Assembly: GCA_002269645.1 (NCBI GenBank)
Contig: NIVC01000910.1
Coordinates: 1-64,000 of the forward strand
DNA: 64,000 nucleotides
Source: Macrostomum lignano
Lineage: Eukaryota
Direction of reading: 5' to 3'
Positions 1 to 64,000 of the stretch are shown in pieces. The first letter of the stretch is position 1; each line of letters begins with the position of its first letter. The notes under the pieces are model-generated. The model made no database searches. It was not told the origin of the DNA and saw only the letters and a program-made list of their open reading frames with translations. Both the position numbers and the translations under genes were made by a program.

Positions 1-94
1 CTTAATGCAAAAACTAAACAAAACAACAAAGACAAGCACTTCAAACCATTTCGCCCCGAGGGTTCATATCTGATTGTAGGGAAAGTTCTCGGAA

Positions 95-324
95 TTGTCT
101 GTCTGTCTGTCCTTCTTGTGTCTGTATGTATGTCTGTATCGGTTCGCCTGCCTGTCAGTCTGTCTGTCCTTCTGTATGTCTGTCTGTATCGGTCTGTCTG
201 CCTGTCTCTCCTTCTGTATGTCTGTCTGTCCTTCTGTATGTCTGCCTGTCTCTCGGCCTGTCTGTCTGTCTGTCTGTGTCTGTATGTATGTCTGTATCGG
301 TTCGCCTGCCTGTCAGTCTGTTAA
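95..324. repeat. (TCTG)n/(TGTC)n degenerate microsatellite
   Basis: Visible tetranucleotide repeat; explains the SVCL-type ORFs in the track. Confidence 0.95.
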
Positions 325-403
325 AATGTTAAAAAATTCCGAAAACTCTCCCACAATCAGATAGCCCAGCCCACCCAGCGCAATTTTACACAATTTTACA
401 ATT

Positions 404-586
404 TTACGCAAAGTTTTTAAAGCCGCAGGCCGCTGCTGCGGAGGCCGCCGAATGCGGCGGCGCTGAGCCAGCGGCGGCGGTGGTGGCGGTGGCGCCGTGG
501 TGGTGGCGGTGGCGCCGGTGGTGGTGCGGTGGCGCCGGCGGTGGTGGCGCCGGCGGCGGTGGCACTTGATCCTGATCCTGATCCAT
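404..586 (-). CDS. Possible Pro/His/Ala-rich low-complexity exon of the KDZ-like block
   Basis: GC-rich triplet-biased segment behind a minus-strand acceptor (TTTTCCAG at 587-594); frame and partner exons are uncertain. Confidence 0.3.
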   Translation of the reverse strand: MDQDQDQVPPPPAPPPPAPPHHHRRHRHHHGATATTAAAGSAPPHSAASAAAACGFKNFA

Positions 587-889
587 CTGGAAAAGAAACC
601 AGAGTTGAGTGAAAAAAACCATTTTTCGCACCATCTTGAAACCATAATGATGAATTGCGTCACTTAAAACATGATGCTAGTGTATGTCTAGAAACCATAG
701 TGCACATGTCCTCCTCATACTAATTTTAGTAGCCTACTCTTCCTAGTTGTCTCGCAGGTCACTCAGATACTCAGGGTGAACCTCCTGGATTTAAAGGTCT
801 GTGTTCAGTATATTGCTTGTGTATAGGAAAAATTTGTGTGCTTTGGGAGCACTAGAAACGGTGGGAAAGAGAAAAGTGGATGGCTATGT

Positions 890-1612
890 AATCCTACTAA
901 ATTAGTTACGCCATGAAGATTTTAACATTAAGATTCGCATAAGGTAATTTTTTAAATCTAAATGGCCTCCTAGAAATGCATGTTTCTTGGTTGTTACACT
1001 GCCGCAGACTGTGATGGAGCTGGAGATACACAAATTCCTCTTAGGGCTGCTGATTGATTAGTTTCAATATTTAAGTTTTAATTTCAAGTTGAAATAGGAA
1101 GTTTCAACTCTGTAACTCAACCGAAAAAGAAACTGTAAGCATGTGAAGTTTGTCTGCTTTTTCTGTTGTTTTTGCCACTCACTCACTCATTCCCCCAGCC
1201 CAGACGAAGGGTCAGGCGATAGGCTGAATGTACATAGCAAATGTACCGTGTTTTAGAATAACTTTTTAATAGCCTTCTGTGTACCCCGCGCGTGGAAAGG
1301 CTACGTTTAGCCATGACAGTTTAGTGAGAAATTCTAACCACTGTCCTCTGTATTGGCAAACTCTGCAGCAGTTTAACAGTGGATGGCAAATCGAGGGAAT
1401 TCAGCATGGTTTGTAAAAGCGAAAGATTTATGAAAAGGCGATGCAATGCAATACAACCCTACTAAATTAGTCACACCATGGAAATTTTAGGTTTCTCTTA
1501 AAAGTACTTTGAATTTTAAATTTCCTCCTAAGAAATGCGTATTTCCTTTGTTGTTAAACTGCTGCAGACTGCAGTGGAGATGAAAATACACAAATTCCTT
1601 TCAGGACTGCAA
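890..1612 (+). repeat. Diverged ~160-bp direct repeat pair (about 890-1050 and 1455-1612)
   Basis: Shared motifs CCTACTAAATTAG, GAAATGC.TGTTTC and GCAGACTG..TGGAG...ATACACAAATTCCT in both copies. Confidence 0.7.
1170..1432 (-). other. Decayed fourth copy of the 3' RNA module
   Basis: Minus strand has a CAGCCUA/UGGGCUG 7-bp P1-like stem, GAC-CCUUCGU-(GU missing)C as P3/L3, and upstream motifs resembling the module. No convincing P2', P4 or catalytic C. Confidence 0.35.
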
Positions 1613-2952
1613 ATTGGCAAGAAAGAAGACATGATCAAAGCATGAGAACAGCCATGAGAGTACTAAGAGAGGAAAGAAGACGGGAGAGAGAGCAGAGGAG
1701 AGACAACGGGAGAGAAGTGGAGTAAGACAGACACTAAGAAAGACATTGGGACAGACACTAAGATAGACACTAGGATAGATAACAGATATGACAGAAATAA
1801 CTATATATAGCTTATTACTAAATATATATATATAGCTTATTATGAACTGTAAATATCCACCTATAATAAATGTCTAAGTCTGTTATAACTAAATGCGCAT
1901 AGCTTAAAACTCACTATATATGCTTATAACTAAGCAAATATTGGTTATTATGAAGCGTATTATCAGAGTAAGACTCTAGGAAGTCGAACAATTTTAAAGT
2001 TCAAAATGCCATCCACAATTTGTGCAAGCGAAAATCACAATCAAAAAAACGTGGCGCCAAGTCTTATGACGCTCGTTAAAAGATTAATCTAATATATTCC
2101 ATTGAAAAAACTTGATATCGTGCGCTTGCAGCAAAACTGAATTTTACTAAGAATTATTCAAACAGTGGCATTTTCGCTTTAAAATTATTCGATTCCTTGA
2201 ACTTACCTGTATTTAAAGACAAATTAAAAATAACCAAGTATAGCCGTTAAGCTTGCGCTCAAATATTTATACTCTATGCAGGCCTATGCTTAAAATGAGA
2301 CAAGGATAGAATTTTCTTTCCAGCTCTTTATATAAGCTCCTTGATACTGGTGAATAAAGCCACAAATTAACTTACACCGTGGGTGGTGGCCGTCGTTGAA
2401 TCAAAAAGCGAGAGGCTCATTAATCAAAGGGAGGGGTTGGCTTGCCTAACTCACCGTGGGAGAATTCTCATTGGCCCGCGTGCTCAGTTTTGGGGTGGGT
2501 GTAGAACGGTGGCCCTCTCTCAATGTACGATAACTCCTAGTAGGCTGCTTGCAAGTCAGCGTTCAAACTTTTATGGGAAAACTATTCGACTATATATAAT
2601 ATACTAGAATTTAGAATTAGAATTTATAATGTATATTAGTACATATAGAATATATACGAGCGTATGGTCAGACACACAAGACAGACAAATCTGCTGACTC
2701 ATCAGTTCAAGTGCTTGGAAGGTCAGTTTGTCATTGTGGGGGGACAGAATACTCTCAAGTCGCAATCAGATAGCTCGTAGTAGGACAGTAGTTGAATTCC
2801 TTACTGTACTGTCATGGCTTAACGTTACCAGAGAAGGCTATAAAAAATTATTTCAACTTTCCCTCACAGTTATCCCTATCACCTGATCCTTGTCTGGGGG
2901 AAGGGTGGCTGTCTTGCTGACGAAAAGCAGACTAACTTTAAAAGCTTTAAAA

Positions 2953-3030
2953 GCGCGGGAAAGCTCGAATTGGCGCCGGAAGCTAAATTTGGCGCCAGGA
3001 TCCCCAAATTGGCGCCAGGATCGCCGAATC
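2953..3030 (+). repeat. Orphan 78-bp copy of the terminal unit of the 31.4-33.1 kb satellite
   Basis: Matches 33017-33094 in the same orientation, including the GATCGCCGAATC ending found only in the last satellite unit. Confidence 0.9.
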
Positions 3031-3181
3031 TGTCTGTCTGCCCGTTTATCTGTCCTTCTCCGTGTTTTTCTGTCTCTCTGTGTGTCTGTACAGGTGTCTG
3101 GACTGTACATGTATGTGTCCAAAAAATTAAATTTTGTGTGTTGAAAAACAAATGGTGTCCTATGGCAACTTACCAATGATG

Positions 3182-4842
3182 GAAGGGCTGGCCGCCTCGC
3201 CCTCGTCCCCTCGCCCTCGTCCCCCTCGTCCTCGTCCCCCGCCTCGCCCGCCCCGCAAGCCGAATCCAGTATTTCTGTAAAGTTCAAAAGTCGCAATGTA
3301 AGTTTTTTTGAGAGGCGCGCAATTTGTTCTATCAAGATATTTCGGGTGGGGCGGGGATGGGACGTGAATAAGGTCTCTGATAGCGAGAACATTAGAACCA
3401 GAGAACAAGTGTAAGTTTTACTCTGAGAACTGTTGTTTATTTCATTTATAGTAAATTGCTTATTAACTCTAAACTGCTCAGCTTTTGATGCACAGAGACG
3501 TTATACATAAACTATAGTTGTGTTGTGTATGAGGCTATTCTGAGATTACATGAGGAAATCAGATAGGAAGATATGACATTCAGGGATAAGGATGTGAGAA
3601 TCAGGAAATCTGGAGATTCGGGGATGCCTTCTCTGACCAGCTACTCCAAGTAGACAGCTACGAAATGTGTCGATTTTAGATTTTAGATTTTGGGTTCTGA
3701 AGGGGCATCCACTGAAGGATCTGAGGGGGCACCCACTGAAGGACCTGAGGGACCAGCCAGTGCAGCCACTGAAGGAACTGCTGGGCATCTAAAAGGTGTT
3801 TGACAGTGCTGAGAATTAATGAGGTCTTTAGCATAGAGGGGGAGGGATTTTACACCTGAAAATCTGAAATCTCCTACGATCTGCGAGCAGCTTCACTTCT
3901 GATCCCTGCAGCCCTATAGCCTTCTTTTGCTAGCCTGCATATGTATAAGGTATCACCCCATGGACTGATTTATCTGGACCACATACAATACTGAGGACTG
4001 TGTTGATGGGCCGAGACGAAGCCGATCTAGTTACGATTTAAATCGTAAATGAAAGAAATTAGACTGCATATTTAGGAGTATACATTTTAGCATTCAATAT
4101 TTGAAAAATATCTTACCCAGCCAGCTGGCCCAGCAGCTGGGCTTGGAGCAGCTGCAGGCGGGCGACGGTTTGCATCTGGAAATAAATTAATATTTACACA
4201 AATAAGCTTGCTGAATTTAATTCTGTGTAATGTAATGTCCTAGTGCATGACCATCAATCTGAAAGCTCAGTAAAGCTTATTCTAACTTGAGACTGTGTCT
4301 GGAATCTGAGATCTGGAACCTGAAATCTGGAATCTGAGATCTGGGATCTGGAACCTGAAATCTGGAATCTGAGATCTAGATAGCAAAGATATATATAGAA
4401 ATGATTTAGGCAGCAAATGCACGTACTAATGTCTCTCGTTTGCGGACGCGGGCCCAGCGGCGGCCCGCCCGCCGTCTGGCAGCCGCCTCCGCCGGTGCTG
4501 CCTCCGCCGGTGCTGCCTCCGCCTCCACCGGAGCCGGAGCCGCCGCCGGACCCGCCGCCGCCGGAGCCGCCGCCGCCGGAGCGGCGGAGCCGCCGCCGGA
4601 GCCGCCGGAGCCGCCGCCGGAGCCGCCGGAGCCGCCGCCGGAGCTGCCGGCGCTGCCTCCGCCGGAGCCGCCGCCGGAGCTGCCTCCGGAGCTGCCTCCG
4701 GAGCTGCCTCCGGAGCTGCCTCCGGAGCTGCCTCCGGAGCTGTCTCCGCCGCCGCCGGAGCTGCCTCCGCCGCAGCCTCCGACTCGGCGGCCCAGTCAAC
4801 AGGGCCCCTTTTTGGGGCCCTCTTTTTATTCCTTTTTGCCAT
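3182..4842 (-). CDS. Ala/Pro/Glu-rich low-complexity exons (about 4844-4432, 4175-4116, 3280-3182)
   Basis: Acceptor TTTGCAG|CA-ATG at 4844 opens MAKRNKKRAPKRGPVDWAAESEAAAEAAP; the downstream GC-rich segments have AG/GT boundaries; frames are uncertain in the repeats. Confidence 0.4.
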
Positions 4843-5355
4843 TGCTGCAAATGATTACAGAAATTCTATTATATAAAATTCTAATCCTTTCGAAATTTAT
4901 ATTTTTATATACTAAATATGGGAGAAATGGAAGAAGTGACAGATAGGGTGAATAGGGAAAAATGGGAGAGAAGTGACCTATAGGGTGAATAGGGAAAAGA
5001 AATGGGAGAGAAGTGAGAGCTGGGGTGCATTGGGAGATGGGAGAGAGATGATACACGATAGAGGAGGGAGTCAGTAGAAAGAAAGAGGAGACAGAGAAGA
5101 GAAGAGGGAGTTGGAGTCGTGTGAGTTCTAATACACAGGTATTTTCATGAGAAAACAAGACATTAAGAATATATGCACAATATAGGTAATGACTGTTGTA
5201 TTTTGTATATTTAAAAGTTTAGAATCCCGGGATCTGGGATCTGAAATCTGAGACTGGGATCTGAGATCTGAAATCTGGGATCTGAGATCTGATATATGAA
5301 ATCTGAGATCTGAAATCGGGGAGATCTGGGATTTAATTAACTAGCTATATACTAA

Positions 5356-5437
5356 CTGTGATTGTTAGCCAACCGTGTTTTTGTGAACAGGGTTGTTGCC
5401 TCTCCTGCACCACGCAGAGGTCATCACAACGCAGGAG
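5356..5437 (-). ncRNA. HDV-like self-cleaving ribozyme, copy C (diverged)
   Basis: RNA sense: P1 CUCCUGC/GCAGGAG; P2 UUGUGAU-G/C-A-AUCACAG; P3 ACC/GGU; L3 UCUGCGU; P1.1 partner AG; P4 CAACC/GGUUG; J4/2 GCUAA with the putative catalytic C at 5368. Confidence 0.8.
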
Positions 5438-5661
5438 TGGGGATCTGGATGTATGCAAAGTGACAATAATTACCCCAGCAAAGTATACAGAATTGATTTG
5501 CAAAGTGGGCAAAGTCACAGCAGTGAACCAGATCTTCTGCCACAGCATTTTCTGCAAAGCGGCCAGTCTTGCAAAGAGACTGAGGATTGCTTTACTGAGT
5601 ATAACATCAGTTAAGTTTAAAACAGACAGTTTTTTGGCTCTTAATTCGAATAGATGCATGC

Positions 5662-6961
5662 TTAACTATAGCGAAAAGCAGCCGAGCGGCCAAATAAACT
5701 GATAGTAGTCGGATTGGCTCTCGTCTCTATAGCTGAATGAGACATACCTGTTTGATTACTGTTAACACTTGAGACGCAGGCGTTAGTCAGTACAATAGCA
5801 GCTCCCTGCGGCTGCGCTTGCACTGTTGCACTGCTGTTTTCCATGTGAAAAAATTCTCGATAAGCACTGATTCCAGGTCCAAGCTCGTAGTTATCAAACT
5901 CATCAGGTTTGTCTGCCGGGATGTTCACTTCAGCACTCGTGGCTGGTGTTGCAGTAGCCGTGGCAGGTGTTGCAGTTGCAGCGGCCGTGGCAGGTGTAGC
6001 AGTTGCAGCGGCCGTGGCAGGTGTAGCAGTTGCAGCGGCCGTGGCAGGTGTAGCAGTTGCAGCGGCCGTGGCAGGTGTAGCGGCGCTCGAATGCCCTGCA
6101 CTTTCAATAAGATCAGAATGTTGGTAATTGACAAATACCAGATCCGTATTTTCCAACTTTTCAACCAACTGAACACATTCCGCCCTGTTTAAATGATGGG
6201 GTGACTTGAAATCGAGAGAAAATCTTCCGCGTGCAAATCTGGTTTTGTTTCGCTTGTCACTCTCCATTTGCTTCCATGGAATCGGGCCTCTGTTTCCAGC
6301 TCTCTTGAAAGCAGTCGTTGCTTTCTCCTGGATTGACAGTCTCAGCTTCTTCACATCACGAAAAGCGTTGGAAGGTCCGGTAGCTTCAGCTCGAACTGAT
6401 GCTTCTGTCGTAGCTTCCATTCGGGCTTGAGAGGCGATTTTTTCTTCTCGATAATATTCCTCTCCTTTCTTGATGATATCAGAAAGCTGTTTCACCGCTG
6501 CAGTTAATTCCTCTTGAACTCGGGAAGATACTCCATCAGATACGTAACATTCGGGCATATCTGTTGGTATGGATGGAGGAATAACGACGCAGAAAGATTT
6601 TTGAGCTCGTTTCAAGTCGACCAGAATGCTGCTTTTAAAATCTCTCGGACGATCTTTAGCCCTCTGCCTAAGAGCGTTTTTCTCGTCCTGCGTAAGAGCC
6701 TGGTATTCAGCCTTGAGGGCAGGTGTCCATTCTAAAAGTAATTGTGGAATGTATGGGATATACAGGAATCGTAGATTCAGATTCAGACGGACACACAGAG
6801 AGACAGACAGACGGACAGACAGACAGACGGACACTCTGACAGACAGACACTCTGACAGACAGACACTTTGACAGACAGACAGACAGACAGACAGAAAGAC
6901 GGACAGACACTCTGACAGACACAGACAGACAGACAGACGGACAGAAAAACAGACACACTCT

Positions 6962-7003
<42 letters not shown>

Positions 7004-7649
7004 AAGACAGAAATACAGACAGACAGAAAGACAGCCATACAGACAGACAGACAGAAAGACGGACAGACACTCTGACAGACAGACAGACAGACAGAAAAAC
7101 AGACACACTCTGACAGGCAGACAGACAGACAGACAGACAGAAAGACAGAAATACAGACAGACAGAAAGACAGACATACAGACAGACAGACAGACAGAAAG
7201 ACAGACGTACAAACAGACAGACAGACAGACAGACAGAAATACAGACAGACAGACATACAGACAGACAGACAGAAAGACAGACATACAAACTGGGTTTTTT
7301 TCGTCCATAACTTGGGTGCGATTTCGCACCCTGTGCTAGATTTCAGGGTGCGATTTTCAAGACCAGAATGCGCTGCACTGCTGCAGACAAAAACTTGCAA
7401 ATATTTGGGTGCGCTTTTTGCACCCTGAGTCAAATTTCAGGGTGCGATTTTTAAGACCAGGATGCTATTCGCACCCATTCGCACAAAAAAAACCCAGCAT
7501 ACAAACAGACAGACAGACAGAAAGACAGAAATACAGACAGACAGACAGACCTGAAATCTGGAATCTGAGATCTAAGATCTGAGATCTAGATAACGAAGAT
7601 ATATATAGACAGATATATATAGACAGACAGAGAGACGGACAGACACTCT

Positions 7650-7680
<31 letters not shown>

Positions 7681-7845
7681 GGACACCCTGACAGACAGAC
7701 AGACGCTGACAGACAGACAGAAAGACGGACAGACACTGACAGACAGACAGACAGACAGACACACTCTGACAGACATACAGACAGACAGACAGACACATAC
7801 AGACAGACAGACCATGACAGACAGACAGAAAGACGGACAGACACT

Positions 7846-7885
<40 letters not shown>

Positions 7886-7969
7886 CACTCTGACAGACAT
7901 ACAGACAGACAGACAGACACATACAGACAGACAGACCATGACAGACAGACAGAAAGACGGACAGACACT

Positions 7970-8011
<42 letters not shown>

Positions 8012-8287
8012 AAGACGGACAGACACTCTGACAGACAGACAGAAAAGCAGACACACTCTGACAGGCAGACAGACAGACAGACAGACAGAAAGACAGAAAT
8101 ACAGACAGACAGACAGACCTGAAATCTGGAATCTGAGATCTAAGATCTGAGATCTGGATAACGAAGATATATATAGACAGACAGAGAGACGGACAGACAC
8201 TCTGACAGACAGACAGACAGACAGACAGACGGACACCCTGACAGACAGACAGACGCTGACAGACAGACAGAAAGACGGACAGACACT

Positions 8288-8347
<60 letters not shown>

Positions 8348-8431
8348 CACTCTGACAGACATACAGACAGACAGACAGACACATACCGACAGACAGACCA
8401 TGACAGACAGACAGAAAGACGGACAGACACT

Positions 8432-8485
<54 letters not shown>

Positions 8486-8782
8486 AAGACGGACAGACAC
8501 TCTGACAGACAGACAGACACTCTGACAGACAGACAGACACATACAGACAGACAGACAGACGGACAGACAGGCAGTAAGACAGACATACAGACAGACAGAC
8601 AGACACTAAGACAGACAGACAGACAGACGGACAGACACTCTGACAGACGGACAGACAGACAAAAAGACAGACATACAGACACGACACAGGGATAACTAGA
8701 AATATTTGACCAGACTAAAAAATTTTTACTCACTTGCACCTCCGTGCTCGCTCAAAAACTGTGTGGCTGCCGTGTGAACCAT
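5662..8782 (-). CDS. HMG-box-like protein with Ala/Thr/Pro repeat (~372 aa; exons 8782-8734 and 6731-5662)
   Basis: GT-AG splice with matching phase 1 joins [43 protein letters not shown], which resembles HMG-box helices. An alternative donor at 5747 could splice in frame to the 4844 exon. Confidence 0.55.
5940..6085. repeat. 27-bp coding tandem repeat (ATPATAAAT)
   Basis: GCAGTTGCAGCGGCCGTGGCAGGTGTA units, about 4-5 copies. Confidence 0.9.
6785..8680. repeat. (GACA)n microsatellite-rich intron with an internal ~600-bp duplication
   Basis: Near-continuous GACA repeat; the block CCTGAAATCTGGAATCTGAGATCTAAGATCTGAG occurs at about 7550 and 8118. Confidence 0.95.
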
Positions 8783-9261
8783 ATCTGAGAGTAAAAGTTG
8801 TAGGGAATAATTTCTCTTACGACTGTGTAATAAACAACAACAGAAAAACTGTTTTGTTGAGCATGATTTCTACCCCTAGAATCCCTGTAATTATTTTTAT
8901 TACGCTGAATTGTAGTTCACTTAAAACATACACACAAACAACGCGTCAGTTTTAGTTTTTGGAATCATAGAGTTTTAATTAGACTTTGGAATATTTAATG
9001 ACTTAGATCATAGCGATTCAAACTAAGGCCCTCAATATAAAATCACTGAAATTTGCAGAATATGACAACGATCACTTAGCTAAGCTACTTAGTACTTTTT
9101 GTACTTTTTTGTCTTGATCGCCTGTCTGTCTTAAAATTGCCCAGCGATTAAAATTCGCTGGAGCTGGAGTGGCGACACTGCACCCGATTTAAAATTCAAA
9201 TCAATTACGCTTCTTTATTCTAGAAATTCAATTTCTTCCAAAGTCTCTAAAAGTCTCTTGA

Positions 9262-10335
9262 TCTTCTACTCTCCTCTCCCCTCTACTCTACTCTCCCCCC
9301 TCTACTCTACTTTCCTCTCCCCTTCCCCTCTACTCTACTCTCCTCTTCCCTCCCCCTCTACTCTACTCTTCTCTCTCCTCCTCCTCTACTCTCCTCTCCC
9401 CCCCTCTACTCTACTCTCTCCTCCTCCTCTACTCTCCTCTCCCCCCCTCTACTTTACTCTCCTCTACCCTCTACTCTACTCTCCCCTCCCCCTCTACTCT
9501 ACTGTCCTCTCCCCCCCTCTACTCGACTCTCCTCTCCCCTCCCCTTCTACTCGACTCTCCTCTCCCCTCCCCTCTACTCTACTCTCCTCTTCCCTCCCCC
9601 TCTACTCTACTCTTCTCTCCCCTCCTCCTCTACTCTACTCTCCTCTCCCCCCTCTACTTTACTCTCCTCTACCCTCTACTCTACTCTCCCCTCCCCCTCT
9701 ACTCTACTGTCCTCTCCCCCCTCTACTCGACTCTCCTCTCCCCTCCCCTTCTACTCGACTCTCCTCTTCCCTCCCCCTCTACTCTACTCTCCTCTTCCCT
9801 CCCCCTCTACTCTACTCTTCTCTCCCCTCCTCCTCTACTGTCCTCTCCTCTCCCCCCTCTACTTTACTCTCCTCTACCCTCTACTCTACTCTCCCCTCCC
9901 CCTCTACTCTACTGTCCTCTCCCCCCCTCTACTCGACTCTCCTCTCCCCTCCCCCTCTACTCTACTCTCCTCTTCCCTCCCCCTCTACTCTACTCTCCTC
10001 TTCCCTCCCCTTCTACTCTACTCTCCTCTTCCCTCCCCCTCTACTCTACTCTCCTCTTCCCTCCCCCTCTACTCTACTCTCTTCTCCCCCCTCTACTTTA
10101 CTCTCCTCTACCCTCTACTCTACTCTCCTCTCCCCTCTACTCTCTGCTCTCTCCTCTCCTCTCCATCTCTACTCTACGTTTCTACTCTCCTCTCTTCACC
10201 TCTCCTTCCCCCCTCTACTCCTCTACTCTATTCTCCTCTCCTCTCCTCAGCTCACCTCTCTACTCTCTCCACACTTCTCCTCTCTACTTTCCCCTCCTTA
10301 TCTTTCCTCTTCCTTCTCTCCTCTCTCCGTACTCT
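9262..10335. repeat. ~1.07-kb polypyrimidine (CTCTA/CTCCC) low-complexity tract
   Basis: Plus strand is almost entirely C/T with periodic A; explains ORF 9258-10355. Confidence 0.95.
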
Positions 10336-10599
10336 GGCCCGAAGTCATGCGCTAAGTTGTCAATCTAGCCCTTGACGGCTTGAAGTAAAAATTTTGCCGA
10401 CGTCTAAGTTAATGAACAAACAAACTGAAACAAGCAAGGATCTATAATGACACTTACCTTCTGCGTTGACTCGAAAATAGACGCCTAAGTAGAAAGTGTA
10501 GAAAAAGTGAGAGTTGAATTAGAAAATTAGAAAGAAGTAAGAAAATTATTTAGTAAGAGAGTGTAGGAAGGAAACTGAGTTTCAGTTGCAAGTGTTTAG

Positions 10600-11970
10600 A
10601 GTTTAGACTGGAGACTGCAGACTGTTTAGGGGGGGTGGTGCCCGGGGTGAGTTGGTTCTCTGGACTGCAGTGTGGCTAGGTCGGGACTGAGCCCCCCGGT
10701 CGTACCCGCCCTGCAGGAAAGAAAATGACCAATTCACAAAGGTGTACGGTAGACCCAGTAGCATGCCAGCCCTGAGGCTGAGCACCCGGGCTGCAGGTCG
10801 GCAAGCTGCCTGCTTTAGGGCTATGGTGCTCCTCCTTTCTGCCATTCTTTTTTTCTGGGCTGGCATCCCAGCGCTGTTTTATCCCTTTAGCTTTGTGCCT
10901 TTGTGGCTTTTATTATTTTAATCTTTTATCTGGCCACTAGAAGCCTTCCAATATTCGGAGTTATGAGCTCTGCCCTTGCCCGGTCCATCTTGCCCTGTCC
11001 TCGGGTCCATCTCCTGGCTCCTGCTGAAGGTCCCTGCTTGCGTGTCTCTGGCTCTCATCCTGACAGTGGATTGGTGTCCTGGGAAGGATGTTCGTCCCGA
11101 ACCGGGGACAACCGGCTGAGTCCGGAGTCCTCTTGCCCCGGGTGCCTCTTCTCCCGACCCCTTGGCCTGGCCCCCAATAATGAGCTGGATAGGCGATGCC
11201 CTTGGGTTGGTAGCAATAGAGGTGTATCCTAGTCCGCCTAGAGTCTCCCCCTCGGATACAAGCCTTCCAGACTCACTCCAAAATAGAGCTGGGTAGTGAA
11301 AAGCCTTGAGGCTCGAGCCCTACAGTTGTCCAGTGCTGTTTAGGATCGCTCTTGGTAATTAGCTGCCCAGACTCGCTCCAATAGTTTAAGCCATTTCCGT
11401 AGGTTTAGGAGTAACTCCTCACTCGGACCGCTTTTTTCAGTAATATTTCAAGCATTTCGCTTTCCAATTTTTCTGCGCACTCCCGAGGACTCGCTAGCTG
11501 GGGGGTGGCCTGGGTGGACTCGGTCCTAGCACCGTCCCTGATTCCACTGTTTGGGTTGGCGGTGTCTTGTACCGTAGGTTTGGGTCAACTCGCCCACCCG
11601 CGCTTTGAGCCGGGTCCAATCCCAATGCATTCCATGGGGTATCTCGGGCCCTGGACAGTTAATGCCTTGGCCCCTGGTAGTGCCCCTCAGCGGCAGAGCC
11701 CACCCAGGGCTGATCCGCGGGTAGCCAAGCTTCCCACCCCCGTTCAACAACAACAGACTGCAGAGTTAGAGTTCGACGAGCTTTCCAACCGGTTCAAATC
11801 GGTTTATACTGGACAGATTGCTTTGTCTGCTTTCTGGGAATTTTCCACTCCCCATTTTCCATTACTGTTGTTTACGGAAAGTGGGGGAAAGAAACTCCGT
11901 GCACTTAGAGGACAAGTGAGTTCGCATCTCCTCATCCAATGGCAGCTCGCTATTCTCTTCGGTGGCAGAG
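10600..11970. mobile_element. Possible degenerate element ending in CTCTTCGGTGGCAGAG-(GAATA)n
   Basis: GC-richer non-coding block sharing the same 16-nt end plus GAATA tail as the satellite units; no recognisable protein motif. Confidence 0.25.
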
Positions 11971-14900
11971 GAATAGAATAGAATAGAATAGAATAGAATA
12001 GAATAGAATAGAATAGAATAGAATAGAATACAATAGAATAGAATAGAATAGAATAGAATAGAATAGAATAGAATAGAATAGAATAGAATAGAATAGAATA
12101 GAATAGAATACAATAGAATAGAATAGAATAGAATAGAATAGAATAGAATAGAATAGAATAGAATAGAATAGAATAGAATAGAATAGAATAGAATAGAATA
12201 GAATAGAATAGAATAGAATAGAATAGAATAGAATAGAATAGAATAGAATAGAATAGAATACAATAGAATAGAATATTCTTGGATACTGCACTGTCTAAGA
12301 AGAATTATTTATTCTTTTTTCTCTTTAGACTGTTATTTTTGGCTGCTAAGAAATTATTTTACCTCGCGTACTTCAGCCGCACTACTAAGTAGTGCAAAAA
12401 GGATATGAAAGGTAGAATCGTGTTTTATGCGCATAGCGAATGACTTTGCGACTGTCAATACACATTACTGGACTGGTCACCAGAGGAAATGTGCTATAGC
12501 AAATTATCTATGCAACAAACATACTGCGCGAGAACACACTGCCCTTCCATGGGGGCGCTGTATTTGGGAGTGCTGTCTTTGGGTGGCGCTTGATCTCGCC
12601 ACACTGATTTTGGGCGAGATTCTTACCAGCCCTCTGAGATCCGCCCTCTCTCCCCGGATTCACCCAGCAGCGCAAGCCGGTGGTGGGCAGCAGGAGGCCA
12701 TCGGGCTGCAGAGGCCCCAAACCGGAGCCCCACAGAAGCTGCTGCTCTTCGGTGGCAGAGGAATAGAATAGAATAGAATAGAATAGAATAGAATAGAATA
12801 GAATAGAATAGAATAGAATAGAATAGAATAGAATAGAATAGAATAGAATAGAATAGAATAGAATAGAATATAATAGAATAGAATACAATAGAATAGAATA
12901 TTCTTGGATACTGCACTGTCTAAGAAGAATTATTTATTCTTTTTTCTCTTTAGACTGTTATTTTTGGCTGCTAAGAAATTATTTTACCTCGCGTACTTCA
13001 GCCGCACTACTAAGTAGTGCAAAAAGGATATGAAAGGTAGAATCGTGTTTTATGCGCATAGCGAATGACTTTGCGACTGTCAATACACATTACTGGACTG
13101 GTCACCAGAGGAAATGTGCTATAGCAAATTATCTATGCAACAAACATACTGCGCGAGAACACACTGCCCTTCCATGGGGGCGCTGTATTTGGGAGTGCTG
13201 TCTTTGGGTGGCGCTTGATCTCGCCACACTGATTTTGGGCGAGATTCTTACCAGCCCTCTGAGATCCGCCCTCTCTCCCCGGATTCACCCAGCAGCGCAA
13301 GCCGGTGGTGGGCAGCAGGAGGCCATCGGGCTGCAGAGGCCCCAAACCGGAGCCCCACAGAAGCTGCTGCTCTTCGGTGGCAGAGGAATAGAATAGAATA
13401 GAATAGAATAGAATAGAATAGAATAGAATAGAATAGAATAGAATAGAATAGAATAGAATAGAATAGAATAGAATAGAATAGAATACAATAGAATAGAATA
13501 TTCTTGGATACTGCACTGTCTAAGAAGAATTATTTATTCTTTTTTCTCTTTAGACTGTTATTTTTGGCTGCTAAGAAATTATTTTACCTCGCGTACTTCA
13601 GCCGCACTACTAAGTAGTGCAAAAAGGATATGAAAGGTAGAATCGTGTTTTATGCGCATAGCGAATGACTTTGCGACTGTCAATACACATTACTGGACTG
13701 GTCACCAGAGGAAATGTGCTATAGCAAATTATCTATGCAACAAACATACTGCGCGAGAACACACTGCCCTTCCATGGGGGCGCTGTATTTGGGAGTGCTG
13801 TCTTTGGGTGGCGCTTGATCTCGCCACACTGATTTTGGGCGAGATTCTTACCAGCCCTCTGAGATCCGCCCTCTCTCCCCGGACTCACCCAGCAGCGCAA
13901 GCCGGTGGTGGGCAGCAGGAGGCCATCGGGCTGCAGAGGCCCCAAACCGGAGCCCCACAGAAGCTGCTGCTCTTCGGTGGCAGAGGAATAGAATAGAATA
14001 GAATAGAATAGAATAGAATAGAATAGAATAGAATAGAATAGAATAGAATAGAATAGAATAGAATAGAATACAATAGAATAGAATATTCTTGGATACTGCA
14101 CTGTCTAAGAAGAATTATTTATTCTTTTTTCTCTTTAGACTGTTATTTTTGGCTGCTAAGAAATTATTTTACCTCGCGTACTTCAGCCGCACTACTAAGT
14201 AGTGCAAAAAGGATATGAAAGGTAGAATCGTGTTTTATGCGCATAGCGAATGACTTTGCGACTGTCAATACACATTACTGGACTGGTCACCAGAGGAAAT
14301 GTGCTATAGCAAATTATCTATGCAACAAACATACTGCGCGAGAACACACTGCCCTTCCATGGGGGCGCTGTATTTGGGAGTGCTGTCTTTGGGTGGCGCT
14401 TGATCTCGCCACACTGATTTTGGGCGAGATTCTTACCAGCCCTCTGAGATCCGCCCTCTCTCCCCGGATTCACCCAGCAGCGCAAGCCGGTGGTGGGCAG
14501 CAGGAGGCCATCGGGCTGCAGAGGCCCCAAACCGGAGCCCCACAGAAGCTGCTGCTCTTCGGTGGCAGAGGAATAGAATAGAATAGAATAGAATAGAATA
14601 GAATAGAATAGAATAGAATAGAATAGAATAGAATAGAATAGAATAGAATAGAATAGAATACAATAGAATAGAATATTCTTGGATACTGCACTGTCTAAGA
14701 AGAATTATTTATTCTTTTTTCTCTTTAGACTGTTATTTTTGGCTGCTAAGAAATTATTTTACCTCGCGTACTTCAGCCGCACTACTAAGTAGTGCAAAAA
14801 GGATATGAAAGGTAGAATCGTGTTTTATGCGCATAGCGAATGACTTTGCGACTGTCAATACACATTACTGGACTGGTCACCAGAGGAAATGTGCTATAGC

Positions 14901-17900
14901 AAATTATCTATGCAACAAACATACTGCGCGAGAACACACTGCCCTTCCATGGGGGCGCTGTATTTGGGAGTGCTGTCTTTGGGTGGCGCTTGATCTCGCC
15001 ACACTGATTTTGGGCGAGATTCTTACCAGCCCTCTGAGATCCGCCCTCTCTCCCCGGACTCACCCAGCAGCGCAAGCCGGTGGTGGGCAGCAGGAGGCCA
15101 TCGGGCTGCAGAGGCCCCAAACCGGAGCCCCACAGAAGCTGCTGCTCTTCGGTGGCAGAGGAATAGAATAGAATAGAATAGAATAGAATAGAATAGAATA
15201 GAATAGAATAGAATAGAATAGAATAGAATAGAATAGAATAGAATAGAATAGAATAGAATAGAATAGAATATAATAGAATAGAATACAATAGAATAGAATA
15301 TTCTTGGATACTGCACTGTCTAAGAAGAATTATTTATTCTTTTTTCTCTTTAGACTGTTATTTTTGGCTGCTAAGAAATTATTTTACCTCGCGTACTTCA
15401 GCCGCACTACTAAGTAGTGCAAAAAGGATATGAAAGGTAGAATCGTGTTTTATGCGCATAGCGAATGACTTTGCGACTGTCAATACACATTACTGGACTG
15501 GTCACCAGAGGAAATGTGCTATAGCAAATTATCTATGCAACAAACATACTGCGCGAGAACACACTGCCCTTCCATGGGGGCGCTGTATTTGGGAGTGCTG
15601 TCTTTGGGTGGCGCTTGATCTCGCCACACTGATTTTGGGCGAGATTCTTACCAGCCCTCTGAGATCCGCCCTCTCTCCCCGGATTCACCCAGCAGCGCAA
15701 GCCGGTGGTGGGCAGCAGGAGGCCATCGGGCTGCAGAGGCCCCAAACCGGAGCCCCACAGAAGCTGCTGCTCTTCGGTGGCAGAGGAATAGAATAGAATA
15801 GAATAGAATAGAATAGAATAGAATAGAATAGAATAGAATAGAATAGAATAGAATAGAATAGAATAGAATAGAATAGAATAGAATAGAATAGAATACAATA
15901 GAATAGAATATTCTTGGATACTGCACTGTCTAAGAAGAATTATTTATTCTTTTTTCTCTTTAGACTGTTATTTTTGGCTGCTAAGAAATTATTTTACCTC
16001 GCGTACTTCAGCCGCACTACTAAGTAGTGCAAAAAGGATATGAAAGGTAGAATCGTGTTTTATGCGCATAGCGAATGACTTTGCGACTGTCAATACACAT
16101 TACTGGACTGGTCACCAGAGGAAATGTGCTATAGCAAATTATCTATGCAACAAACATACTGCGCGAGAACACACTGCCCTTCCATGGGGGCGCTGTATTT
16201 GGGAGTGCTGTCTTTGGGTGGCGCTTGATCTCGCCACACTGATTTTGGGCGAGATTCTTACCAGCCCTCTGAGATCCGCCCTCTCTCCCCGGATTCACCC
16301 AGCAGCGCAAGCCGGTGGTGGGCAGCAGGAGGCCATCGGGCTGCAGAGGCCCCAAACCGGAGCCCCACAGAAGCTGCTGCTCTTCGGTGGCAGAGGAATA
16401 GAATAGAATAGAATAGAATAGAATAGAATAGAATAGAATAGAATAGAATAGAATAGAATAGAATAGAATAGAATAGAATAGAATAGAATAGAATAGAATA
16501 GAATACAATAGAATAGAATATTCTTGGATACTGCACTGTCTAAGAAGAATTATTTATTCTTTTTTCTCTTTAGACTGTTATTTTTGGCTGCTAAGAAATT
16601 ATTTTACCTCGCGTACTTCAGCCGCACTACTAAGTAGTGCAAAAAGGATATGAAAGGTAGAATCGTGTTTTATGCGCATAGCGAATGACTTTGCGACTGT
16701 CAATACACATTACTGGACTGGTCACCAGAGGAAATGTGCTATAGCAAATTATCTATGCAACAAACATACTGCGCGAGAACACACTGCCCTTCCATGGGGG
16801 CGCTGTATTTGGGAGTGCTGTCTTTGGGTGGCGCTTGATCTCGCCACACTGATTTTGGGCGAGATTCTTACCAGCCCTCTGAGATCCGCCCTCTCTCCCC
16901 GGATTCACCCAGCAGCGCAAGCCGGTGGTGGGCAGCAGGAGGCCATCGGGCTGCAGAGGCCCCAAACCGGAGCCCCACAGAAGCTGCTGCTCTTCGGTGG
17001 CAGAGGAATAGAATAGAATAGAATAGAATAGAATAGAATAGAATAGAATAGAATAGAATAGAATAGAATAGAATAGAATAGAATAGAATAGAATACAATA
17101 GAATAGAATATTCTTGGATACTGCACTGTCTAAGAAGAATTATTTATTCTTTTTTCTCTTTAGACTGTTATTTTTGGCTGCTAAGAAATTATTTTACCTC
17201 GCGTACTTCAGCCGCACTACTAAGTAGTGCAAAAAGGATATGAAAGGTAGAATCGTGTTTTATGCGCATAGCGAATGACTTTGCGACTGTCAATACACAT
17301 TACTGGACTGGTCACCAGAGGAAATGTGCTATAGCAAATTATCTATGCAACAAACATACTGCGCGAGAACACACTGCCCTTCCATGGGGGCGCTGTATTT
17401 GGGAGTGCTGTCTTTGGGTGGCGCTTGATCTCGCCACACTGATTTTGGGCGAGATTCTTACCAGCCCTCTGAGATCCGCCCTCTCTCCCCGGACTCACCC
17501 AGCAGCGCAAGCCGGTGGTGGGCAGCAGGAGGCCATCGGGCTGCAGAGGCCCCAAACCGGAGCCCCACAGAAGCTGCTGCTCTTCGGTGGCAGAGGAATA
17601 GAATAGAATAGAATAGAATAGAATAGAATAGAATAGAATAGAATAGAATAGAATAGAATAGAATAGAATACAATAGAATAGAATATTCTTGGATACTGCA
17701 CTGTCTAAGAAGAATTATTTATTCTTTTTTCTCTTTAGACTGTTATTTTTGGCTGCTAAGAAATTATTTTACCTCGCGTACTTCAGCCGCACTACTAAGT
17801 AGTGCAAAAAGGATATGAAAGGTAGAATCGTGTTTTATGCGCATAGCGAATGACTTTGCGACTGTCAATACACATTACTGGACTGGTCACCAGAGGAAAT

Positions 17901-18018
17901 GTGCTATAGCAAATTATCTATGCAACAAACATACTGCGCGAGAACACACTGCCCTTCCATGGGGGCGCTGTATTTGGGAGTGCTGTCTTTGGGTGGCGCT
18001 TGATCTCGCCACACTGAT
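11955..18018 (+). repeat. Macrosatellite: 10 units of a ~485-bp core separated by variable (GAATA)n (period 575-625 bp; last unit truncated)
   Basis: Identical ORFs recur at 12427, 13052, 13652, 14237, 14827, 15452, 16062, 16672, 17262 and 17837. The first GAATA tract spans 11971-12275. Confidence 0.98.
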
Positions 18019-18312
18019 CCATTGGCACTGGAGTTATCGCAGCTATTCTTAACAAAATAACTCAGGTTGAAAGAGATCTTGCAGAGTGGATCGCGAATAA
18101 TATATATTTGCTACTTTTCCTCTGCAGTGCTTGAGGCTCTAGCTTAATCAGCTTTCCAGATATTCAATGGCGGAGATTCCGAAAAATTCTAATGTATTCA
18201 AATGGGGGAATTCGGGAAAATCAATCAGGAATTGCCAAGCTGTAGTAATAAACTCAGATTTGAGATTCTACAGATCATTAGAGCGTGCCAGTCGGTGTCT
18301 TCCGCAGAATGA

Positions 18313-18556
18313 AGGTTCTTGGGTCAGGATAGGAGATTCTTGGGTGAGGCTATTCTTGGGTCAGCATGGAAGATTATTGGGTCAGGATAGGAGATTCTTG
18401 GGTGAGGCTATTCTTGGGTCAGCATGGAAGATTATTGGGTCAGGATAGGAGATTCTTGGGTGAGGCTATTCTTGGGTCAGCATGGAAGATTCTTGGGTCA
18501 GGATAGGAGATTCTTGGGTGAGGCTATTCTTGGGTCAGCATGGAAGATTCTTGGGT
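18313..18556 (+). repeat. ~57-bp minisatellite (about 4 copies) built on TTCTTGGGT subunits
   Basis: TTCTTGGGTCAGGATAGGAGATTCTTGGGTGAGGCTATTCTTGGGTCAGCATGGAAGA repeated. Confidence 0.9.
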
Positions 18557-19487
18557 ACTGACACTTCGATGACATGTTTTATCAGTTTGAAGAATACCTT
18601 GCACGGCTTTAGACTCAGTTTTCGAGCTGGTATCTAAGCACAGTCTCATTCAAGCTGTAGTTAAGCCAGTATTATCTTCACTTCAGCAGCGCATACAACT
18701 TATCCGATTTCAGTGGCGTCCTGGTTCATTTTGCCCCTACTGAGCGGTGGAATCTCCATTGCCCTGTTCTACTTTATCCAGGTCTTCATCCTTATACTAA
18801 GGTGATTATGTAAAGCTTTAAAAATGTTTACTTTTAATTTGTGATTGTGTGCACAAGCGCGCACTAGCAGAGGCGCACACTGGCAGAGGCGCGCACCGGC
18901 ACAAGAGCGCAGCAGCACAAGAGCGCACTGGCAGAGGCGCGCACTTTTGACACGCTGTAGCATAAGCGCGCTGTCTGTCTGTCTGTCTGTCAGACGGCAT
19001 GTCTGAGAGAAACCCTACAAACTGAAACACACAGGGAAGGCAGAAACAAGTATTTGCAGAATGCGAGTAAAAACAGACGCCAGCCTATAAATTGGTCCAT
19101 AAAATATTTCTTTATATTGTTTGTCACAGATAAGACGCCCAAGCTAATTACAAAAAAACAGCCGCAAAAAAGATTAAGCTGAAAATTGTCTGCCCAACCA
19201 AATTTAAAAACTGTTAAAAGACCAACAATTAAAGTAATAAAGTTGAAGAGAAAAAATACAATAGTAGGCACTATCTACTGCTATAGGTAAAATTAAACGA
19301 GGCACTGATAAGAAAACGATAAAAAATATTTTACGAGCGTACTACCAAAGCGAGAGAAAAGTGAGGGATGGAAAAATAACAGATAAAATTGAAAAAGTCC
19401 ATAAACAGACCGACACCGCAGATAATAGTTAAACAGCTACAACTAGCTACTTAAGGACAGTAGTGCAAGCGCATGCTAGTGCAGTTT

Positions 19488-20981
19488 TTAAATAATCGAC
19501 GAATTCAGCCGGAAATTCGGCTCCGAGTTCAGCTGCTGGTAACCAGACAGTGTGGCGTCGAATTCGCCCTCGTAATCTTCGTCATCGTTATCCACTTTGA
19601 CATCAAGATCGAGGTCGTCCTCGGATTTCGGATCGGCGGAGGCCTGCAGGTTAGGGGTGGCGACCGAGTTTTTGAAAGGCCATTTGAGGACAGGGAGATG
19701 ATGATAAATGAGGTCATTCAAGGATGAGGAAATATATGCCATGAAAGGTCGATATTTAGGGACACGGACAGGGGTCATGTAGGACAAGACAAGGGGTTAT
19801 TTAGGGACATGAGTATTGGTCATTTAAGGTCACAAACATCATGACGGTATCACATGTTTAGTTGCACGCATATAAAGTGGTGAGTCATACATTAACATGG
19901 GTTGATAAAATTTCCCAGCTCACCGATCGATTATAGCCTAGCCGGGAGTCGGTCTCGCCGTCTCGACTATCGTCGTTGCCCCCAGCCAGCGATGCGGCTA
20001 AACAAGCGGCCACATCGAAGGCGGTTGTAGCGGCAGCAGCGTTAGCAGCAGTCCTACTACCCATAGTATTGCTGCCTAACACAGCAGCGCCGGTAGTATT
20101 CGCCAGTGGCAAATAAATTTTTCTAGCCACCACCGTCTGCTTCTGCTGCTGCTGCTGGCTGTCAGAGCCGGTCGCTCCCGATGCCGGGTATCGCCGACGG
20201 CCGGAACGGGCGCGCAGCTGCGGCTCCCCTGCACTCAGGCGTCTCTGCGCGAGAGATAAGAATAGGAAAGGGGTCAAATGAGGACAATAATTCTAAGCAG
20301 AGGTCATTTCAGGACAAAAATCAACCCTGGGGTCAGTTGAGGACAAAAGTCTACCCAGGGGTCATTTGAGGACAGAATCTATCTGGAGGTCATTTGAGGA
20401 CAAACTAATATACGTAAAGATCATTTGAGGGCAAACATCTACCGTGGGGTCATTGAAGACAGAGGTTATTTGGGGCAAAAAAAGTGCGCAGGGGTCAACT
20501 GTCCTTACCTGGCCAACAGTTGTGACGGCGGCGGCGGAGGCGGCGCACCACCCCGTCGGAACAAGGCGGCAGCGTCAGCGCCTTTGACAGTCGCCGATTG
20601 GCCCGCCTGGGTCGGCCGCCGAGATCGCCAAGACTGGGCGACATGGACGACGCCTGCTCCGTCGAAGACTGCTGCGGCAGAGTTGTTGTTAAAGAGTCGG
20701 TGGCCATCGACGCGGCAGCGGCGACGGCGGCTGCGGCCGTGGCGTCGAGTAGAGGCTGGTCCAAGACAACGGCTGCCGACAGCTGCTGGCGAGAGCAGAC
20801 GGCTCGACTCGAAGGCTCTGCTGGCAGGCGCGGCAACAGCGGCGCCGAATGATGAAGCGCAGTTTAGCCGAACGATCGCGCTCCGCAAGGACCTGCAATT
20901 GCAGCTGCATGCGAAGATTGGTCAGGTCCATCTGGAGGTCGTCCACACGATGCAGGCGTTTCTCGTAGTGCTGCCGAATCT
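19488..20981 (-). CDS. 3' exons of a DLK/LZK (MAP3K12/13)-like kinase gene; kinase domain not in the window
   Basis: The exon starting at 20981 (CCCCAG acceptor) encodes IRQHYEKRLHRVDDLQMDLTNLRMQLQL, matching the DLK second leucine zipper [28 protein letters not shown]. Further exons lie near 20244 and 19650-19488 (acidic tail). At least one frameshift is needed. Confidence 0.55.
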
Positions 20982-21334
20982 CTGGGGCGAAAGAAATGAC
21001 AAGAGACTGTTAGGCGGCAAACAAGGACACAGGACTTCTAGAGGTTAAAGGACACAAAAGGTCTCTTAGAGGTCGAATGAGAACACAGAACTATAAGGGT
21101 AAAATGAGGACACAGGACTGTTAGGGGTCAAATGAGGACACGGGACTGTTGAGGGTCAATTGAGGACACGGAGCTGTTATGGGTCAAACTAGGACACGCG
21201 GGGACTGTTGTTGTGATAAGTTTTTGCATCATGTAGCAAACAGACCATGGCACATTTGCACTAATGCACCATATCTAGACCAGCAGTATCTGAAATAGAA
21301 GCAAAAGCCATTTATAAGATAATATACATGTAGG

Positions 21335-21626
21335 TCAGTGAAGCAAATATCTAAAATTGTTAACAGAAGTATAAAAGAAAAATGAACAAGAAAAAATGGT
21401 GCTCAGTTAGCCGATTCTAAAAGTGAATCGTGGATCCCCTGAGCCACGAAGAGGCCGAACACCGTTCAGGGGGTTAATCCATAGTTCACTTTGCAGAGCA
21501 AAACAAATTCCACAGCACAGTAAACAGTGCACAGCGGTCTTTTGCAGCATTGAACTAAGGATCAATCCCGCCACTAAGAGCGGGAAGCCACAGCAAGAAA
21601 TGCAAAGCGGCCAGCTTTTTGAAAGC
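21335..21626 (+). repeat. 292-bp direct repeat, copy A (partner 25313-25604)
   Basis: Appears identical by eye; offset 3978 bp. Confidence 0.97.
21398..21472 (-). ncRNA. HDV-like self-cleaving ribozyme, copy A
   Basis: RNA sense: P1 CCCCUGA/UCAGGGG; P2 GGUGUUC-G/C-U-GAGCACC; P3 GCC/GGC; L3 UCUUCGU; P4 CGAUUC/GAAUCG; J4/2 GCUAA with the putative catalytic C at 21410. Confidence 0.82.
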
Positions 21627-21694
21627 CGATAAAATCTTATAGCGAACTCCCCATGCAACGGGGGCTGATGGTTTCAGAGAATAAACTTAGCCTT

Positions 21695-23733
21695 TCAGTC
21701 TTTAAGCCACGGATGCAGTCGAAGCACATCCGAGCGCCTTTCTCCATAATCGTAGAGTAGCTCCTCGCCTCGAGCAATGTCTCGAATGGCTTGGAAGACC
21801 AGATGCGGTTTATTGTTTACATCAGCAACAATCGGCTTCAAGTTATTTCTTCGCCGGCTATGGTTAATGTACCGACCGACGTACTGGAAAGTGTTGGTTG
21901 CGTCGATGCAATAAGCTTGATCTCGCCAGGAAAAGAAAAACAAGAAGCAGCATGGCTTCCCTTGCTTTACAATATCTTCCTCCCGGGCGAGGCGTGCTTT
22001 TTGTCCTTGGATTAATTCTCCACCGTAAGTACAGACGACAGTGCCTTTTGGGAGGTCCGTACGGGCAAATGCCCCCAGACCCTCTGCGTCGACGCTACCG
22101 GCCTGAACCACGACGTTGCCGGTAGAAATCATTGTCTGTCGAACCACATCGGCCATAGTGAGTTGCCTCATAGACGCCATTTCGGTCGGCAGGGATCGCT
22201 CTGGACTCCCACGGCTAGCTCGGCCGTGAGGCGTCACGTGAAGGAGCGGCGTGCATGCTCCGTCCGGAGTTGTGATAGTGTCCGGGACTAGACGCTCGCG
22301 ATTAGCTGCCATTGCAGGAGGGGCAACCGCAGCAGCGTGGCTATTTGAGTCCTCAGGCGAAGTCACAGTCGGCTCGAAAGGCGGATCATTGGACAGGCCA
22401 TCTTTATTGGCTTCTCCTCTTTGGAGCCGAACGCTAAGGGGAACCTGACAGTGAAGAAAATGAAGAGGACAAATGATTCATAGTGGTAACGGCATACAAA
22501 TGCAGATTAACCCCAACGCTTTAATCTTTGCATTGAATAAACATGCAACAAAATTGTTCCTAAGAACACTGTTTCACACAATAAACTGTGGACTTCATTT
22601 AGTTTGACCAACTTACTTCATTGGAGGTCGCCGGTACAGCGTCGGTAGATAAGGCGACGTCTATAGTTGCAGCAGCGGCAGACTCCGGGACCAGAAGCTC
22701 GCGATTAGCTGCCATTGCAGGAGGGGCAACCGCAGCAGCGTGGCTATTTGAGTCCTCAGGCGAAGTCACAGTCGGCTCGAAAGGCGGATCATTGGACAGG
22801 CCATCTTTATTGGCTTCTCCTCTTTGGAGCCGAACGCTAAGGGGAACCTGACAGTGAAGAAAAAAGTACATCATAATGGTTACAACATGCAATTAAAGAT
22901 GAACGTAACCCTTTGTTATTTTCATTAAACATACATGCAACCCAGCTGATGGTAAGATAATTGCTCTACACCATAAACCATGGGCCAGCATAAAAGACCC
23001 CACCCCTTGTTGTTAATCCCTAATATTTCCTTTTGAGCAAAGTATCTAAAAGCTTTTATTTATTCATTTTTCACTTTCATCTTCTCAAATTTACCAAACA
23101 TTCAACTTTTTAAGAAAAGTTGCGACCTGACCTGACCCGCGACCTGATGCTTTCAAGGTTACAGGCCGCAGCGTTTTAACAACAAAAAACCATGGACACA
23201 AATTTTAGTTTAACACACCTCATTGGAGGTCGCCATTTCAGCGTCGGTAGCTAAGTCCGCGTCCATTGTTATAGCGGCGGCAGATTCCGGCAGGCTTTCA
23301 AGCGGCAAGGCTGGATTAAGATTTAGTTGAGGCCGGATGCCGTAAAAGGCCAACAACCGCAGGCCCTCAATTCTGTCATATGCCCTTGCCCTCGCATCAG
23401 CTACGGCTGCACGGCCGACAACAAATGCTTCGCCGAAATGGCACAGCCGCATGTGTTGTCTCATATTAGAGGCGGCAAATGAGCTGCACAGCTGGCAAAG
23501 CTTTAAATCTCTTTTGCCATGCCAACGTTTGTAGAGAATGTAGGCTTCGACTCGATCGTAGTTTGCTGTATGCTTGCTTCGAGCGTGTCGAAGGAGGGTG
23601 GCGGACCGATTGGTGGAATAGTCACACATCGGGCAAATAAACTGGTCAGGGTCCATATTGAATTGATTCAAGTTTTCAACGTAAACGTTTAGAGTAAAAT
23701 TTAGTTCTCGATAAAACGTGTCGCGCAAACTTT
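21695..23733 (-). CDS. KMT5A-like: Double C2H2 zinc finger plus PR-Set7/SETD8-type SET histone methyltransferase (exons 23733-23219, 22847-22617, 22444-21695)
   Basis: SET motifs GLGAFA, YCIDAT, GRYINHS, RDIARGEELLYDYG and the C-terminal HPWLK typical of SETD8. Fingers CPMC..H..H and CQLC..H..H. Canonical GT-AG phase-0 joins. Confidence 0.85.
22251..22856 (-). repeat. Internal tandem duplication of a ~160-bp exon start plus acceptor
   Basis: VPLSVRLQRGEANKDG...AMAANRE is encoded twice (from 22847 and from 22444). Confidence 0.9.
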
Positions 23734-24018
23734 CTGAAAATGAGGAAAAATCAAAATGAAACCTTTAACTACGGTGAAAGATGAATGAACTAGGCATCTT
23801 GGTAATAGGTACTTTACAATGCACTCTTAAAGACTGTCAGACTGAAAGCAAAGAAGGCATGTTCCGCTCGCTCGTAGTCTCAGGACAATAATAAAAGGCA
23901 GCTGAACAGATCAAATCAAATGTTTATTTGAAAGGTTGGGCGATACAACGGACTTGATAACGCATTACAGTCCCGAATTTCTGCATAGTAGCATTAGGTT
24001 GCCAGTCACACTGAAGTT

Positions 24019-24607
24019 TTAAAGCAAATCGAGTAGTGAAACGGAATTCGAAATTGTAGGATTTGCATTTTGTTGCAACGAAACGCTGGGAGAAGCTGGA
24101 TTAAAAAAGCCATTGAAATCATTGTCTAACGTAGTTACACTACAACTGTGGCAGGGGCATGTACAATGGCTATCAGGGCAATTGAAAATGTTTGAACGTA
24201 AAACACTTGGACCGGAGAGCTGTGAATCGGCACACTTTTCGGAGGGGTTCCTGGCGGCTAGTGATTGCAGCTTAGAAATTAAAACTTCAGCGTTTTCTTT
24301 AGCCTCGTCTAAGTTATAGGTAGATTGCGAATTTCCATGTCTTAGATTGCTTTCCATGTTTTACCCTAACATGGCTTGGTAAATTCGAAGTGATAACACT
24401 GCAAACAGGACACTGATAGAGGTAACCCGATTCGGTTCGCTTCTTTGCCTTTAAAAGTCCAAAAAGGCGGATTGTGGCATCAATTTGCTCTTCAGTGGCA
24501 TCAGGGTGCTTTCGATTGCAATGTACCTTGAAACCAGATGCGCGTCCTGTCCAAGCATTGCAGATCAAACAGGAAATCTGCGTATGAACCTGCACCATGT
24601 GAGACAT
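24019..24607 (-). CDS. Double C2H2 zinc-finger ORF with a frameshift near 24340
   Basis: CLIC...HCNRKH and CPVC..SNLPSHVRVKH; an imperfect 19-nt duplication (ACATGGAAAGCAATCTAAG) shifts the frame into HGNSQSTYNLDEAKEN; same finger spacing as the SET gene. Confidence 0.6.
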
Positions 24608-25312
24608 TGTCCCGCGGGTGACATTCAAGAGCTGCGGGAAAACGTTGTGGGCTTATTATTATACTGCTTCCAGGGAGGTTAGGCAAATTAAGTCTTAATT
24701 TTTGTATTCTAAGACAATGACGGAGAGGAAATGCTTTAGAGTATAAAAAATTCTGAATCTCACATCTGAATCTCCTATCCTCTGATCGGAACCAGGTCTA
24801 TCTTCCAACATGAACATCCTTTCCTCTCAACTGAAACCCTCGAGTCCGAGTCAATAAGGCTACAGGCCAAGCAGGGTGCCATTAGTTAGTGTGGGCAGTT
24901 ACATTTTCAATCTCCCCAGCCAAGCCTAAAGTGCTGCTATAAATGGGATAATGAGTGCATGGCGGGATGGGTCACTGCTATTGCTTATGGTTAACACGTA
25001 ACAAAAGTAAAAGACAAAAATGTGTATATCACGATTACTAGTTCCACTTTTATTATACTTTCGCGCTATCTTTGAAGCAGTATGCAAATATACTATTGGC
25101 ATAGCGGGCGTCTAAACGCAGGCTAACATAAGAGAACTGACAAATTGCAGTGAGTGTCAAAGTGTAGTACAACGAAAAGGGACAAAAGTAAGACGCATAT
25201 GCGCCTCTCGCTGCAACGACAGGCGACTGCATATAAATGCATGAAATATTAAGTAATACAAACGAGAGAATAAAACACATTCAAGAAAGTTGCTCGTAGT
25301 TATAAATTTCAA

Positions 25313-25604
25313 TCAGTGAAGCAAATATCTAAAATTGTTAACAGAAGTATAAAAGAAAAATGAACAAGAAAAAATGGTGCTCAGTTAGCCGATTCTAAAA
25401 GTGAATCGTGGATCCCCTGAGCCACGAAGAGGCCGAACACCGTTCAGGGGGTTAATCCATAGTTCACTTTGCAGAGCAAAACAAATTCCACAGCACAGTA
25501 AACAGTGCACAGCGGTCTTTTGCAGCATTGAACTAAGGATCAATCCCGCCACTAAGAGCGGGAAGCCACAGCAAGAAATGCAAAGCGGCCAGCTTTTTGA
25601 AAGC
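25313..25604 (+). repeat. 292-bp direct repeat, copy B
   Basis: Matches 21335-21626. Confidence 0.97.
25376..25450 (-). ncRNA. HDV-like self-cleaving ribozyme, copy B (identical to A)
   Basis: Same sequence and fold as 21398-21472; begins 260 nt after the transposase stop codon. Confidence 0.82.
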
Positions 25605-25709
25605 TGAAATACTGCTTACTTTGGTAGGCTGTAAACTTTACAGTAAATTTCTAAGAGAAATCGGTATACGTTTATAAACTGGTTTAGAATTTCATGTAAA
25701 CAAGCTAGT

Positions 25710-28554
25710 TTACATCCGAAATATGATTATCCTATGGATAACAGTTTCAAGTAATCGAGTTTCGGAATTAAATACTATCAATCCATTCTTCATCTGACTC
25801 AGACTGCTCACGACTTGATTCAACGTCTGAATGACTCGGGCTTCAACGTCATCTGGCTGATTTACGTTGGTACCAGCGTCGTTTGGATGCTGCGCATCAG
25901 CAGCAGCAGCTTCAATGCTTGCGTCAATGTGATCAAAGCGAAGAGCTTGAAGTTGCTTTAAAATAGTCTGAAAGAGGCATCGAAACTGGGCTGGCAATCC
26001 AGGTTGATGATGGAGTGTTTTCACAGTGCTGTTCAAGTTTAATTTGAACGTCACGCCACTCTTGCACAATAATGATTTTTCCTCCGCTAGACGATTCAGC
26101 TTGTGATACAAGTCAACCCGTCGCTTGAACCTCTCAGACACATCGATCGAAAGACCGAAGTAGAAGTCTGACTGGAAGTCGCGAAGCTGAATCATAGTGG
26201 GCACGCGAAGGCCTGGCGGAAGCGAGCGGGCGGCCATTCGAATGTCTGCATTTAAAGCCGCAACCTTGCGTAGACATGCTCGATTTTCTTTTTGTCCATC
26301 TGAGCAGCCACTCTGACGGATCCAATAGAATCGTTCCAAAGCAAGTGCCTTAAGCTTTGCGTAAGGTTCCCTGCTCAATGGAGAGTCGCTATTGGGATTT
26401 ATGGCTTCTGCATGCCATTGTTGAGCAAGATTTAAAATGGCTACCTCAGAGATTCCGGCAGGAATAGTTAATTTGTTGTTCCGCATCAAATCGCCAGCTT
26501 GTAGAAGCAATTGCTCCATTTCAGCTGAACAAGACGCGGCTGTGCGAGTTATTAGTTTTAATCGAGCAGAAAACCAATTGGAGGCGTACAACAACTGATT
26601 AGCATTGAAGCAATGCAAAATGTAAGACATACAAGCACTTCTGCGATCGGACCGCATGTACTTTAAGCTTTTACCAAACGGTCGTAGTGCAGACCAAGCG
26701 CGCTCCGTATTCTCCCCGTCGCAAAGACCCGCTCCAGGAGTTACCCGCACGGAGTACTTTAGTTGGCATTGTCTCTCGTGGCCCAGCACATGAAAGGCGT
26801 TCACAGCGCACGTGACACTGTTAAGCTGTACACCAGATGCTGACACCATGGACTTGACACGATTGGAAATGCGACAACCTGATTTTAGGAAAAAGTTTTT
26901 AAATGAATAAATAATTGAGCTTCGTGTCGCAGTACGCATGCACGTACATAAGTAAGCACAAGCATAAGTAAGCACACACTATAAGTGTATAGTGTAAATA
27001 AGTGCAGCATGATAGAAACACGATAAAAATCAACTCACCAACATCATAGATAAAAATGAGATCCTTTGAGACGGGCTGTGTCATTAGGTAATGACGAAGA
27101 GTCTGTTCTGGATAGCACAGGCCCTCACCAGCTGTAATAATGTTGCAACCTGTCAGAAGCCTGTTATGCCGGCAAAATAAGCCAAAGAAACCGTTGACAT
27201 CGTGCTTGCTGGCCCTGATCACGGGTTTTTCTGTTCCAGCCTTCCAGTTAGTGCAGCCTTCTGCAGACACTTGTGTCGTAGGAGGCGGTACAGTTGCTGG
27301 TTCTACATGAATAAGCGGTGACGGCAATGAGCGTTCAGAATCTGGCACTAGACGTTGCTTCGAACCCATACTTTGTAGTCTTCGCCATCCAAATAGAGCA
27401 TCAGCACAAACTACAGACTTCCGACTTGAATTTTGGTCAGGACACAAAAGACAACTAGCAGGCCAGCTTGCTGAACACCTCTGCAACTCTCGAAACCGCA
27501 GTAGGACTCCATTACGCTGCAATCTCTGATACACTCGATCGGCTAAACCAGGGTTCCAGCGACCTTGTCCTACGACGGAGCCTTTGAAAAGACAGGTAAT
27601 TGCACGAGACAGTGGCAGTTGACCGTCAAAGCACAAGGAGTCAAGAGTTGATAGAAAGCTAATTGAAAAAAATGTTAACAATTCGCCAACGCGTGACTCG
27701 CTTCCAGGAAAGTATCCTTTTGCTAGCATGGCATCAACTTTATCACAGGATTGGCACGTATAAATTCTGGCGCAAACAATTCCGTTGATGTCAATAATCT
27801 GAATTTCGGATGATGTTGTAAACTCAGAAGACAAGCTTGATTCGCTACAGCAGAATAGAGAGACAGGCTCTTCTTCTTGAATGTCTTCAAACATTAGCGA
27901 TTGAGCCTAGGAAAAAGGGTTAAATTTTGTATGCGGTGTTATAAAAATATTATTCCGTACTAAGGCTATTAGCATTCTAAATACTTTTGTTTCACGTCAA
28001 ATTTAATACAGCGTTATACTGCCAAATAGGCGTCATTGTTTTCTTCACAGTAAACTAATATCCTTAGAAATTGCAATTTAGATTTTAAAACAACTTACAT
28101 TCCACTGGAGGAACTTGTGAGCAGCAAAATTTCCATGCGTTATCTTTTTACAATCACTGCAGACATCGTACTGACAATGAACGCATCGGAAAACTCCAGG
28201 CTGCATGTCGCAACGAACACAGCATTTTAACTCGAATGACTGTTTATAACCGGCAGTGTAACTTTCCACAATGGCCGTGTAGTCTTCCCATTCCGTGAAT
28301 TTAGGCGGCTGTTCAAACTTATTACTAATCTGTTCAGGCATAGAGTCATGGTTTCCTGCACCCAGATCTTGTGAAAGACTGCCGCCAGTGACTGTGGAAC
28401 ACGAGGAAGCCGTGGCAATCGATGTAGTACTTTCCAATGCATTAGGCGCATTAGACGTTCGCAATATCCTTGGCCTTCCGCGTTGGCCAGTCATCAGTAC
28501 TACTTCAGATTGTCTTTTTCTCGATTTCGCATTTAGTTTTCTTGACGAAATCAT
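25710..28554 (-). CDS. CxC-KDZ (Kyakuja-Dileera-Zisupton) transposase, ~830 aa, three exons (28554-28099, 27906-27039, 26878-25710)
   Basis: N-terminal CVRC..RCVHC..CSDC..H..HKFLQW; CxC cluster IDINGIVCARIYTCQSC..GYFPGS; core CLLCP..CADALFG, DVNGFFGLFCRH, GEGLCY, YDVGC (formed across a phase-1 intron), AFHVLGHERQCQ and GAGLCDGENTERAWS. The frame stays open through canonical splice sites. Confidence 0.9.
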
Positions 28555-31392
28555 TGCTGAAATTCGTGAGGATCATTCTGAATTGTATATTACATCATAT
28601 GCTAAGCTCAAAAGGTGTTTATCTATATCAGTGTCTTTTTAGAGCAGGTGCTTAGCCATCTGCTCAGCCACCTGCAAGGCAACCTGCTCAGGCATTGCAG
28701 CTCAGGCAGTGGCTGGCTTGGAGCATCAGCTGATTTGATTAAAGTTGATTAAAATCTAGCAGATTTATAGTCTATAATTTGTTATCCATAGCCATATTGC
28801 ATTGAGTTGTGTTTATAAGTATATAATAAGCAGCTTAAATTATTATTTGGTGTAATTGGGATGCTTTGGAATATGTTTTCTAAATTTTCCACTTCATCTT
28901 GTATTCTTGATTGTTGTATTTTCTTACAAGTCTTTTCTGGGTCCTTATGTCTATGAAAAAGGGTAGGCCTACCTGCATATAGTGGCTCTTTGATTTTAAT
29001 TTATAAATTTTAGATGTATACATTTTTTGTTTTAATAGTTGCAGTTTAATGAGCCACAACACAAATGCCCACAAAGTTTTTATCAGTTTTATTTTATTTG
29101 GAATATTCCAATAAATTATAATATATAAATATATATTATTTATCCTAACAAAAAGAATTCTATATGAATATTATATTTACATATTTATAGTCACAGAATC
29201 ATGCACTGAAAAAGTTCTTCTTAGGCTTGATAACAATATAGAAACATATAGAAACTAATAGATAAAAGTCTTAAATAACATTTATCATTTTTGATATTCT
29301 GTTTTTTAATTTGACTAAGAACATCTAAAGAAATCATACTTTTTTATTAGAATATTTAAACTTATTTAAAGGCAACAAAGGTACAAAAGAATAGGCAGCC
29401 TTATGGTCATAACATTATGGTTTTAACTTTTTTCTGTCAATTCACTAACTTTGAATTACCAATAGATTAAAAATTTAATAGATTATATGGCCATTAATGT
29501 TTATATCTAATTATGCAAATACTATAATTTTATCTATAGTTTGTTTCAATCTTCCAAAGCTTTTTATTTGTTTTCAAAAGGTACACAAAGTTAATGATGT
29601 CTTTTGCTTAAAAAAATGTCCAATTTTTTATAAAAATAGCTTTTTGCCAACTGATATTATACTAATCCAACATTTTACCATTCATTTTTGGCATTTGTTA
29701 TTTGTCCAATGACTGGACAAATAGCCTTTTTGCTATTTGTCTGCTTAAATTGCTAACACAAGTATCTGTTTGTTTTATGATGAATATTCTAAATTTTTAA
29801 GACCTTTTCTTGTATATTAATTAATATTTTCTTATATACTGTTAGCAAAGCAATGTATTCAATTTGGCATAATTTTGTATATAAGACACACTAGTATAAC
29901 AACATAATAAACTAATAATCAAGATACAAATAAGAAGTCTTTAAAGTCTAGGAATATTTATCCTTGTAGTTTCTATGAAATAGATTTTTTAGCATTATTA
30001 ATTTAATTGGACAAATAACAAAATGTCTATTTGTCCAGTATTAACTAGATGAATAAGAAAGCATGGTCATAATCCAGTAACTGGACAAATGACAATTGCC
30101 TTTATTTTTAGATTGTATGCTAGTATAGGCTTATATTATACATAAAGAACATTTGGCAGAAAAATTAGCTAGCAAGGCAATGGTGAGCAAAATATTGACT
30201 TTTTACTATTTTCCAAATATGTCTATCTTATCTGGCTGGAATGAGCCACCTGACATAGGCCCTACTCACTATATATTCCACTCTTGACTCCAAGGTGCAT
30301 ATAGGAAAAAGATTATTTAAGTGTAAGGTGTGCAATGAAAAATACAATGTGGGACTGTAGCCTAAGAGCAATGCTGTTACCTAGCTATTTAAGAAGTAGT
30401 ACTTCAACCAACCTGCTGTCTAGCAACAAATGAGATCTACTGTCACTGACATATGACAAGCATATCTAAGATGCTTAAAGTTTAAAAAAATTCTTAATAC
30501 TCTGGTCACAGTTGCTGTGTCACTGTCACAGATTCATCAGTTAATTCATCACAAATAAGCCCTCAAATCTCTAGAAGGTATTCATTTGAAGTAGCCAGGA
30601 TCACCATATTATTTTTTGTTATTGGCCCTTGCTCTATGCACTGCCTACAAACTTGAAGGTCTATATTATATTATTACACAATCTAAATATACTAAATCTC
30701 TAAGGTTTGTTTGTATGCTTGAATGAATGTCCATAATGCTCTAGTTGTATAACTAAATTCATGCAAATATATATCTAGATTTGAAAGGCCTTCTCGTCTC
30801 AATTTCAGCACAAAAAGTGCCAGGAATCAGGTCGACAGGTCATTCGCAAGTCAGTTTCATCACATACTACTATTGTATCAATATTTACACAAACTACACG
30901 TCACAATTTACACAATGATGTATGACAAAAAATTACATATATTACAAACTACACGTCACAATTTACACAAATATTTACACAATAATTAATATATTACAAA
31001 AAAGCTATGCGATTAGCGAATACGTGGCTACACACACATCAGCCATAGCTTTTATGATAGCTAGAAGAAAAAATTATTGCCGATGTAACGCATCAGCTAT
31101 GGTAAACAAAGAAACACTAGGAGAACTAATGACGCAGCGCGAGAAAAATCTGTTTTAGATTTGCGGCTGTTAGTTTGTTCACATAAGATAGGCATATTAA
31201 GTGTTTTAGTAAAATAAAATGCAAATACAATAAATAAACGTATTTTTTTCTCCCAAAACAGAACCCACCGATCGCATCAGTTTTTTTTATCAATAAATTA
31301 TTACATTTGTTATACTACAGATAAATTTCCGGTGGTCTAAGCCAAGTGTAATAACTAGCGCAACGATCCCTAAATCATCGCTTGTGACGCTT

Positions 31393-33094
31393 GGAACCCC
31401 AAATCAACTCAAGAAGGCCCAAACCAGCCCTAGGAAGCTCAAACTAGCCCTGGAAAGCTCAAACTAGCGCTGGAAAGCTCAAATTGGCGCGGGAAAGCTC
31501 GAATTGGCGCCGGAAGCTAAATTTGGCGTCAGGATCCCCAAATTGGCGCCAGGAACCCCAAATCAACTCAAGAAGGCCCAAACCAGCCATAGGAAGCTCA
31601 AACTAGCCCTGGAAAGCTCAAACTAGCGCTGGAAAGCTCAAATTGGCGCGAGAAAGCTCGAATTGGCGCCGGAAGCTAAATTTGGCGCCAGGATCCCCAA
31701 ATTGGCGCCAGGAACCCCAAATCAACTCAAGAAGGCCCAAACCAGCCCTAGGAAGCTCAAACTAGCCCTGGAAAGCTCAAACTAGCGCTGGAAAGCTCAA
31801 ATTGGCGCGGGAAAGCTCGAATTGGCGCCGGAAGCTAAATTTGGCGCCAGGAACCCCAAATCAACTCAAGAAGGCCCAAACCAGCCCTAGGAAGCTCAAA
31901 CTAGCCCTGGAAAGCTCAAACTAGCGCTGGAAAGCTCAAATTGGCGCGGGAAAGCTCGAATTGGCGCCGGAAGCTAAATTTGGCGCCAGGATCCCCAAAT
32001 TGGCGCCAGGAACCCCAAATCAACTCAAGAAGGCCCAAACCAGCCCTAGGAAGCTCAAACTAGCCCTGGAAAGCTCAAACTAGCGCTGGAAAGCTCAAAT
32101 TGGCGCGGGAAAGCTCGAATTGGCGCCGGAAGCTAAATTTGGCGCCAGGAACCCCAAATCAACTCAAGAAGGCCCAAACCAGCCCTAGGAAGCTCAAACT
32201 AGCCCTGGAAAGCTCAAACTAGCGCTGGAAAGCTCAAATTGGCGCGGGAAAGCTCGAATTGGCGCCGGAAGCTAAATTTGGCGCCAGGATCCCCAAATTG
32301 GCGCCAGGAACCCCAAATCAACTCAAGAAGGCCCAAACCAGCCCTAGGAAGCTCAAACTAGCCCTGGAAAGCTCAAACTAGCGCTGGAAAGCTCAAATTG
32401 GCGCGGGAAAGCTCGAATTGGCGCCGGAAGCTAAATTTGGCGTCAGGATCCCCAAATTGGCGCCAGGAACCCCAAATCAACTCAAGAAGGCCCAAACCAG
32501 CCATAGGAAGCTCAAACTAGCCCTGGAAAGCTCAAACTAGCGCTGGAAAGCTCAAATTGGCGCGAGAAAGCTCGAATTGGCGCCGGAAGCTAAATTTGGC
32601 GCCAGGATCCCCAAATTGGCGCCAGGAACCCCAAATCAACTCAAGAAGGCCCAAACCAGCCCTAGGAAGCTCAAACTAGCCCTGGAAAGCTCAAACTAGC
32701 GCTGGAAAGCTCAAATTGGCGCGGGAAAGCTCGAATTGGCGCCGGAAGCTAAATTTGGCGCCAGGAACCCCAAATCAACTCAAGAAGGCCCAAACCAGCC
32801 CTAGGAAGCTCAAACTAGCCCTGGAAAGCTCAAACTAGCGCTGGAAAGCTCAAATTGGCGCGGGAAAGCTCGAATTGGCGCCGGAAGCTAAATTTGGCGC
32901 CAGGATCCCCAAATTGGCGCCAGGAACCCCAAATCAACTCAAGAAGGCCCAAACCAGCCCTAGGAAGCTCAAACTAGCCCTGGAAAGCTCAAACTAGCGC
33001 TGGAAAGCTCAAATTGGCGCGGGAAAGCTCGAATTGGCGCCGGAAGCTAAATTTGGCGCCAGGATCCCCAAATTGGCGCCAGGATCGCCGAATC
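31393..33094 (+). repeat. 159/139-bp satellite, 11 units, with a 914-bp higher-order period
   Basis: Unit starts at 31393, 31552, 31711, 31850, 32009, 32148, 32307, 32466, 32625, 32764 and 32923. Short units lack one 20-bp subunit. Variants GGCGTCAGG, CCAGCCATAGG and GCGAGAAAG recur 914 bp apart. Confidence 0.95.
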
Positions 33095-33518
33095 AGCGCT
33101 GGAATTTGCCAACGGGCGTAGAAGTGGCAGCATATATCAGCTTGCTACTTTTTGGCGCCGATTTTAATATACCGGCGCCAATTTCAGCCTTTGGGCGCCC
33201 ATTTTAGCGCCCTGGCAAGGTCAATGCATTTAGTTCTCACGCGATGGCGCCAAAAAATTTTTTTTTCTTTTTTTGAATTAGTGCCATGTATCTTGCCAAC
33301 CAATACGAGTCAAGTTCTGGCGTCTGCTTTTCCACAGCCGCCTGGCTGGGTCCCGTCAACAAGCTATTTTTAGCGTGGGAAACTGTCTGACTCACTCATT
33401 TGATTCCCCGAGTCCACGGGTGCAAGGGCTAGCCAAGGTGGACCCACGGTGGAGCCACCTGGCTAGCCACGTATTTTTTGTGTAGTGGATTGTCTGGCTA
33501 GCCTGGGAATATGCTCTG

Positions 33519-33819
33519 GACAAAGAATGAAACAAGGACAGGCTGAGCGGAGAAGCTCAGACGCTGGGAACGCAAACGAACCGGAAAAAAGGGGGGGACA
33601 AAAGGGAGCGCAGGCAGACAAAAGGACAACGAGGGAGGGAGAGGGAGAGAGAGGAGTGGGAGAGGGAGAGAGAGAGGGAGAGGGAGAGAGGGAGGGAGAG
33701 GGAGAGGGAGAGGGAGAGAGAGGGAGGGAGAGCTGCGGCCAGCGGCAGCCAACAGCTCAGGAGGGCGCAGGGCACAGCTGACAAAGGGGGCACCTAACAC
33801 TAAACTAGTGCTCACTTCA
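33519..33819 (-). repeat. Truncated 3' LTR (301 of 1109 bp)
   Basis: Matches 42774-43074 in length and apparently in sequence; identity stops abruptly at 33519. Confidence 0.92.
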
Positions 33820-33827
33820 CTCTCCCC
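33820..33827 (-). promoter_or_regulatory. Polypurine tract (GGGGAGAG)
   Basis: Directly abuts the TG start of the 3' LTR on the minus strand. Confidence 0.8.
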
Positions 33828-34317
33828 GTTCAAATGATGAGGCGGAGTGCAAGCGAAGCCGCTTTATTTAAAACAAACAAGTTAAATTGTACTTAAAACA
33901 AACGATAAAATATTTGGCGTTAACAGATTTGGTGACAAAAAGTTGGCAAAGATTGTACCTGAAACTGGTAGAAGATGAATTCCTGATTAACTTGAGCGGC
34001 AAATGCTGTAATATTAAGCAGAAGGTTTGAACCAACTTTGGTTTTTAAATGCGAGCTGACGCCCTATTAGCTTCCTGAAATAGTGACGGGGGCGCCAGCC
34101 CAACTATTAAAATAAAGCGAAGGCGCCTAAATATGCTGGTGGGATGCCGGGAGTCAGTTGGCAGAGCCCGGGGGATGACGCATGCAAAAGGAGAATAAAG
34201 AAGATAATCGCGCACGACTGGCGCTTCAGTTCAACATAAGGGCCAAGTTCAGCGCGGCCTCAAATAATATAGGTGGGCACATCCTAGCGACGGGCGACCC
34301 AACGGCAAGCACACCGT

Positions 34318-37300
34318 TCAGCGATTCCTGGACCTGGCCAGCTTCTCGGGCAGCACCGGGGTTCGACCGGAGATTCGCCGAACGGCGAGCCGGGCCACAC
34401 TCCGCAGGATCACCGGGAATTCCGGATTCTGGAGAACGGCAGCGGCGAGGGCGGCACCTCGGTCAACGGCCTCCTGCCGGTCTTGGTCATCGAGAGCCCT
34501 CAGCCGGGCCCATGTCGGCTCCATGAGATCGGGCTCCTCGCCCCGTTGAGCCGCGGCGATGAATGTGGCAGCTAAGAAAGCTGCGCCAGCCTCGATCGGG
34601 TCCTCCAGGACAGGCTCCTGCTCAGCTGCTGCCATGGCCGTACCTGTGGGAGAATTCGGGGGCGCCATGGGGAAGGCGCCGCGGAGCTCCTCCGCCAGGT
34701 CGGTCCAGGTGTATGTCGACGGCGTGTCTGGGAGCTCCTCCTCAGTTTGGATTCCAACCTCGCGGGTGGGAGCCTCGCCAGGCCGCAGGATTGGCAGAAG
34801 CCGGGTTGGGCTGTCGCGGCCAGGAGACGCGGGCACCAACCCGAAGTTCACTCGGCTGATGCGGGTCGTGGTGGGCCAGGGATGGAGGTCTGGCGTAGGC
34901 GTCGAACTAGCCGTCGCCGGTGCAGCCAGGGCACCGCTGGGGTTTGGGCCAGCTTCCGACGCTTCGGTTGCGCGAGCCGGGCCGTGATGGCGCCTCGGGC
35001 CAGCGACCAAGTGGTCCGCTCGGCGGGTTCGCTCAAGAGGGCCTGCTGTCTGGAGGCGTCGCACCACGGGCGATGAATCCTCCGCCGTCAGATCAATAAC
35101 CTCCACAGGAGGTGGGGGTGGGTGCCTTTGGCCTCGGCGTCGTCGGGAGGCGCGGCGACGCGGAGCGGCGGGCGGGTCTCTCTCAGGTGGTGTTGAGCGC
35201 CGCAGGTGCATCGGCGAAGGCGACCTTGGCCGCTGTCCTAGCCGCAGGCGAGGATGAATGCGGCGGACCACTCGGGACTCGGCTGGCCGCTCAAATTGGC
35301 CTGCTGCGGCGCCGATTGGGGGTGCGTCTTGCGCAGAGCAGTACCGCTCTGATCCCGAGTCGCGGTCGTCTCCACTCGACCCGGAGCGCTCAGTGCGCTT
35401 GGCGGCTCGTGGAGTGTGCATTTCTGCGCTGAAATGATGTAAATTTTGTGCGCGCATGCGGGCGGTGCGACTAGCGTACGTTTGCGGCCTAGTGTCGCTA
35501 ATAAGGAGCCTCTCTGGAGGCCTACGGTCCCTAGCAAGCCTACCTAAACCTACAGGCTCTACAGGCGCTTCCACCGGAGTGGTGCATGGCGATGGTACAC
35601 GAGACTGTACCACAGAAAAAGGTTCGGGGGGAGTAGGGACATGGACGGGCGAAAAGGAAGCAGCAGGCACAGATGCATTAGAAACAGGCTCACGCAAGTG
35701 GCATTCACCATACGGCACTGGCTCACGCCGAAGTGCACTTGCCTGGTTCGCTGGTGTCGTGTTCGGTCCACCTCCTGGCTGCACCTCCGGGATTGCCAGA
35801 GGCCGGAAGTACCACCAGAGAGCCGGCCTCACATCATCGTCCTCGTTGTCATCGGGATCTTCGAGCTCTTCCTCGGGAACCGGTGGCAGGGTCGCGGGTC
35901 CTGCACCGTCAGGATCATCTGGCTGCCGTCTGCGCTTCTTCGCCTTCTCGACTTCGGGATCTGAAATCATCGCGTAGTCAGCGTCAGGAACGTGGAGCAG
36001 GTTGCGGCGATGAACAACAAGTTCATCCCGTCGGGCTCGCGGGTTGGGCAGTCTACGGCGAATCTTGTAGACTACCTCGCCTTTGGGTTTTACGACTTCG
36101 TAGAGTGCTTTGCGGGGTCGATGAAACTTCGCCGCCTCGTCCGGTTCGAGCACCGGGTTGTTGAGGAAAACCAGGTCACCGGGCTTGAGCTTCTTGGCCT
36201 TCGGCAGGTTGGAGTAGTGCTCGTCTCGAAGTTGCTGATGCAGATGCAGGCGTTCTTTAGCTAGCTCAGTCGCTTCGTCTAATCGGCGCTGGAAGTCCTT
36301 GACATAGTCAGGCAAGTCGGCATACTCGGGCAGCTTCTTCAACGCGTTGTCGATCGGCAGTCGGAAGTCACGGCCAAACACCAGGTAGTGGGGCGTGAAT
36401 CCTGTCACCGGATGTACACTAGAGCGGAGAGCCATCAGACAGGCTGGAAGGAAGGTGTCCCAGTCGTTGTGGTTTCGCTCGAGGAGGCAGGTGAGAACGC
36501 TCTTCAGCTGCTTGTTGAGGTTCTCGACCTGACCATTTGAAGCTGGATTGTACGGTGTTGTCGTCGTATGCCGGATGCCAAACAGGTCGCAGAACTTCTT
36601 GAAGGCTGAGCCCGTGAAATTGGTTCCTTGGTCAGTGTGTATCCAGCATGGTACACCGAAGTCAGGGATCAAGCGCTCCTGCAGGATCTTGATGACCGTC
36701 TTGGCTTTCTGGTTCCTCATAGGATAGGCGAACGGGTACTTCGACGTCGCGTCGCACAAGGTCAATATGTAGCGGTTCCCGCTCTTGCTCTTCTGGGCAA
36801 TAGGGCCTACTACATCACAATGTACTCTTCCTAGCACTTCGCAGACTGGGAAGCTTTGAACTGGAACTTTGTCTCGCCTTCGCGATTTGCTTTCGAGACA
36901 GGCACGACATCTGCTGATAAAATTCTCGGTGACACGGGCTAATCCGGGCCGCCAGAATCTTTCTCGCAGTCGTTTCAGCGTTTTTGTCTGGCCTAGGTGA
37001 CCACACAGTGGCGAACTGTGGAGCTCCTGGAGCACCTGGGCCTCGAGGGCTTCGGGCAGGACAACCTTCGGAGACTGCTGACCGTCAGTTAGGTCGATCA
37101 TCAACAAGTCGTCCTCCACTCGCAAATTCTCAAAATAACCGAGCAGGTTCCGCTGCTCCTTCGACAGGCGCAATCGGGCATCGAACTCTGGCTTCGGGGC
37201 TTCGTTCTTAACCAGATTGAGCACGTAGCTGATAGCTCGGTCGGCGCGCTGCGCGTCGACAAACTGTTGCCGCGTCATCGGCAACCTCAGAAAATCCGTG

Positions 37301-40300
37301 AGCACAGCGCGGCATGGCTGAGGGGTCATGACTCCCGCAGTCTCCGCTTCGATGGCTCGCCGTTGATCACGCGACTGCGTCTTGTCGGCGTCAGGATTAG
37401 GTCGCTCCGAGGGACTTTGTCTCACAACGTCGGCGTACGATCGCTGATCCCGTTTCGAAGTTCTCATCGTCGCTCTCTTGACAGGAATTTCTGCAGCTGG
37501 AGCAGTGCACTTGCCTCCACTGCACAGCCCAGGCGACTCTTGGCTGTAGGGCGAGACGCAACACGTGAAGCACGCCTCGTCGCAGGCAGCCGTAGCCGTC
37601 GGCTCGATCATCGTCGTCATTGGGTGAGTCTTCTCCAGCACTGGGCGGTGTCGCAAAGGGGGACTCGACTTTCCGCACAGGCGATGAGCAGCTGTCTGTC
37701 GGCTCGGGGGACAGAGCGTTGACCTTGCAGCCGTCGCGAGAGTCTGGCCTCTGTCAACACGGCGAGAACTCTCAGCGCAAAACTCCGGGGAGTTGAACTT
37801 ACATTGCTGGTCTGGATTCGCGTTGTGGGCTGTCGTCAGGAGGGCTGCTTGTTCAGTGGCCTCTGAGTCGTGGTCCATGGGCGAGTCCAGGTTCCGAGAT
37901 CCGCAGTCTTGGACATCATCAAGGAGGTCTACGTCAGCAGTGGCCTCCGAGGTTTTGTCCGGGCGAATCTCCAAGTAACAGCAGTCGGCGTGGGCGTCGC
38001 TGCGGAGGGCTGAGGTGTCAGTGGCCTCCGGGTTGGTGTCCAAACCGGTCTCCTGGCGTTGACTGCGGCGATGGTCGTCGTGCTGAAGGGCTGCTGGCGC
38101 GGTGGCCTTCAGGTCTTCGGCCAGGGCAGTCTTGGCCTCCTTGTTGCGAGTGCGGACCTTCTTCGAAAGGGCTGGTCTTGCAGTGGCCTTCCGGGTGGTG
38201 TCCAAGTCCGGCTCCAAGCTGGTGTCATCATCGTGTCGGGCTGCAGAACCGGGATGCTCAAGCAGTCGGCCATGTTCGAAGTCAACCGGTGGTGTCTCCG
38301 GGCGTCTTGACAGGGCGTCGGCGTTGGCGTGGTCCTTGCCTTTGCGATGGTGAAGCTGGAAGCGGAACTCGCTCAGTCGCTCAATCCAACGGCCCAAGAT
38401 GCCTGTGACCTGCGTCTGGTTCAGCAGCCACAGCAAGGCCGATGGTCAGAACGAACTTCAAACTTCTTGCCAATTAAATAATGACGGAAATGTCGCATCG
38501 CGTCCACGATTGCAAGCAGCTCTTTCTTCGTGACCGTGTAGCGCTTCTCAGGATCACGAAGCTTCCGGCTAAAGAATGCAATTGGGCGCTCGACGCCGTC
38601 GGATTGCCGTTGTCCAAGACAAGCGCCTATGCGAATGTCTGAGGCATCAGTGTCTAGGACAAACTTCACATCAGGATCTGAGTTAAACTCAGGCAGAGCG
38701 AGAACTTCAGTCGAACACAACTTCTTCTTCAACGTGTCGAACGCTACCTGGTGCTCATCAGTCCAATGCTGCCGCAGGCTGCCGATGTCCTTTCGAGTCA
38801 GGGCATGCAGCGGCGCAGCAAATCCAGCGTAGCCGTTGACAAACTTGTGGTAGTAATTGGCGAGGCCTAGGAATTGTCTCAGTTGAGTAACGGACTGTGG
38901 CACGGGCCAATCACGGATCTGCGCAATCTTGTCCTCACAGGTCTTCAGGCCGTCGGGAGTCACGACGTGACCTAGATAATGCAGCTCCTTGAGGAACAAA
39001 TGGCACTTTTTCGGCTTGACCTTGAGGTTGGCTGCGATAATCCGCTGGAGTACAGTCCGCAGGTTGTCCAGCTGCTCCTCGAAGGTCACAGAGTGCACCA
39101 CGATGTCATCCATGTAGCCAAGCGCGGTCTTTGGCGTCAGGCCGTCCAGGAGCTTATTGATACAACGCTGAAAGCTGCCTGGACTATCGTGGAGACCCAT
39201 CGGTAGAACATTGAAACAGAATTGTCCGCGGTCAATCACAGAGAACGCCGTCAGGTGCTGATCGCAGTCGCGCAGCGGGATCTGCCAGAATCCTTGGGCG
39301 AGATCCAAGCTAGAATACCACTGGGCACCACGCAGCTTCGCGAAGGTCTCCTGAATGTGCGGCAGCGGGTACGGGTGATACACACACTTGTCGTTGAGAG
39401 CTCTGAAGTCATGCACCAGCCTGATGTTGCCGTCCTTCTTGGGCACTATCAGCATTGGCGAGTTGTAGCTAGAGTAAGCTGGGCGAATGATGTGCTTCGC
39501 CAGCATCTCGTCTAGCAGCGCGTCTAGCTTGTCCTTCAGATGAGGCGGGATCCTGCGCGGTGGTAGCGCAACTGGTGTCCGATCCTTCAGGATGATCTCG
39601 TGGGTCACCAGGTGTGTCAGGCCAGCGTCTAGCAGATGCTTCGAGAAGGCTGCTTGACACTCAACTAGTAGATCTCGCACTCTCTGTCGTTGATCTTCGG
39701 ACAGCTCGCTGTTGATCTCGACTTCCTCTAGCCAAGCTGTGCTGGACTCTTCAGGGCTCCTTGGCAAATGTCGCACTTCAGGTTCCGGCGTCTCTTCCAG
39801 GTACATCAGGTCGGCAGTTCTAAGTGGTGTCGCAACACCAACGCGGATGCCCGACTGCAGGAACACCTCGCAGTCAGCAGTGTTGACGACCTCGATGTAG
39901 CCTCGACCTTCAGGCATCGTCATCAGAGCTGGAGCTGCTTCCAGAGTGTTGCAGCTGGGGTGCAGTCTCGACTTCACCAGCTCGACGATTGATGGCGATC
40001 CTCGGTTCTCGGGGTGGCCGACATCCAACTGGACGGCCAACAGCGCTGAGCTTCTCGGCGGCAGAGTGCACTTCTCGGAGGTGTACACCCGGCATGATTG
40101 AAGCTCACGGCGCGAATATCGAACGGGAATGCACGCGCCATTGTTGAACTTTAGCATTCCTTGAGCGAAGTCCAAGTTCTGGCAGTGCTCACGCATGAAA
40201 TTAATACCAAGCAAATTTTCACAATCGGTGACCGTGACCAGGAATTCGGTGTCCGCGACGACATCACCGAACTCCACCGGGATGATCACCTTACACGCAA

Positions 40301-40694
40301 GGGGTAGCTGCGTACCGTCGTACATGGTCACGCAATCCGGGATAGCATGCGATATAATACAACGAGGCATCCGACGTCTAACATTGGCCCAGGTCGACGC
40401 TCCAAGAAAGTTTTTCCGACTGCCGCTGTCTAGTAGGAAAGGGACTTCTCGGCCCGCCAATCGGCCGGTGACGTACGGATCAGCCTCACGCGCATGGATT
40501 TTTTGATCATCGGAGGTGTCCACGAAACCTCCGGGCTCCGCGCCACTTACTGACGAGCGACTGTCGGACTGGGCATTGGCGCCTGCGCAGCCGACATCCT
40601 CTTCTTCTCGTGACCTCTCGGAGTCTGCCAAGTAGCCGGGGCTTGGGCTCTTCGGAGGGCGGTGCCGTGGGCGCTCTCCGGCTGGCCGTTTCCC
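34318..40694 (-). CDS. pol: Gypsy pol (protease, RT, RNase H, integrase) with one frameshift near 38430
   Basis: FLLDSGS; GYMDDIVV; LDTDASD; DHR|ALLWL broken by an apparent 1-bp loss; HHCC finger GHLGQ..CRAC; DDE core VHCDVVGP, HTDQGTNF and NGQVENLN. Confidence 0.95.
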
Positions 40695-41721
40695 TGGTTC
40701 TGGCGGAGCGGGCATTGGGCGTTACGGTGGCCTGGCTGACCACAGCCATAGCAGATCATGGCCTTCGTCGGCGGGCTCGTCTGCTGCTGCTGATCACGCT
40801 GAGCCAAGTCGCTGAGCAGCTTCTGCTGCTTCTCGAGTACTTCGGTCAAAGCCAACAGGGCTTGGGCAGTGGCGTCTGATATCGGGCGAGCGTCCTGCTC
40901 CCCGTCCAACATTCTAACCGGGGTTGAGCGGAGCGCTGGGCCAGCTCTCTGGCACCTTCTAGACGGTGCAGCTCTCGAATTGCGGCAAGCAAGTTGTTTG
41001 GGCGCACCCAATACAGTCGTTCTCGCAAATCTGGGGTTCTCCGCAGGCCGGCAAGGAACTGATCAGCCAGCTCCTTCTCGCGGTCCTCGGGATGCATCCT
41101 CGGGTATGCACGCTCTCCTAGGGTGCGCAGCGAATCAGCGTACTCTTCTACGGACTCATTCTTGCCTTGCTGACGCCTCCTTAGAAGCTCTCGATACTCA
41201 TCAGCGCCACCATGGCGCGCAAATCGCTCGATTAAACGCTGTTTAACCTCCTCGTAGCTGGCGAACCTTGGCAGATGCATGCTGAGCAGGGCTGGATACG
41301 CAGTAGACAGATCCAGACTCGCGATGAGGTGCTGCTTCATCTCGAACGGGTCGACGACTCGCTCCATCTCGCAACGCTGCTCGAACGCGGCAAGCCAGAC
41401 ATGAATGTCCTGACTTGGAGTAAATTTAACAATCTTAATCTGTTTACTCACCGGTCGCTCTATTTGCTGCTGCAGCGCTGCCATCATGGTCCTCAGGTCC
41501 AATGGTCTGACGGTCTGGCCAAGGTCATCCAAGCCTCGCAGAAGCTCATCGGGCGGGTCCTCGGACACCTCGCTTCGTGCGCTTCGCCTCGGCGCGGGCC
41601 TCTGACAGAAGTCACCGGTCGTTGCTGCTGCCGCGGCGGCGTCTGCTGCCGCAGGCCTCGAACTGCTGATGTGCTGATCCAGCCGGCTGCTACTCCGGCT
41701 CTCGTCTCGCTCGTTGAACAT
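40547..41721 (-). CDS. gag: Gypsy gag with CCHC knuckle (frameshift near 40915)
   Basis: ORF from ATG 41721 (WLAAFEQRC..., RRRQQGKNESVEEYADSLRTL) continues in another frame to CYGCGQPGHRNAQC. Confidence 0.9.
40688..40694 (-). promoter_or_regulatory. -1 ribosomal frameshift slippery site G GGA AAC
   Basis: Canonical X XXY YYZ heptamer in the gag frame (QGN); the -1 frame is the pol frame (PGKR). Confidence 0.75.
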
Positions 41722-41790
41722 GCTGATCTCGTAGCTGACCGAAGAGTCGTTCTCGAAAAAGGGCGGTTGGCTTGGGTGTTTCGAAGTCGG

Positions 41791-41964
41791 ATCCCACCGC
41801 TGCCACCAGTGAAGTGGTTGCTTGTACTTTCCTCGATAGCGTCTAGAGGTGGCCTGGTAGGTCTTTGAATCCCACCGCTGCCACCAGTGAAGTGGTTGCT
41901 TGTACTTTCCTCGATAGCGTCTAGAGGTGGCCTGGTAGGTCTTTGAATCCCACCGCTGCCACCA
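41791..41964 (-). promoter_or_regulatory. Three tandem tRNA-Leu primer-binding sites, 78-bp period
   Basis: TGGTGGCAGCGGTGGGAT(TC) on the minus strand, ending at plus positions 41964, 41886 and 41808; complementary to the metazoan tRNA-Leu 3' end GAAUCCCACCGCUGCCA-CCA. Confidence 0.88.
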
Positions 41965-41965
41965 G

Positions 41966-43074
41966 TGAAGTACTCTGTTATTCCGGCTACTTCCCTGTCA
42001 GTCACGTGAGCTGCCTACTTTGAGCTCTTGGTAGACTCTCCCAGGAAGTCTTCTAGCAATCCTTGGTAGTGTTGGTAGTGCTGCCACCAGCTCGCTCGGA
42101 TCTTGTCCTTCGGTGAGGGAGACTCCGGGCTGAGCGAAAGAAACGAGACACGAGAACTCAGCACGCCGTGCAGGTTTGACAGTTCGTACCGGTGCACACC
42201 TCGTCAGCGGTCCTGCCGGGCTCAAGTGCGGGGATGAGGAACTGTGCTAGTCTCTGTTAGTTCGGTTGGGCTTTAACACACTCAAAGACACACAGTCGAA
42301 GATGGATCAGAAATCAGATAGGTTGGCTAAGGCCTAGCGCAAGCTGCGCTGGACTTCCAAGAGAGCAGTTATTAGAAGAGTTAACTCACAGGTAAACGAG
42401 AGGTTTCACAGAGGGTCGGGCGGTTGCCAAACAGAGGCACGAGAGGCCCGTACTTATAGGGTAGCGGATCGATTTCACCATACCGTGCAACACCCCATTG
42501 CGCCAGAGTGCGCAAGGCCGCTCTCACTGCCCCCAATCTGGCGTGAATCAGTTCTATTTTTAGAAACAGGCGCGGAACCCTCAATTTGAGAGGCAAGGAC
42601 GCCATTCCTAATTTAGAGCCTGACACCCGAGATTGCACAAGGCAGCGCAAGAAAAGGACAGAGCGCCGGGGCACGTGATCCGCTCCCGTACGGCCAGACA
42701 GAGAGTACAGCCAGAACTGGCTGGACTCGAGCCAAGAGAACGCAGCCACACAAAAGGGGGGGGGAAGGAGACAGACAAAGAATGAAACAAGGACAGGCTG
42801 AGCGGAGAAGCTCAGACGCTGGGAACGCAAACGAACCGGAAAAAAGGGGGGGACAAAAGGGAGCGCAGGCAGACAAAAGGACAACGAGGGAGGGAGAGGG
42901 AGAGAGAGGAGTGGGAGAGGGAGAGAGAGAGGGAGAGGGAGAGAGGGAGGGAGAGGGAGAGGGAGAGGGAGAGAGAGGGAGGGAGAGCTGCGGCCAGCGG
43001 CAGCCAACAGCTCAGGAGGGCGCAGGGCACAGCTGACAAAGGGGGCACCTAACACTAAACTAGTGCTCACTTCA
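41966..43074 (-). repeat. 5' LTR (1109 bp)
   Basis: TG...CA termini with 6-bp inverted ends; 1 nt from the first PBS. Confidence 0.88.
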
Positions 43075-43076
43075 CA

Positions 43077-43430
43077 TTCTCCCTCCCAAACCTCCCATAC
43101 CCGATCTCCCATCGCCAATCTCCCATCGCCAATCTCCCATCGCCAATCTCCCATCGCCAATTTCCCATCCCCAATCTCCCATCCCCATTCTCCCTTCCCT
43201 AATCTCCCATCACCAATCTCCCATCCCCAATCTCCCACCCCCAATCTCCCATCCCCAATCTCCCATCCCAGGATCTCCCATCCTCAATCTCCCATCCCCA
43301 ATCTCCCATCGCCAATCTCCCATCCCCATCCCCAATCTGCCATCCCCATACTCCCATCCCCATTTTCCCATCCCCAATCTCCCATCTCCAATCGCCCATC
43401 CCAATCTCCCATCCTCAGCACCAATCCCAC
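43077..43430. repeat. CCCATCCCCAATCT-type intronic minisatellite
   Basis: C-rich 10-14-bp units between the LTR and the first PLC exon. Confidence 0.9.
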
Positions 43431-43462
43431 TTGAACCGAAAGCCACCATTTCCCTTCACCAG

Positions 43463-46400
43463 CTTCAACAAGCGGCAGCTCAGCCGGATCTACCCGAAGG
43501 GCACCCGGGTGGACTCCGGCAACTACATGCCGCAGCTGTTCTGGAATTCCGGTTGTCAACTGGTGGCTTTGAATTTTCAAACTCTGGGTAATTTTTGTGT
43601 TACCAAATAATAAAAAGTACAGACACCTCCTAATATAGATAGATACTCGTAGCAGATAAACGGTTAAGCAGTAGACCGGTTTTAGGTACACCTGTTGGGT
43701 AGGTCAAATAACTGGTAAATAGTTTAGGACTGAGGTTAGGTCGGTAAGTACTTTATAGATAGGTATGTAAGGTAGGTAATGGTGGGTAGGTAGTGCGTAG
43801 GTAGGTGAGTAGGTAGGAAGGAAGATAGGTAAGTAGGGTAGGTAGGTAACGTAGGTAAGTACACGTAGGTAAGGTCAGACACCGTAAGGAAAGAGTCAGA
43901 AACCTGTCGGGTAAGGGTCAGACATCTGTCAGGTAAGGATCAGACAAGTGTCAGCTAGGTAAAGAGCAGACAAGTGTCAGGTAAGGATCAGACACCTGTC
44001 AGGTAAGGGTCAGACATCTTTCGGGTAAGGATCAGACAAGTGTCAGGTAAAGGTTAGTACACCTGACACCTGTCAATTAAGGCTCAGACACCTGTCAGGT
44101 AAGGGTTAGACACCTATCAATTAAGGCTCAGACACCTGTCAGGTAAGGGTTAGACACCTGTCAATTAAGGATCAGACACCTGTCAGGTAAGAGTCAGACA
44201 CCTGTCAATTAAGGCTCAGACACCTGTCAATTAAGGCTCAGACACCTGTCAATTAAGGCTCAGACACCTGTCAATTAAGGCTCAGACACCTGTCAGGTAA
44301 GGGTTAGACACCTGTCAATTAAGGATCAGACACCTGTCAGGTAAGAGTCAGACACAGGCCAGTCCCGTACTGCGACCCGCAGACCTGGGCCTGCAGCTAA
44401 ACCTGGGCATGTTCCACTACCAGCGCCGCTGCGGCTACCTCCTGAAGCCAGAGTTCATGCGCCGGCCGGACCGCAGATTCGACCCCTTCGCCGAGACCAC
44501 CGTGGACGGCATCGTTGCCAGCAGCGTGTCTGTTGAAATTCTGTCCGGCTATTTTTTGTCCGATCGAAAAATTGGCACCTACGTTGAGGTGGAGATGTAC
44601 GGACTGCCCGCCGATACGGTTAGGAAGCGATTTCAAACTCGGGTTGTGCCCTCGAATGGAATTAATCCGAGTTACAATCAGGAAGCATTCGTCTTTAAAA
44701 AGGTAGCGTATTAGAAAAGTTGACTTTATTGGACATTCTAGATAGTTTCGTTGGGTTTGGTTCTGTAAATTTGGATTAGTCTTTGTCGGGTTTGGATATG
44801 TACATTCTGGGTGGTCTTTGTCGGGTTTGGGTATGTACATTCGGGGTGGTCTTTGTCGGGTTTGGGTATGTACATTCGGGGTGGTCTTTGTCGGGTTTGG
44901 GTATGTAAATTGGGGGTAGTCTTTGTCGGGTTTGCGTATGTACATTCGGGGTGGTCTTTATCGGGTTCGGGTATGTACATTCAAGGTGGTCTTTGTCGGG
45001 TTTGGGTATGTACATTGGGGGAGGGTATTCGTCGGGTTTGGGTATGTAAATTGGGGGTGGTCTTTGTTGGTGACAAAGACTGCTAGCGAATATGATATTT
45101 TCTTAAATTTTAGATCCTTGTTATATTACTCTAGATATTTTCAACAGAGCTTGTCTTTAAGATCAGACCGAGTACTTCAGGCATTTTAAAACGACAGCTG
45201 AACTTCTCGAAAAACCGCAGGTGGTCCTGCCTCAGCTGGCCACTCTTCGAATCGCCGCGTTGGAAGAGTCTGGCCGCCTCATCGGCCAGAGATTCCTCCC
45301 CGTTGACTCGCTGAGACCCGGCTACCGTCACGTGACCCTGTTCACCGAGCTGATGCAGCCGTTACCATTGGCAACGCTGTTTGTCTGTCTAAAAGTTAGC
45401 GACTACGTGTCTGACGTGTTTGCAGGTTGGTCCTGCGACAAAGATTTGAGACTTCAAAAAACATGTAGCCACACACCCTCTGACAAAGACTACCTACAAT
45501 CAATGTACACACACGCCCCGAAAAAGACTACCTGCAATCAATGTACACACACACGCCCCGAAAAAGACTACCTGCAATCAATGTACACACACACACGCCC
45601 CGACAAAGACTAACTGACATCAATGGACACACACGCCCTGACAAAGACTACCTGCAATCAATGTACACACACACGCCCCGACAAAGACTACCTGCAATCA
45701 ATGTACACACACTCCCCGACAATGCCTTACCTTCAATCAATGTACACACACGCCCCGACAAAGACTACCTGACATCAATGCACACACCCTCAGTGACAAA
45801 AGACTACCCGCAATGTGCACACACACCCGACAAAAACTGCCTCCACTAATCCTCTTAATCTGCAATCACTCTAATTACGTGAGCTCAAATCATTAGCCAA
45901 CTATACCTGGCTAAAAAACCCCAGAGTTCGCGGCAGCTCTGGCCAATCCAATACAATACCTGAACGAAATGGAGAAGCACCAGCAGCAGCTGATGGTGCT
46001 GACTGAAGACTTTGAAGTGACGGTGAGTAATCTGGTATGAGTAATTTATTGCACACAACACCTACGGGGCTAAATACAGAAGTTTGCCTTCAGCTACGTA
46101 CACCAGTTGTGTTGGCTCAATGTACACTCTTATCAACCCCTGCCCCACATCACTCCAATGTACACTCTTATCAACCCCTGCCCCACATCACTACAATGTA
46201 CAATCTTATCAACCCCTGCCCCACATCACTACAATGTACAATCTTATCAACCCCTGCCCCACATCACTACAATGTACAATCTTATCAACCCCTGCCCCAC
46301 ATCACTCCAATGTACACTCTTATCAACCCCTGTCCCACCTCACACCAATGTACACTCTTATCAACCCCTGTCCCACCTCACTCCAATGTACACTCTTATC

Positions 46401-49400
46401 AACCCCTGCCCCACATCACTCCAATGTACACTCTTATCAACCCCTGTCCCACCTCACTCCAATGTACACTCTTATCAACCCCTGTCCCACCTCACTCCAA
46501 TGTACACTCTTATCAACCCCTGCCCCACCTCACTCCAATGTACACTCTTATCAACCCCTGCTCCACCTCACTCCAATGTACACTCTTATCAACCCCTGCC
46601 CCACCTCACTACAATGTACACTCTTATCAACCCCTGCCCCACGGCACTCCAATGTACACTCTTATCAACCCCTGTCCCACCTCACTACAATGTACACTCT
46701 TATCAACCCCTGCTCCACGGCACTCCAATGTACACTCTTATCAACCCCTGCCCTACCTCACTACAATGTACACTCTACAGAATAAGCCGCATCAACCGCA
46801 GCCTCAGCAGCATCTGGACAGTGAGTCCCAACAAGGAAATCTGACTGCTTCCAACACGGAAGCAACTGGAAGCGGTACGCCCAGACGCCAGCAACAGCCT
46901 CGAAAGCTGCAGCGGACGGCAACGCTAGGAGGTCGTGAAGGTGCTCCGCCGTCGCCACCGCTCGTAGAGGCCTCGGGGGGCTCTGCTGCTGCGACGTCCA
47001 GCGCAGCTGATTTGACAGCAGCCGCCACAGGAGGCGGCGTGACGCGGGCTGCTGGAGGTGGCGGTGAGGCGGGACGCGTGGCTAAGGGATTAAGTTGGCT
47101 GAGAGCCAGGATGATGACTAGTGATGATTTTGGTGAATGACTAGATCTCTGGCTTTTTTATTGACTATATTTCTTTTTTAATGACTAGAGATCTGGATTC
47201 TTGAATAACTAGAGATCTGGGGTCTTGAATGACTAGAGATCTGGATTCTTGAATAACTAGAGATCTGGGGTCTTGAATGACTAGAGATCTGGATTCTTGA
47301 ATAACTAGAGATCTGGGGTCTTGAATGACTAGAGATCTGGACTCTTAAATGACTAGATCTGGACTCTTAAATGACTAGAAATCTGGATTCTTGAATGACT
47401 AGATCTGGGTTCTTGAATGACTAGAAATTTGGGTTCTTGAATGACTAGATCTGGGTTCTTGAATGACTAGAGCTGGGTTCTTGAATGACTAGAGCTGGGT
47501 TCTTGAATGACTAGATCTGGGTTCTTGAATGACTAGATCTGGATTCTTGAATGACTAGATCTGGGTTCTTGAATGACTAGATCTGGACTCTTAAATGACT
47601 AGAAATCTGGATTCTTGAATGACTAGATCTGGGTTCTTGAATAACTAGAGATCTCGATTCTTGAATGACTAGATCTGGGTTCTTCAATGACTAAATCTGG
47701 GTTCTTGAATGACTAGATCTGGGTTCGTGAATGACTAGATCTGGCTTCTTGAATGACTAGATCTGGCTTCTTGAATGACTAGATCTGGCTTCTTGAATGA
47801 CTAGATCTGGCTTCGTCAATGACTAGATCTGGCTTCGTGAATGACTAGATCTGGCTTTTTGAATGACTAGATCTGGCTTCTTGAATGACTAGATCTGGGT
47901 TCTTGAATGACTAGATCTGGGTTCTTGAATGACTAGAGATCTGGGTTCTTGAATGACTAGATCTGGCTTCGTCAATGACTAGATCTGGACTCTTGAATGA
48001 CTAGATCTGGACTCTTGAATGACTAGATCTGGGTTCTTGAATAACTAGAGATCTGGGTTCTTGAATGACTAGATCTGGCTTCGTCAATGACTAGATCTGG
48101 ACTCTTGAATGACTAGATCTGGGTTCTTGAATGACTAGATCTGGACTCTTGAATGACTATATCTGGCTTCTTGAATGACTAGATCTGGCTTCTTGAATGA
48201 CTAGAAATCTCGATTCTTGAATGACTAGATCTGGGTTCTTCAATGACTAGATCTGGGTTCTTGAATGACTAGATCTGGGTTCTTGAATGACTAGATCTGG
48301 ATTCTTGAATGACTAGATCTGGCTTCTTGAATGACTAGATCTGGGTTCTTGAATGACTAGATCTGGATTCTTGAATGACTAGATCTGGCTTCTTGAATGA
48401 CTAGATCTGGCTTCTTGAATGACTAGATCTGGCTTCTTGAATGACTAGATCTGGCTTCGTCAATGACTAGATCTGGCTTCTTGAATGACTAGATCTGGCT
48501 TCTTGAATGACTAGATCTGGCTTCGTCAATGACTAGATCTCGATTCTTGATCTGTTCAACAATCCTAAACAAATGACTAGATCAGGAATCACGTGCTGCT
48601 AATCTCCCATCACCGTAAACAATCGCAAACTCGCCAGGACTGCGTCGAAAGTTCATGTCGGTGTACAGCAAAGCGACAGATTTGCAGAATCAGCAACCGG
48701 ACGGTGCAGCTGGCACCACAGACAGCTTCGTGGCCAGAAGCCTGCTATCGGGTCTGGCTTGGAGGGTTCATCAATTGGCCCTTTTAGTTTCATAGTTATA
48801 ATTCGTTGTATTTTAATCGATACTGAGCATGACTTTAGTATAACGAACTTTATACTGCAGTTTACGAGTATACGTATCTCCATGTGTAGCTTTAGTATTC
48901 CATCAATGCCACACAACGCTCCAATCAAACCCTGCCCCAATGACTCCCCAATGACTCACTCCAATGTACACACTTCTATCAACCCCTGCCCCAATGACTC
49001 ACTCCAATGTACACACTCCTATCAACCCCTGTCCCAATGACTCACTCCAATGTACACACTCCTATCAACCCCTGTCCCAATGACTCACTCCAATGTACAC
49101 ACTCCTATCAACCCCTGTCCCAATGACTCACTCCAATGTACACACTCCTATCAACCCCTGCCCCAATGACTCACTCCAATGTACACACTCCTATCAACCC
49201 CTGCCCCAATGACTCACTCCAATGTACACACTCCTATCAACCACTGCCCCAATGACTCACTCCAATGTACACACTCCTATCAACCCCTGTCCCAATGACT
49301 CACTCCAATGTACACACTCCTATCAACCCCTGTCCCAATGACTCACTCCAATGTACACACTCCTATCAACCACTGCCCGTATATTCAGCAATAGACACAT

Positions 49401-52400
49401 AGCTATGCATATAATGTCTAGCATGCTGCTTATAAAGTTTTTATCAAATTTTTCTTTATTCAGACCAATACATTTTAATCATTAATTATGGAGACCTTTA
49501 TTTGATACTAACTTAACACTCCTTTTTACGAGCCCAGTTAGATAAAATTTGGTTATATAACTAAATATTTCAAAGTACAAACCAAACTGCACACCTTGCA
49601 GACTCCACCTGCGTACAGAAGCCCAGCCTTGAGGACATAAAAAAGGACAAGAAGTATCAGAAGCTGGTGCAAAAGTGCGAAAAGGAATATTTGGCCCTGT
49701 TGAAACGAAATCAAAAGGTATGAATTACAACTTAAATAGGAGTTGACACGAAAATTGGCCTGGAGACTTGAGTACGACTCTTGAGACCCCTCTCCAATGT
49801 ACACGTTTATCAACCCTTCTTTAATGTACATTCTTATCAACCCTCTCCAATGTACACTCTTATCAACCCCTGTCCCACCTCACTCCAATGTACACTCTTA
49901 TCACCCCTGTCCCACCTCACTCCAATGTACACTCTTATCAACCCCTGTCCCACCTCACTCCAATGTACACTCTTATCAACCCCTGTCCCACCTCACTCCA
50001 ATGTACACTCTTATCAACCCCTGTCCCACCTCACTCCAATGTACACTCTTATCACCCCTGCCCCACCTCACTCCAATGTACACTCTTATCAACCCCTGTC
50101 CTACCTCACTCCAATGTACACTCTTATCAACCCCTGTCCCACCTCACTCCAATGTACACTCTTATCAACCCCTGTCCCACATCACTCCAATGTACACTCT
50201 TATTAACCCCTGTCCTACCTCACTCCAATGTACAATCTTATCAACCCTGTCCCACCTCACTCCAATGTACACTCTTATCAACCCCTGCCCCACCTCACTC
50301 CAATGTACACTCTGCGACCATCGACTGTCCCCAGGGTAAGTTGAGTTCCCAAAGCCCCTGAGAACTGACTCGCCACTGTAACCTGACAGGAACTGGTGTC
50401 CCTTCGAGCCAAGCATCGCATCGCTCTAGCCAAGCTACACTCCGACGGTGTCCCGGCGTCTTCGCTCTCCTCGTCGACCAAGCGCCGATTCTTTGGCGGC
50501 GGCGGCAAACTGCTCTCGCAGTCGCTGCGACAGCACGCCGCCTCGCACGAGGAGATTCGAGGCGAAGCAGCCAGGAGCGCCTCCGAGAAAGAGTTCGGCA
50601 AGCGGGTGAGAATTTCGAGTTGGAGGTTTGCCCATTCAGTGGCGCCAAGTTCAGAAGAGTGGCGCCAAATTCAGAAGAGTCGCAGTAAATTTGGAAGAGT
50701 GGCGCTAAAATCAGAAAAGCGGCGCCAAAATCAGGAGAGTGGCGCCAAATTTAGAAGAGTGGCGCCAAAATCTGAAGAGCGGCGCCAAATTCAGAAGAGT
50801 GGCGCTAAAATGAGAAGAAAGGTGCCAAATTTGGAAGAGTGGCGCTAAAATCAGGAGAGTGGCGCCAAAATCAGGAGAGTGGCGCCCAAATCAGAACAGG
50901 CGCCAAAATCAGAAGAGTAGCGCAAGGGCACAATATTTAAGTTTTTCGTCACTTTTTACATTTTAACCTCTAAAACATGTATTTTCGATACATATCGTCC
51001 CAACTCAGGCCGGTCCCCTGTCCAGCGCCCAGGACTCCGAGGTCCGCGACCAGCTGGAGATTCAGGCCAGGGCCGAATACGAACTGCAGGTCCGACATCG
51101 GGCAGCTCAACAGGACGAGCTGCTGCGAGCGGTGGTCACAGCGACGGCGGTCGGGGAAAAGACGCTGAACTCGCTGTACACCCAGGAGCACGCGGCGCTG
51201 AAGAAAGCGCAGGAAAAGCACCGTAACGCTGAGGCGCGGCAGTTGACCAAGCAGTTCAAAGCGCAGCAGCAGGGCGCATCTGCCAACGCCATTGCCGACC
51301 TGCGCGAGGCCCGTCGTGAGTGCCAGCAGCGCCAGGTGGCCGGGGCGGTCGCCGAGCTGCAGGCGCTCGACGGGTTGCACAAGAAGCGACTTCGAGAGCT
51401 GAGAGACCACGGCGACTGTCTGCGGCGGGCGGTTGAGACCGAGTTTGATGAGGTTTGAACACACACACGCGCTCACACAGGGTGTACCGGCGGCCCTGAC
51501 TTTTAATAGTCATGAATGTGGCCGCGGATCGAACCAGGAAAACATCTTCTTTCACCTATGTGCTCTATTTTCGAAATTATGACAGAATGTTTAACGAATG
51601 GACACGGATAATGTTGAACCGTTAGCCCAGTAGCAATTGCAGGATCCTTTGATTAACCACAGGTTTACAGGTTAGACAGGTGGTTTTACCGGGTAGACAG
51701 GTAGGTTTACAGGTTAGACAGGTGGTTTTACCGGGTAGACAGGTAGGTTTACAGGTTAGACAGGTGGTTTTACCGGGTAGACAGGTAGGTTTACAAGTTA
51801 GACAGGTAGGTTTACCGGGTAGACAGGTGGGTTTACCGGTTAGACAGGTAGGTTTACAGGTTAGACAGGTAGGTTTACAGGTAAGATGGGTAGGTTTACA
51901 GGTTAGACAGGTAGGGTTACAGGTTAGACAGGTAGGTTTACAGGTTAGATGGGTAGGTTTACAGGTTAGACAGGTAGGTTTGCAGGTTAGACAGGTAGGT
52001 TTACAGGTTAGAAAGGTAGGTTTACCGGTTAGACAGGCAGATTTACAGGTTAGACAGGTAGGTTTACAGGTTAGACAGACAGATTTACAGGTTAGACAGA
52101 CAGATTTACAGCTAAGACAGGTAGGTTTACAACTTAGACAGGTAGATTTACAGGTTAGAAAGGTAGGTTTACAGGTTAGACAGGTAGGTTTACAGGTTAG
52201 ACAGGCAGATTTACAGCTAAGACAGGTAGGTTTACAGGTTAGACAGGTAGGTTTACAGGTTAGACAGGTAGGTTTACAGGTTAGACAGGTAGGTTTACAG
52301 GTTAGACAGGTAGGTTTACTGATTAGACAGGTAGGTCTACTAGTTAGACAGGTAGGTTTACAGGTTAGACAGGCAGGTTTACAGGTTAGACAGGTAGGTT

Positions 52401-52614
52401 TACCGGGTAGACAGGTAGGTTTACAGGCTACACAGGTAGATTTATAGGTCAGACAGACAGATATTTTGAAAAAAAAACTCCTTTGAACTATATTTCCCAG
52501 GAACGCCGCAAACTTGACGAAGAGCAGTTATCTCGCCTAGTTGAGATCAACAAAAGCGCCGTGGAGACTACAGCTGGAGCCGCAGCTGCTGGAGTGCTGC
52601 GTCCAACGAACTGA
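43463..52614 (+). CDS. PLCB: Phospholipase C-beta, 3' half (end of Y domain, C2 domain, coiled-coil CTD)
   Basis: Phase-consistent GT-AG exons: 43463-43587 ([41 protein letters not shown]), 44383-44702, 45221-45425 (C2), 45925-46022 ([11 protein letters not shown]), 46781-47063, 48638-48751, 49602-49717, 50390-50605, 51009-51452 and 52501-52614 (TGA). The linker exons at 46781 and 48638 are less certain. Confidence 0.93.
43870..44355. repeat. ~22-bp intronic minisatellite (CAGACACCTGTCA...)
   Basis: Visible tandem units. Confidence 0.9.
44780..45070. repeat. ~35-bp intronic minisatellite (GGTCTTTGTCGGGTTTGGGTATGTACATT)
   Basis: Visible tandem units. Confidence 0.9.
45470..45830. repeat. ~37-bp intronic minisatellite (GACTACCTGCAATCAATGTACACAC)
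   Basis: Visible tandem units. Confidence 0.85.
46115..46776. repeat. 35-bp intronic minisatellite (TATCAACCCCTG..CCAC.TCACTCCAATGTACACTCT)
   Basis: About 19 units; a related array lies at 49790-50312 and a 39-bp variant at 48925-49378. Confidence 0.95.
47140..48550. repeat. 21-23-bp intronic minisatellite (GAATGACTAGATCTGG.TTCTT)
   Basis: About 1.4 kb of tandem units. Confidence 0.95.
48925..50312. repeat. 39-bp and 35-bp minisatellites flanking PLC exon 49602-49717
   Basis: Share the AATGTACAC/TATCAACCCCTG core with the 46115 array. Confidence 0.9.
50640..50915. repeat. 20-bp minisatellite (GGCGCCAAA.TCAG.AGAGT)
   Basis: Visible tandem units. Confidence 0.9.
51660..52460. repeat. 21-bp minisatellite (ACAGGTTAGACAGGTAGGTTT)
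   Basis: Explains the QVRQVGL pseudo-ORF. Confidence 0.95.
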
Positions 52615-53169
52615 CAGCTCGTAACCATGACAACAGTTTCCGAGTTTATTTATTTATTTTTTCGGACAAGTATAGAAATGAAGGTCATGCGGTCAGAATC
52701 TAGTATCCTAGTAGGCATATTATAAACTTGTATTACAATGTGTCATTGTGAAGAATCTTAAGAAGTACCTATGTCAGTTCTTGTAGTTCTCCTTATACTA
52801 ACCAGATCTGATTATTTTACCAGACTCTATACGATAATGTTAATTTAAATCTTACTGTAATGTAGCTTTCAGTTAAATCTCACTGAATTAAATCCTACAT
52901 TCCGGGAACCACAAGCATAAATTTATAATCTTTACTAAACTACGTACTTCTAAAATATATTTTAGCCCCGTATCAGAGGTGTGTCTTAAAAAACAATTTC
53001 GACTTCATCGGGTTTTTACTTTAAGTAGAATGACTAGAAAAGTTAATTCGATTTTCTGCACAAATCCCAGATGTAGTTATATAATTGCATAGCTTCATAA
53101 CATACCGGATTACGGTAAATTTAATCGAGAGGAGATTATGAAGACGTAGGATAATGAAGAGAGAATGAA

Positions 53170-54230
53170 TAGAGAGTAGGATAAAGGCAAGGGGAATCCC
53201 AGAGGGTAGGATAAAGGCAAGGGGAATCCCAGAGGGTAGGATAAAGGCAAGGGGAATCCCAGAGGGTAGGATAAAGGCAAGGGGAATCCCAGAGGGTAGG
53301 ATAAAGGCAAGGGGAATCCCAGAGGGTAGGATAAAGGCAAGGGGAATCCCAGAGGGTAGGATAAAGGCAAGGGGAATCCCAGAGGGTAGGATAAAGGCAA
53401 GGGGAATCCCAGAGAGTAGGATAAAGGCAAGGGGAATCCAAGAGGGTAAGGATAAAGGCAAGGGGAATCCCAGAGGGTAGGATAAAGGCAAGGGGAATCC
53501 CAGAGGGTAGTATAAAGGCAAGGGGAATCCCAGAGGGTAGGATAAAGGCAAGGGGAATCCCAGAGAGTAGGATAAAGGCAAGGGGAATCCCAGAGGGTAG
53601 GATAAAGGCAAGGGGAATCCCAGAGAGTAGGATAAAGACAAGGGGAATCCCAGAGAGTAGGATAAATAAAGGCAAGGGGAATCCCAGGGGTTAAAATATC
53701 CGAATAGAGGCAAGGGGAATCCCAGAGAGTAGGATAAAGGCTAGGGGAATACCAGAAAGTAGGATAAATAAAGGCAAGGGGAATCCCAGAGAGTAGGATA
53801 AAGATAAGGGGAATCCCAGAGAGTAGGATAAATAAAGGCAAGGGGAATCCCAGAGAGTAGGATAAAGGCAAGGGGAATCCCAGAGAGTAATATAAATTAA
53901 GGCAAGGTTAATCCCAGAGTAGGATAAAGGCAAGGGGAATCCCAGAGAGTAGGATAAATAAAGGCAGGGGGAATCCCAGAGAGTAGGATAAAGACAAGGG
54001 GAATCCCGGAGAGTAGGATAAATAAAGGCAATGGGAATCCCAGAGAGTAATATAAATAAGGCAAGGGGAATCCCAGAGAGTAGGATAAAGGCAAGGGGAA
54101 TCCCAGAGAGTAGGATAAATAAAGGCAAGGGGAATCCCAGAGAGTAGGATAAAGGCAAGGGGAATCCCAGAGAGTAGCATAAAGGCCATGGGAATCCCAG
54201 AAGTTGAATATAAGGCAAGGAGAATCCCAG
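53170..54230. repeat. 30-bp minisatellite (AGAG.GTAGGATAAAGGCAAGGGGAATCCC)
   Basis: Perfect 30-bp period at 53180-53400. Confidence 0.95.
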
Positions 54231-55204
54231 AGGGCTATATTTAGGTACATGGAAGGACGGAAATCAAAGGTACAAACAAGGTGAATCAATTTAGAGACAA
54301 ATAGAGAACAAACAATCAAGAATTATTATTTATACATAAACGGTCTGCATAAAGCGTTCACAACTCTCAGTTATATTTAAATTATTTTTACATTTACAGT
54401 ACAATATACAATCGGTAGAAGTAGCAATTAAACAGAGATATACAACAACAAACAGAAAATAAGCAATTTATGCAACACACAAACAAACAATTCTAGACAG
54501 ACAAGACAGCAATTCAATAATTTGTACCTGCAGAAGCGCGCGCATGGAATATCATTACATATTTTTAATTTCTACTTGTAATTAAAAACAAGAAACTTCA
54601 AGCAAAAATAAGCAGCCCTTTCTACTCATCTAAGTAATATATAGAGCAAAGTAATTAGTAGATATACAGGTAAGCTTGAAATTAAATTATATAAGGCTTA
54701 ATTTCTAAATTTCATGCGCCAAGTTTGCGTGGAGAATTAAGAAATAATGTTAAAACATTTTTTGGTTGGCTTCAGTTGGCTAAAAGTACAAACAAATGTA
54801 GTTTGTAGAAAAATGTTAATAAATAAGGCGTATAATTGATTAATTAATAAATAAGTAGACAGAATTAAAGGTTAACACAGCCGGCAAAGGTGAGCATAAC
54901 CGATTTCAGTTAAAATTGATTTTTGTTTTAAACTTAGAAATAACTACTACGCTCGTATATAATTCAGACTTTTTGGATAATGCACAGTTTTTAGACAGAG
55001 AATGAATGGCTAGCTTATGATATAACAGCTCATGTGAATCATTATCGAGGTCCAACAGTGTGTGAACAGTTATTGGTGGCAAGCACACAGAGTGAGCAGG
55101 GTTGAATTCTTTGCATACTTGAGATGAAACATGTACATGAAATATTTAGTGGAATCGCTGAATAAACTGCTTCCTTGATACTACGCCATTAGGTGTACCT
55201 ATGA

Positions 55205-55845
55205 GAATCTGGGAGGCTGGCCCAGCAACTGAGGATCTGAGAGGCTGGCCCAGCAACTAATGAGGATCTGATAAGCTGGCCCAACAACTAATGAGGATCT
55301 GAGAGGCTGGCCCAGCAATTGAGGATCTGGGAGGCTGGCCCAGCAACTGATGAGGATCTGAGAGGCTGGCCCAGCAACTGAGAATCTGAGGCTGGCCCAG
55401 CAACTGAGGATCTGAGAGGCTGGCCCAGCAACTGAGGATCTGGGAGGCTGGCCCAGCAACTGAGGATCTGAGAGGCTGGCCCAGCAACTAATGAGGATCT
55501 GATAAGCTGGCCCAACAACTAATGAGGATCTGAGAGGCTGGCCCAGCAACTGAGGATCTGGGAGGCTGGCCCAGCAACTGAGGATCTGAGAGGCTGGCCC
55601 AGCAACTGAGGATCTGGGAGGCTGGCCCAGCAACTGAGGATCTGAGAGGCTGGCCCAGCAACTGAGGATCTGAGAGGCTGGCCCAGCAACTGAGGATCTG
55701 GGAGGCTGGTGGCCCAGCAACTGAGGATCTGAGAGGCTGGCCCAGCAACTGAGGATCTGGGAGGCTGGCCCAGCAACTGAGGATCTGGGAGGCTGGCCCA
55801 GCAACTGAGGATCTGAGAGGCTGGCCCAGCAACTGATGAGGATCT
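55205..55845. repeat. 28-bp minisatellite (GAGGATCTG.GAGGCTGGCCCAGCAACT)
   Basis: Visible tandem units. Confidence 0.95.
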
Positions 55846-56599
55846 AGCAAAAAGCGAACACAGTGAAAGCAATCAAAAGCAAGCTACCAGAAGGGCCAAG
55901 CAAATACAAAGCTATATCACACGCAGAATGTTACACAAAAGTAATTAACTCATCATCATTGCATTGCTGCCTGACCGTCGAGTGCTGACTTCCGGCCTCT
56001 GTGGTGTCAGCTGAAATGAAAGTTTAATGAATAAACAAACAATGTAGAAACTTATAAAAACTATAGAAATAAAAAGTTAGTAAGAATATTAAAATGTTTA
56101 ATAGCATTCAGTAATTTTTCATGCTTTCTCAAATAAATTTGCTTTTCAGATCATTCAAAAAAGTCAACTAAAAGTTGTGTAACACACTACTAATAGTTCT
56201 ATTAGTCAGAGTAGTAGAAAGTGCAAAATTACATTATTTTTGTTTGCACTAAAATTTCAACTACATCTGAAAAATGATTTAACTTTTAAAGTACGTGAAA
56301 ATATGGATTCCAGTTAGTTACCAATGTTGGGTGACCACATTTTTACAGCCAAGTTGTGAACACTGTTGTTTTAAATGATTTTTAATTACAAATTACATGT
56401 AATTATAATTATGATTGTTTACCTGCCTGTATAACATTTTTAATTAGAAATAGAAAAGTTTACTACAAAAACTGAGCTGTGTGAATTAGTATAGCAAAAC
56501 TGCCGTTTGTGCACAAGAGGAAATGCTTGTTCAAAACGCATGAAAATGACCTTTAATGTAAGTTTGAATGTATATAGCTTGCTTGACATAGACATTAAG

Positions 56600-56995
56600 A
56601 GGTGTGAAGTGATGCAACCAACAATGACTTATAAATGAGAGAGTATGTGAAGTGATGCAACCAACAATGACTCATAAATGAGAGGGTGTAAAGTGATGCA
56701 ACCAACAATGACTCATAAATGAGAGAGGATGTGAAGTGATGCAACTAACAATGACTCATAAATGAGAGAGGATGTGAAGTGGTGCAACCAACAATGACTC
56801 ATAAATGAGAGAGGATGTGAAGTGATGCAAACAACAATGACTCATAAATGAGAGAGGATGTGAAATGATGCAACCAACAATGACTCATAAATGGGAAAGG
56901 ATGTGAAGTGATGCAACCAACAATGACTCATAAATGAGAAAGGATGTGAAGTGATGCAACCAACAATGACCCATAAATGAGATAGTGCGAAGTGA
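56600..56995. repeat. ~43-bp minisatellite (GTGAAGTGATGCAACCAACAATGACTCATAAATGAGA)
   Basis: About 9 units. Confidence 0.9.
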
Positions 56996-58345
56996 TAAAG
57001 CTAAAAATGACCATGGAATGATTTTGACGGGCATATAAAGTTCAGCACTTCAATTTGACGCTGTCATTCATTGTTAATTTCCAGCACACCATGAGTTAAA
57101 AGCCAGACCGAACTACTGCAGATTAGCTCAAACAAACCAAAAAATGTCGTTTTATAGATAATGGTCAAAAAAAACAAAAATAACTTTGTTATGCATTGAT
57201 ATTATAACATTATTAAGCTGCTAAAGATATTGGCTTGCTGGTTTCGCAGGTTAATGAAATATAGTTAAGTGTTATATATTACTATTAAACATGAGTTATT
57301 GCAGTATAGTTAAACAAATATACCTTGTTTAATTTGCAGGAATTTTTAGTCATTCTATCCGAGAGATTCTAAGAAAAAAACGGCAAGGTAAAGGAACTGC
57401 ACAAATACGATTGGCTTATTAAATAAAGTGATTTAGTTTTCGGTAGAGGATTTAATCATTTTACAATCGGGAAAGATATAATTGATTGATTTATTAAAAT
57501 CAACAAATTGTGACAAATGTTATCACACAACGGCAACACTTTATACTAAATAATTGTTAATTAATCTGTTAAAGTTTTGTATTCCGGATTAGGGATTATC
57601 TTTGTTTATTAACTTATGTAATCATGGGACAGTAGTAGTATGGGATAACAGAACTCCGCCGCAGGAACCTCCGTGGAAAAGCCATGGGCCCTAGTGAGCG
57701 AACATACGGGCCCATGCAAATCCATTGAGCGACTCTGCCGCAGGGCAGGCCATGGAAATTCCGTGAGACCTCCTAGTGAGAGTACATTGGTGCAAGTATT
57801 TGCGAATGGGGTGGGGCTCCGCGGGAATTCCGTTAACCGCAATGAATGAGTATTGGCAAATGCGTGTTCTGCTACGACGGACACAGGCGGTTCGGTTCAT
57901 AAAACCAGGCAATGCTTTGCTTCTGAATGACATTTAATATTCCATCGGGTATCGTAAAAGGAGGAGGGGCGTGTCTTTATTTCAATGATTACAATAAAAT
58001 CAATTTGCAATTCATGTCTAAAATTTGAGCTACCAACTGTTGAAAAATCACTTGATTTTGGAATTTAAGGATTTTGGAATTTTGGAATTAATTGAAACTT
58101 TTGCCTATTAATTAGGCAAAAGTTTCAATAACAAGATGCTGCTTTAATAACAAGATGACTGTAAACATAGCTAAGCTGTAAACATAGCTAAGCTGTAAAC
58201 ATAGCGGCTATGTTTTTATTAACACAGATTCGAATAAGCGAGGTATATAAGACACCGTATACTTGAATACGGGACATAAGTTTCTACTTCTAATTTGAAT
58301 TTAACTTCAATTTGATTTTTCTATTCAAACATTAAAAAATTTGGA

Positions 58346-59566
58346 ATGAATAAATCGCGCTGCCCTTCATATGTGTACGAGGTATGCATTTCATGCAACT
58401 CATGTGAGCTCGGTGGCTTAAAACGTCACAAAATGAAAAGCAGCTGCAATGTCAGTCGCTGGCTGCTTTGCCACGAGTGCCAGACGCGTGAGCTCTTTAA
58501 TGTGCGCCAGCAAGTTCGAGCTCACAAAAACCACATTATTATTAACTGGAGCTCACCTGGAGATTTAAAACGAGCCCGCTTTGCTGCCTTGGAGGCTGCC
58601 CAGCGTCAAGAGCAGCTCAACATTATCGAGCGCAGTCGAGCACCGGTCAGCGCACTCAGCCAGACAATTCAGGGCGTCTTTCAGCAGCCTGATGAAGATT
58701 TTCAGCACGCTACCGATGCAAACTTTGATCTGCTTGCCGCTGCACTTGCCGCTGTGGAGCAGCAATCAGATTTTTTTGGTTCAACCGCTGCGCCAGCTGC
58801 TGATGCCGGCCTCCCAGCTGACGGTGCCGGCCTTCCAGCTGCTGATGCCGGCCTCCCAGCTGACGGTGCCGGCCTTCCAACTACTGATGCCGGCCTCCCA
58901 GCTGACGGTGCCGGCCTTCCAACTACTGATGCCGGCCTCCCAGCTGACGGTGCCGGCCTTCCAACTACTGATGCCGGCCTCCCAGCTGACGGTGCCGGCC
59001 TTCCAACTACTGATGCCGGCCTCCCAGCTGACGGTGCCGGCCTTCCAACTACTGATGCCGGCCTCCCAGCTGACGGTGCCGGCCTTCCAACTACTGATGC
59101 CGGCCTCCCAGCTGACGGTGCCGGCCTTCCAACTACTGATGCCGGCCTCCCAGCTGACAGTGCCGGCCTTCCAACTGCTGATGCCGGCCTCCCAGCTGAC
59201 GATTCCACTGGTTTTGCAGCTCCTTCGGAGTTGGATACTGCCTTCTTCGAGGATGTCGATTTGGAGCCTGTTGAGCTGGCAAATGAAGAAGCTGAGCAGC
59301 AACAGATGCCACCCTACAGGCCTGTTCCAGTCGCAGGAAAAAATATGGAGCAAGCCAGAATGATGGCAGAAGCAAGCCTATCCGATCTCCTGCGAGAATT
59401 CGAACCTCCTACTCCACCGGCTGCACCAGAAATCCAAACCGGTGACATCCCAGTCGTAGAAGCCATGCCACCGATGCCACCGTCAGTCTGCATTCAGCTG
59501 GTACTACCGAGCAGAGTCGAGGGCGAGTATTTTATTGACCTTGGGGAGGAACTCGCATTCGCTTAA
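58346..59566 (+). CDS. Polinton accessory ORF (406 aa): Cys/His-rich N-terminus and 14-aa repeats
   Basis: ATG-to-TAA ORF; CxxCxxC...CxxC...H motif; 42-bp in-frame repeats (GLPADGAGLPTTDA) at about 58800-59200. Confidence 0.7.
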   Translation: MNKSRCPSYVYEVCISCNSCELGGLKRHKMKSSCNVSRWLLCHECQTRELFNVRQQVRAHKNHIIINWSSPGDLKRARFAALEAAQRQEQLNIIERSRAPVSALSQTIQGVFQQPDEDFQHATDANFDLLAAALAAVEQQSDFFGSTAAPAADAGLPADGAGLPAADAGLPADGAGLPTTDAGLPADGAGLPTTDAGLPADGAGLPTTDAGLPADGAGLPTTDAGLPADGAGLPTTDAGLPADGAGLPTTDAGLPADGAGLPTTDAGLPADSAGLPTADAGLPADDSTGFAAPSELDTAFFEDVDLEPVELANEEAEQQQMPPYRPVPVAGKNMEQARMMAEASLSDLLREFEPPTPPAAPEIQTGDIPVVEAMPPMPPSVCIQLVLPSRVEGEYFIDLGEELAFA

Positions 59567-60265
59567 GTAGCTCTTAAAGTGTCCCAGTTCAAAGTATTTA
59601 AAAGTAGGGGAAACGAGATTTGTAGATTTTTAGGGTAAAACCAATGCATTCTACCCTGCATAAATATTAACTAATTACGTTGCACCTCATCGTGCTCATA
59701 CAGGTTTCTCATAAACAAAGTGAAAAAGAAAATAATTTAGGCTTACTGTTCAAACTTATTCTTATAATAAAGCTTTAATAAGCAGCTTTAATTAGTAGGG
59801 TGACTAACGAGCATGATTTTTTGCATTGCGAAATGCTTTACCAGAAATATAATGGATTGATGGTTGCTTTTAATGAAAGCTTTTGCACTTTCTTGGACTT
59901 TGTTGAATTCATTACTTGTTTTTTTTCAATCATGTGAATATCTTCGAAGAAGTTATAGGTTCACTCGCTTATAGAATTACCGTTAGGTTCACAGCATCTA
60001 CTCAACTCTATGAGTATAATATGGGATTGATGATCTATGATACCCAATGTTTAGAATGACATGAATTTGGTTTGTCAAGCATGACTTTGGTTAGATTCAA
60101 TTTCTGCTCCATAGAGCTCTGAATGCTGGAAATTTATCACTCCACTACATCTCTGACAGAATCGCTCTTGGGTTAAATTTATCAAACAACACTTTTACAC
60201 TGGAATTTCAGCAGCATTGAGTTCTTCACTAAATGTCGCTCTATTTCTAATATTAATTCTCTGCA

Positions 60266-63200
60266 ATGGCCACCTCATCGAGTCAAGAGGACGAGCCGGT
60301 GGACCCAGCTGTCAGCCACGAATTTGGACCGAGTGGTAAGTTTTTTCATTCCATTGCTGGTTTTATGAACTCATGCATTTCTGTTTGTTGCATTCCTGTC
60401 TCTTAGCAACGGAATTATTTATATTTTTCTCGCCTACACAACAATTCCCAAATGGTTCCCAACAGGATTAAGCCGGAGAACTCACAATAATGAGACATTT
60501 TTATTCCTCATTAGATGAATTGACAAAAATGCGAAAGCAGAACTCCATCTATTTCTTCAATAATAACTCTTCAAATTCTTTTTTTACACTTATACGTAGC
60601 TCGTATTGATTAATAAAAAAATATTAAATCTAGATATAAGGTAGTAGGATAAATAGTATACTCGTAAGTGTAAAAAAGGGCAATAAAATATTCGACTTCC
60701 ATAACTCCCAGAGACATTTCTCATCATTTCCACTTTCCATAAATATTTTTAATACTATCTTCCCTTCTTCAATTGTAGGACCTTCATTCACCCTGGCGTT
60801 AAAAACCAGCGCTCACGAAGATGTTCTTCAAGTTCATCGATTTACACCTGGAGCTGCCACTGAAACATTCGAGTTTCTCGATTTCTGCAAAATCGCAGTG
60901 CAGCAGTGTCTTGAAATTCGCTTCGACTCTTCGGATAATTGCTCTGTTAAAGCTCAGATCAAACTGAATTTGCGCATGGTCAGAGTGCAGGCGTCAGAAG
61001 CTGTCAAGGGGAGGATAAATGGATGAGCACACAACTCGGATTGGTGGTAGATATACAGGAGTTTGATGATTGGTGGAGACAGCAGTTTACAGAGCTGGAG
61101 CGCAAAGTCGATGTCTACAACACCAACGGTAGTGGCTGGATAATTGAAAAAATCAATTTTTTTGAACTTTACTCAGCTCTCGTCGAACGAGTTTCCTACT
61201 ACACGGGGCATGCTGCGGAATTTATTCTACCGACTCCACTTCTTCGGAAGAAGGCGGTTATTTGTCCTCCAAGCAATGGTGTAAATTGCTTTCTTTACGC
61301 ATGCCTTGCTTTTCTGCACAAGGAAGACAACAAAATAAAGAAATCAGCGCAACGCGAGTCTTCCTACACTGACTGGCTGGATGAACTTAACATGAGTGGA
61401 ATTGACTTGCCAATCAATGTCACCGACCTTTCCATTGTTGAGAGACTGAACCCGAGACTTTGCTTCACGGTTTTCATCTGGGAGAAAGAGAGCGCTTAAG
61501 TCCTCCGCTTGCCTACTGCAGCTACAATTAAAGATCGAGAAGTTGTTCTACTCTTATTTATTCCACCATCAGAAGACGAGGCCTCGGGTCATTGGTGTGC
61601 TGTTTCAAGCATCAACAGGCTTCTTAATAGCAAGGCAGCTCTGCATCGGCGGAAGTGGTGTGAGCGCTGCTTGCTGCCCTTTCATAGTGATGCAGCCTTT
61701 GAAGAACACAGCCGAGCTCCTTGTCAACCTGGAGTGATCAACGTCAAGGAAGAGTTGCCAGATGAAAGGAATAATATTCTCCGATTCTCATCATGGGAAA
61801 AAACAATTAGTCCGCCATTTGTTGTTTACGCCGACTTCGAAGCATTGAATGCTCCATGCCAAGAAGATTCGATTGCTGGTATAGCAACGAAGAAGTTAAC
61901 TGAGCACATTGCTGTTGCTGCTGGCTAGATCGTGCTGCACAGAGAAGGGATGACTGGTCTAGCGCCCAGAGGAGCGGATGATAAAGTGAGCACTTTTGTC
62001 AGCGACGATCCTAATAAGTGCATTTCCGATTTCCTGCAATCGCTGGAGAAGCTCGCTCGTGAAGTTTACGGCTGGAACACGGAGTTCAGTCGACAAGCAG
62101 CGATAAGAACAGAGATGGCAGGGCGACAGTTCAGAGAAGCCACAGCTTGCTGCTATTGTAGAAGCGAATTCACGGAAGGGTCCAATAAACATTGGGATCA
62201 CGACCACCTCAGCGGAGAATTTCGGGGAGCTGCGTGTGCTGATTGTAATATGAAGGCCAGACTAAAGAGGTCTTTCCTTCCCGTCGTGTTCCACAATTTC
62301 AAGGGGTACGATCTCCATCTCATGATGTCATCCGCTTTGGGTCTGATGGAGGGTTGGAAAATCTCCGTCATCCCTCTGAATCCAGAGCAGTTTCTGTCGA
62401 TGAAAATCGAATTTAAAATCGGCGAGTATGAGAGTGAGGGCAAGATCAAGCCTTTAAATTTTACTATTCAGTTCATTGATTCGAATCAATTTCTTAATGC
62501 CAGCCTCTCACAGCTCATCAAAAATTTACCAGAGGCTGAATGTCGTATCACTAGTCGCCTACGCAGCAGCAGATTCCCACTGCTATCATCCGAAGTGCTT
62601 TTCAGCAAGGGAGTTTTCCCGTATGACTATCTTAAAAATTCAGACGTGCTGAAGGATGCCGTGCTTCCCAGCCAAGAGAGCTTCTACAATGCTCTGACTA
62701 AGAGCCACTGCACCAACTCTGACTATGAGCATGCTCAACGCGCCTGGCGAGAATTTCAGGTTTCAAATCTAAAAGAGTACATGCTGTGCTACCTCGAGCT
62801 CGACATCAGGCAGTTGGCTGATATTTTTGAAAATTTTCGCAAGATCAGCATGCAAGAGGATGGCCTTGATCCAGTCCATTTTATTTCGACACCAGGCCTA
62901 TCATTCGCTTCGGCATTGAAATCCATCAAGTCAGGGATTGAACTGCTAACAGATGCGCAGATGTATTCGCTGTTTGAGCGCGGCATTCGCGGCGGCATGT
63001 CGTTTGTTAACATCCACAAAGTGCAGGCTACCTCAGCAGCGGGCGCCAGCACTGGTGTTGACAGCAATGAGGATGTTGATGGTGGCACTCCTACTATTCA
63101 TGCTGGCCTCACCGAGCTTCTTGCTGTGGATGCAAACAACCTGTATGGACAGGCGCTCACTATGAACTTACCAGTCGGAGGATTCCGTTGGCTGGACGAT

Positions 63201-64000
63201 GATGAGCTGCTTTTGTGGACTGAAGATCGCATTCGAGGACTCAAGCTAACCGATCCACTCGCCTACCTCTTTGATGTTGACCTTGAGTATCCCCCAGAGA
63301 TTCACGAAACCACCGAAGACCTACCATTTGCACCGGAAAAGGCTGCCCGAATTTCAGGGAATTTCCTGAATACATGCAGCAGCTGTGGGAAAAGGTCGGT
63401 ACGGAGAACTCCACCTATCATCCGACAGAGAAGCTGATGCTCACTTGTCACGATAAGCCTTCCTATGTGGTTCATTCCTCTATTTTGGCGTTCTACCTGA
63501 ACCATGGAATGCGGGTTAGACGCATCAATCGCATGATTGAGTTTCACCAAGAGCCTCTCTTTGCTGCCTACGTCGAGAAAAATAGCCAGAAGCGGGCTGC
63601 AGCGAAAACCAACTTCGAAAAGGATTTCTACAAGTTAAAGAATAACGCGCTATTCGGCAAAACTATGGAGAATGTGCGAAAGCGGCGTGATATTCGAGTC
63701 TGCACCAACGTGGAAAAGGTAAAGGTACTGCTTGCCAAGCCGACAATTACCAATTTTATCATAATTACTGATTCACTAAGCGTTTTGGAACTGCAAAAGA
63801 CAAAATTAAAGCTCGATCGGCCTATTTTTATCGGGCAATGCGTCCTAGACTTTTCGAAAATGATTATGTACGAGCTGTTTTACGACAAACTGAAGCCCTG
63901 GATAGAGAACGATGGAGGTGTCATCAAGCTATGCGGTGGTGATACCGATTCTTTCTTTCTCTCAATCAGCAACATGAGCGTTCAGTCTAAAGTTCTACCG
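60266..64000 (+). pseudogene. polB: Protein-primed family B DNA polymerase, spliced and interrupted
   Basis: Exon 1 60266-60335 (GTAAGT donor) joins 60779 in phase 1. Motifs NGSGW, YADFE, EndoVII-like CCYC..DHDHLSGEFRGAACADCN, HNFKGYD, IDS, KGVFPY, DANNLYG, KLKNNALFGK and GDTDS. In-frame stops at 61497 and 61926; frameshifts near 61010 and 63360. Confidence 0.9.

What the first reader, a model, noticed from the sequence alone, without database searches (positions are those of the whole stretch)
5356..25604. HDV-like ribozymes placed after the genes of a KDZ DNA transposon
Seen: three minus-strand copies (5356-5437, 21398-21472, 25376-25450) fold into the full HDV topology P1-P2-P3-L3-P3'-P1'-P1.1-P4-J4/2-P2'. 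A/B and C differ greatly but keep the pairing: P1 has C-G>U-A and A-U>C-G swaps, P3 changes GCC/GGC>ACC/GGU, and P2 and P4 are rewritten but still pair. L3 (UCUnCGU), J4/2 (GCUAAC) and a single P2' bulge are invariant. Each predicted cut site lies 220-260 nt after the stop of the HMG-like, SET and transposase ORFs, with no AATAAA in between. Known: HDV-like ribozymes occur in 5' UTRs of R2/RTE/L1Tc non-LTR retrotransposons, the CPEB3 intron and phage theta ribozymes; I know of none described at gene 3' ends in a DNA transposon. Inference: self-cleavage makes poly(A)-independent mRNA 3' ends or splits a polycistronic transcript. Caveat: position +1 is a C-G pair instead of the usual G1 pair, and P1.1 is only 1-2 bp, so cleavage could be slow.
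Basis: partly seen in the sequence, partly recalled or inferred. Interest (0 to 1): 0.93.

Follow-up and report, generated by a model that had tools for sequence, protein, structure and literature searches.

The report
Ribozyme cassettes behind flatworm transposon genes
Three copies (two independent) of a self-cutting RNA of the hepatitis-delta type, each preceded by a conserved folded RNA domain, sit just downstream of genes in a flatworm DNA-transposon region, a place where such ribozymes have not been reported and where they may make the 3' ends of the messages without the usual poly(A) signal.

Summary
All three minus-strand sites fold into the full HDV-like nested double pseudoknot at exactly the stated coordinates. 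Rfam's HDV-F-prausnitzii model matches all three end to end, though below its curated cut-off. My descriptor finds only these three sites, against 2 hits in 1000 shuffled windows.

A and B lie in a 295-nt repeat that is 99.7% identical, so there are two independent versions (A/B and C). These are about 58% identical in the ribozyme, yet every P1, P2 and P3 pair is kept through double changes.

There, a conserved, strongly folded RNA domain with an invariant 23-nt hairpin motif and 5 compensatory pairs ends 1-4 nt before the cleavage site.

The unit is therefore a cassette of folded domain plus ribozyme. It begins 65-102 nt after the stops of a KDZ transposase gene, a SET-domain ORF and an orphan ORF (no HMG match found). 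The genome is most likely Macrostomum lignano.

My best reading is a portable 3'-end-processing cassette, but the function is untested. Weak points are C instead of G at +1 (precedent: L1TcRz), a 1-bp P1.1 in A/B, and a single locus.

The parts
5356..5437 (-). HDV-like ribozyme, copy C (82 nt). The predicted cut is between 5438 and 5437, and the catalytic C is at 5368.
   Evidence: RF02682 matches full length at 37.9 bits, E=6.4e-4. P1 7 bp, P2 7 bp, P3 3 bp, P1.1 2 bp, J1/4 AGGCAAC and J4/2 GCUAAC were verified. It is also a descriptor hit.
5438..5582 (-). Conserved folded domain upstream of copy C. It includes the invariant motif CTGGCCGCTTTGCA-N5-TGCTGTGGC at 5539-5566, and its closing stem ends 4 nt before the cut.
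   Evidence: It aligns with A/B at 63% identity. The motif occurs only at the three sites in the window, with 0 expected by chance. MFE is -38.8 kcal/mol, z=-2.5. The consensus fold has 27 pairs, 5 of them compensatory.
21398..21472 (-). HDV-like ribozyme, copy A (75 nt). The predicted cut is between 21473 and 21472, and the catalytic C is at 21410.
   Evidence: RF02682 matches full length at 21 bits, E=5.2 in 21 kb and E=0.073 within the module. P1 7, P2 7, P3 3 and P4 6 bp are verified, with P1.1 of 1 bp.
21473..21629 (-). Conserved folded domain upstream of copy A. The invariant motif is at 21587-21614. There is an extra 21-nt hairpin relative to C, and the closing stem ends 1 nt before the cut.
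   Evidence: MFE is -57 kcal/mol, z=-5.9, with 0 of 200 shuffles folding as well. The domain stays separate from the ribozyme helices when the whole module is folded.
21335..21397 (-). T-rich tail of the A/B repeat, with a T6 run directly after the ribozyme.
   Evidence: It is part of the 295-nt repeat. The T runs are listed. It is not conserved in copy C.
25376..25450 (-). HDV-like ribozyme, copy B, identical to A. The predicted cut is between 25451 and 25450, and the catalytic C is at 25388.
25451..25607 (-). Conserved folded domain upstream of copy B, the same sequence as in A. The invariant motif is at 25565-25592.
25313..25375 (-). T-rich tail of the repeat, copy B.
25710..28554 (-). KDZ transposase gene. 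Reading frames are 28554..28078 (B-box-like zinc finger), 27894..27039 and 26878..25710. A GT-AG intron at 27038..26879 joins the two halves of the KDZ domain in frame. The stop lies 259 nt before cut B.
   Evidence: Pfam PF18758 KDZ matches at 1.1e-18 and 6.8e-8 in the two ORFs, covering profile positions 4-125 and 125-212.
21695..22366 (-). SET-domain ORF. The stop lies 222 nt before cut A. It may be one gene with the C2H2 zinc-finger ORF at 23210-23728(-).
   Evidence: Pfam PF00856 SET matches at 3.3e-20 over residues 96-208 of 223. The C2H2 finger hits are in the same search.
5662..6558 (-).
   Evidence: The ORF is listed. There is no HMG or other domain hit. There is no significant PDB relative; the best E-value is 0.1. 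Only low-complexity matches turn up among 1.84 billion representative proteins.

Best explanation
Each site is a portable cassette of about 220-295 nt with two parts. The first is a conserved, stably folded RNA domain of about 135-157 nt. The second follows it directly and is an HDV-like self-cleaving ribozyme.

The cassette begins 65-102 nt after the stop codon of a Pol II gene in a KDZ transposon region of a Macrostomum (flatworm) genome. At least one of those genes contains an intron.

Inferred mechanism: as the transcript emerges, the ribozyme folds and cuts at its own 5' edge. That frees the upstream mRNA with a 2',3'-cyclic phosphate end. The end is tucked against the closing stem of the folded domain, 1-4 nt from the terminus. 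The domain, with its invariant hairpin, would then act as a non-poly(A) 3' end that protects the RNA or binds a protein. The ribozyme stays on the discarded downstream RNA.

Shown here: the fold, its conservation through compensatory changes, the upstream domain, and the position relative to the ORFs. Inferred, not shown: cleavage, the nature of the 3' end, and any stabilising role.
For: **Ribozyme fold**
- RF02682 matches full length at the exact coordinates.
- Every helix was verified base by base.
- The descriptor finds 3 real sites against 2 hits in 1000 shuffles.
- Copy C has the same core as 13 phage HDV-like ribozymes: CCUCUNCGUGG-N8-AGGCAAC...GGCUAA.

**Selection on structure**
- C and A are about 58% identical in the ribozyme, yet P1 keeps 7/7 pairs with 2 double changes and P3 keeps its pairs with 1 double change.
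- P2 is completely rewritten and still forms 7/7 pairs. P4 is rewritten and still forms a hairpin.
- L3 is 6/7 identical and J4/2 is 5/5 identical.

**The upstream RNA looks like the product that matters**
- Homology between C and A/B starts about 145-157 nt upstream of the cut and ends at the ribozyme's 3' end. Flanks on both sides fall to 41-48% identity.
- The upstream domain folds far better than shuffles (z=-5.9 and -2.5).
- Its shared fold has 5 compensatory pairs out of 27.
- It stays separate from the ribozyme helices when the whole module is folded.

**Position**
- All three cassettes are on the same strand as a long ORF and start 65-102 nt after its stop.
- No AATAAA or ATTAAA lies between stop and cut.
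- No other ORF in the window carries the cassette.

**Portability and precedent**
- A and B are 99.7% identical although they follow unrelated genes.
- C at +1 has an experimentally active precedent in L1TcRz (PMC3185411).
Against: - There are no RNA data, so neither cleavage nor non-polyadenylated ends are shown.
- All Rfam scores are below the curated cut-off of 44 bits.
- +1 is C paired to G, whereas all 13 phage relatives with the same core have G1-C37.
- A/B have only a 1-bp P1.1 (an A-U pair plus a C/U mismatch) and lack the GCAA of J1/4. They may be slow or dead.
- An ATTAAA lies 18 nt after ribozyme C. This fits a message that is polyadenylated beyond the ribozyme.
- There are only two independent versions in one locus. 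I could fetch no further genomic copies.
- The ORF before C has no homologues, so it may not be a gene.
Confidence: 0.45

Rival explanations
1. The ribozyme is an expression damper in the 3' UTR. The genes are polyadenylated at signals beyond the ribozyme, and self-cleavage then removes the tail and destabilises the message. This would keep transposase and cargo expression low, as proposed for the hammerhead ribozymes in rodent Clec2 3' UTRs (my knowledge).
For: ATTAAA lies 18 nt after ribozyme C, TATAAA lies 81 nt after A, and AATAAA lies 321 nt after B. A weak P1.1 and a C at +1 would suit a partial, tunable cut.
Against: This does not explain why a folded domain of about 150 nt ending right at the cut is conserved with compensatory changes. 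A and B have no canonical signal within 80 and 320 nt respectively.
Confidence: 0.2
2. The ribozymes process a long transposon transcript into separate pieces for the sake of the downstream RNA. They would either define the 5' ends of the next cistron, as in non-LTR retrotransposons, or excise the 3978-nt RNA between cuts B and A (zinc-finger plus SET ORFs). That RNA would carry 5'-OH and cyclic-phosphate ends and could be ligated into a circle, as in retrozymes.
For: All ORFs and ribozymes are on one strand and in series. A and B are 295-nt direct repeats 3978 nt apart that flank coding sequence. M. lignano has SL trans-splicing and operons (PMC8629364).
Against: Nothing downstream of the ribozyme is conserved between C and A/B, where identity is 48%. 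No ATG or ORF follows closely. By eye, no primer-binding site, polypurine tract or target-site duplication flanks the repeats. The conserved part lies upstream of the cut.
Confidence: 0.12
3. The fold is a relic or is catalytically dead, and the cassette is kept for another reason. One possibility is that the invariant hairpin motif is a protein-binding or DNA-level signal of the transposon. Another is that the cassette is simply young repeated DNA.
For: Rfam scores are sub-threshold. The +1 nucleotide is not G, and A/B have a 1-bp P1.1 with J1/4 differing from the consensus. The 23 invariant bases show no variation at all.
Against: At 58% identity, perfect retention of 17 pairs in P1, P2 and P3 through multiple double substitutions is hard to get without selection on the fold. 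So is an unchanged catalytic J4/2 and a near-unchanged L3.
Confidence: 0.18
4. Each ribozyme is the 5' end of an inserted non-LTR retrotransposon or SINE, the usual home of eukaryotic HDV-like ribozymes, and lies near gene ends by accident.
For: This is the known context in animals (PMC3185411, PMC3774820).
Against: Homology between copies starts about 150 nt upstream of the cut instead of at it. No RT or endonuclease ORF lies downstream. By eye, there is no tail or target-site duplication at the repeat ends.
Confidence: 0.03

Closest known systems
drz-Fpra-1 / RF02682-type HDV-like ribozymes of gut bacteria and phages (including theta ribozymes)
   Same: This is the best Rfam match. Copy C shares the whole core, ACC-UCUNCGU-GGU, a 7-bp P1, AG (P1.1)-GCAAC and GGCUAA, with 13 phage examples.
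   Different: All 13 phage examples start with G1 paired to C, whereas the flatworm copies start with C1 paired to G. J4/2 is two nt longer, and A/B lack the AGGCAAC junction. The host is an animal and the position is after protein-coding genes.
[quoted passage not shown]
   Same: It is an experimentally active HDV-like ribozyme whose cleavage product starts at C1, with G37 in a G-C-rich P1 (PMC3185411). It is proposed to release RNAs from polycistronic transcripts.
   Different: There the ribozyme is the first 77 nt of the element and is carried on the useful downstream RNA. Here the conserved sequence lies upstream of the cut, and no retroelement follows.
R2, RTE and other non-LTR retrotransposon 5' HDV-like ribozymes
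   Same: The fold is the same, it is used by a mobile element, and cleavage acts on a co-transcript (PMC3774820).
   Different: [quoted passage not shown] Here the ribozymes sit 3' of genes in a DNA (KDZ) transposon region.
Hammerhead ribozymes in rodent Clec2 3' UTRs (my knowledge, not checked here)
   Same: A self-cleaving ribozyme sits between the stop codon and the end of a protein-coding message.
   Different: The ribozyme class differs. Those are thought to lower expression and lie upstream of a normal poly(A) site. No conserved terminal domain is described for them.
MALAT1 / MEN-beta 3' end: a triple-helix element followed by a tRNA-like structure cut by RNase P (my knowledge)
   Same: This is a functional analogy only. 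A structured element sits immediately 5' of a non-canonical cleavage site and becomes a stable non-polyadenylated 3' end.
   Different: There the cut is made by RNase P, not by the RNA itself. There is no sequence or fold similarity, and I did not find the U-rich/A-rich triple-helix signature here.
Retrozymes and Penelope-like elements (hammerhead ribozymes inside direct terminal repeats)
   Same: Direct repeats of about 300 nt, each carrying a self-cleaving ribozyme, flank an internal segment, as A and B do.
   Different: The ribozyme class differs. The internal segment is 3.7 kb and codes for proteins. No PBS, PPT, TSD or reverse transcriptase is present, and a third diverged cassette stands alone.

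Membership tests
HDV-like self-cleaving ribozymes | Nested double pseudoknot: P1 (about 7 bp), P2, P3 (3 bp) and P4 in the order P1-P2-P3-L3-P3'-P1'-J1/4-P4-J4/2-P2' | tested here: met
   All helices were verified without mismatch in C and in A/B. The descriptor recovers exactly these sites.
HDV-like self-cleaving ribozymes | P1.1 mini-helix (2 bp) between L3 and the two nucleotides after P1' | tested here: inconclusive
   C has 2 bp (C21-G38, U22-A37). A/B have 1 bp (U23-A38) plus a C22/U39 mismatch.
HDV-like self-cleaving ribozymes | Catalytic cytosine in J4/2 in a C-N-R-A context directly after P4 | tested here: met
   GGCUAAC is identical in C and A/B and aligns to GGCUAA of RF02682.
HDV-like self-cleaving ribozymes | L3 with the conserved U...CG(N) positions (the reverse wobble U-G, and the pyrimidines used for P1.1) | tested here: met
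   UCUGCGU and UCUUCGU compare with the model consensus UCUaCGU. The role of the L3 G is described in PMC3774820.
HDV-like self-cleaving ribozymes | G at +1 (G-U wobble or G-C) at the base of P1 | tested here: not met
   +1 is C paired to G in all copies. All 13 phage relatives have G1-C37. The active L1TcRz has C1 (PMC3185411), so this is usual but not obligatory.
HDV-like self-cleaving ribozymes | Score at or above Rfam's curated cut-off for an HDV-type family | tested here: not met
   37.9 and 21 bits against a cut-off of 44. The model has no P2 or P1.1 terms.
HDV-like self-cleaving ribozymes | Mg-dependent self-cleavage giving 2',3'-cyclic phosphate and 5'-OH ends | not testable with these tools
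   This needs in vitro transcription and end mapping.
KDZ (Kyakuja-Dileera-Zisupton) DNA transposon | KDZ transposase domain | tested here: met
   PF18758 matches at 1.1e-18 and 6.8e-8 across two exons joined by a GT-AG intron, with a weak CxC1 hit.
KDZ (Kyakuja-Dileera-Zisupton) DNA transposon | Defined element ends (terminal inverted repeats and target-site duplication) that enclose all three cassettes | tested here: inconclusive
   A coarse scan (arms of at least 40 nt, 14-nt exact seed) listed only microsatellite artefacts among its 25 longest inverted repeats and could not have detected short TIRs. A 78-nt direct repeat at 2953-3030 and 33017-33094 brackets the region, but I cannot interpret it.
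Non-LTR retrotransposon 5' ribozyme | Similarity between copies begins at the cut site, and an RT/EN ORF lies downstream | tested here: not met
   Similarity begins 145-157 nt upstream. There is no RT/EN ORF downstream.

The most novel reading that the evidence does not exclude
The cassette is a self-contained, poly(A)-independent mRNA 3'-end module used by a eukaryotic DNA transposon. A ribozyme cuts the nascent transcript, and the conserved folded domain left at the new end stands in for a poly(A) tail in stability, export or translation, perhaps through a protein that binds the invariant hairpin. This would be the first natural case of protein-coding animal messages whose 3' ends are made by a self-cleaving ribozyme.
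Probability: 0.3. Interest if true: 0.88.

Novelty: new variant of a known kind. Interest (0 to 1): 0.68.

Why it matters
Known eukaryotic HDV-like ribozymes mostly make the 5' ends of retrotransposon RNAs or sit in introns, and a biological role is established for very few. A ribozyme fused to a conserved 3'-terminal domain behind transposase and cargo genes would add a new role, ribozyme-made mRNA 3' ends. It would also add a new class of host element, a cut-and-paste DNA transposon. It could supply a compact natural 'terminator plus 3' cap' part for expression constructs. As far as I know, M. lignano can be made transgenic, so the idea can be tested directly.

Tried and rejected
**Getting more genomic copies failed**
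- The KDZ ORF had no hits in the word-indexed protein search.
- The SET ORF had only distant hits of about 35-39% identity; the few named ones are bacterial or metagenomic.
- Window ORFs are not in the exact-match collections.
- The invariant 23-nt motif has no match in the JGI metagenome contigs.
- The one other M. lignano locus I could fetch (L001, around a Gypsy copy) has no cassette.

**Extra descriptor hits rejected**
- Hits at 31657-32942(-) appeared when P2 was allowed to be 5 bp. They are artefacts of a 20-nt GGCGCC-containing minisatellite.
- The hit at 30970..30844 is at the level expected by chance.

**'HMG-like' label rejected**
- Pfam at E up to 10, PDB sequences and 1.84 billion representative proteins give nothing beyond low complexity.

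**Shared coding exon considered and set aside**
- One frame reads WPLCxxCCG in both versions, and B and C have YAG at the module's 5' edge.
- However, C's frame stops after 21 codons and A has GG instead of AG.
- The 23 bases also show no synonymous variation. Conservation at the RNA or DNA level is more likely.

**Other ideas set aside**
- Pol III unit: a T6 run follows A/B, but it is not conserved in C.
- LTR- or retrozyme-like reading of A/B: no PBS, PPT or TSD by eye.
- No known Rfam family covers the upstream domain.


Full report
**1. What is in the sequence**

A gathering-threshold Rfam scan of the whole window finds nothing.

A permissive scan of 5000-26000 finds the HDV-F-prausnitzii model (RF02682) matching end to end (model positions 1-74 of 74). 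The matches are at 5356-5437, 21399-21472 and 25377-25450, all on the minus strand. Scores are 37.9 bits (E=6.4e-4) for copy C and 21 bits (E=5.2) for A and B. The curated cut-off is 44 bits. The rest of the window has no HDV-type match. Within its own 295-nt module, copy A scores E=0.073.

The Rfam model carries only P1, P3 and P4, so I checked the pseudoknot helices directly.

| Feature | Copy C | Copies A/B |
|---|---|---|
| P1 | CUCCUGC/GCAGGAG, 7 bp | CCCCUGA/UCAGGGG, 7 bp |
| P2 | UUGUGAU/AUCACAG, 7 bp | GGUGUUC/GAGCACC, 7 bp |
| P3 | ACC/GGU | GCC/GGC |
| L3 | UCUGCGU | UCUUCGU |
| P1.1 | 2 bp (C21-G38, U22-A37) | 1 bp (U23-A38; C22 faces U39) |
| J1/4 | AGGCAA | AUCCA |
| P4 | 5+4 bp | 6(+1) bp |
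| J4/2 | GCUAAC | GCUAAC |
| Catalytic C (window) | 5368 | 21410, 25388 |

**2. Is it more than chance?**

A structure-only descriptor (P1 7 bp, P2 at least 6, P3 3, L3 7-8 nt, P4 at least 4, C-N-R-A) hits the three sites plus one other. It gives about 1.1 hits per dinucleotide-shuffled window, so topology alone proves little. Adding only a generic HDV-type L3 (U[CU]NNCGN) leaves exactly the three sites, against 2 hits in 1000 shuffles. The descriptor's spacer ranges were set after I had seen the candidates, so this figure is somewhat favourable.

Extra hits at 31657-32942 appear when P2 may be 5 bp. They are artefacts of a 20-nt minisatellite.

**3. How many independent copies?**

A and B lie in a 295-nt repeat, 21335-21629 = 25313-25607, at 99.7% identity. 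There are therefore two independent versions, A/B and C.

Across the ribozyme these are about 58% identical. The changes fall as follows:
- P1 differs at two pairs, both by double change (U-A to C-G, and C-G to A-U).
- P3 differs at one pair (A-U to G-C).
- In a structure-based register, P2 has no identical position, yet it forms 7 of 7 pairs in both versions.
- P4 is unrelated in sequence but is a hairpin in both.
- L3 is 6/7 identical and J4/2 is 5/5 identical.

This pattern indicates selection on the fold and on the catalytic core. It is the main reason I accept the ribozyme assignment despite the sub-threshold scores.

**4.

Similarity between C and A/B does not start at the cut. It starts about 145-157 nt upstream, at the same place where the A/B repeat starts, and it fades at the ribozyme's 3' end. 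Identity is 63% in the upstream domain and 58% in the ribozyme, against 41% before the module and 48% after it.

The upstream part contains an invariant motif, CTGGCCGCTTTGCA-N5-TGCTGTGGC. It occurs only at these three sites in the window, with 0 expected by chance. It forms a hairpin whose 5-nt loop is the only variable part.

The whole upstream domain folds unusually well: -57 kcal/mol (z=-5.9) for A and -38.8 kcal/mol (z=-2.5) for C. An RNAalifold consensus on the MAFFT columns has 27 pairs, of which 19 are unchanged, 2 changed on one side, 5 changed on both sides and 1 is gapped. Its long closing stem ends 1 nt (A/B) or 4 nt (C) before the predicted cut.

When the whole module is folded, the domain and the ribozyme helices P1, P3 and P4 stay separate. 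No Rfam family matches the domain.

**5. Context**

Pfam results:
- KDZ transposase (PF18758) is split over ORFs 26899-27894(-) and 25710-26975(-).
- SET (PF00856) is in 21695-22366(-).
- C2H2 zinc fingers are in 23210-23728(-).
- A Gypsy element and a polB/endonuclease VII ORF lie elsewhere in the window.

The two KDZ halves are joined in frame by a GT-AG intron at 27038..26879. This is therefore an ordinary spliced eukaryotic gene.

The distances from stop to cut are 259 nt (transposase, B), 222 nt (SET, A) and 224 nt (ORF ending at 5662, C). The cassette itself starts 102, 65 and about 79 nt after the stops. No AATAAA or ATTAAA lies between stop and cut.

After the ribozyme, C has ATTAAA at +18, A has only TATAAA at +81, and B has AATAAA at +321. 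A and B are followed directly by a T6 run.

The ORF before C gave no HMG match. It has no Pfam domain even at E up to 10, no significant PDB relative (best E=0.1), and only low-complexity hits among 1.84 billion representatives. A reading frame of 298 or more codons that ends within 80 nt of the cassette is still suggestive of a gene. No RT or endonuclease ORF follows any of the ribozymes.

The Gypsy polymerase is 96% identical to a Macrostomum lignano protein. The window is therefore from that flatworm or a very close relative. M. lignano has SL trans-splicing and operons (PMC8629364).

**6. How it most likely works**

The conserved unit is the folded domain plus the ribozyme, and nothing downstream is conserved. 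The RNA that selection cares about is therefore the upstream one, which is the gene's message. This is the opposite of retrotransposon ribozymes, where conservation begins at the cut.

I infer that the ribozyme cuts the nascent transcript. The message is left ending in a cyclic phosphate immediately after a long stem. The domain and its invariant hairpin would then protect that end or recruit a protein. The near-identity of A and B behind unrelated genes shows the cassette moves as a unit.

None of this is shown experimentally. I put it at about 0.45.

**7. Rivals**

- **Expression damper (0.2).** A 3'-UTR ribozyme removes a downstream poly(A) tail. It is favoured by the ATTAAA after C and by the sub-optimal catalytic features. 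It does not explain the upstream domain.
- **Processing for the downstream RNA (0.12).** This includes a possible 3978-nt circle between cuts B and A. It is allowed by the geometry but not supported by any downstream conservation.
- **Dead relic, or a cassette kept for another reason (0.18).** It is hard to square with perfect pairing at 58% identity.
- **Retroelement 5' end (0.03).** It is contradicted by the homology upstream of the cut.

**8. Comparison with known systems**

The closest family is the RF02682-type HDV-like ribozymes of gut bacteria and phages. A pattern taken from copy C's core finds 13 phage contigs with the same architecture. All 13 begin with G1 paired to C37, whereas the flatworm copies begin with C1 paired to G.

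That feature is therefore not met here. It is not obligatory, because L1TcRz of Trypanosoma cruzi is active in vitro and its product starts at C1, with G37 in a G-C-rich P1 (PMC3185411).

Full-text searches returned no paper linking HDV-like ribozymes to DNA transposons, KDZ elements, Macrostomum or gene 3' ends. That library is not complete.

**9. Verdict**

This is a real and well-conserved HDV-like ribozyme fold. The cassette architecture and the genomic setting are both new. The function is plausible but untested, and the evidence comes from a single locus.

Noticed in passing
window 31393-33095, and 2953-3030: A 20-nt minisatellite (AAGCTCAAATTGGCGCCGGA, with a GGCGCC palindrome; higher-order periods 139-457 nt) lies upstream of the KDZ gene. 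Its last 78 nt (33017-33094) recur 100% identical and in the same orientation at 2953-3030. Together they bracket the ~30 kb that holds all three cassettes. They could mark the element's ends or an insertion into the array.
   Followed up: partly
window 11961-17885: A satellite of about 10 units of 575-625 nt, 86-100% identical, lies between cassette A and the ORF before cassette C. The small ORFs inside it have no Pfam hits.
   Followed up: partly
window 34318-41721 (-): A Gypsy-type LTR retrotransposon (gag, protease/RT/RNase H, integrase). Its pol ORF is 96% identical to M. lignano BOX15_Mlig030307g2, which identifies the source organism.
   Followed up: yes
window 61932-63437 (+): An ORF with a viral/organellar type-B DNA polymerase domain (PF03175) and an endonuclease VII domain (PF02945). 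It may be part of a Maverick/Polinton-like or other polB element. The ORF at 58346-59566 upstream has a cysteine-rich N-terminus that, by eye, resembles the B-box-like ORF of the KDZ gene.
   Followed up: no
window 27038..26879 (-): A 160-nt GT-AG intron (donor G|GTGAGT, acceptor ATCAG|G) joins the two halves of the KDZ domain in frame. The transposase domain looks uninterrupted across this junction.
   Followed up: yes
window 22281-22586 and 22684-22978: An 84%-identical direct repeat of about 300 nt lies between the zinc-finger ORF and the SET ORF and overlaps the start of the SET ORF. A weaker repeat is at 22578-22688 / 23182-23290.
   Followed up: no
window 21473-21629 and 5438-5582 (-): One reading frame through the upstream domain gives WPLCxxCCG in both versions and stays open for 73 codons in A/B, ending at the TAA inside the ribozyme's GGCUAAC. 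In C it stops after 21 codons. I judged it non-coding, but a short shared C-terminal exon is not strictly excluded.
   Followed up: partly
loci L002-L014 (IMG/VR phage contigs): Thirteen phage contigs carry HDV-like ribozymes with the same core as copy C. P1 is nearly always GCUGCUC/GAGCAGC, and G1-C37 is at the cut.
   Followed up: partly
window 5230-5330, 4254-4850, 6700-8700: Dense simple repeats create long spurious ORFs around cassette C: (CAGATCT/CAGATTT)n, (CTGT)n, and a 27-nt minisatellite at 5969-6127.
   Followed up: no
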